Shown here: positions 1 to 64,000 of the stretch, piece after piece
How the letters are laid out: each line of letters starts with the position of its first letter
Numbering within the stretch: position 1 is the first letter of the stretch
Source: Haliotis rufescens
Lineage: Eukaryota
Direction: 5' to 3'
Length of the DNA stretch: 64,000 nt
Assembly: GCF_023055435.1 (NCBI RefSeq)
Contig: NW_025963879.1
Coordinates: 16,678,001-16,742,000, forward strand
Translations under genes and position numbers: made by a program
The notes under the pieces: generated by a model
Seen by the model: the letters and a program-made list of their open reading frames with translations, nothing else
Databases searched by the model: none
What the model was told of the DNA's origin: nothing

Positions 1-354
1 TTTATATTAGTATAGTTCACGGTTCGATACTCGAGGTGGAACATTTAAGATCAAAAGTGAACAAAACACTCGGAAAAGAATCGCTATCATCCAGAAATTA
101 CATCATGACTGCAGGGTTACACTGGACTGAAATAAGTCATTGCGGAGTTGTGTCCCTTTTGTTTGGGTGCACTCTCCACTGAATACCAGAGCAAGCCTGT
201 GATCCGTCGTAAAAATATTATATCCGTGTCTTTTCTCATATTGTTTGTGTTATTGATTCAAAACAAATCCATAGCGTTCAAATATATGTCAGTAAGTTGT
301 TCACAGTCAACATTTGTCATCACATATTCACTGTTGAGTTTCTGGTTTAATATT

Positions 355-495
355 TGTTCTCTCTTGGTGTCTTTCAGAATGGATCTAACACTGGAAGAGA
401 CCTTCAACTTGCTTTCATTCTTATCTGTGGCCTTGGCCTTCACCAAATTGTCACCGGAAGCAGAGAAGTCTGTCTTCACATGTGAGATCTTGCTT
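355..495 (-). pseudogene. ~140-bp fragment of the last coding exon of the cluster gene, inserted into spacer DNA
   Basis: Translates to SKISHVKTDFSASGDNLVKAKATDKNESKLKVSSSVRSILKDTKREQ, nearly identical to ~6170-6308. The equivalent spacer at ~8318-8360 has a different ~45-bp sequence here. Confidence 0.9.
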
Positions 496-610
496 TGTCT
501 AGGTTGTAATAGACGTGACATTCATCTCGAGTTAACGTGCTGTCTGACATAAGATGATCCGTACTAAATATGCTGCTCGATTCTGTATAATAGGTTTGGA
601 GAAGTTCCCA

Positions 611-3600
611 ACTGGGGACACACTTATGTCAGACAGACTGGGGACACACTTATGGCAGACAGACTGGGGACACACTTATGTCAGACAGACTGGAATCACA
701 CATGTCGGACATACTGGGGACACACTTATGTCAGACAGACTGGGGTCACAGGTATGTCAGACAGACTGGGGGCACACTTAAGTCGGACAGACTGGGTACA
801 CACTTATGTCAGACAGACTGGGGTCACACTTAAGTCGGAAAGACTGGGTACAAACTTATGTCAGATAGACCGGGGACACACTTATGTTAAATAGACTGGA
901 ACACAATTATGTCAGATAGACCGGGGACACACTTATGTCGGACAGACTGGGTACACACTTATGTCAGACAGACTGGGGTCACACTTAAGTCGGACAGACT
1001 GGGGACACACGTATGTCAGACAGACTGGGGACACACTTAAGTCGGAAAGACTGGGTACAAACTTATGTCAGATAGACCGGGGACACACTTATGTTAAATA
1101 GACTGGAACACAATTATGTCAGATAGACCGGGGACACACTTACGTAAGATAGACCGGGGACACACTTATGTCAGATAGACCGGGGACACACATGTCGGAC
1201 AGACTGGGGACACACTTTTGTCAGATAGACCGGGGACACACTTATGTCAGATAGACCGGGGACACACTTATGTCAGATAGACCGGGGACACACATGTCGG
1301 ACAGACTGGGGACACACTTAAGTCGGACAGACTGGGGACACACTTATGTCAGATAGACCGGGAACACACTTATGTCAGACATACTGGGGACACACTTATG
1401 TCAGATAGACCGGGGACACACTTATGTCAGATAGACCGGGGACACACATGTCGGACAGACTTGGGACACACTTATGTCAGATAGACCGGGGACACACTTA
1501 TGTCGGACAGACTGGGGACACACTTATGTCAGATAGACTGGGGACACACTTATGTCACATAGACTGGAACACACTTAGGTCAGATAGACCGGGGACACAC
1601 TTAGGTCAGATAGACCGGGGACACACTTGTGTCACATAGACAGGAACACACTTATGTCAGATAGACCGGGAACACACTTATGTCAGATAGACCGGGGACA
1701 CACTTATGTCAGATAGACCGGGGACACACTTATGTCAGATAGACCGGAGACACATTTATGTCAGACAGACTGGAACACACTTATGTCAGATAGACCGGGG
1801 ACACATTTATGTCAGATAGACTGGAACACACTTATGTCAGATAGACTGGGGACACACTTATGTCAGATAGACCGGGGACACACTTATGTCAGATAGACCG
1901 GGGACACACATGTCGGACAGACTGGGGACACACTTAAGTCGGACAGACTGGGGACACACTTATGTCAGATAGACTGGGGCATATTTATGTCGGACAGACT
2001 CGGGACACACTTATGGCAGACAGCTGCGGGACACACTTATGTCAGACAGACTGGGGACACACTTATGTCAGACAGACTGGGGACACACTTATGTCAGACA
2101 GACTGGAATCACACATGTCGGACATACTGGGGACACACTTATGTCAGACAGACTGGGGTCACAGGTATGGCAGACAGACTGGGGACACACTTAAGTCGGA
2201 CAGACTGGTTACACACTTATGTCAGATAGACCGGGGACACACTTACGTCAGATAGACCGGGGACACACTTATGTCAGATAAACGGGGGACACACATGTCG
2301 GACAGACTGGGGACACACTTTTGTCAGACAGACTGGGGACACACTTATGTCAGATAGACCGGGGACACACTTATGTCAGATAGACCGGGGACACACATGT
2401 CGGACAGACTGGGGACACACTTATGTCAGATAGACTGGAACACACTTATGTCAGATAGACCGGGGACACACTTATGTCAGATAGACCGGGGACACACTTA
2501 TGTCAGACAGACTGGGGACACACTTATGTCAGATAGACCGGGAACACACTTATGTCAGATAGACCGGTGACACACTTATGTCAGATAGACCGGGGACACA
2601 CTTATGTCGGACAGACTGGGTACACACTTATGTCAGACAGACTGGGGTCACACTTAAGTCGGACAGACTGGGGACACGCTTATGTCAGATAGACCGGTGA
2701 CACACTTATGTCAGACAGACCGGGGACACACTTATGTCACATAGATTGGAACACACTTATGTCAGATAGACCGGGGACACACATGTCGGACAGACTGGGG
2801 ACCCACTTAAGTCGGACAGACTGGGGACACACTTATGTCAGATAGACTGGGGACACACTTATGTCAGACAGGCCGGGGACACACTTATGTCAGATAGACC
2901 GGGGACACACTTATGTCAGATAGACCGGGGACACACATGTCGGACAGACTGGGGACACACTTTAGTCGGACAGACTGGGGACACACTTATGTCAGATAGA
3001 CCGGGGACACACTTATGTCAGACAGACTGGAACACACTTATGTCAGATAGACCGGGGACACACTTATGTCAGATTGACCGGGGACGCACTTATGTCAGAT
3101 AGACCGGGGACACACTTATGTCAGATAGACCGGGGACACACATGTCGGACAGACTGGGGACACACTTAAGTCAGGCAGACTAGGGACACACTTATGTCAG
3201 ATAGACCGGGGACACACTTATGTCAGACATACTGGGGACACACTTATGTCAGATAGACCGGGGACACACTTATGTCAGATAGACCGGGGACACACACGTC
3301 GGACAGACTTCGGACACACTTAAGTCGGACAGACTGGGGACACACTTATGTCAGATAGACTGGGGACACACTTATGTCACATAGACTGGAACACACTTAG
3401 GTCAGATAGACCGGGGACACACTTAGGTCAGATAGACCGGGGACACACTTGTGTCACATAGACAGGAACACACTTATGTCAGATAGACCGGGAACACACT
3501 TATGTCAGTTAGACCGGGGACACACTTATGTCAGATAGACCGGGGACACACTTATGTCAGATAGACCGGGGACACACTTATGTCAGACAGACTGGAACAC

Positions 3601-4930
3601 ACTTATGTCAGATAGACTGGGGACACACTTATGTCAGATAGACCGGGGACACACTTATGTCAGATAAAACGGGGACACACATGTCGGACAGACTGGGGAC
3701 ACACTTAAGTCAGACAGACTGGGGACACACTTATGTCAGATAGACCGGGGACACACTTACGTCAGATAGACCGGGGACACACTTATGTCAGATAAACTGG
3801 GGACACACATGTCGGACAGACTGGGGACACACTTTTGTCAGACAGACTGGGGACACACTTATGTCAGATAGACCGGGGACACACTTATGTCAGATAGACC
3901 GGGGACACACATGTTGGACAGACTGGGGACACACTTATGTCAGATAGACTGGAACACACTTATGTCAGATAGACCGGGGACACACTTGTGTCACATAGAC
4001 AGGAACACACTTATGTCAGATAGACCGGGGACACACTTATGTCAGATAGACCGGTGACACACTTATGTCAGACAGACTGGGGACACACTTATGTCAGATA
4101 GACCGGGAACACACTTATGTCAGATAGACCGGGAACACACTTATGTCAGATAGACCGGGGACACACTTATGTCGGACAGACTGGGCACACACTTATGTCA
4201 GACAGACTGGGGTCACACTTAAGTCGGACAGACTGGGGACACACTTATGTCAGATAGACCGGGGACACACTTATGTCAGACAGACCGGGGACACACTTAT
4301 GTCACATAGACTGGAACACACTTATGTCAGATAGACCGGGGACACACATGTCGGACAGACTGGGGACACACTTAAGTCGGACAGACTGGGGACACACTTA
4401 TGTCAGACAGACTGGGGACACACTTATGTCAGACAGGCCGGGGACACACTTATGTCAGATAGACCGGGGACACACTTATGTCAGATAGACTGGGGACACA
4501 CTTATGTCAGACAGACTGGGGACACGCTTATGTCAGATAGACCGGGGACACACTTATGTCAGACAGGCCGGGGACACACTTATGTCAGATAGACCGGGGA
4601 CACACTTATGTCAGACAGACTGGGGTCACACTTAAGTCGGACAGACTGGGGACACGCTTATGTCAGATAGACCGGGGACACACTTATGTCAGACAGACCG
4701 GGGACACACTTATGTCACATAGACTGGAACACACTTATGTCAGATAGACCGGGGACACACATGTCGGACAGACTGGGGACACACTTAAGTCGGCCAGACT
4801 GGGGACACACTTATGTCAGATAGACTGGGGACACACTTATGTCAGATAGACTGGAACACACTTATGTCAGATAGACCGGGGACACACTTATGTCTGATAG
4901 ACTGGGGACACACTTATGTCAGACAGACTG
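611..4930 (+). repeat. 26-bp minisatellite array 1 (consensus GGGGACACACTTATGTCAGACAGACT), ~4.3 kb
   Basis: Direct tandem periodicity of 26 bp with 24/25-bp variants. This array is rich in the AGATAGACCGG variant. Degenerate monomers continue to ~5230. Confidence 0.98.
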
Positions 4931-5432
4931 TTGGGCGCATTTAATTTAGAGATACTGGCGGCACATTACGTCAGACAGAATTATAACACCCTGGTGTTTC
5001 TTGAGATATTTTTACATACGAGAGATAAATGAACAAAATACGTTTTTACGCTGCATTTGAACCGGTTTGCGAAGCGTAAATATTTCTGCAAAATGGTCAT
5101 ATAGAAAAACTGGGCTTTACGTCAGACAAACTGGGGGCACAATTACTATAGACAGGTGGGGGCACACTATATTTATACAGATTGGAGGCACAGTACAGTG
5201 GCACATTACGTCAGACAGAGTGGTGGCACACTCGCGTGTCTCGAGATAGAGCTGCACTGGACATATCCTTGTAAAATTACTCATATACGCTACATTTGCA
5301 AAAGAAATTTGGGGAACGAAATAATGTTTCCAACATTTCATGTCCCTCCACGAAATAAGGGGACCAGAGTTGTTTACCTTGTGTCAGGATGTATACTCAC
5401 TCATTGAACATGAAACGAATTGCGTCCTGAAG

Positions 5433-5598
5433 TGAGTGAGTGTGGTTTAACGCCGCTTTTAGCAATATTCCAGCAATATCACGGCGGGGGACACCAGAAA
5501 TGGGCTTCACACATTGTACCCATGTCGGGAATCGAACCCGGGTCTGTGACGCGGCGTGACGAGCGAACGCTTTAACCACTAGGCTACCCGACCGCCCC
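5433..5598 (-). mobile_element. tRNA-derived SINE (family A, tRNA-Asp-like head)
   Basis: A/B-box head (TAGCCTAGTGG...GGTTCGATTCCC) and (ACTC)n tail. Target-site duplication CGTCCTGAAG. The empty site is visible at ~12031. Confidence 0.9.
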
Positions 5599-6073
5599 CG
5601 TCCTGAAGCTAATTACTCGGTAAGAAGAAATAGGAATGACCTTTTAGCTTCAGTGTTCGATATTAACCAAAAGGTAAATATGAAAGTATTTGTTTTCTTC
5701 ATCAACTTTCACCTGTCGTGATCTACTCCCGCGAAGCGTGACATTGTGTGCACGGGAGAAGGCAAACCTGTGGTAGAAAGTGTGAGCATCGACCCACGAC
5801 TTTGGGGCATGACGGACATGCATCATCCTGGTCAGAGTTGAGAGGTAATCATTGACTTCCCACATAATTGATGAGGTTGTAAATACAAACACAAAGCAGT
5901 TTCTTCAGTAACGTGATATATTACCCAGATGTTAACAGAGAAACAATGACACATGCACAACATAATCAGCGATTATTTTACACACGGAATTACAAGAATG
6001 TGAAATCAATATGAATTAAAGAACCAACAATCGAACAGTTTATAAAGTTTGTTCCTTATGGCGAGGGTCGTAA

Positions 6074-7202
6074 TTACATTTCGCGACGGATCTTTCCAAC
6101 TGGCATTTCCTTTGTGAATCTAACAGAAAGGTTCCTGGAGGATCGGGTTGGTTTCTTTTCAGCATCCTGTTCTCTCTTGGTGTCTTTCAGAATGGATCTT
6201 ACACTGGAAGTGACCTTCAACTTGCTTTCATTCTTATCTGTGGCCTTGGCCTTCACCAAGTTGTCACCGGAAGCAGAGAAGTCTGTCTTCACATGTGAGA
6301 TCTTGCTTGGAACCTTGTCCTTTGACTTTCCTGTGTAAGGTCTTCGAGCCTTCCTTGGTTGAACTGGAGGACCGACGCTGGAGGAACTGGTCCGCTTATT
6401 GGCAGGAGTGTGACAGGTCAGAGAGGCAGTCTGGCGCTGGAGAGCTGCCAGCTCTTCCTCCAGCTTCTTCCTCTGCTCTGTCTCTGTCTGCTTCTCCTTC
6501 TCCCAGTCGCCCGCCAGTCCCGCTAGCGTCTGCTTCAGTTCCTGGACCTCAGCCTGCGCCATTGTGTAACTGAGACGATAGTTGAAATACTCCAACCTAT
6601 AGTCCTGTCTCTCCGACTCAACTTTCAGCCTTGAGGCGTTCTCCTCCCGGAGTTGTCGGGCCTGTCGCTCGTTCTCCTCTCTCAGCTTCTGGTTCTCATT
6701 GAAAAGGTGATCGAGAAGACTGAAAACAGATATGTCGATAGTTTAGAAGATATCATTTCTCAAAGTCATTTTATCTATAATATTTGAATGAGATGTACAT
6801 TTCTAATTTTTCCTTTTTGTATATTTTAGACGAACGTTCATGAATATTAAACGAGACTGTGCCTACCTTTCCTCCAAATCTCCGACTTGAGATTTCAGGT
6901 CCATGTACTGAACTGGAAACGAAACCAAAAACAAAAGTACAAACACCCGACTCGATTCCACTGTTATATAAAGACCAAAACATACTTGGAATGTAACTGT
7001 TATTGCTTCAAACAAACACATGAAGTGATGATGTCTTGCATTTAATTTGTTTTGTATTATAAAACTATGATTTCCTACCAAGTAATTCTTGATGCAGTTC
7101 TGGCGTTCTTGGACTTCGAGGGTTAGACTGACGCTCGTTCGCCTCGAGTATGGGGGAGAGTAGTTTCCTACTCTTCAGTCGTTCTTGTGGATACATCTTC
7201 AT
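6074..7202 (-). CDS. Cluster gene copy 1: 271-aa coiled-coil protein with LxxIxE, SILK and RVxF-type motifs; exons 7202-7079, 6912-6867, 6719-6074
   Basis: Canonical GT/AG sites; phases 1 and 2 join into one open frame MKMYPQERLKSRKLLSPILE...RSILK...RNLSVRFTKEMPVGKIRREM*. An upstream non-coding exon has its donor at 7554/7553. Exon sizes are the same in all five copies. Confidence 0.85.
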
Positions 7203-7706
7203 CTGTGGGACAAAACATAATCACATTTGAATTTAGGAATTTGAGTATTGACATTGCAGACTGAGATTTGATCCAAACAAAACTAGTTTATGGATGAAAC
7301 AATAACTAAAACATCAGACAAACAGGCAAAATGATTAAATCTAAACGTTCCAGCTGTGCCTCAAAATCTATCAGAAAAAGACAGAATCATTTGAGTTCCG
7401 TAATTACATTGGAGACTGAGTGTCAATTAATACAAAGGTAATTTACTGATAAAGAATTTCAGAGCCGTGAAATATAAATGTGAACGAGGGTTAGCAAACA
7501 AACGCTATCAGTAAAAGTAAACCAACTGTAGGAGTTAAACTGGCATGACTTACCTAATACTGAGATGAGGTGTAGACTTGTGCAAAGTAGACACAGACCA
7601 GCAACAAATGTGAAGTTTTGCAACAGCAACAGATGTACGTCTAAACACCACCAAGTTGTGTCGGCAACTGAGTGGGAACCATCAACGTCGTCATGGAACC
7701 ATTCTG

Positions 7707-7741
7707 TGACGTCATTTCCACTGTTTCTGTCTATGACGTCA
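7707..7741. promoter_or_regulatory. Pair of perfect CRE palindromes (TGACGTCA x2) upstream of copy 1
   Basis: TGACGTCA at 7707-7714 and 7734-7741, ~150-190 bp upstream of the first donor. Retained in all five copies. Confidence 0.6.
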
Positions 7742-8472
7742 CTGACAGTATTCGCCATGCACGGTACAGCTTTATGTTAGCTGGGCTCCGTCTCTTCACG
7801 ACACATAAACATGCGAGTGTTGAAGACGCACAGAGAGTCAGGAACCAAATTAATTTATTCTCCTGTCAAAGCAGTCAAAGACGTCAGGATGCATCTTTAA
7901 TTCCATGATTTCTTTGAATTTAGAAAACCCAGTGCTCCATTCACATCTAACACGCGTCCATATTTTATGTTAGTATAGTTCACGGTTCGATACTCGAGGT
8001 GGAATATTTAAGATCAAAAGTGAACAAAACACTCGGAAAAGAATCGCTATCATCCAGAAATTACATCATGACTGCAGGGTTACACTGGACTGAAATAAGT
8101 CATTGCGGAGTTGTGTCCCTTTTGTTTGGGTGCACTCTCCACTGAATACCAGAGCAAGCCTGTGATCCGTCGTAAAAATATTATATCCGTGTCTTTTCTC
8201 ATATTGTTTGTGTTATTGATTCAAAACAAATCCATAGCGTTCAAATATATGTCAGTAAGTTGTTCACAGTCAACATTTGTCATCAAATATTCACTGTTGA
8301 GTTTCTAGTTTAATATTTGACAGGATCCTCTTCTAGTGCGTTAGCGTTTTAACTAACACTCTAGGTTGTAATAAACGTGACATCCATCTCGAGTTAACGT
8401 GCTGTCTGACATAGGATGATCCGTACTAAATATGCTGCTCGATTCTGTAGAATAGATTTGAGGAAATTCCCA

Positions 8473-11220
8473 ACTTGGGACACACTCATGTCAGACAGAC
8501 TGGGGACACACTTGTGTCAGACAGACTGGAGACACACTTATGACAGACAGGCTGGGGACACACTTATGGCAGACAGACTGGGGACACACTTAAGTCAGAC
8601 AGACTGGGGACACACTTATGTCAGACAGACTGGGGACACACTTGTGTCAGACAGACTGGAGACACACTTAAGTCAGACAGACTGGGGACACACTTATGTC
8701 AGACAGACTGGGGACACACTTAAGTCGGACAGACTGGGGACACACTTATGTCAGACAGACTGAAGACATACTTATGTCAGACAGACTGGGGACACACTTA
8801 TGTCGGACAGACTGGGGACACCCTTATGTCAGACAGACTGGGGACACCCTTATATCAGACAGACTGGGGACACCCTTATGTCAGACAAAGTTGGGACACA
8901 CTTATGTCAGACAGACTGGAGACACACTTATGTCAGACTGACTGGAGACACACTTATGTCAGACAGACTGGGGACACACTTATTTCGGACAGACCGGGGA
9001 CACACTTATGTCAGACAGACTGGAGACACACATGTCGGACAGACTTGGGGCACACTTATGTCAGACAGGCTGGAGACACACTTATGTCAGACAGACTGGA
9101 GACACACTTATGTCAGACAGACTGGGGACACTTATGTCAGACAAACTGGGGACACACATGTCGGACAGACTGGGGACACTTATGTCAGACAGACTAGGGA
9201 CACACTTAAGTCGGACAGACTGGGGACACACTTATGTCAGACAGACTGAAGACATACTTATGTCAGACAGGCTGGGGACACACTTATGTCGGACAGACTG
9301 GGGACACCCTTATGTCAGACAGACTGGGGACACCCTTATGTCAGACAGACTGGGGACACCCTTATGTCAGACAAAGTGGGGACACACTTATGTCAGACAG
9401 ACTGGGGACACCCTTATGTCAGACAGACTGGGGACACCCTTATGTCAGACAGACTGGGGACACCCTTATATCAGACAGACTGGGGACACTTATGTCAGAC
9501 AAACTGGGGACACACATGTCGGACAGACTGGGGACACTAATGTCAGACAGACTGTGGACACACTTAAGTAGGACAGACTGGAGATACACTTATGTCGGAC
9601 AGGCTGGAGACACACTTATATCAGACAGGTTGGAGACACACTTATGTCGGACAGACTGGAGACACACTTATGTCAGACAGACTGGAGACACACTTATGTC
9701 AGACAGACTGGGGACACACTTATGTCGGACAGACCGGGGACACACTTATGTCAGACAGACTGGAGACACACATGTCGGACAGACTTGGGGCACACTTATG
9801 TCAGACAGGCTGGAGACACACTTATGTCAGACAGACTGGAGACACACTTATGTCAGACAGACTGGGGACACCCTTATGTCAGACAGACTGGGGACACCCT
9901 TATGTCAGACAGACTGGGGACACAATTAAGTCGGACAGACTGCGGACACACGTTTGTCAGACAGACTGGAGACACACTTATGATAGACAGACTGGGGACA
10001 CTTATGTCAGACAAACTGGGGACACACATGTCGGACAGGCTGGAGACACACTTATGTCAGACAGACTGGAGACACACTTATGTCAGACAGACTGGGGACA
10101 CTTATGTCAGACAAACTGGGGACACACATGTCGGACAGACTGGGGACACTTATGTCAGACACACTAGGGACACACTTAAGTCGGACAGACTGGGGACACA
10201 CTTATGTCAGACAGACTGAAGACATACTTATGTCAGACAGGCTGGGGACACACTTATGTCGGACAGACTGGGGACACCCTTATGTCAGACAGACTGGGGA
10301 CACCCTTATGTCAGACAGACTGGGGACACCCTTATGTCAGACAAAGTGGGGACACACTTATGTCAGACAGACTGGGGACACCCTTATGTCAGACAGACTG
10401 GGGACACCCTTATGTCAGACAGACTGGGGACACCCCTATGTCAGACAGACTGGGGACACAATTAAGTCGGACAGACTGCGGACACGCGTTTGTCAGACAG
10501 ACTGGAGACACACTTATGTCAGACAGACTGGGGACACTTATGTCAGACAAACTGGGGACACACAAGTCGGACAGACTGGGGACACTAATGTCAGACAGAC
10601 TGTGGACACACTTAAGTAGGACAGACTGGAGATACACTTATGTCGGACAGGCTGGAGACACACTTATGTCAGACAGGCTGGAGACACACTTATGTCGGAC
10701 AGACTGGAGACACACTTATGTCAGACAGACTGGAGACACACTTATGTCAGACAGACCGGGGACACACTTATGTCGGACAGACCGGGGACACACTTATGTC
10801 AGACAGACTGGAGACACACATGTCGGACAGACTTGGGGCACACTTATGTCAGACAGGCTGGAGACACACTTATGTCAGACAGACTGGAGACACACTTATG
10901 TCAGACAGACTGGGGACACCCTTATGTCAGACAGACTGGGGACACAATTAAGTCGGACAGACTGCGGACACACGTTTGTCAGACAGACTGGAGACACACT
11001 TATGTCAGACAGACTGGGGACACTTATGTCAGACAAACTGGGGACACACATGTCGGACAGACTGGGGACACCCTTATGTCAGACAGACTGGGGACACACT
11101 TAAGTCAGACAGACTGGGGACACACTTATGTCAGACAAACTGGGGACACCCTTATGTCGGACAGGCTGGGTACACAGTTATGGCAGACAGACTGGGGACA
11201 CACTTATGTCGGACAGATTG
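8473..11220 (+). repeat. 26-bp minisatellite array 2, ~2.75 kb
   Basis: Same consensus as array 1 but with its own variants (GGAGACAC, CACCCTTA) and internal higher-order block duplications. Confidence 0.98.
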
Positions 11221-12501
11221 TCGGGCGCATTTAATTTAGAGATACTGGCGGCACATTACGTCAGACAGAATTATAACACCCTGGTGTTTCTTGAGATAGT
11301 TTTACATACGACAGATAACTGAACAAAATACGTTTTTACGCTGCATTTGAACCGATTTGCGAAGCGTAAATATTTCTGCAAAATGGTCATATAGAAAAAC
11401 TGGACTTTACGTCAGACACAGTGGGGGCACAATTACTATAGACAGGTGGGGGCACACTATATTTATACAGATTGGAGGCACAGTACAGTGGCACATTGCA
11501 TCAGACAGAGTGGTGGCACACTCGCGTGTCTTGAGATATAGCTGCACTGGACATATCCTTGTAAAATTAAGTTTATCCGCTACATTAGATATATGTAACG
11601 TAGATATGCATGCCATATGCGCATGTATGAAAACTGGTTAACAAACATCGGTCACAAAGGCGGGTGAAGGTTCAAAGGGTCAATGACGGACTCGGTATTC
11701 TTCACTCCATTCACCCATGTCAGTAACTAAATGGGGACTTATTAATTCACTTCAAAATGATTTCATGACCATTTATATAGTTATTACGACACAGTGTATA
11801 ATATCTCATATCTTATTTTCTACTTATGTAGAAAACAACCTGGTTCCATGTTTCCGCCGAACAAATGTTAATCCGAGGGAATGTCAGGCTATTTTGAAGG
11901 AAAAGAAAGAAGAAATTTGGGGAACGAAATCATGTTTCCAACATTTCATGTCCCTCCACGAAATAAGGGGAACAGAGTTGTCTACCTTGTGTCAGGGTGT
12001 ATACTCACTCATTAAACATGTAACGAATTGCGTCCTGAAGCTAAGTACTCGGTGAAAAGAAATGTAAATGACCTTTTAGCTTCAGTGTTCGATATAAACA
12101 TAAAGGTAAATATGAAAGTATTTGTTTTCTTCATCAACTTTCATCTATCGTGATCTATTCCCGCGAAGCGTGACAGTGTGTGCACGGGAGCAGGCAAACC
12201 AGTGGTAGAAAGTGTGAGCATCGACCCACGACTTTGGGGCATGACGGACATGCATCATCCTGGTCAGAGTTGAGAGGTGATCATTGACTTCCCACATAAT
12301 TGATGAGGTTGTAAATACAAACACAAAGCAGTTTCTTCAGTAACGAGATATATTACTCAGATGTTAACAGAGAAACACTGTCACATGCACAACATAATGA
12401 GCGATTATTTTACACACGAAATTGAATGTGAAATAATTATGAATTAAAGAACCAACAATTAAACAGTTCATAAAGTTTGTTCCTTGTGGCGAGGGTTGTA
12501 A

Positions 12502-13802
12502 TTACATTTCGCGACGGATGTTTCCAATTGGCATTTCCTTTGTGAATCTCACAGAAAGGTTCCTGGATGATCTGGTTGGCTTCCTTTCAGCACCCTGTCC
12601 TCTCTTGGTGTCTTTCAGAATGGATCTAACACTGGAAGAGACCTTCAACTTGGTTTCATTCTTATCTGTGGCCTTGGCCTTCACCAAGTCGTCACCGGAA
12701 GCAGAGAAGTCTGTCTTGACATGTGAGATCCGGCTTGGAACCTTGTCCTTTGACTTTCCTGTGTAAGGTCTTCGAGCCTTCCTTGGTTGAACTGGAGGAC
12801 TGACGCTGGAGGAACTGGTCCGCTTATTGGCAGGAGTGTGACAGGTCAGAGGGGCAGTCTGGCGCTGGAGAGCTGCCAGCTCTTCCTCCAGCTTCTTCCT
12901 CTGCTCCATCTCTGTCTGCTTCTCCTTCTCCCAGTCGCCCGCCAGCCCCGCTAGCGTCTGCTTCAGTTCCTGGAGCTCAGCCTGCGCCATTGTGTAACTG
13001 AGACGATAGTTGAAATACTCCAACCTATAGTCCTGTCTCTCCGACTCAGCGTTAAGCCTTAAGGCGTTCTCCTCCCGCAGTTGTCGGGTCTGTCGCTCGT
13101 TCTCCTCTCTCAGCTTCTGGTTCTCATTGAAAAGGTGATCGAGAAGACTGAAAAAGACATGTCGATAGTTTAGAAGATTTCGTTTCTCAAAGTCATTTTG
13201 TGAATAATATTTAAATGAGATGTACATTTCTTATTTTTCTATTTTGTATTTTGTACGCCAACATAAGACACATTGCACCTGCATGGCAGTGTGCATCAGG
13301 GATGGGCATCACGTGGTCTACAATCTAACGGTAAATCGTGCTACGATTAGTCTCATGACTGACAGAGAAGAAGATTGTGTCGGTTCTGGATTAAATTAAA
13401 ATGGTCGTTTCTATGACCTGTCACATCGAAAGAACGTTCATGAACATCAAACGAAACAGTGCCTACCTTTCCTCCAAATCTCCGACTTGAGATTTCCAGT
13501 CCATGTACTGAACTGGAAACGAAAACAAAAATAAAAGTACAAACACCTGACTCGATTCCACTGTTATATATAGACCAAAACATATTTGGAATGTAACTGT
13601 AATTGCTTCAAACAAACACATCAAGTGATGATGTCTTGCATTTAATTTGTTTTGTATTATAAAACTATGATTTCCTACCAAGTAAATCTTGATGCAGTTC
13701 TGGCGTTCTTGGACTACGAGGGTTAGACTGACGCTCGTTCGCCTCGAGTATGGGGGAGAGTAGTTTCCTACTCTTCAGTCGTTCTTGTGGATACATCTTC
13801 AT
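12502..13802 (-). CDS. Cluster gene copy 2 (271 aa); exons 13802-13679, 13512-13467, 13147-12502
   Basis: Intact splice sites and frame; 124+46+646 nt. Upstream exon donor at 14155/14154. Confidence 0.85.
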
Positions 13803-14307
13803 CTGTGGGACAAAACATAAATTACTTTTGAATTTAGGAATTTGAGTTTTTACATTGCAGACTGAGATTTGATCCAAACAGAATCAGTTTGTGGATAAAA
13901 CAATAACTAAAACATCAGACAAATAGGAAAAATGATTAAATCTAAACGTTCCAGCTGTGCCTCAAAATCTATCAGAAAAAGACAGAATCATTTGAGTTCC
14001 GTAATTACATTGGAGACTGAGTGTCAATTAATACAAAGGTAATTTACTGATAAAGAATTTCAGAGCCGTGAAATATAAATGTGAACGAGGGTTAGCAAAC
14101 AAAGGCTCTCAGTAAAAGTAAACCAACTGTAGGAGTTAAACTGGCATGGCTTACCTAATACTGAGATGAGGTGTAGACTTGTGCAAAGTAGACACAGACC
14201 AGCAACAAATGTGAAGTTTTGCAGCAGCAACAGATGTACGTCTGAACACCACCAAGTTGTGTCGGCGACTGAGTGGGAACCATCAACGTCGTCATGGAAC
14301 CATTCTG

Positions 14308-14342
14308 TGACGTCATTTCCACTGTTTCTGTCTATGACGTCA
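14308..14342. promoter_or_regulatory. CRE pair upstream of copy 2
   Basis: TGACGTCA at 14308-14315 and 14335-14342. Confidence 0.6.
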
Positions 14343-14407
14343 CTGACAGTGTTCACCATGCTCGGTACAGCTTTATGTTAGCTGCGCTCAGTCTCTTCAC
14401 GACACAA

Positions 14408-14572
14408 GGGGCGGTCGGGTAGCCTTGTGGTTAAAGCGTTCGCTCGTCACGCCGAAGACCCGGGTTCGATTCCCGACATGGGTACAATTTGTGAAGCCCA
14501 TTTCTGGTGGCCCCCGCCGTGATATTGCTGGAATATTGCTAAAAGCGGCGTAAAACCATACTCACTCACTCA
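14408..14572 (+). mobile_element. SINE family A
   Basis: Full-length head and tail; 14-bp TSD CTCTTCACGACACA. The paralogous position at ~18647-18660 is an empty site. Confidence 0.92.
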
Positions 14573-14805
14573 CTCTTCACGACACATAACAAATTATGCG
14601 TGTTGAAGACGCACAAATTAAGTGTCCTTTCAAAGCAGTCAAAGACGTCAGGATGCATCTTTAATTCCATAATTACTTGACATTTAGATATCCTAGTGCT
14701 TCACTCACATCTAATACGCGTCCATATTTTATAATAGCATAGTTCACGGTTCGATACTCGAGGTGGAACAGTTAAGATCACAAGTGAACAAAACACTTGG
14801 AAAAT

Positions 14806-14976
14806 GGGGCGGTGGGGTAGCCTGGTGGTTAAAGCGTTCGCTCGTCACTCCGAAGGCCCGGGTTCTGTTCCCCACATGGGTACAATGTGAGAAGCTCGTT
14901 TCTGGTGACACGAGCGTGATATTGCTGGAATATTGCTAAAAGCTGCGTAAAACCATTCTCACTCACTCACTTACGT
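14806..14976 (+). mobile_element. SINE family A (older insertion, duplicated together with the unit)
   Basis: TSD ACTTGGAAAA. The same insertion with the same diagnostic changes is at 18880. Confidence 0.9.
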
Positions 14977-15434
14977 ACTTGGAAAAAGGATCGCTATCAT
15001 CCACAAATTACATCAAGGTTACACTGGACTGATATTAGTCACTGCGGAGTTGTGTCCCTTTTGTTTGGGTGCACTCTCCACTGAATACCAGAGCAAGCCT
15101 GTGATCCGTCGTACAAATATTATGTCCGTGTCTTTTCTCATATTGTTTGTGTTATATTACACACACCAGCCCGTATTGATTCAAAACAAATCCATAGCTT
15201 TCAAAAATATGTCAGTAAGTTGTTCACAGTCAAAATTTGTCATCAAATATTCACTGTTGAGTTTTTCTGTTTTAATAGTTGACAGGAAGCTCTTCTAGTG
15301 CGTTAGCGTTTTAAATTACGCTCCAGGTTGTAATAGACGTGACATTCATCTCGAGTTAACGTGCTGTCTGACATAAGATGATCCATACTAAAGATGCTGC
15401 TCGATTCTGTAGAATAGGTTTGGTGAAGTTCCCA

Positions 15435-16460
15435 ACTGGGAACACACTTATTTCAGACAGACTGGGGATACACTTATGGCAGAAAGACTTGGGATACGCT
15501 TATGTCAGACAGACTTGGCACACACTTATGTCAGACAGACTGGGGACACACTTATGTCAGACATACTGGGGACACATTTATGTCAGACAGACTCGGGACA
15601 CACTTATGTCAGACAGAATGGGGACACACTTATGTCAGACAGAATGGGGACACACATATGTCAGACAGACGGGGACACACTTATGTCAGACAGACTGGGG
15701 ACACACTTAAGTCGGACAGACTCAGGACAAATTTATGTCAGACAGACTTGAGACACACTTGTGTCAGACAGACAGGAGACACACTTAAGTCAGACAGACT
15801 GGGGACACACTTATGTCAGACAGACTGGGGACACATTTATGTCAGACAGACTGGAGACACACTTGTGTCAGACAGACTGGGGACACACTTAAGTCGGACA
15901 GACTGGGGACACACTTATGTCAGACAGACTGGGGACACACTTATGTCAGATAGACTGGGGACACACATGTCAGACAGACTGGGGACACACATGTCAGACA
16001 GACTTGGGACACACTTATGTCGTACAGACTGGTGACACACTTAAGTCGGACAGACTAGGGACACAATTATGTCAGACAGACTGGAAACACACTTGTGTCA
16101 GACAGACTGGGGACACACTTAAGTCAGACAGACTGGGGACACACTTATGTCAGACAGACTGGGGACACACTTATGTCAGACAGACTGGAGACACACTTGT
16201 GTCAGACAGACTGGGGACACACTTAAGTCGGACAGACTGTGGACACACTTATGCAAGACAGACTGGGGACCCACGTATGTCAGACAGACTGGGGACCCAC
16301 GTATGTCGGACAGACTGGGGACACACTTATGTCAGACAGACTGGGACACACTTATGTCAGACAGACTGGGGACACACTTATGTCGGACAGACTGGGCACA
16401 CACGTGGGTCCCCAGTCTGTCTGACATAAGTGTGTCCCCAGTCTGTCCGACATAAGTGTG
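15435..16460 (+). repeat. 26-bp minisatellite array 3 (~1 kb) ending in ~2 inverted monomers
   Basis: Direct units run to ~16402; reverse-complement units CCCCAGTCTGTCTGACATAAGTGTGT follow at ~16407-16460. Confidence 0.95.
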
Positions 16461-16758
16461 ACATAGTGTGCACGGGAGCAGGCAAACCAGAGGTAGAAAG
16501 TGTGAGGATCGACCCACGACTTTGAGAGGTGATCATTTGACTTCGCACATAATTGATGATGTTGTAAATACAAACACAAAGCAGTTTCTTCAGTAACGTG
16601 ATATTTTACTCAGATGTTAACAGAGAAACAATGACACATGCACAACATAATCAGCGATTATTTTACACACGGAATTAAAAGAATGTGAAATCAATATGAA
16701 TTAAAGAACCAACAATCAAACAGTTTATAAAGTTTGTTCCTTATGGCGAGGGTCGTAA

Positions 16759-18059
16759 TTACATTTCGTGACGGATCTTTCCAATTGGCATTTCCTTTGT
16801 GAATCTAACAGAAAGGTTCCTGGAGGATCGGGTTGGTTTCTTTTCAGCATCCTGCCCTCTCTTGGTGTCTTTCAGAATGGATCTTACACTGGAAGTGACC
16901 TTCAACTTGGTTTCATTCTTATCTGTGGCCTTGGCCTTCACCAAGTCGTCACCGGAAGCAGAGAAGTCTGTCTTGACATGTGAGATATTGCTTGGAACCT
17001 TGTCCTTTGACTTTCCTGTGTAAGGTCTTCGAGCCTTCCTTGGTTGAACTGGAGGACTGACGCTGGAGGAACTGGTCCGCTTATTGGCAGGAGTGTGACA
17101 GGTCAGAGGGGCAGTCTGGCGCTGGAGAGCTGCCAGCTCTTCCTCCAGCTTCTTCCTCTGCTCCATCTCTGTCTGCTTCTCCTTCTCCCAGTCGCCCGCC
17201 AGCCCCTCTAGCGTCTGCTTCAGTTCCTGGAGCTCAGCCTGCGCCATTGTGTAGCTGAGACGATAGTTGTAATATTCCAGCCTATAGTCCTGTCTCTCCG
17301 ACTCAGCTTTCAGCCTTAAGGCGTTCCCCTCCCGGAGTTGTCGGGCCTGTCGCTCGTTCTCCTCTCTCAGCTTCTGGTTCTCATTGAAAAGGTGATCGAG
17401 AAGACTGAAAAAGACATGTCGATAGTTTAGAAGATATCGTTTCTCAAAGTCATTTTGTCTATAATATTTAAATGAGATGTACATTTCTTATTTTTCTATT
17501 TTGTATGTTGTACGCCAACATTAGACACATTGCACCTGCATGGCAGTGTGCATCAGGGATGGGCATCACGTGGTCTACAATGTAACGGTAAATTGTGCTA
17601 CGATTAGTCTCATGACTGACAGAGAAGAAGATTGTGTCGGTTCTGGATTAAATTAAAATGGTCGTTTCTATGACCTGTCACATCGAAAGAACGTTCATGA
17701 ACATCAAACGAAACAGTGCCTACCTTTCCTCCAAATCTCCGACTTGAGATTTCAAGTCCATGTACTGAACTAGAAACGAAAACAAAAACAAAAGTACAAA
17801 CACCCGACTCGATTCCACTGTTATATATAGACCAAAACATACTCGGAATGTAACTGTATTTTCTTCAAACAAACACATCAAGTAATGATATCTTGCATTT
17901 AATTTGTTTTGTATTATAAATTCAGGATGTCCTACCAAGTAAATCTTGATGCAGTTCTGGCGTTCTTGAACTTCGTGGGTTAGACTGACGCTCGTCCGCC
18001 TCGAGTATGGGGGAGAGTAGTTTCCGACTCTTCAGTCGTTCTTGTGGATACATCTTCAT
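16759..18059 (-). CDS. Cluster gene copy 3 (271 aa); exons 18059-17936, 17769-17724, 17404-16759
   Basis: Intact splice sites and frame. Upstream exon donor at 18409/18408. Confidence 0.85.
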
Positions 18060-18561
18060 CTGTGGGATAAAAATACATCTAATATGAATTTAGGAATTGA
18101 AGCATACATTGCAGACTGAGATTTGATCCAAACAGAACTAGTTTATGGATAAAACAATAACTAAAACATCAGACAAATAGGCAAAGTGATTCAGTCTACA
18201 CGTTACATATGTGCGTGAAAATCTATCAGAAAAAGACAGAAACATTTGAGTTCCGTAATAACATTGGAGACTGTGTGTTAATGAATACAAAAGTAATTTA
18301 CTGATAAAGAATTTCAGAGCCATGAAATATAGATGTGAACGAGAGTTAGTAAACAAACGCTATCAGTAAAAGTAAATCAACTGTAGGAGTTAGACTGGCA
18401 TGGCTTACCTAATACTGAGATGAGGTTTAGACTTGTGCAAAGCAGACACAGACCAGCAACAAATGTGAAGTTTTGTAACAGCAACAGATGTACGTCTGAA
18501 CACCACCAAGTTGTGTCGGCGACTGATTGGGAACCATCAACGTCGTCATGGAACCATTCTG

Positions 18562-18596
18562 TGACGTCATTTCCACTGTTTCTGTCTATGACGTCA
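18562..18596. promoter_or_regulatory. CRE pair upstream of copy 3
   Basis: TGACGTCA at 18562-18569 and 18589-18596. Confidence 0.6.
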
Positions 18597-18879
18597 CTGA
18601 CTGTGTTCACCATGCTCGGTACAGCTTTATGTTAGCTGCGCTCAGTCTCTTCACGACACATAACAAATTATGCGTGTTGAAGACGCACAAATTAAGTGTC
18701 CTTTCAAAGCAGTCAAAGACGTCAGGATGCATCTTTAATTCCATAATTACTTGACATTTAGATATCCTAGTGCTTCACTCACATCTAATACGCGTCCATA
18801 TTTTATAATAGCATAGTTCACGGTTCGATACTCGAGGTGGAACAGTTAAGATCACAAGTGAACAAAACACTTGGAAAAT

Positions 18880-19050
18880 GGGGCGGTGGGGTAGCCTGGT
18901 GGTTAAGGCGTTCGCTCGTCACGCCGAAGGCCCGGGTTCTGTTCCCCACATGGGTACAATGTGAGAAGCTCATTTCTGGTGACCCCAGCGTGATATTGCT
19001 GGAATATTGCTAAAAGCTGCGTAAAACCATTCTCACTCACTCACTTACAC
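18880..19050 (+). mobile_element. SINE family A, paralogous to the 14806 insertion
   Basis: Same flanks and TSD ACTTGGAAAA. Confidence 0.9.
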
Positions 19051-19504
19051 ACTTGGAAAAAGAATCGCTATCATCCACAAATTACTGCAGGGTTACACTG
19101 GACTGATATTAGTCACTGCGGAGTTGTGTCCCTTTTGTTTGGGTGCACTCTCCACTGATTACCAGAGCAAGCCTTTGATCCGTCGTACAAATATTATGTC
19201 CGTGTCTTTTCTCATATTGTTTGTGTTATATTACACACAACAGCCCGTATTGATTCAAAACAAATCCATAGCGTTCAAATATATCAGTAAGTTGTTCACA
19301 GACAACATTTGTCATCAAATATTCACTGTTGAGTTTCTGGTATAATAGTTGACAGGAAGCTCTTCTGGTGCGTTAACTTTTCACCTAACACTCCAGGTTG
19401 TAATAAACGTGACATTCATCTCGAGTTAACGTGCTGTCTGACATCAGATGATCCGCACTAAATATGCTGCTCGATTCTATAGAATAGGTTTGGAGAAGTT
19501 CCCA

Positions 19505-19704
19505 AATGGGAACACACTGATGTCAGACAGACTTGGGATACGCTTATGCCGGACAGACTGGGGAAACACTTATGTCAGACAGACTGGGGACACATATGTC
19601 AGACAGACTGGGAACACACTTATTCCAGACATACTGGGGACACACTTATGTCAGACAGACTGGGGACACATATGTCAGACAGACTGGGGACACACTTATG
19701 TCAC
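19505..19704 (+). repeat. 26-bp minisatellite array 4 (~8 units)
   Basis: Same consensus and same left flank as arrays 1-3. Confidence 0.92.
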
Positions 19705-20963
19705 ACTAATATATTATTTTCTATTTATGTAGAAAACAACTTATTAGTCCGAGGGAATGTCATGCTATTTTGAGGGGCAAAGGAGAAGAAATTTGGGAAA
19801 CGAAATACTGTTTCCAACATTTCATGTCCCTTCTATGCATTGTGCCCGAAATAGAGCCACGCATGACCGGCACAAGAGGTACAGAGTTACCTACCTTGTG
19901 TCAGGGTGTATTCTTTCTCTTTGAACATGTAACGTATTGCTTCCTGGAGCTAATTACTCGGTAAGAAGAAATATATAGAGAATACTACACTCATTCTCGT
20001 TAGATACCATTTTTTTTCGAAACGAGTAGACTTTCTATGATATCTGATCCACGTTGAATATATATTTAAGTGTAAATACATTACAACTTTCGTTCGTTGA
20101 CAGACCAAACTGAAACCGGTTGCAAAATCTGGTTGCGCATGAATAATGATATATGCCCAAATATGGGCAATGTTGACATTTCTATGCATACGCATTAACA
20201 ACATGCGCCTGCAGTTGTGTTTGCAAACAAAACAGCACCGACGCTCAAGATCCTTTTGGAAGAATTTCTTCAACTTTAGGTAATTCAAGAGTCATGTTGT
20301 TAGCACGCAGGACACCTTTATAAGAAAATTTGAAAAGTCACATTACCGCCGCGCTTTGAATATCGGACCAAGAGTCGGTCACTCGAACTGCCGGGGTCCC
20401 GTCTGTGCATTCAAAATGGTTCGGCGTCCTTGATCTATCAGCTGAATTTATATCATGTCCGTACCATTTTGGAAGAGGGAAATCAGAGTGTTCGCCAAAG
20501 ACATTCATGTCAACTGTACCACCCTTATACTGAAGACGTGAAAATCAACAAACTCAAGTCTGATTGCATGTCAGTGACAGCTTCGAACGAAGGGCAAGGT
20601 CACCACCGGAATAAGAAAAGACAACCGTGATCTACTTACAGCGTTTTACGCTGGAGATGGGGAATGTTATTGTTCACATTTGGGATATTTTGGGCCACAT
20701 AATCAGAAATTTAGGCACACTTCTGTGGAGTTTTCGAATGATTTGTATCGGAAATGTTCACTTTGAGTGATCTGGTCTTACAGTCGTGAACAAACAACTC
20801 CCGAAACAGTGCCACAAAATACGCTTCGAAGGGGACACTGGTGGCACAGCCTGAACATCCCAAGTAAGTCTAGATATCTGCCCAGATAGTTTAAACTGAC
20901 TTTACTTCACCACGCTTATCCCTTTACGTTAAATCAAATTGAAAGTTGCGAAAGTGGTCGGGT

Positions 20964-23292
20964 GGGACCCTACCTTTAGAATACAGTACCACAAACTTTT
21001 CAAACACGTGACAATACCCTATGACGTAATTTGTAGTATTTTGTTGCCAGTCACACCGGCGACGTCAGGGTTCATTGAGTGGGCATAAAGCTCCTCCCAG
21101 TGATCTATCATCTCTACACGCAATGTCATTAAATACGCCCAGCGGTGTTGGGAGTTTTGAATATTTGTTTATATGCTATATAAACATATATGTTGCTATA
21201 TTTAGCCTGCGGCGGCGCATTTTAGAACAAGCGCTAGTTTACGAAAGCACTTTTATTTTTTATTTATTTTTTTATTTCGTATTTCTCGTAATTCATAAAT
21301 GGGAACTAATATACATATATTATTTTTCCGGTTAATTAATTTTCATTATTATTCACAAGAATGCAGATTATAAGGGATATTGCTGAACACATCCAAATGT
21401 CGCCAGTGTTAGGGTAGGTTACCCCGAACACTATCCTTAGCCCTTGAACCCCCTTTACAAACATAAGGGTTAGGTACTCGTTTAGTGGCTGTTATAGATT
21501 CTATGGAGGCTCCTAATATTCTTCACACAAAAACGTCGAGTATAAAGGATGCAATGGTTTTGTGTCGACTATTTTGGCTACCGGAAACTGTCCTGGAACA
21601 TTCACACAAGCCAGGGTGCCTCCCTCGTTCCTTACTATTGTCCACATCATCCTTACAGTGTTCCCCACAACTCTTTTCTGTCACAAAAATCACCTGGAGC
21701 CGTTTTCAGTTCGCGCCATATCGGCTCATTCATCACCACACGGTATCTTGTAGATTACAGAATGGGACGAGTGTGCCAAATGGCATCGGTATCATTCGTA
21801 TGTGTCCGTAGACTAAAGTCACGAGACACCATGTCTACCCGTAACCTTCGTAAGTGTCCGTCACCTATTCGACCCTTTTCGTTCAGTTCCGTAACGTCAT
21901 GGGCATGACTAGGTAAATTTGCACTTTGTTTTACAGTGGGGATGCAGTTCAGTGGCGAGCTAACAATCCGAAGGTCGCGGGTTCGCGTCCGACGGATTCT
22001 CACAAAAACTGGTTGCTTGTGGACGTAGCTCAGACGGTAAACTGTCGGGCTAACAATCCGAAGGTCGCGGGTTCGCGTCCGACGGATTCTCACAAAAACT
22101 AGTTGCTAGTCTTTGAGACATGTGACTTTCGGCAGAGATCGTCCTCACGAGAAGTTGTGGTACTGTATTCTAAAGGTGCTCCGGTACCCGTTTAGTGGCT
22201 ATTATTGATTCCATAGATGCTCCTAATATTCTTCACACAAAAACGTCGATAAAAAAGGATGAAATGGTTTTCTGTCGAATATTTTAGCTACTGGAAACTG
22301 TATACACGCTACATTTATTAAGTACTGATTCAAAAGCGAACTCACCCTTGTGTCGTCACTAGCCATGCTTATGCCTCCCTCGTTCCTAACAATTATCCAC
22401 ATTATCCTTACAGTATTCTCTACCACACTTTTCTGTCACAAAAATCACCCGACGAATGATTAAATTCCATGTCATTCATGCGTACCCGCGGGTTCGACGT
22501 ATGACGTTTGACGCCAAGAGCCGTGTTGAGTTCTCGCCATTTCGGCTCATTCCTCACCACTCGGTATCTTGTAGATCACTTGTGGACGTAGCTCAGACGG
22601 TAAACTGTCGGGCTAACAATCCGAAGGTCGGGGGTACGCGTCCGACGGATTCTCACAAAAACTAGTTGCTAGTCTTTGAGACATGTGACTTTCGGCAGAG
22701 ATCGTCCTCACGAGAAGTTGTGGTACTGTATTCTAAAGGTGCTCCGGTACCCGTTTAGTGGCTATTATTGATTCCATAGATGCTCCTAATATTCTTCACA
22801 CAAAAACGTCGAGATAAAAGGATGAAATGGTTTTCTGTCGAATATTTTAGCTACTGGAAACTGTATACACGCTACATTTATTAAGTACTGATTCAAAAGC
22901 GAACTCACCCTTGTGTCGTCACTAGCCATGCTTATGCCTCCCTCGTTCCTAACAATTATCCACATTATCCTTACAGTATTCTCTACCACACTTTTCTGTC
23001 ACAAAAATCACCCGACGAATGATTAAATTCCTTGTCATTCATGCGTACCCGCGGGTTCGACGTATGACGTTTGACGCCAAGAGCCGTGTTGAGTTCTCGC
23101 CATTTCGGCTCATTCCTCACCACTCGGTATCTTGTAGATCACTTGTGGACGTAGCTCAGTCGGTAAGCTGTCGGGCTAACAATCGGAAGGTCGCGAGTTC
23201 TTTATAACTGGTTGCTTGTCTTTGAGACACGTGACATACGGCAGAGATCGTCTAAAGGAGAAGCTGTGGTACTGTATTCTAAAGGTGCTCCC
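20964..23292. mobile_element. Putative non-autonomous TIR element with a triplicated right end, inside a ~3.5-kb insertion (~19974-23462) in the inter-copy spacer
   Basis: ACCTTTAGAATACAGTACCACA (20972-20993) is the exact reverse complement of 22156-22177, 22719-22740 and 23265-23286. Spacer homology with the other units breaks at ~19973 and resumes at ~23463. No clear TSD. Confidence 0.5.
22016..23292 (+). repeat. 563-bp tandem duplication (~2.3 units), each unit starting with a tRNA-like segment
   Basis: Near-identical blocks offset by 563 bp (e.g. 22223/22786). A diverged partial copy lies at ~21475-21755. Confidence 0.9.
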
Positions 23293-24028
23293 AAAAGGAA
23301 TGACGTCTCGCGAGATCTTATGAATGAAAAAAAGTCGTCCCGGTGTGACAGAGGGCACGGTTATCCAATTAAAACGAATAAAAACAAGGTCAACCTTGTA
23401 CGAAACACGTGTGACGTACGGATTTAGTATCTTACCACCTGTATCTTCACCACGTGGGTAATAAATATGACTATTTAGCATCAGGGCTCGATATTAACCT
23501 AAAGGCAAATAGGAAAGTATTTGATTTTTTATCAACTTTCAACACGGCATTTCACATCTCTTCTACAAATTTCTGTATAGAGAATATAGACACATTCAGT
23601 TTTCTCCATGCATAGATTAAATCTAAGGTTAATTTAAAACTTATTTATACGTCCCATACCGATCTATCGTGATCTATGCCCGCGAAGCGTGACTGTGTGC
23701 ACAGGAGCAGGCAAACCAGTGGTAGAAAGTGTGAGCATCGACCCACGACTTTGGGGCATGACGGACATGCATCATCCTGGTCAGAGTTGAGAGGTGATCA
23801 TTGACTTCCCACATAATTGATGAGGTTGTAAATACAAACACAAAGCAGTTTCTTCAGTAACGTGATATATTATTCGGATGTTAATAGAGAAACAATGACA
23901 CATGCACAACATAATCAGTGATTATTTTACACACGGTATTACAAAAATGTGAAATCAATATGAATTGAAGAACCAATATGAATTGAAGAACAGTTTATAA
24001 AGTTTGTTTCTTATGGCGAGGGTCGTAA

Positions 24029-25320
24029 TTACATTTCGTGACGGATCTGTCCAACTGGCATTTCCTTTGTGAATCTAACAGAAAGGTTCCTGGAGGATCG
24101 GGTTGGTTTCTTTTCAGCATCCTGTCCTCTCTTGGTGTCTTTCAGAATGGATCTAACACTGGAAGTGACCTTCAACTTGGTTTCATTCTTATCTGTGGCC
24201 TTGGCCTTCACCAAGTTGTCACCGGAAGCAGAGAAGTCTGTCTTCACATGTGAGATCTTGCTTGGAACCTTGTCCTTTGACTTTCCTGTGTAAGGTCTTC
24301 GAGCCTTCCTTGGTTGAACTGGAGGACTGACGCTGGAGGAACTGGTCCGCTTATTGGCAGGAGTGTGACAGGTCAGAGGGGCAGTCTGGCGCTGGAGAGC
24401 TGCCAGCTCTTCCTCCAGCTTCTTCCTCTGCTCCATCTCTGTCTGCTTCTCCTTCTCCCAGTCCCCCGCCAGTCCCTCTAGCGTCTGTTTCAGTTCCTGG
24501 AGCTCAGCCTGCGCCATTGTGTAACTGAGACGATAGTTGTAATATTCCAGCCTATAGTCCTGTCTCTCCGACTCAGCTTTCAGCCTTAAGGCGTTCTCCT
24601 CCCGGAGTTGTCGGGCCTGTCGCTCGTTCTCCTCTCTCAGCTTCTGGTTCTCATTGAAAAGGTGATCGAGAGAACTGAAAAAGACATGTCGATAGTTTAG
24701 AAGATATCGTTTCTCAAAGTCATTTTATGATATTTGAATGAGATGTACATTTCTTATTTTAATTTTTGTATATTTTAGACCCATATGAGACCCTATGTAA
24801 GGCAGCCGAGTACATCAGGAATGGGCATTATGTGGTCTACAATGTAACGGTAGATGTGCCACGATTAAGTCTCGTGACTGACAGAAAATATAAGATTGTG
24901 TCGGTTCTAGATTAAACTAAAATGTTCATTTTATGACTTATCACACCAAACGAACGTTCTTGAATATTAAACGAGACTGTGCCTACCTTTCCTCCAAATC
25001 TCCGACTTGAGATTTCAGGTCAATATACTGAACTGGAAGCAAACAAAAATAAAAGTACAAACACCCGACTCGATTCCACTGTTATATAAAGACCAAAACA
25101 TACTTTGAATGTAACTGTAATTGCTTCAAAGAAACACATCAAGTGGTGATGTCGTGCATTTAATTTGTTTTGTATCATAAAAATAGGATTTCCTACCAAG
25201 TAAATCTTGATGCAGTTCTGGCCTTCTTGGACTACGAGGGTTAGACTGACGCTCGTCCGCCTCGAGTATGGGGGAGAGTAGTTTCCTACTCTTCAGTCGT
25301 TCTTGTGGATACATCTTCAT
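24029..25320 (-). CDS. Cluster gene copy 4 (271 aa); exons 25320-25197, 25032-24987, 24674-24029
   Basis: Intact splice sites and frame. Upstream exon donor at 25639/25638. Confidence 0.85.
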
Positions 25321-25790
25321 CTGTGGGACAAAACATAATCACATTTGAATTTAGTATTGACATTGCAGACAGAGATTTGACCCAAACAGACCTAATTCAT
25401 GGATAAAACGATAACTAAAACATCAGACAAATAGGCAAAATGATTCAATCTACATGTCACAGCTGTGCGTGAAAATTTGAGTTCCGTAATTACATTGGAG
25501 ACTAAGTGTCAATTAATATAAAGGTAATTTACTGATAAAGAATTTCGGACAAGTGAATATAGATGTGAAGGAGGGTTAGGGAACAAACGCTATCAGTAAA
25601 AGTAAACCAACTGTAGGAGTTAAACTGGCATTGCTTACCTAATACTGAGATGAGGTGTAGACTTGTGCAAGTAGACACAGACCAGCAACAAATGTGAAGT
25701 TTAGCGGCAGCAATAGATGTACGTCTGAACACCACCAAGTTGTGTCGGCGACTGAATGGGAACCATCAACGTCGTCATGGAACCATTCTG

Positions 25791-25825
25791 TGACGTCATT
25801 TCCACTGTTTCTGTCTATGACGTCA
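25791..25825. promoter_or_regulatory. CRE pair upstream of copy 4
   Basis: TGACGTCA at 25791-25798 and 25818-25825. A ~230-bp deletion relative to the other copies begins just beyond them. Confidence 0.6.
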
Positions 25826-25879
25826 CTGGCAGTGTTCGCTCAGATACTCGAGGTGGAGCAGTTAAGATCACAAGTGAAC

Positions 25880-25972
25880 CAATCTCATTAAAATCAGATC
25901 TTAGTTCTCGCTACTGCTAAACAAACTTTGTTTAGCGGTAGCGAGAACTAAGATCTGATTTTAATGAGATTG
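25880..25972. mobile_element. 93-bp fold-back MITE with 9-bp TSD (Mutator/MULE-like)
   Basis: 46-bp arms with one mismatch and a 1-nt centre. TSD CAAGTGAAC on both sides. Paralogous sites (e.g. 14781, 18855) are empty. Confidence 0.92.
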
Positions 25973-26307
25973 CAAGTGAACAAAACACTTGGAAAATGAA
26001 TCGCAATCATCCAGAAATTACATTATGACTACTGGGTTACACTGGACTAAAATTAGTCATTGCGTAGTTAAACCAGAAATGTTACTGCTGCCACACCGAA
26101 TTCCCAGACTAAACATTTAATCCATGAAATCTTATATTACACAATACCCTTCTCGACTCTAAAATTAAGCATCTAGAGTTATCTAGAGCTGGCTAAACTT
26201 GCTTTTGTATACATATTGTTTCTTTTTTCATAGAATTAATATATTCCACAGTCATGGTGCAGGTCTACCAGAGGTCTACCAGAGACATGGTGGTGATAGA
26301 TGAAGAT

Positions 26308-26561
26308 ACCCGTTAAGATCCGGGGCAGAATAGGTCTTCAGCAACCCATGCTTGCCGTAAAAGGCGACTAACGGGATCGGGTGATCAGGCTCGCTGACTT
26401 GGTTGATGCATGTCATCGATCCCAAATGCGTGGATCGATGTTCATGATATTAATCACTGGGTTGTCTGGTCCAGACTCGATTATTTACAGACCGCCGTCA
26501 TGTAGCTGGAATATTGCTGAGTGCGGCGTTAAACAACAAACAAAACCACAACAACAAAAAA
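26308..26561 (+). mobile_element. Short retroelement family B (no tRNA head; starts ACCCGTGAAGATCCGGG, ends in (AAAC)n)
   Basis: More than 10 dispersed copies in the window; TSD GATAGATGAAG; 3' tail shared with families A and C. Confidence 0.85.
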
Positions 26562-26999
26562 GATAGATGAAGCCTACAATTATCAGGATATTATCAGTTT
26601 GTAAAGCATCTTTTTAACTACATGTCATACACCATTTGAAAGGTCTAATCCTACTGTTTATATAGATGAAAGTTATGTATATCACATAACTTAAATAATG
26701 CTTTATAAATTATTACTTAAAAACTGCAGGGTGTAGGGACCTGCTGCAATGTAAAACTATCAGCCCGAGAACAAATCTGTCGGCCTCGGGCCTTCGGGCA
26801 GATGTCTGTTCGAACACTGACGCTGTTTGATATGAGATAATCTGTACAACATATGTTGCTCGATTCTGCGGAATAGGTTTTGCCAAAGCTTCCAATTCAG
26901 GGGTAACACTGGTAGATTCACGAAGCAATGCATTCCTCGTGTCACTTATGTATGACGCCAACAAAACATTTGTTCACCCAACTAAATGTATGCAACTTG

Positions 27000-27271
27000 T
27001 GAGTGAGTGAGTGAGTTGGGTTTAACATTATTCCAGTTATATCACGGCGTGTCAGCTTAATTTGGGAGGAAAGCCCGAAGTGATGCAGGTCTCAGACATT
27101 TACCACATCGGTGAAACCCACGAGCAGGGGTATGATGATGGCAAACCTAGAAACATAATGGGGGCGAACCGGGATTGGAACCAACAATCATAGGTTTCTA
27201 GAGTGCACAAGGGACGCAACTCTGCACAGCGAATCGAGGCGCCTTAGACGACTGGGCCACCCGTGTCCCCC
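27000..27271 (-). mobile_element. SINE family C (tRNA-Leu/Ser-like head with a long A-B box spacer)
   Basis: Head GGGTGGCCCAGTCGTCTAAGGCGC...GGTTCCAATCCC, (ACTC)n tail, TSD AACTTGTGA. Confidence 0.8.
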
Positions 27272-27408
27272 AAACTTGTGAAGTTTAACGATATCTTGTA
27301 TAGCTTGAAAGTTAGAATCTTAAGTTTGTACCTGTATTGTGAAGTTAATATATATGTATTTCGCAGTTATGAATGAACAGTGACGTTCGAGCCTACGTAA
27401 CTCTCAAT

Positions 27409-27675
27409 ACCCGTGAAGATCCGTGGTAGAATAGGTCTTCAGCAACCAATGTTTGCCGTAAAAGGCGACTATGCTTGTCGTAAAAGGCGACTAACGGGAT
27501 CGGGTGGTCAGGCTCGCTGACTTGGTTGATGCATGTCATCGATCCCAATTGCTTGGATCGATGCTCATGCTATTAATCACTGGATTGTCTGGTCCAGGTT
27601 CGATTATTTACAGACCGCCGTCATATAGCTGGAATATTGTTGAGTGCGGCGTTAAACAACAAACCAACCAAACCA
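27409..27675 (+). mobile_element. Family B element, full length
   Basis: Matches the 26308 copy and has an internal duplication of the GCTTGTCGTAAGAGGCGACTA hairpin. Confidence 0.85.
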
Positions 27676-28033
27676 CATCAATATAGCCTATAACTTTGCC
27701 GTATAAGTGCGGTCTAATGCTTTCATTACATTATTTCATGCCGATAACAATACTTATGTAGAACAGACTTCCGAAATCACTGAGAAAATCTCAATCAAGT
27801 TCATCCTTCAGAAAATTAATATTAAACACGTTCCAATATAGCCTAACTTTGGGGAAAAAACTGGAAAACATGGACCATTTGTGACAATGATAAAATATGT
27901 CTGTGTGGAGAAAAATGTGACATATTTTGTGTCCCATTTCTTTGGATGTCCTTTTTGCAATATCAATAGGGATATGTTAATACACGTCTATGTACAATTC
28001 CCTACAAGCATTCTACTGATGTAAGCTGATACT

Positions 28034-28144
28034 GGGCCCACTTGCACAAAGCGATCTTAGCGCTAAGATGATCGTAACTCCCATACTTAAACTTAGGCTT
28101 GCAAAATAGTCGCAGCGCTAAGATCGCTGTGTGCAAGTGGGCCC
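28034..28144. mobile_element. ~111-bp MITE with 31-bp terminal inverted repeats
   Basis: GGGCCCACTTGCACAAAGCGATCTTAGCGCT ... AGCGCTAAGATCGCTGTGTGCAAGTGGGCCC. A degenerate relative lies at ~37890-37997. Confidence 0.75.
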
Positions 28145-28221
28145 TGGTGTCGACCTGCGCAGGTAATGGTGGTTATGGAGAAACGGACCCCGGCTGCACC
28201 ACGCGTCCTCAACAATGACAG

Positions 28222-28255
28222 TGACGTCATAGACAGAACAGTGGAAATGACGTCA
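28222..28255. promoter_or_regulatory. CRE pair upstream of copy 5
   Basis: TGACGTCA at 28222-28229 and 28248-28255. Homology to the other copies begins only ~6 bp before the first CRE. Confidence 0.6.
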
Positions 28256-28690
28256 CAGAATGGTTCCATGACGACGTTGATGGTTCCAAATCAGTCGCCG
28301 ACACAACTTGGTGGTGTTCAGACGTACATGTGTTGCTCTTTGAAACTTCACATTTATTGCTGGTCTGTGTCTACTTTCACAAGTCTAAACTTCTTCTCAG
28401 TATCAGGTAAGCCATTACTTTTTCTGATAGATATTGTTTGTTAACCAACTTTCACATCTATATTTCACGACTCTACATTTGTTTATCCGTAAATTACATT
28501 TGTATTCATTAACACTCAGTCTACAATGTAATTTCGGAACTTTTTTATAGATTTGGATGCATAGCACAGCTGTAACGTGCAGATTGAATCGCTTTCAATA
28601 TATTGTGTCATTCTGTGTGGATCAAATCTCAGTCTGCAATGTAAATGTTCAAATTCCTAAATTCATATTAGATGTATTTTTATCCTACAG

Positions 28691-30103
28691 ATGAAGATGT
28701 ATCCACAAGAACGACTGAAGAGTCGGAAACTACTCACCCCCATACCCGAGGCGGACGGGCGTCAGTCTAACCCTCGTAGTCCAAGAACGCCAGAACTGCA
28801 TCAAGATTTACTTGGTAGGACAGTCTCCTATTTCTGCGTGCTAAGCAAACTGAATGGAAGTCGAAACAATAACACCATCTGTGTGTTTAAAGAAATTACA
28901 ATATTGAAGCAATTAGTTACAATGGGAGTCTATGGATGTACCGATCTGATCAATGTCCATGTATTCCTATAGGAAATACAAACCCTAAGGGAAATGTCAG
29001 TCAGCCTACCTCAAAATATGGAAAACAGTCTATTGTTTGTATAAAATGTTAATCGTTTTTGTTTCTAGTTCAGTACATGGACCTGAAAGCTCAAGTCGGA
29101 GATTTGGAGGAAAGGTAGGCACGATTTAGTGTGACATTCTTCGATGTGATATCACATAAGCTGACCATTTTAATCAAGAACCGATATAATCTTATTCTCT
29201 GAGAGATCAAAAGCTATAACGTTGCACAGCGTAGATGATATGCGTTTACCGTTACTACCCTGCCTTTGTAGAGCAGCAATGTCCATTCTGGATGTACCCA
29301 GCTGTCATTTAGTTGCAATGTGTCTAATATTGGAATACATCCTACAAAATGATGAAATTATAAAAATATATCTCATTATAATTGTATAGATATAACGTAT
29401 TTGTGAATGATAGAAATTTAAGCCAAAACATCTTAAATATCGACATATCTTCTTCAGTCTTCTCGATCACCTTTTCAATGAGAACCAGAAGCTGAGAGGG
29501 GAGAACGAGCGACAGGCCCGACAACTCCGGGAGGAGAACACGTTAAGGCTGAAAGTTGAGGCGGACAGACAGGACTATAGGCTGGAGTATTTCAACTATC
29601 GTCTCAGTTACACAATGGCGCAGGCTGAGCTCCAGGAACTGAAACAGACGCTAGAGGGACTGGCGGGGGACTGGGAGAAGGAGAAGCAGACAGAGATGGA
29701 GCAGAGGAAGAAGCTGGAGGAAGAGCTGGCAGCTCTCCAGCGCCAGACTGCCCCTCTGACCTGTCACACTCCTGCCAATAAGCGGACCAGTTCCTCCAGC
29801 GTCAGTCCTCCAGCTCAACCAAGGAAGACTCGAAGACCTTACACAGGAAAGTCAAAGGACAAGGTTCCAAGCAAGATCTCACATGTCAAGACAGACTTCT
29901 CTGCTTCCGGTGACAACTTGGTGAAGGCCAAGGCCACATATAAGAATGAAAGCAAGTTGAAGGTCACTTCCAGTGTAAGATCCATTCTGAAAGACACCAA
30001 GAGAGGACAGGATGCTGAAAGGAAACCAACCCGATCCTCCAGGAACCTTTCTGTTAGATTCACAAAGGAAATGCCAGTTGGAAAGATCCGTCACGAAATG
30101 TAA
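28691..30103 (+). CDS. Cluster gene copy 5, inverted (271 aa); exons 28691-28814, 29069-29114, 29458-30103
   Basis: Intact GT/AG sites and frame despite strongly diverged introns. Upstream exon donor at 28406/28407. Confidence 0.87.
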
Positions 30104-30305
30104 TTACGACCCTCGCCATAAGGAACAAACTTTATAAACTGTTTGGTGTTCTTTGATTATAGGTTCTTGTAATTCCGTGTATAAAATCATCGCCGATTAT
30201 GTCACTGAAGAAACTGCTTTTTGTTATTATTTACAACGTGTAAAACTACGTACTTGCATGGGGGACGTCAATCTGATTATATCTTAACAGTGACTGGTTG
30301 AGGTC

Positions 30306-31872
30306 CACAGACGAGCTTGTCTGACCTGATGTAAGTACACACACGAGTTTGTCTGACCTGGTTGATGTATACACACGAGTTTGTCTGACCTGGTTGATGT
30401 ATAAACACGAGTTTGTCTGACCTGGTTGATGTATAAACACGAGTTTGTCTGACCTGCTTGATGTATAAACACGAGTTTGTCTGACCTGGTTGATGTAGTA
30501 ACACGAGTTTGTCTGACCTGGTTGATGTATACACGGGAGTTTGTCTGACCTGGTTGATGTATAAACACGAGTTTGTCTGACCTGGTTGATGTATAAACAG
30601 GAGATTGTCTGACCTGGTGTAAGTACACAGACGAGCTTGTCTGATCTGGTTGATGTATACACACGAGTTTGTCTGACCTGGTTGATGTATACACAGGAGT
30701 TTGTCTGACCTGGTTGATGTATAAACACGAGTTTGTCTGACCTGGTTGATGTATACACGGGAGTTTGTCTGACCTGGTTGATGTATAAACACGAGTTTGT
30801 CTGACCTGGTTGATGTATAAACAGGAGATTGTCTGACCTGGTGTAAGTACACAGACGAACTTGTCTGATCTGATTGATGTATACACACGAGTTTGTCTGA
30901 CCTGGTTGATGTATACACGGGAGTTTGTCTGACCTGGTTGATGTATAAACACGAGATTGTCTGACCTGGTGTAAGTACACAGACGAGTTGTCTGACCTGG
31001 AAGGAGTGCTAAAACTGTGCGAGAATTCCTCGAGAAACACTACACAGACGAGCTGACACAAAATGAAGATGAATGTATCAACACACGAGTTTGTCTGACC
31101 TGGCTGATGTATACACACGAGATTGTTTGACCTGGTGTAAGTACACAGGCGAGCTTGTCTGACCTGGCTGATGTATACACACGAGATTGTCTGACCTGGT
31201 GTAAGTACACAGGCGAGCTTGTCTGACCTGGTTGATGTATACACACGAGCTTGTCTGACCTGGTGTAAGTACACAGACGAGCTTGTCTGACCTGGTTGAT
31301 GTATACACACGAGCTTGTCTGACCTGGTGTAAGTACACAGACGAGCTTGTCTGACCTGGTTGATGTATACACACGAGATTGTCTGACCTGGTGTAAGTAC
31401 ACAGACGAGCTTGTCTGACCTGGTTGATGTATACACACGAGCTTGTCTGACCTGGTGTAAGTACACAGACGAGCTTGTCTGACCTGGTTGATGTATACAC
31501 ACGAGCTTGTCTGACCTGGTGTAAGTACACAGACGAGCTTGTCTGACCTGGTTGATGTATACACACGAGATTGTCTGACCTGGTGTAAGTACACAGACGA
31601 GCTTGTCTGACCTGGTTGATGTATACACACGAGTTTGTCTGACCTGGTGTAAGTACACAGACGAGCTTGTCTGACCTGGTTGATGTATACACATGAGCTT
31701 GTCTGACCTGGTGTAAGTACACAGACGAGCTTGTCTGACCTGGTTGATGTATACACACGAGCTTGTCTGACCTGGTGTAAGTACACAGACGAGCTTGTCT
31801 GACCTGGTTGATGTATACACATGAGCTTGTCTGGCCTGGTGTAAGTACACAGACGAGCTTGTCTGACCTGGT
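30306..31872 (+). repeat. 32-bp minisatellite with two monomer types; strict 64-bp dimer in ~31090-31870
   Basis: Monomers GAGTTTGTCTGACCTGGTTGATGTATACACAC and GAGCTTGTCTGACCTGGTGTAAGTACACAGAC. Interrupted at ~31000-31080. Confidence 0.96.
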
Positions 31873-32044
31873 TGTTGAACATATTGGTCGTGCGCTCCAG
31901 CCTAGGGTCGACGCATGTGTCAAGTACTTTCTACCACTGTGTCTGCACCTTGTCCGATAATCAGATAAAAAATGTACACGTGGTTTTGTACGTGCTTGTA
32001 TATTTGGATACCTACGTGCATATATACCTGGCGTGCAAAATATT

Positions 32045-32415
32045 GTGGCTATGTACGCGATGTAAACGTGGCTATGTACGTGCCTGTATACGTGGCTATG
32101 TACGTAATGTAAACATGGCTATGTACGTGATGTATACGTGGCTATGTATGTAATGTAAACGTGGCTATGTATGTGATGTATACGTGGCTATGTATGTAAT
32201 GTAAACGTGGCTATGTATGTAATGTATACGTGGCCATGTACGTGATGTATACGATGCTATGTACGTGATGTATACGTGGCCATGTACGTGATGTATACGT
32301 GGCTATGTATGTGATGTAAACGTGGCTATGTACGTGATGTATACGTGGCCATGTACGTGATGTATACGATGCTTTGTACGTGATGTATTCGTGGCCGTGT
32401 ACGTGATGTATACGC
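32045..32415 (+). repeat. 23-bp minisatellite (GCTATGTACGTGATGTATACGTG)
   Basis: 23-bp periodicity. Confidence 0.9.
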
Positions 32416-33272
32416 GTTCAATGGTTTGTCTGAGCAAGGCTCCGTTATTTCCAGGCTCCCGTGATAAAGCTGGTATAGTGTAAAACAAAACGTGTGCGAG
32501 TACGTGCCCGCTTAGTTCTACACTATAACACTTGCCATGGATAACACCATAACAACGACAGAGTGGCACGGTATGCAAGGTTTAACGCGTGCCTTAGCAT
32601 ACCTTTGTCGCTACCATGCAGTACTGTTATGAAATATTCGGATTATAAAATCAATGAAAGTTATAATATAACGTGAAGGCTCAGCTGTGTTTGGAGACTT
32701 GAATCTTACACAAACAAAATTCTCTTTATTGGCAAATCCATGTAATTCAAGACATTGCAAACATCAGCTGTAAAGTTTGCTCTGAACACTTGGAAATGTT
32801 GAGGCACAATGATATTTTCATATGCGAAGTTCAATGTTTTATTAATTATTTACTCACTTATCTTATATGTCTAAGTCTGAAAATCACTGTCAATCAGGCA
32901 GACTGAAAGTATATAAGTATATAGCAAAAAGTGTTATTTTCACCAGTGTGAAATAACGATTTAATATTTCAGTTAAATATATTATTTCATCTCTAAATAA
33001 ATAATAAAGCATATTTCACGCTTTTCGCGGGTATGCCAGCATAGTTACTTAGTCAGACGTTTGGGTTAACGACGTTTGGGTTAACGACCATTTAAATCGA
33101 GGACACTCACTTTATATTTCTGTCAAACATTTGCTTTAATAGTTAGTAAAACTGGGCAAGCATTTCTCTTTACTCTACGACTACACTAAATTTTAAATAT
33201 TTCAAAAAATATTTAAATTATAGTTTTATTTCGACCAATGCTCCTTTAAGTTTTTAAAAGAAATTGCAGAGA

Positions 33273-33497
33273 CCATATATCGGTATATACCACCACGCCA
33301 TATATCGGTATCTATACCACGCCATATATCGGTATATACCACTCCGCCATATATCGGTATAAACCACCCCGCCATATATCGGTATATACCACTCCGCCAT
33401 ATATCGGTATAAACCACCCCGCCATATATCGGTATAAACCACCCCACCATATATCGGTATATACCACCCCGGCATATATCGGTATATACCACCCCGC
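33273..33497 (+). repeat. 25-bp minisatellite (GCCATATATCGGTATATACCACCCC)
   Basis: About 9 tandem units. Confidence 0.9.
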
Positions 33498-34646
33498 CTG
33501 GGTGAGGAATGTTAAAGTGACGCAGAGCAAGACCATATCTACCCATCCATGTATGATTGCTGCAGACTGGCCTATTAAGATTAGAGAGAAATGCAATTAT
33601 ACAATTCATTTTCTTATGACTGGGCTGCTTATTTAAATATGTAAGAATGCAGAAATGACCTTGATATTTTATAATTTGCATACAGTGAAAATGGTCAGGT
33701 TTGATGCCTGGCACAAAATAATTCTGGAAATATTTAAATATGTTTACGCTTACAAGCATTTAAACATTTGGAGATGTTATAGGTGATCGTTTAAACATGT
33801 TTATTTACAGCAATATATAAACTGATTCATTTTGGTGTTTTCAATAAATATAACAATACCACAAAATGTTTCATGATTTATTTGTATTTATCTACTTGTG
33901 TTATCTGTGAACACAACTTGCAGCGTGGCAAGCCAAAAAACAGCACTGTCTATAATACACTTACTGAAGCGCTCGTTAAATCTTCCAACATCGATCGGCG
34001 GGGCGTCTGTTGGCGCCAGCTGGCCTCAAGTTGTGCGTGTTGCGAATTGAACTCATTTATGATATATCCGGTATATAAAAGATGTGTCATCGGTCTCTTA
34101 TGACATTAAACAAAATTTGTTAGAAAAATAAAAATCACTTTGTCGAGAATCAAGATCAAGAGAAATATACCTTGATCTAGAATCTAGATCTCGACCGTGG
34201 GAGGCATCGTGACATATCTTTAGCGCAGTAATAACCAAAAGCCTGATGTTACTTTATATTAGGGGACACTCGTATGTTCAAATATCGAACTGATTACCAC
34301 AGTATGGCAACTAAACGAAGTAATTTCATGCACAGGCAAACCAACAATCAAATTTTCATGATTTGGCGGGAATCTGCACCCCTCCTAATTTGGACTTTGA
34401 AATCGCATAGATTGGAGAATAACAAATACGACAAAACATATACAGTTGTTTACTAGCTACATTGAACGAAATATGTGACGCAAGGAATGTCTGAGTTTAA
34501 CACTGGGACACGAAATCTCGGCTGACACGAACAGACCAAATCGGAAACGTCGTGCCTGTGCCACTCCATGTTTCAAAGTGAGGCTACAAGGTCACTGTGA
34601 CCCCACCAGTTATAAATAGATTGAATTTCCTCTCACGGGCAGGCAA

Positions 34647-34718
34647 GCCTCGGTGGCCAAGTGGTAAGGCGTCGGTCTCGTAAACCGAAGATCCAGGGTT
34701 CGATCCCCTGTCGGGGCT
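34647..34718 (+). tRNA. tRNA-Thr (anticodon CGT)
   Basis: Full cloverleaf GCCTCGG-TGGCCAAGTGGTAAGGC-G-TCGGT CTCGTAA ACCGA-AGATC-CAGGG TTCGATC CCCTG-TCGGGGC-T, close to metazoan Thr-CGT. TATAAATA lies ~30 bp upstream. Confidence 0.95.
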
Positions 34719-34719
34719 A

Positions 34720-34724
34720 TTTTT
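34720..34724 (+). terminator. Pol III terminator (T5) of tRNA-Thr
   Basis: TTTTT immediately after the discriminator base. Confidence 0.8.
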
Positions 34725-35363
34725 GAAAGAGGGTTTTTATTTTCATGCAAAGTCCGCAGCTCACGTATTCTTTCATCAAAACAGGAAATTTATTTCCCTC
34801 CAAATGTAACGGGGGCTATTTAAGCATGTGCATATGTGAAAAACCCAGACCTGGTGTTAATCACAGGTGATAGAAGAACCATTGAAAAATTAGAATAAAA
34901 ATTACATATGAAAAAAAGAAATATTGAAACAATAATTAAATAATTGATTAATTGAAAATAATTTATCCATATAAATAATGAATATATTTTATAATTTTAT
35001 TTTCAAATTGTGAAATTTGACGAACGATTCTGTGTTTATAGAGTGACTAGCATCCATAATTGTGTGCTGTTTTTCAGTGTATGTCTTGTATTATTGTCAG
35101 GTTCAATATTTTGAGTTGGATTCAAACAAACCTCCGCAGGTGTTTAAATTTGGATGATGTGATTCCAATAAAATTACCAAAGACTGCCAACTGGCTTCTT
35201 TAGTCCCCCTTGAAGTAACAAATACATGCACACATATTCTCATTCTAAGCATTGCAGTTTAACTCTGCACTCAGCAATATTCCAGCTAAATGACGCTGGC
35301 CTGTAAACAATCATGTCTGGACCAGACAATCCAGTGACTGGTATTATGAGCACTGATCCACAC

Positions 35364-35774
35364 TAGGGCTGGGACAGGTAACTCAGGTACTCGGGTCGGG
35401 AGGGTACTGAGGACCTGGATACCCACAGGATTACCCGGACCCGTGGTTTGTCAAGTGATATATTGTTTAATCACAAAAACTATCTAGATCTCTATGGTTG
35501 CACAACATGTTACTAATGTTTGCAGTTCTTTCTGACAATGCACCCATTCCTTCTGACTGTGATAGTTTTGAATAAAGATAAAACTTCAGTTAATGTATGC
35601 ATGATCAGATCGTTTTATATGTGTATCTAAATACATTTTGCCAGGGCTATGGTCAAACTATTCCCAATAAGACATTTTGTGCCCAACTCTTGAGACCAAC
35701 AGCAGGTACCCGGGTAGGGTCAGGTAATAGGGGGTATGTACCCGGGTAGTAAATTTGGACTCGTCCCAGCCCTA
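35364..35774. mobile_element. hAT-type MITE nested in a family B element
   Basis: TIR TAGGGCTGGGAC/GTCCCAGCCCTA and 8-bp TSD ATCCACAC. Family B sequence lies on both sides (~35255-35900). Confidence 0.88.
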
Positions 35775-35939
35775 ATCCACACCATCGGGGAACAATGACA
35801 CGCATTTATCCTGTTAACTAAGCCTGACCTAATTAGTCATCTCTTAATTATGACAAGGTTTACGATAGGTTAATACTTGGGATCCAATTCTAACCCAGAA
35901 TCAAATTGCTAGTCATGTTGTTATGTGGAAAGTGTATGT

Positions 35940-36193
35940 TGGTTGGGTGGTTGGTTGGTTTGTTGAATATTAATGCCACACTCAGCAATATTCCAGCTTT
36001 ATGACAGTGGTCTGTGAATAATCCAGCCTGGACCAGACAATCCAGTGATTAATATCATGAGCATCGATCCAAGCATTTAGAAACGATGACATGCATCAAC
36101 CAAGTCAGCGAGCCTGACTACCTGATCCCGATAGTCGCCTCTTACGGCAAGCATCGGTTGCTGAAGACCTGTTCTACCCCGAATCTTCAAGGT
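35940..36193 (-). mobile_element. Family B element
   Basis: Reverse-complement match to 26308-26561. Confidence 0.82.
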
Positions 36194-36562
36194 CGAGAGT
36201 GTATGTCATCATTTATAATGTATTACTTATCAGTGATCCAGGGTTTTATTTGTTAAACATGACAACTATTGTTTGAGGATATGGTGTTTGGGGGTTTGTT
36301 GAGACAAGTACCTGTTACAGGTGTTGAACCTGTCAAAATATGTTCCATTTTGATTATGACGTCATCATTGTATTTACAACATGTTAAATTGTCAACATTT
36401 TATTTCGCAGGGAGTGTTGAACCTCTCAAAATGGTTGAACTGGTCTGTTTTTGTTAGGAGTATTTTTGGTGCTATTTGGTACCCCTATAAACAAAAATAT
36501 TGATCATTGACCAACACAGACCTGTTACCCAATACCACCAACCCCCAGCAGGACATGACTGC

Positions 36563-36818
36563 ACCCATGAATATCCGGGGTAGAATAGGTCTTCAGTAAC
36601 CCATGCTTGCCATATTAGGCAACTATGCTTGTCGTAAGAGGCAACTATGGGGATCGGGTGGTCAGGCTTGCTGGCTTGGTTGATGCATGTCATCATATCC
36701 CAACTGGGTGCTCATGATGTCAATCACTGAATTGTCTGGTCCAGATTCGATTATTTACAGACCATCGCATACAGCTGGAATATCGCTGAGTGGGGCGTTA
36801 AACAACAAACAAAGAAAC
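36563..36818 (+). mobile_element. Family B element
   Basis: Full-length match. Further partial copies at ~39838-40030, 42920-43150, 43225-43405, 44233-44460 and 46624-46860 (all - strand). Confidence 0.82.
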
Positions 36819-38722
36819 ATTTACACTGACGGCATCTGTGGATCAGGAAATCCATAAATACAAAAACAAGTCTTTAAGAAAATCACTTTATTCCTCCTCC
36901 TATTCTTGAAAAATTACATCTCAGCAAAATCAATCGACATTCACTCATGTTTGTCAAATTATCACTCAAATGGCTAAAGTAAAGTATCCAGTTGTATCCA
37001 AGTATCCCAAAAACAAAGATGGAGTCATTCTTCATGAATATCCTGCACAAAACATGTTTCATTACTTAAAACCAAAGACCTGACACACAATAATATGTCC
37101 ACTTGATCAAACATAAACATGATAAATACACATCTTAAAAAACATAGTTGACATGAAATTATTCTTATGTTAACAATAACTTATTCTTTGTTGCCATGGC
37201 AATACAAATGCATTTCACAGGTTCTCAAAACATTTTCTTCATTACAATGTTAAGATTTCTTCACAGAAAAGCTGGTAGCAGATGCCTGACAGTTAATAAA
37301 CACAAGTCCTATAATCTCCAAATCACACAAATCACTTGTCATCACTGTTTTTTATTCAAAATAAACAAAATAATGTAATTAAATATATCTATATATCACA
37401 TATATATCATGAATATATATCGAACATAACTGTGCTGATTACCAAGTCAGATGCATTCTGATATTGGAATATAGGAAAAAAGAAATGTTAGACTATTGAC
37501 AAACAAAATATTTGAGAGAAAAAATAACAGTACATAACAAAAATCAACAATAACAAATTGGATAGTGCGCTTTCATGTGCATTACCATGATCATATCTTT
37601 GACCAGCAGTCTCTATTTCCAAATATCATTTTCTTGGAAAACTCTTGATCTGATAAAAACAATGCTACACCTACCATAAGCAATCAGTAAATTTAAGTTC
37701 AACAAAATAGGCAAGAAAACATCTCCAATAAAACATCAGTGTTAAAACTTTCTTCTCCAGTATTTTAATCTACAAGGCGCCCAAAGTTTGTATTTCTCAC
37801 CTCTTGTTTTATGGACAGGAGCCTGCTGACTTTATGGCTAACTTAAACACTGAACACTCATAATGGGTTAACACTTGGCCCTTGTGGACCAGGCCTTGTC
37901 ACTAAAAGTCTTAGCACTGAGTTGATTACTACTCCCATTCTCTAACACAGACTTACGACAGTCGTAGTGCTAAAACCGTTTTGTAGAACAGGGCCAAGGC
38001 TTCTTATGTTTACTTAGCTAACAGAGTATAGAGGATAAACAATTGTATTATGAGGTTCACTCTAAAAGAGCAGCATATATTCAGTCATTTGGCTTTGGAA
38101 AAAAGAAAATTATTCAGAAAATAACCAACTATTTGTGCTAGCACAATGTAGAAAGTCATTTGCTCTGCAGTGCTTGGCATATTATTGTGTCAGGTGGGGC
38201 TGACACTACCACTCAAAGAAGTTCAAGAATGCCTGATTCTTTCAAATAATATAGTTAATCAGTCATGGCATGACCCTATTCTTGGATATGCCATGACACA
38301 TTAACTACAGTAATATGAAAGAATCGGGTCTTCTTTACCTTTTCATTTGTACGGGTATATCACTATCAGTGTATTAAAAAAACCAGCATAAATTTATTCA
38401 AACAGGAGGCAATAACTGATCAAGAGAACAATGATCGTGGATCTAAACTTGTTAATTTTCATTCTCTGCAATACGAGATGTATCAGGATCAAATATATAA
38501 TGCATAACAAAGTCCATGTCTAACATACCATTGTTCAGTGTCAGACACATCAGCTGTGCAGGTTATGACTGGGACACACATCCAATGCTGCTCATATGGT
38601 AAATATGCCTTGTGGAAGCTCTTCATGATATTGGCAATGGACAAAAAGAGCTTTCAAAGCAGTTCCAGATTAATACATTTTGATTCCAGGGGTGTTACAT
38701 CAGTATGCCCGAATTGAAAATA

Positions 38723-38976
38723 GTGAGTTTGGTTTAACGCCGCTTTTAACAGTATTCCAGTTATATCACGGTGTGTCAGCTTAATGTGGGAGGAAAGCCT
38801 GCAGTGATGCAGGTCTCAGACGTTTACCACTTCGGTGAAACCCACGAGCATGGGTATGGTGCCGACAAACCTGCGAACCTGCGAACCCACTATTAAAGGT
38901 TTCTGGCGGGCCCCATGGACGCAACTCTGCACCGCGAATCGCGGCGCCTGAGACGACTGGGCCACATGTGCCCCCC
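38723..38976 (-). mobile_element. SINE family C
   Basis: Matches 27000-27271. Degenerate copies also at ~41813-42065 and ~43680-43917. Confidence 0.8.
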
Positions 38977-40300
38977 TTTGATTTTTTAAACGGGCCCAGG
39001 TCGTTAACCCCAATATCATATCAGTGATCTCTAGCAGCACAGGTGCAGGTTGGCCATTGGGTAACCATGGTAACCAATAATCATTATAACATATCCAGTG
39101 TCACACATATCAATAATAAAGTTAATCACCAATTATGTACATTCATGAAGCTCATGTACTCGACAACATAATAACTGTACACATTATACTGTATACATGC
39201 CGCACTCAATTCAAAGTAACCTACATTAAAGCAAAAATATAAAGCAAGCCACTCAATGACTCATTCATAAGCTAAAAAAATATGGCTATACCAGTTGCTA
39301 TTTTAGGCACTTTGTTTGTGAGGGGATTAAGCTAATATGCTCCAGCACTAACAGAAATTCCACTCAAATAAAAATTGTGCACCATTATTCAAATGGTTAC
39401 CATGGAAATAAATAAAATGCTATTACTACACAAATATATGCCTTGTTAATTGGAAAAATTAAATAAAAAATATGCCATGATATACAAATTATGTCTTCAA
39501 ACAATGTCCCTGCCATGAAACGTTTCCTGAACTGCAAAGTCATGGAAGTGGTTTGAAGATATTATGCGGAGATGGGCCTCTAGCATCGACCATTTTATAT
39601 TCTTGGCGCGGGTGTAGGGTGAGAAATAAAAGGGGAGAAAAAAGTGCTGCAAATTTTACAAAAGAACTTGTTTCCCACACATGAATGTCCTGAAAAAAAC
39701 AGTTGTGAAAAAAATTGTTTGGCACCTTACGGAGAAAAAACAATCAGTGACTAAAAAACATTCCGTTTCAAACAAAAATCCAAACTCACCCTTTCCCTAG
39801 AATATAAAATAATCGTCCACTTAAAGACACAATTACTTTGTTTGTTTGTTGTTTAACGCCGCACTCAGCAATATTTCAGCTATATGACGGTGGTCTGTAT
39901 ATAATCGAGTCTGAACCAGACAATCCAGTGACTGACATCATGAGCATCGATCCACGCAATTAGGATACAAAGACATGCATCAAACAAGTCAGCGAGCCTG
40001 ACCACCCGATCCCGTTAGACGCCTCTTACAGGACCCCACCACTATAGTGCAGATATATTACTATGTACTAGTAATGAATAGCAACCCTCTTAAAGTGTTT
40101 TTCCATTTTTGGGTGATTTACTTCAAGGATGCAATATTTGCCAAAGTAGTTCATGAAATTCACACCAATATTTGTTTTGATGATCGTCCAAATCCCTATG
40201 ATGGCCAGTCCTCTCCCACAGCCCTGTTATGTATTGGGCAACTCTCCTGGGTCATACTCCTTAAGTCAGGTCTACACTCCAAGAAGAGATCTTAGGGTAC

Positions 40301-40472
40301 GAGCGAGTGAGTGAGTGAGTATGGTTTTACGCCGCTTTTAGCAATATTCCAGCAATAGCACGGCGGGGGACACCAGAAATGGGCTTCACACATTGTACCC
40401 ATGTCGGGAATCGAACCCAGGTCTTCAGCGTGATGAGCGAACACTATAACCACTAGGCTACGCGACCGCCCC
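40301..40472 (-). mobile_element. SINE family A
   Basis: Full length; TSD TCTTAGGGTA. Confidence 0.9.
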
Positions 40473-42702
40473 TCTTAGGGTATGAAGTAACGACAATTGA
40501 AGCACTAAGATAGACATACAACAGCTTTAGTGCCAAGCTTGTTCCAGGCAAATGGGCTGATGTGCTGGTTCAATGGCAGTATCAAATACTATTTGTACGA
40601 CAACATCTCAAAGCAGACAGTTACATACAGTCCCCAACTGGACAAGATGAATATCCCTATCAAGATTTGAGTAGCATAACCTCAACAACACTTGATACAG
40701 ATGATTATTTCATTCTCTGGATGGATTGTTTGATTCATGCAGAAATATGGTAAGTCTGAGAGTGAAAACAATTACACCAGAACCGTCAGGGAAACTGGAA
40801 TGTAGCTGAAGGGCGAGATCCCACCCAGACAAATACAATGAATGTAACACACACTGAAGCAAGGTTGTAGATTATTCTAGTAATTCAGCAATTTCAGTTC
40901 CAAATAGGGCTGGCTAAAAAGATCGATAACTGGAAGTATCGTCATGAGAACGAAAATCGATATGAAAATTGTGTCATCGATAATATCTCACATAAAAAAT
41001 TGTGATGAAATAAAGTTTAAATTTACCAGAACAGACTTGTTATTATCAATCAAGTCAATTGCCAAAGAAGGAAAGCAACTGTTTTTGCTCTAACATTTAT
41101 GTCCAAGAGTAATCCATGCATAGATATGTCATAAGTGTGTTGATTTCTTTCAGATTTTTGCATATTTGCTTAAAGTTACTTCTCCTATATATATCAATAA
41201 TTGATCGATATTTAGTTGACGATTATTGATCTCCATGATCCGTAATGATCGCTAGCCCTAGCTACAAATAGTCAGATTTATTGTTTTTCTTTAATTTGGG
41301 GATAATTAATTCCAACCAATCCAGAACAGCATAACAAGGTGGGTAGAGTTGGCAGGATCACAAGCCCCAGAAGCAGGTGACAGTAATACTACCCTTCTTT
41401 TGTTGGGAAAATGTAAATAATGTACCTCCATGCCAATCCAAACACATTGCAATTACCAATTATGTGCTTCTCTGCTACTAGGCTTAAAGTGAGTTAAGTT
41501 TGGATCAACTTAAATTAAACATATTCACTAAGGTTGTTTGGCAATGGAATACACTGGACAATTTGAAAAGAAAATCTACATTTTCAGAGTTTCTTTGAAA
41601 GGGTCAGGCATGCATGTTAGGCTCAGAGGTCTTTGTTGCATCTAAGTCGGTATTGTCAGGAGCAAAATCATCAATTTGTGAACAAAACCTGAATCTCATT
41701 AATCAGGGATTAATTAGAGATGTGAACAAATCCTACATACCTTCTTATTGCTTATTTCCTTCATAACCTGATCGATTTGGATGTCAGCCAAATCATCCAG
41801 ATTAGCATTAGTGGGTGGGTGTTGGGTCATCGCTGATTGTAACAGTATTTCAGTTATATCACAGCAGGTAAGCTTAATGTGGGAGGAAAGCCCTAAGTGA
41901 GAAAAGATGCATGTTGTCGACTTTTACCACTTTGATGAAACCGTGAGCGCAGAACAAGGATCATAACAATGTGGGATTCAAATGAGCAGCAGGTCCTGGT
42001 GGGGCTAAGGGATGCAACTCTGCACAGCAAATTGCAGTGCGGAGACCATTGCATCCCTGTCCAGGTGACCAATGTGTTGTAGAGAAGGCTCAAGAGGACA
42101 ATGGCCTGTGTCAGACAGGTTAGACTGATTCAAGCTGGGAAAGAACTGCTCAAATACCAGACTTGGTATGGATCAAGACAATATACAGCATAACACACAG
42201 AATGAGATAAAATATGTGAGACAAGAAAGGCATTCGAATTATTACACCAGACCAATGTCAATGTCGAACCCAGCAGTAATGAAGTGGATTTCGCATTCAT
42301 TATTTGCATCAAGTGATTTACTGCCAGGCTCCGGACCTCAAAATTTGATTACTTGTTATTACCATACACCCACAATTGGGTGTAACTGTGGCTTGATCAT
42401 TGAAGTGAAGACAGTGACGGATCTGAAGGTGGTGATGTGTCGCATGACGGATCCCTGCTTGGAGTTGGCAAACTCCACACAGAAAGGAATGCTCTTTGAC
42501 AGGTCCATTATGCCATGACAGTGAAACAGTTTCTTTGTTGCCAGCAAGTTTACCCGAATAAGCGAACCAAGAAAAGATTATGAGTTTGTCATGGGTCGAA
42601 ATGGACAGTCAATGTTCTCAGGTGATAACAGAAAGGTGAACGAAAGGAAGAGTATCACAAGATGCTTTAGTGGTTGCTAGTCTAACTCCCAGATTTGGGT
42701 CG

Positions 42703-55769
<13,067 letters not shown>

Positions 55770-56224
55770 TGCGAAAATCTCAATACACTTCTGTTCCACG
55801 AAATTCCAGTCACTCGATTGTCATCCAGTCACGTTTTCTCACCATGCAACCCGGAATCTTACGCAAGGCGGAAGTTGTATGCCGCCAGAAAAGTAGTTCT
55901 GAGTATTTGCCTTTTTTATGTTATATTTGAACTTTTCAATACATTTATGTTTCTTATATTGGACCTTACATTTTTATATCACAAAATACATGTAATTATC
56001 AATAAATCCACATTTCTTGTAACAAGAATTTACTTCATACGTCTAAAGGTGTACTTACGTATATTTTGATTGGTCAGTTGTACCTTATACGACCAATCAT
56101 ATGCGTTTACTCATAAGTACTTCGGAGTGGTAGCACCTTGGAAACGGCGACAAGATGGCGTTCTAAACATGAAGTTTTGAGTTAGGCTACTGCATATTTT
56201 TTTACATAGGATTACAAGAAACAA
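55770..56224. promoter_or_regulatory. Bidirectional promoter of PRELID3 (-) and HYDIN (+), including a probable non-coding HYDIN exon 1 ending at 56224
   Basis: ETS-type GCGGAAGT (~55868), opposed CCAAT boxes (~56069, ~56092), X-box-like CCTTGGAAAC (~56136-56145), YY1-type CAAGATGGCG (56151-56160) and donor AA|GTGAGT at 56224/56225. Confidence 0.6.
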
Positions 56225-57306
56225 GTGAGTAACTTCTTCCCAATTCCCATGCATCAAATATTGATTCAAGGTTATAACCATGAATTATGTTGTCACATTT
56301 GAAAGTTGTATATTTTCTATTCAATCTACAATCGAGGCAAAGTAAGGCGAAATATTTGGTGTTTCAGATTGTTTTGTTTATGTCAATATTTAGCCCTGTC
56401 TACAACGTTTCGTTGAACAGTGAATGATATTTATTGTCATTGGTTATCGGCTCTCTGTTACCGCTAGACTCATAACAAGAATGCATGAAAAAATCAATTG
56501 AGTTATAATGTATGTTGTTTTTCTCTCGAATATCACAATAATTTTGCTTTGAGTTTTCAAGCACCTGTCATTTAAGATACATGTGTTGAAATGAATTAAT
56601 TTTCTCTTAAGTAAGTCATGAATTTCTTTGTATATTCATCAACCAAGTTTATTTGTATTTATTTTGTATCTCTATGATGAATTCCCAATAACACAACATC
56701 TTTGAACACTTTGAATGGCAAAAATTCCTCTTGCAAAATGTATTGTTAAAAATATTTATACTGATAGGAATAGAAGTGTGTTATATAGGCCAGTGTTATA
56801 GGTAAGTATTCATTTGAAACTGTACAATTAAGCCTATTCAATTAACACAAAGACACATACAAAATATCTGGTCACATAGCCTGAACACCTGAACCGTTTT
56901 AATTGACTTTTACAACAATCATTTGATACTGACCATTTTGACCCAAGAATCACCAAAGGACATTTGTTTTTTAATATAACAGTATTTGAAATTAGAGGGT
57001 CCTGAGGTCTGTGTTCATTTTAAAGAGTGCAACTAACAGATTTCAAATACATAATTAGAAACACCTTCAAATTTGAAAACACTTTCAAGTTTTGGACTTG
57101 CCACATAATCAAATGCATTATTATAGCTGAAATGAGTGAAAAAGTATAAGCAAGTACGTAACTCAACATGAATTTTTGTTTATACTTGCTGGGGTCAAAG
57201 GATTGCTCAACTTCAAATATTAGAAATCTCTTCCTGAAAACCTCGAAATCAGCCTTTTGGGCACATTCTATCCTCATCTATGCATTTTGTGTTCTCATAA
57301 GTCACA

Positions 57307-57472
57307 GGGGCGGTCGGGTAGCCTAGTGGTTAAAGCGTTCGCTCGTCACGCCGAAGACCCAGGTTCGATTCCCGAAATGGGTACAATATGTGAAGCCCAT
57401 TTCTGGTGTCCCCCGCCGTGATATTGCTGGAATATTGCTAAAAGCAGCGTAAAACCATACTCACTCACTCAC
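57307..57472 (+). mobile_element. SINE family A
   Basis: Full length; TSD CTCATAAGTC. Confidence 0.92.
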
Positions 57473-57647
57473 TCTCATAAGTCCCATTCATGCAAATCTT
57501 GAAGTCCAGTTCTCACACATGTGATAACTTTAACACCAATGTCAACATTTTCTGCTAAATTCTTAAATTTTGCAGATCTTGTATGGCAAACAGGGCCATT
57601 ATCCTTCCTCGTTCTTTACACAAAAATCTCTCTTTTGTCATAGCAAA

Positions 57648-60600
57648 ATGCCGCTTGGACCGTTTGGTGAGGTGGTCGGTACCACTGGTACCCTAGAGTC
57701 ACTAACTGCGGAAGCATTACAAGAATACAAGACAAAAGTCATCGCACCACGGAATCCCAAACTCATCAGGGATGATGACCCTGAACATAAGGTAATACTA
57801 TGTCATTCTTATCCTAACCCTATGTTAAGCTAGCAACCAGTCTTTGTAAATATGTACACTTTATGTGATGATAGCAACATAAGGTAATACTATGTTTTAT
57901 TTCATTCTTATCCTAGCCCCATGTTAAACTAACAACCAGTCCTTGTAAATATGTACACTTTATGTGATGATAGACAGTAAGACTGTCATAGTTAATATAT
58001 TTGAATGATTTAAGTTTATCTTAATAGGTATATCAGAGTTAGAAATTGGCACTAGTCCTATAGTCCTTGCCAATCTGCCCAATAGTTAAGATATCATAAG
58101 GACTAGTAGATATTTGCCATTTTTAAGGGTTTTGCTATATGTTATCAATATATAAGGACTAGTGGACCAAAAATGTTAGTTTCTACCACTGTATATGACT
58201 TCATCCGATTCCACTAGCATTATATTTGTACATGGTTTCTCCGTTCAATCTATGAAAACCCCCAAAATTCTGTTTTTGGATAATTTGAAACACTTTTCAA
58301 CCTTGGAAAAGTGGTCAACTTAATGTAGCTTGATGTCCTAATTTCTGTCAAAGAGTCCAATGTTTGAATCATGACGATTGATCCAAGGCACAGTTTCTGT
58401 GCAATACCTCAGATAGATAATACTTATTGTGTACACTAATCATGCTAATGCTGATAAACATAATAAATACTTTGTTTGATTGTTTGACTATTTCAGCTGG
58501 ACTTGGAAGTTAAGGTAGCAGACCAATTTGTACAATGGGTATTGGTAGATGGTCTTTCAGTATTTAATTACTAATACTAGCGGTCGTTTTAGTGGGTAGT
58601 AGTTGTCATGTGATGACTGAATCTTGTTAACACAGTCCATGCGAGAAGGCATACAAGTAGTTTATATTGTTCTCTTACAGTCCTTTTAGTCTGTTCTAGC
58701 CAGATCACAGACTCTATTGTTTTAGTGGCTTCATGAACTAATATTACTAGCCAAACAGAAAGACTAGACTACAATTTGGGCTAGTGGTTACAAGCAAGGC
58801 TTGGATATTATTTGTAAACATTAATAAGTAAACACTATTAGATGTAAAAGGTAGTGCAACACACTAGTTTTCTATTTAGCTATGTTATGGGTACCTCTCC
58901 CAGTTCCAAGGGAATCAGCAGTTTCGGTCCCATGTACTGCCTTCTTATAGAAGAATACTAAGGACACACAAATCATATTTATCATTTTACAGACGGACCT
59001 AATCTTTTTTTCTTTTTTTTTTCTTTTATCGTTTTTAGAAAGACGCACCTGTTACATAAATGAGCTTCCGCCCAGGGTAGCAGAAAGCCCATGACATAAA
59101 GCACAACTTATCAGTACATCTTACTTTGTTGTTTTTTATACAGAAAATAACATACTTCTCACTCACACATTCACTCTTGTTTATATATCATATTGCAGTT
59201 TAGGAAAGTACATGGTCTCAAACATTAAAATCTTAAGTACAAAACTAAAATTAAATTGAAAGCTGCTCCTCATTTTCGAAAAGTTGATGATACAGCATCC
59301 AAGCACCATAGAATTTCTGTTGATTACCTGTCTTGAAAGCAATATCTTTTTCAATGTTGTATCGTGAAAAAGCTTCCTTTTTATAAACATGAAAATAAGG
59401 TTTTGTATTTTGGAATTTGCATCTATAAATATAGTATTTTGCAATTAGTAAAAGTAAATCAAACACTTTATCTGTTTTTATGTTCTCTTTAACTCCAAAA
59501 AGTATCAATTCTGCACAAAATGTCATATTATAAACATGAAAGCACTGGTCGATCCACAATGACACTTCATCCCAAAATTGTTTTGACCTAATCTTATTTA
59601 TGTGAATATAAATAAAATGATTTAAAAAGTTATATTGGAAATGGACTTTGGCTATTTTGATTTTTTTTTTTTAATTGGGTTAAAATTCTATATCATGAGG
59701 TCTTTCTAGAAATTAACCTCACATGAACTCTCACTTCTTTTGATTTTATAAAGTTTGCATCTTGGCATATTGGCTAAGAAGTTCTATAAAAACCTGAAAC
59801 AAACTGGTCAGGCCGTAGTAGCAAAAGGGATGTTGTTGTTACATTGGCTTCTGTGAACTGACATTACTTGATCACCAATGAAACGGCAGACTCACAAGTC
59901 TATAAATACCCTTGGTTTGGGCATAAAATACACACTTCATTCAACAGGTCTGTTTTAGGTAATGAAATGGATATCAAAATCTGTGATATTTCGATTTTCA
60001 AAGAAACACCACCATTTGCTGCTGTGAGATGGTCTTCAGTACCTAGTAACACATCGTCAGTACTTTACAGGGATGTGTTTTACTCTGTTCCTCCATCAGC
60101 AAGGGGACCCGTGAAGATCCGGGGGAGAATAGGTCTTCAGCAACCCAGGCCTGCCGTAAAAGGCAACTATGCTTGTCGTAAGAGGCGACTAATGGGATCG
60201 GGTGCTCAGGCTCGCTGACTTGGTTGATGCATGTCATCGTATCCCATTTGCGTTGATTGATGTTCGTGATATCAATCACTGGATTGTCTGGTCCAGGCTC
60301 GATTATTTACAGACTGACGTCATTTAGCTCGAATATTGCTGAGTGCGGCGTTAAACAACAAACAAACCTCATCAATGCAGGCTTTGTAAACACTGCTACA
60401 TTCCTCCTTTGGGAAGTATTGACGATGGAGTGTAAATTGATAGAACTTTTTGAAGGCACTTAGTTATTGCTTCATAGCCTGACTCTTTTTAGTTTAATAA
60501 AACTGCCGAGCTACCTATCTAGCCATGCCTAGCCTAGATACTGTAGGTGAATTTAGACTTCTAGATGTAAAGCCTCAGACTTGAGTCTGAAGCAACTCTC

Positions 60601-62201
60601 ACTGACTCTCTCCTCCAATAGTGGTGAACTGAGTGTTTGGAATACTACATGGAGAAACAACCTGTGTTGGTACTGTGTTATCAACTTGTAGTGCCGGGTG
60701 AAGGATTGTTGGTTATGGCTGCTGTCACTCCTCTATTTGTTTATTATAGTGAATTCCTTGGAATCAAAAGTTTGAACTTATAGGAATAAAAAATACATCT
60801 TTAATGTGTATGTATTTGTTCACTTTGTAGCTCACTTTTGCAAAGTCTCTCATCCTGTTAACTGTCTTCCATTGTCACCTGGGTTAGAAATTTGTTACTG
60901 TTTTCACTGGTCAGCAAAAATGACCAGCTACTGAGCCATGTACCTTATGGTAAAAGTGGCAGTATGCACAGAAATGTCACTAGTCCTTACTGATTGTTAA
61001 TAGTCGAGGACATGCAGACGTGTGTTAGTTTTGAACTCTGTGTAAGGGTGGATGGATTGTAGGGCTGGGACAGGTAACTCGGGTACTCAGGTCGGTGGGT
61101 ACTGAGTAGGACACGGGTACCCACAGGATTACCTGAATCATTGGTTGGTCACGTGATTATATTGTTTACTGTATTCGACGTAATAAGCGCCCAGGATGCT
61201 CTCAAAATTAGACATAGGGGGCTCTTATTAGACTATTATTTTGGTGGGAAAAAAACGGGGTTTATGCTGACAGCCTGAAATGTTCATGTACGACAGATAT
61301 ATTTTTCCAGAATTTAATTGCCCATAAATAAGGGTGCATATAACACACGTGTGCGTATTATACCGAATAAATAAGTCTTGTTTACATTGATCAATTTGAA
61401 GGAATGCTAATTGGGCTTGTTCACATATCAGCAAATATCGCCGTGCGCGCTTATGACGTCGAATACGGTAATGGCAAAAATTATCTAGAACTCTATGGTA
61501 ACACTATAAGTGACAAATGTTCACATTTCTTTCTCACTGTGCACCCATTCCTTCTGACTTTATATGTTTGCATAAAGATAACATAGGTTGGGTAATAGGA
61601 GGGGATGGGGAGTACGCGGGTTGTAAATTTGGATTCATCCCAGCCCTAATGGATTGTTTCTTCTTTAGAAACAGTTGCAAATTAGATGTATATTGATGGT
61701 GTATTGTTGTATGAAAATTGAACATGATCATGTTATTTCATTATTGAATCTACGAATATGCTCTTCTTTATTGTGTTATTGAAACATGCTATTACTTTGA
61801 TTGTGTTGGAATCTGTTAGCATGGTTAGATTGCTACTTTGATTGTGTTGCAACACATAAATTCAGTTAATTTACATTTCAAATCTAGTCTGAGAGACAAT
61901 GGTCAGTATGGACATCTGCACATTCTTTCATGACTGACAGTGTTCTGTTTTGAAGCTTGATTTTTTTGGAAATGTTCTTGCCACATTAATCACTTAAATG
62001 TAGACTTGTAAAACATCCATTCCTTCAATGTTGTCAAGAAAATGATCATGATGATGGCAATTTGTCAAATTGCAGATGACCCCAAGCAAGTTCCTATTTG
62101 ACATGTCTATGGACACTGACCAGAAGCTGGCCAATACTCGGACAATGCGGATCCCTCGTAAGGTGGAGCTTCTTGACATGGGGGAAACATCACTACAGAA
62201 G
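57648..62201 (+). CDS. HYDIN: HYDIN (axonemal central-pair protein), first two coding exons 57648-57791 and 62076-62201; the gene continues beyond the window
   Basis: ...EYKTKVIAPRNPKLIRDDDPEHK|MTPSKFLFDMSMDTDQKLANTRTMRIPRKVELLDMGETSLQK aligns with the remembered vertebrate HYDIN N-terminus (...SKVLPPLSPKVV...LTPSEFLKEMSLTTEQRLAKTRLMCRPQIIELLDMGETTHQK). GT-AG, phase 0. Confidence 0.9.
59007..59584 (-). mobile_element. 5'-truncated L1/Tx1-type LINE (ORF2 C-terminus, 3' UTR and poly-A)
   Basis: KQFWDEV...LILFG...LLLLIAKYYIYRCK...KP is typical of L1/Tx1 ORF2 downstream of the zinc knuckle. A-rich tail; 11-bp TSD GACCTAATCTT (58996 and 59585). Confidence 0.85.
60107..60366 (+). mobile_element. 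Family B element, full length
   Basis: Matches the 27409 copy. Confidence 0.85.
61060..61648. mobile_element. hAT-type MITE (same family as 35364)
   Basis: TIR TAGGGCTGGGA/TCCCAGCCCTA, 8-bp TSD ATGGATTG, and ~250 bp of extra internal sequence. Confidence 0.88.
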
Positions 62202-62344
62202 GTCAGTGCAATTTCATGTCATGCTCTATAACTAAATAATGATCATTTTTATCTAACTATGAAAGGATATTTTACAAATGTATGACATACGATCTGTGTT
62301 GACTAATGTCAAGGCACATGGTGTGCATGTGTAAATTACTATGT

Positions 62345-62540
62345 CACAGACATGCATGAATTCTTCAAGGCATGCTTCGGATGAGTCTAACATTGTCAGC
62401 TTGCCTCATGTTCTTCCACTCTTCAGTGAGAGCAACACTGACTTCATTGAGAGTGTAGGGTGGATTTTGATGTTGACGTACACGATGTCCCAGACATGTT
62501 CAGTGGGGGAAAAGTCAGGACTGAGTGCTGGTCATGGCAT
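62345..62540 (-). pseudogene. Tc1/mariner transposase C-terminal relic
   Basis: MP*PALSPDFSPTEHVWDI / RVRQHQNPPYTLNEVSVALTEEWKNMRQADNVRLIRSMP*RIHACL matches the Tc1 pattern WPxxSPDLNPIEHVW...L..AL.EEW..I....I..LI.SMPRR...C, with stops and one frameshift. Confidence 0.85.
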
Positions 62541-64000
62541 GTTGACGTACACGATGTCCCAGACATGTTCAGTGGGGGAAAAGTCAGGACTGAGTGCTGG
62601 TCATGGCATGTTGACGTACACGATGTCCCAGACGTGTTCAGTGGGGGAAAAGTCAGGACTGAGTGCTGGTCATGGCATGTTGACGTACGATGTCCCAGAC
62701 GTGTTCAGTAGGGGAAAAGTCAGGACTGAGTGCTGGTCATGGCATGTTGATGTACACGATGTCCCAGACGTGTTCAGTGGGGGAAAAGTCAGGACTGAGT
62801 GCTGGTCATGGCATGTTGACGTACGATGTCCCAGACGTGTTCAGTAGGGGAAAAGTCAGGACTGAGTGCTGGTCATGGCATGTTGATGTACACGATGTCC
62901 CAGACGTGTTCAGTGGGGGGAAAAGTCAGGACTGAGTGCTGGTCATGGCATGTTGACGTACACGATGTCCCAGACGTGTTCAGTGGGGGAAAAGTCAGGA
63001 CTGAGTGCTGGTCATGGCATGTTGACGTACAGGATGTCCCAGACGTGTTCAGTGGGGGAAAAGTCAGGACTGAGTGCTGGTCATGGCATGTTGACGTACA
63101 CGATGTCCCAGACATGTTCAGTGGGGGGAAAGTCAGGACTGAGTGTTGGTCATGGCATGTTGACGTACACGATGTCCCAGACATGTTCAGTGGGGGAAAA
63201 GTCAGGACTGAGTGCTGGTCATGGCATGTTGACGTACAGGATGTCCCAGACGTGTTCAGTGGGGGAAAAGTCAGGACTGAGTGCTGGTCATGGCATGTTG
63301 ACGTACACGATGTCCCAGACATGTTCAGTGGGGGGAAAGTCAGGACTGAGTGTTGGTCATGGCATGTTGACGTACACGATGTCCCAGACATGTTCAGTGG
63401 GGGAAAAGTCAGGACTGAGTGCTGGTCATGGCATGTTGACGTACACGATGTCCCAGACATGTTCAGTGGGGGAAAAGTCAGGACTGAGTGCTGGTCATGG
63501 CATGTTGACGTACACGATGTCCCAGACGTGTTCAGTGGGGGAAAAGTCAGGACTGAGTGCTGGTCATGGCATGTTGACGTACGATGTCCCAGACGTGTTC
63601 AGTAGGGGAAAAGTCAGGACTGAGTGCTGGTCATGGCATGTTGATGTACACGATGTCCCAGACGTGTTCAGTGGGGGGAAAAGTCAGGACTGAGTGCTGG
63701 TCATGGCATGTTGATGTACACGATGTCCCAGACGTGTTCAGTGGGGGAAAAGTCAGGACTGAGTGCTGGTCATGGCATGTTGACGTACAGGATGTCCCAG
63801 ACGTGTTCAGTGGGGGAAAAGTCAGGACTGAGTGCTGGTCATGGCATGTTGACGTACACGATGTCCCAGACATGTTCAGTGGGGGGAAAGTCAGGACTGA
63901 GTGTTGGTCATGGCATGTTGACGTACACAATGTCCCAGACGTGTTCAGTGGGGGGAAAGTCAGGACTGAGTGTTGGTCATGGCATGTTGACGTACACGCT
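62471..64000 (+). repeat. 69-bp minisatellite (at least 22 units, runs off the window) derived from Tc1 transposase
   Basis: Unit TGTTGACGTACACGATGTCCCAGACATGTTCAGTGGGGGAAAAGTCAGGACTGAGTGCTGGTCATGGCA, with 67- and 70-bp variants. Confidence 0.97.

Follow-up and report, generated by a model that had tools for sequence, protein, structure and literature searches.

The window analysed here is a stretch of 64,000 nucleotides from the genome of the abalone Haliotis rufescens. It carries several copies of a gene for a small protein with the sequence LSPILE near its N terminus and the sequences SILK and LSVRF near its C terminus. A preliminary description of the window read the first as a docking motif for PP2A-B56 and the other two as docking motifs for PP1, and proposed that the protein is a coiled-coil scaffold for both phosphatases. 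The question raised by this locus is which of these motifs belong to the gene family as a whole, and what the proteins may bind through them.

Gene copies in the window and in Haliotis

The five spliced copies of the preliminary description are confirmed. Each has coding exons of 124, 46 and 646 nt and a product of 271 aa, and every intron is GT-AG. Four copies (c1–c4) are on the minus strand and c5 is on the plus strand, with c4 and c5 forming an inverted head-to-head pair. The features are as follows.

355..495, minus strand: exon 3 fragment of 141 nt, 98% identical to c1, the remnant of a further copy
6074..7202, minus strand: c1, exons 7079-7202, 6867-6912 and 6074-6719; 271 aa
c1 motif codons, minus strand: LSPILE 7143-7160, SILK 6185-6196, LSVRF 6116-6130, checked by eye on the sequence
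12502..13802, minus strand: c2, exons 13679-13802, 13467-13512 and 12502-13147; 271 aa; H. rufescens LOC124137650 (P0032)
16759..18059, minus strand: c3, exons 17936-18059, 17724-17769 and 16759-17404; 271 aa; H. rufescens LOC124137649 isoform X2 (P0030)
24029..25320, minus strand: c4, exons 25197-25320, 24987-25032 and 24029-24674; 271 aa
28691..30103, plus strand: c5, the sole plus-strand copy, exons 28691-28814, 29069-29114 and 29458-30103; LTPIPE variant

The exons of the copies are 95-96% identical with zero indels, and the introns are 79-82% identical with 37-94 gapped columns. The reading frame is open in each of the 11 close copies, and indels are found only in introns and flanks. The same three-exon structure is predicted by Gnomon in four Haliotis species. 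The dN/dS ratio among the close copies is about 0.46, and the genes are therefore considered to be under constraint. As judged from these comparisons of sequence, the copies are confirmed as real spliced genes under constraint.

The family was thought to be an orphan one of five copies, and neither term holds. Several of the window copies correspond to "uncharacterized LOC" genes of H. rufescens in RefSeq, and c2, c3 and c5 are 100% identical to RefSeq models. For c5 the match is a 227-aa model, LOC124137648 (P0040), made of exons 2-3 without exon 1; exon 1, which carries the N-terminal motif, is left out of the RefSeq models for two copies, including this one. The five copies are the share of the window in a seven-gene tandem array, as two further intact copies are located directly upstream. 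At a distance of 2.4 Mb there is a sister array of four copies, and other contigs carry more than 13 diverged paralogues. In total, the H. rufescens genome has at least 24 intact-looking members.

More than 55 family proteins, 259-360 aa in length, were collected across four Haliotis species (H. rufescens, H. cracherodii, H. rubra and H. asinina). RefSeq names given to family members include "M protein-like", "NST1-like" and "CEP83-like". In a quick IQ-TREE run, independent amplification is seen in several clades: clade A in H. rufescens and H. cracherodii, clade B in H. rufescens, and clade C in H. asinina. A distant clade, superclade II, has only 22-24% overall identity. The preliminary description was thus right about tandem amplification, but the family cannot simply be called recent, being older than the split of the four species sampled. 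The copy number of the family varies among Haliotis species of aquaculture and conservation interest.

Outside Haliotis, all scans for relatives were blank, in agreement with the earlier view of a lineage-restricted protein without an assignable family. The queries were exon 3, exon 1, and the full-length database proteins recovered through them; the exons were joined locally only for translation, dN/dS and motif counts. In Pfam, exons 1 and 3 and 17 full-length members matched nothing beyond coiled-coil noise below threshold, a PDB sequence search gave no match below E = 1, and the ESM Atlas returned no informative cluster or model. A profile HMM run against 1.84 billion representatives produced seven matches, all of them from Haliotis, and two profile word searches, one seeded from the most distant clade, found nothing beyond this genus. 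Relatives were not found among IMG/VR viral contigs and JGI metagenome contigs, and six LOC identifiers of the family were not found in a literature search.

The N-terminal arm and the predicted coiled coil

A long heptad-like segment and a basic, disordered tail had been noted in the protein sequence, and AF2 and homodimer prediction support an architecture in which a disordered arm precedes a coiled coil and a basic tail that is also disordered. The N terminus is basic rather than hydrophobic, as read from the translation. The arm (aa 1-33) is predicted to be disordered, with AF2 pLDDT values of 46-51 over aa 1-30 and no secondary structure before residue 34. It is followed by one long helix of about 120 residues (aa 34-154), with pLDDT above 90. 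The disordered basic tail contains an invariant RRPYTGK motif.

The helix is predicted to form a parallel, in-register homodimeric coiled coil. For aa 30-160, the homodimer prediction has an ipSAE of 0.44 in three runs, compared to 0.00 for the best of three controls, with at least 97% of the contacts in agreement between runs and a partner pLDDT of 83. Over aa 55-154 the two chains make contacts in register, at a 3-4 spacing. In calibration, 21 of 30 solved same-chain pairs attained the ipSAE mark, compared to 0 of 23 solved single chains, while eukaryotic proteins without solved relatives rarely pass it and coiled coils pair easily in silico.

The motifs are located at the positions originally reported: LSPILE at aa 15-20, RSPRTP, SILK at aa 232-235, and LSVRF at aa 254-258. 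The most diverged copy, c5, does read LTPIPE. The LSPIxE sequence behaves as a genuine docking motif would: its columns have an identity of 0.94, compared to 0.53 in the remainder of the N-terminal arm, and every clade retains it. In each of the 11 close copies, a match to L-x-x-[IV]-x-E occupies aa 15-20. The strict pattern L[ST][PA][IVL].E occurs once per locus, always in a Met-initiated first exon, at 18 of the 19 paralogue loci in the H. rufescens genome; the sole locus without it carries an in-frame stop. Among 36 members examined, 34 have the motif, and the two without it are N-terminally truncated models. Of 59 proteins with a length of 200 aa or more, 53 have the strict pattern; the other six are one FSPIIE, an allowed F variant, and five models without the N terminus. 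Superclade II keeps the motif despite its low overall identity, as VLSPIPES, VLSAIPE and VLSPVPE. In two distant family members the sequence is LSPIPELPE, nine residues of the RepoMan peptide PLLpSPIPELPE that was crystallised in complex with B56 (PMC7108865).

The strict motif is found in 0.15% of shuffles of the protein. In comparison, the loose ELM-type B56 pattern is found in 44% of shuffles and is near-meaningless in such an E/L-rich protein, and the case for B56 is therefore based on the strict form and its conservation. The surroundings of the motif are also consistent with this partner. A basic patch of Lys10, Arg12 and Lys13, each 0.94 identical, is located 2-5 residues upstream of the motif, and basic patches up to about 15 aa N-terminal of LxxIxE are known to raise the affinity for B56 (PMC7108865). 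Ser16 and Pro17 are invariant in A1, and Glu or Asp follows the motif. In the LSPIIE motif of BubR1, phosphorylation by CDK1 and PLK1 enhances binding (PMC6715587). Two multi-exon B56 genes are present on one contig (C223) of the H. rufescens genome. Overall, the conservation of the motif across clades supports PP2A-B56 docking as its most likely function.

From these data we infer B56 binding, phospho-regulation and a cellular role of the family along the following lines. The N-terminal arm, with Lys10/Arg12/Lys13, L-S-P-[I/V]-x-E and the acidic residues, would dock into the LxxIxE pocket of the PP2A regulatory subunit B56. A proline-directed kinase may phosphorylate the Ser/Thr-Pro within the motif, which would tighten the binding to B56 as in BubR1 and RepoMan, and the homodimer would present two B56-docking arms. 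The family protein could then be a recruiter or a substrate of PP2A-B56, or a competitor for the B56 pocket; the last possibility is considered because of the high copy number. The reading that we favor, a set of small, intracellular, dimeric proteins restricted to Haliotis that dock PP2A-B56 through the N-terminal arm, is given about an even chance of being correct.

The conservation of the motif could also serve another reader, as most members fit the D-box pattern RxxLxx[IV] as well. The arm would then be recognized by a partner other than B56, either as an APC/C D-box conferring cell-cycle instability or as a phospho-SP site, and the coiled-coil protein would have a role apart from phosphatase targeting, for example a germline or cytoskeletal one. 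RKLLSPILE fits RxxLxx[IV]xE, Arg is present at position L-3 in 45 of 53 motif-bearing members, and the identity of Arg12 is 0.94. Moreover, the conservation of LSPILE is matched by that of helix segment 41-62 and of the RRPYTGK motif, which points to further partners. However, the whole of superclade II and two other members (P0018 and P0005) lack the Arg at L-3 but keep the Leu, the Ile/Val and the Glu. The invariant Ser-Pro, Glu20 and the acidic residues that follow characterize a B56 motif and not a D-box (PMC6715587, PMC7108865). A reader other than B56 is judged unlikely, though less so than the other alternatives.

The C-terminal SILK and LSVRF sites

The proposal of a dual-phosphatase scaffold, with LSPILE docking PP2A-B56 and SILK and LSVRF docking PP1 on the same molecule, is retained in its first half by the conservation of the PP2A-B56 motif. 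The PP1 motifs, on the other hand, are not a conserved feature of the family. Across the family, the SILK and LSVRF columns have identities of 0.54 and 0.45, compared to 0.52 for the surrounding tail. It had been observed that both motifs are invariant in the five window copies while neighboring residues vary. This carries no weight, because only 12.8% of the tail columns vary, and all nine motif columns would be invariant by chance with p of about 0.29.

A match to [GS]IL[KR] is found at the SILK site only in clade A of H. rufescens and H. cracherodii. In the orthologues from H. rubra and H. asinina the site is SIVK or SIMK, and clades B and C and superclade II have neither SILK nor LSVRF. 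Two consensus forms of the RVxF motif, [RK]x0-1[VI]{P}[FW] and the more stringent [KR][KR]xVx[FW], have been described (PMC4794898). No member fits the first of these at the LSVRF site, and the second also failed. The first position of the site is Leu, Ile or Met among orthologues, and one H. rufescens genome copy has LSVRS. The extended definition [KRL][KRSTAMVHNQ][VI]x[FW] is fit by 10 of the 11 copies in the genome and by some orthologues, while ISVRF, MSVRF and LSVRS fail it.

Within clade A there are indications in favor of PP1. SVRF is invariant in four species, VRSI is invariant as well, and the column identities of the SILK site (0.88) and SVRF (0.93) are slightly above that of the rest of the tail (0.82). 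The order of the elements is PP1-like, with SILK, 18 aa and then an RVxF-like site in a disordered basic context, and so are the basic residues RSSRN located upstream. PP1 docking through SILK and SVRF would be no more than a late addition within a single clade. Given the non-canonical LSVRF, the changes in the sister species and the absence from the other clades, a scaffold for both phosphatases, which would apply at most to clade A, is an improbable reading.

Genomic setting and comparison with known systems

Arrays of a 26-nt minisatellite are located between the gene units, and the unequal spacing of the copies reflects the length of the array between c1 and c2.

611..4930: 26-nt minisatellite of 168 units that occupies the spacer separating array units
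8473..11217: 26-nt minisatellite, 107 units, between c1 and c2
15435..16403: 26-nt minisatellite, 37 units, between c2 and c3

Inverted repeats are formed only by the gene arms of c4 and c5. No Pfam domain, including transposase and reverse transcriptase, was found in ten neighboring ORFs, and family members are concentrated in few tandem clusters rather than dispersed. A transposon accessory ORF was rejected on these observations.

A non-functional family, whether a segmental amplification in decay or an ORF that accompanies a repeat or transposon, would be in keeping with these repeat-rich surroundings, with a dN/dS of 0.46 taken as relaxed, and with one distant copy that has a mutated acceptor and another that has an in-frame stop, but it is very improbable in view of the open frames of all close copies, the confinement of their indels to introns and flanks, the clustering of the members, the neighboring ORFs and the orthologous clades retained in four species.

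RepoMan (CDCA2) binds PP1 as well as PP2A-B56. Its L-S-P-I-P-E sequence is preceded by a basic patch and is located in a disordered region (PMC7108865), and c5 of the abalone family, with LTPIPE, is close to it. However, the large chromatin protein RepoMan has a canonical RVTF and no coiled coil, whereas the PP1-like motifs of the abalone proteins are non-canonical and unconserved. Homology between the two is limited to the short motif. The KARD of BubR1 (KLSPIIEDS) has the same optimal LSPIxE core followed by acidic residues, and its Ser-Pro phosphorylation enhances B56 binding (PMC6715587). In contrast to the small, genus-only and tandem-amplified abalone family, BubR1 is a conserved single-gene checkpoint pseudokinase, and homology between them was not detected. 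The N terminus of KNL1 (SILK ... RVSF; PMC6715587) resembles the abalone tail in that a SILK-type motif precedes a V-x-F motif and the segment is basic and disordered. The RVSF of KNL1 is canonical and strictly conserved, while the abalone site starts with Leu, Ile or Met followed by Ser, and its SILK is replaced by SIVK or SIMK in sister species.

Shugoshin has a homodimeric N-terminal coiled coil tied to PP2A-B56, together with a basic C-terminal region. The abalone proteins resemble it in their predicted homodimeric coiled coil, their basic tail and their putative association with PP2A-B56. An association of Sgo2 with B56 has been reported (PMC6398977). However, B56 is bound by the coiled coil of Shugoshin itself and not by an LxxIxE arm, and Shugoshin is not a tandem multigene family. 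Searches with the window exons (E up to 10) and with 17 full-length members (E up to 0.1) gave no Shugoshin Pfam domain, and apart from scattered sub-threshold hits no Pfam family of any kind had E below 0.1 in at least two of these members.

A more far-reaching reading would join these elements: an abalone-specific set of dimeric B56-docking proteins, its dosage tuned by species-specific tandem amplification, in which clade A is assembling a SILK and SVRF pair for PP1 de novo. This is a long shot, slightly more doubtful than the dual scaffold itself. If true, the locus would show an adaptor for one phosphatase on its way to becoming a dual scaffold, and a germline or conflict setting may explain the amplification.

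If the arm does bind B56 as we favor, this would be a genus-restricted and massively amplified family built around a phosphatase docking motif that is among the best understood, and one that has converged on the exact sequence of RepoMan and BubR1. Its more than 55 natural variants would allow the co-evolution of the motif, the basic patch and the phospho-site to be read, and abalone biology would gain a family that is now mislabelled in RefSeq.

Gene copies and their surroundings

A BLAST search with the first copy as the query finds five full-length gene copies (c1–c5) and one fragment in the window. A splice-aware scan recovers the gene model of the preliminary description in every copy: GT-AG introns separate exons of 124, 46 and 646 nt, and the product has 271 aa. 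Copies c1–c4 are on the minus strand and c5 is on the plus strand. The LSPILE, SILK and LSVRF motifs are present at the residues that it claimed (15–20, 232–235 and 254–258), as checked on the codons of c1.

Features of the window
7202-6074, minus: copy c1
13802-12502, minus: copy c2
18059-16759, minus: copy c3
25320-24029, minus: copy c4
28691-30103, plus: copy c5 (LTPIPE in place of LSPILE)
7143-7160, minus: c1 LSPILE codons, read directly on the sequence
6185-6196, minus: c1 SILK codons, read directly
6116-6130, minus: c1 LSVRF codons, read directly
within 6320-6370, minus: c1 tail motif P-P-V-Q-P-[KR]-K-x-x-R-P-Y-T-G-K (residues 174–190), nearly universal in the family
23989-24712 / 29420-30143: c4/c5 exon-3 arms of a head-to-head inverted duplication, 96% complementary
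25191-25354 / 28657-28820: c4/c5 exon-1 arms of the same duplication, 91% complementary
611-4930, 8473-11217, 15435-16403, 19507-19700: 26-nt minisatellite, tandem arrays between gene copies
30294-31874, 32045-32414, 33273-33498: tandem arrays of period 32, 23 and 25 nt, directly 3' of the last gene copy
34646-34719, plus: single tRNA-Thr (anticodon CGT), found by Rfam (64 bits) and ARAGORN
62470-63998: 69-nt tandem array, 22 units, 96% matches, running past the window end

The gene starts of c4 and c5 are 3.3 kb apart. The 26-nt minisatellite (consensus ACTGGGGACACACTTATGTCAGACAG, 86–88% matches, up to 168 units) forms the spacers, and as a result the gene units are unequal in length (6428, 4257 and 7270 nt). 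The long stop-free ORFs in several of its frames are repeat products rather than genes, and the ORFs of up to 534 aa in the 32-nt array are likewise spurious. Several frames of the 69-nt array are open on both strands.

The case for real genes rests on evolutionary evidence. The exons of the five copies are 95–96% identical with zero gapped columns. Identity drops to 79% and 82% in the two introns, where gapped columns average 37 and 94, and the length of intron 2 varies between 147 and 343 nt. The frames are open in all 11 close genomic copies, and their mean dN/dS is 0.46; this is purifying selection of moderate strength, which is what a protein made mostly of coiled coil and disorder would be expected to show. 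CAG immediately precedes the start codon in all copies (ccacag before ATG; 7203-7208 and equivalents), and the 600 nt 5' of the start codon are 87.5% identical between copies, more than the introns. There may be a non-coding exon upstream of the ATG.

Gnomon (NCBI) gives the same gene structure in H. rufescens, H. cracherodii, H. rubra and H. asinina. Copies c2, c3 and c5 match H. rufescens RefSeq proteins at 100% identity, as does the copy immediately upstream of the window, and the family genes are already in RefSeq as uncharacterized LOC entries without function. The automatic names of some members (CEP83-like, NST1-like, HMMR-like, M protein-like, paramyosin-like, IF-2-like, zinc finger 853-like) are spurious coiled-coil look-alikes, none supported by a Pfam domain. 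The RefSeq models of c5 and one further copy begin at Met45 in exon 2 and leave out exon 1, which calls for caution on the motif-bearing exon of these two copies. Another RefSeq model, P0039 (339 aa), is a family member with an extended N-terminus.

A gene family of abalones

Searching all 1.33 Gb of the assembly in six frames yields 38 exon-3 matches. The window array has seven intact copies, of which two sit immediately upstream of the window, and a sister array 2.4 Mb away has four, with the start at the third codon and the motif LSPVLE. Diverged paralogues are located on contigs C312, C57 (a cluster), C1, C13 (two), C583 (with a stop), C146 (at least six), C556 and C223. "Five-copy" was thus an undercount, and "recently amplified" is not a fair description of the family. 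One sister-array copy, L011 (G000:C101:14299892-14303527), has an exon-2 acceptor that reads cctg rather than ccag, and has LSVRS rather than LSVRF, but is nevertheless identical to RefSeq protein model P0049; it may be a decaying copy.

More than 55 family proteins are found in databases, every one from Haliotis. In a quick maximum-likelihood tree they form two groups, a short superclade (259–275 aa; clades A, B and C and one long branch) and a long superclade (300–360 aa). Tandem expansions are species-specific: clade A, which includes the window copies, has at least 22 proteins in H. rufescens and H. cracherodii taken together, clade B five in H. rufescens, and clade C nine in H. asinina. 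The searches used exons, and full-length database proteins stood in for the spliced product. A profile HMM run against 1.84 billion cluster representatives finds no relative outside Haliotis, viral and metagenome scans find none, and Pfam, PDB and Atlas give no family assignment; the term "orphan" is fair at the genus level. The multigene family is real, constrained and restricted to abalones.

Predicted architecture and conserved segments

AlphaFold2 with the family alignment predicts a single helix for residues 34–154 (pLDDT >90), flanked by disordered ends (pLDDT 46–51 at residues 1–30 and mostly <50 beyond residue 160). For a homodimer of residues 30–160, ipSAE is 0.44 in three runs, and the best of the three controls scores 0.00. 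In the calibration of this score, the mark is attained by 21 of 30 proteins whose solved structure is a one-chain pair and by none of the 23 with a single-chain structure, and it is seldom passed by eukaryotic proteins that have no solved relatives. Contact agreement among the runs is at least 97%, and the partner pLDDT is 83. The predicted contacts over residues 55–154 join residue i to residue i with 3–4 spacing, and hence describe a parallel in-register coiled coil. The coiled coil proposed earlier is therefore borne out by prediction, both as a long helix and as a homodimer pairing, and the protein is modeled as a dimeric coiled coil with a disordered N-terminal arm.

Two segments are conserved as strongly as LSPILE. 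One is the helix start, residues 41–62 (Q-Y-M-D-L-K-S-Q-V-G-D-L-E-E-S-L-L-D-H-L), the first 14 residues of which are outside the predicted dimer interface. The other is the tail motif P-P-x-x-P-[KR]-K-x-x-R-P-Y-T-G-K, in which R183 and T186 are kept without exception, even across the long superclade at 22% overall identity; it could be matched to no known motif. The helix start and the R-P-Y-T-G-K motif probably bind further partners.

Candidate phosphatase-docking motifs

In a 17-sequence alignment, S16, P17 and E20 never vary and L15 and I18 hardly do; column identity averages 0.94 over the motif and 0.53 over the remaining N-terminal arm. The motif is kept in the long superclade (VLSPIPES, VLSAIPE, VLSPVPE), where overall identity is 22–24% and the remaining arm is unalignable. 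This motif is the best-supported element of the original observation. Shuffled versions of the protein contain the loose B56 pattern in 44% of cases; weight is therefore placed only on the strict form, which 0.15% of shuffles contain, and on how well it is conserved. The strict pattern has exactly one match per six-frame-translated locus in 18 of 19 paralogue loci, always within the Met-initiated exon 5' of the coiled-coil exon; the sole exception is a locus with an in-frame stop.

The surroundings of the motif also resemble those of known B56 ligands. Lys10, Arg12 and Lys13 (each 0.94 identity) form a basic patch just before it, and basic patches up to about 15 residues N-terminal of LxxIxE increase B56 affinity (PMC7108865); acidic residues follow. 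Two family members read LSPIPELPE, nine residues that also occur in PLLpSPIPELPE, the peptide from RepoMan crystallised with B56-gamma (PMC7108865). The Ser-Pro of the motif matches that of BubR1 LSPIIE, where CDK1 phosphorylation of the site enhances binding (PMC6715587). The H. rufescens genome has two B56 genes. In 45 of the 53 members, none of them in the long superclade, the motif residues also match a D-box. Docking of PP2A-B56 is the most likely role of the disordered N-terminal arm.

The long-superclade proteins P0022, P0024, P0025, P0028 and P0029 have a second conserved motif in the tail, L-P-P-[IV]-x-[ED]-N-N. Some of them thereby match LxxIxE, and others carry D at the E position. 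This motif may represent an additional B56 site of weaker affinity or some other element.

The PP1 motifs show a different pattern. SILK is limited to clade-A proteins of H. rufescens and H. cracherodii; the H. rubra and H. asinina orthologues have SIVK or SIMK, and clades other than A have nothing alignable. LSVRF matches neither the RVxF consensus [RK]x0-1[VI]{P}[FW] nor its stringent form (PMC4794898), satisfying only the extended definition of the preliminary description, and solely with L first; this residue is I or M in orthologues, and one copy in the H. rufescens genome reads LSVRS. Family-wide column identity is 0.54 for SILK and 0.45 for LSVRF, versus 0.52 for the surrounding tail, and the invariance of both among the five window copies, once taken as support, has a chance probability of about 0.29. 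SILK and LSVRF do not show the behaviour of conserved docking sites. In clade A, neither S-V-R-F nor V-R-S-I varies, and both are slightly above background, which makes a clade-specific PP1 contact conceivable, if improbable.

The dual-phosphatase scaffold reading is therefore only partly supported: the PP2A-B56 half stands on its conserved motif, and the PP1 half finds no support as a family trait. The mechanism, B56 recruitment mediated by a SLiM, is already known in kind; the family that carries it is new.
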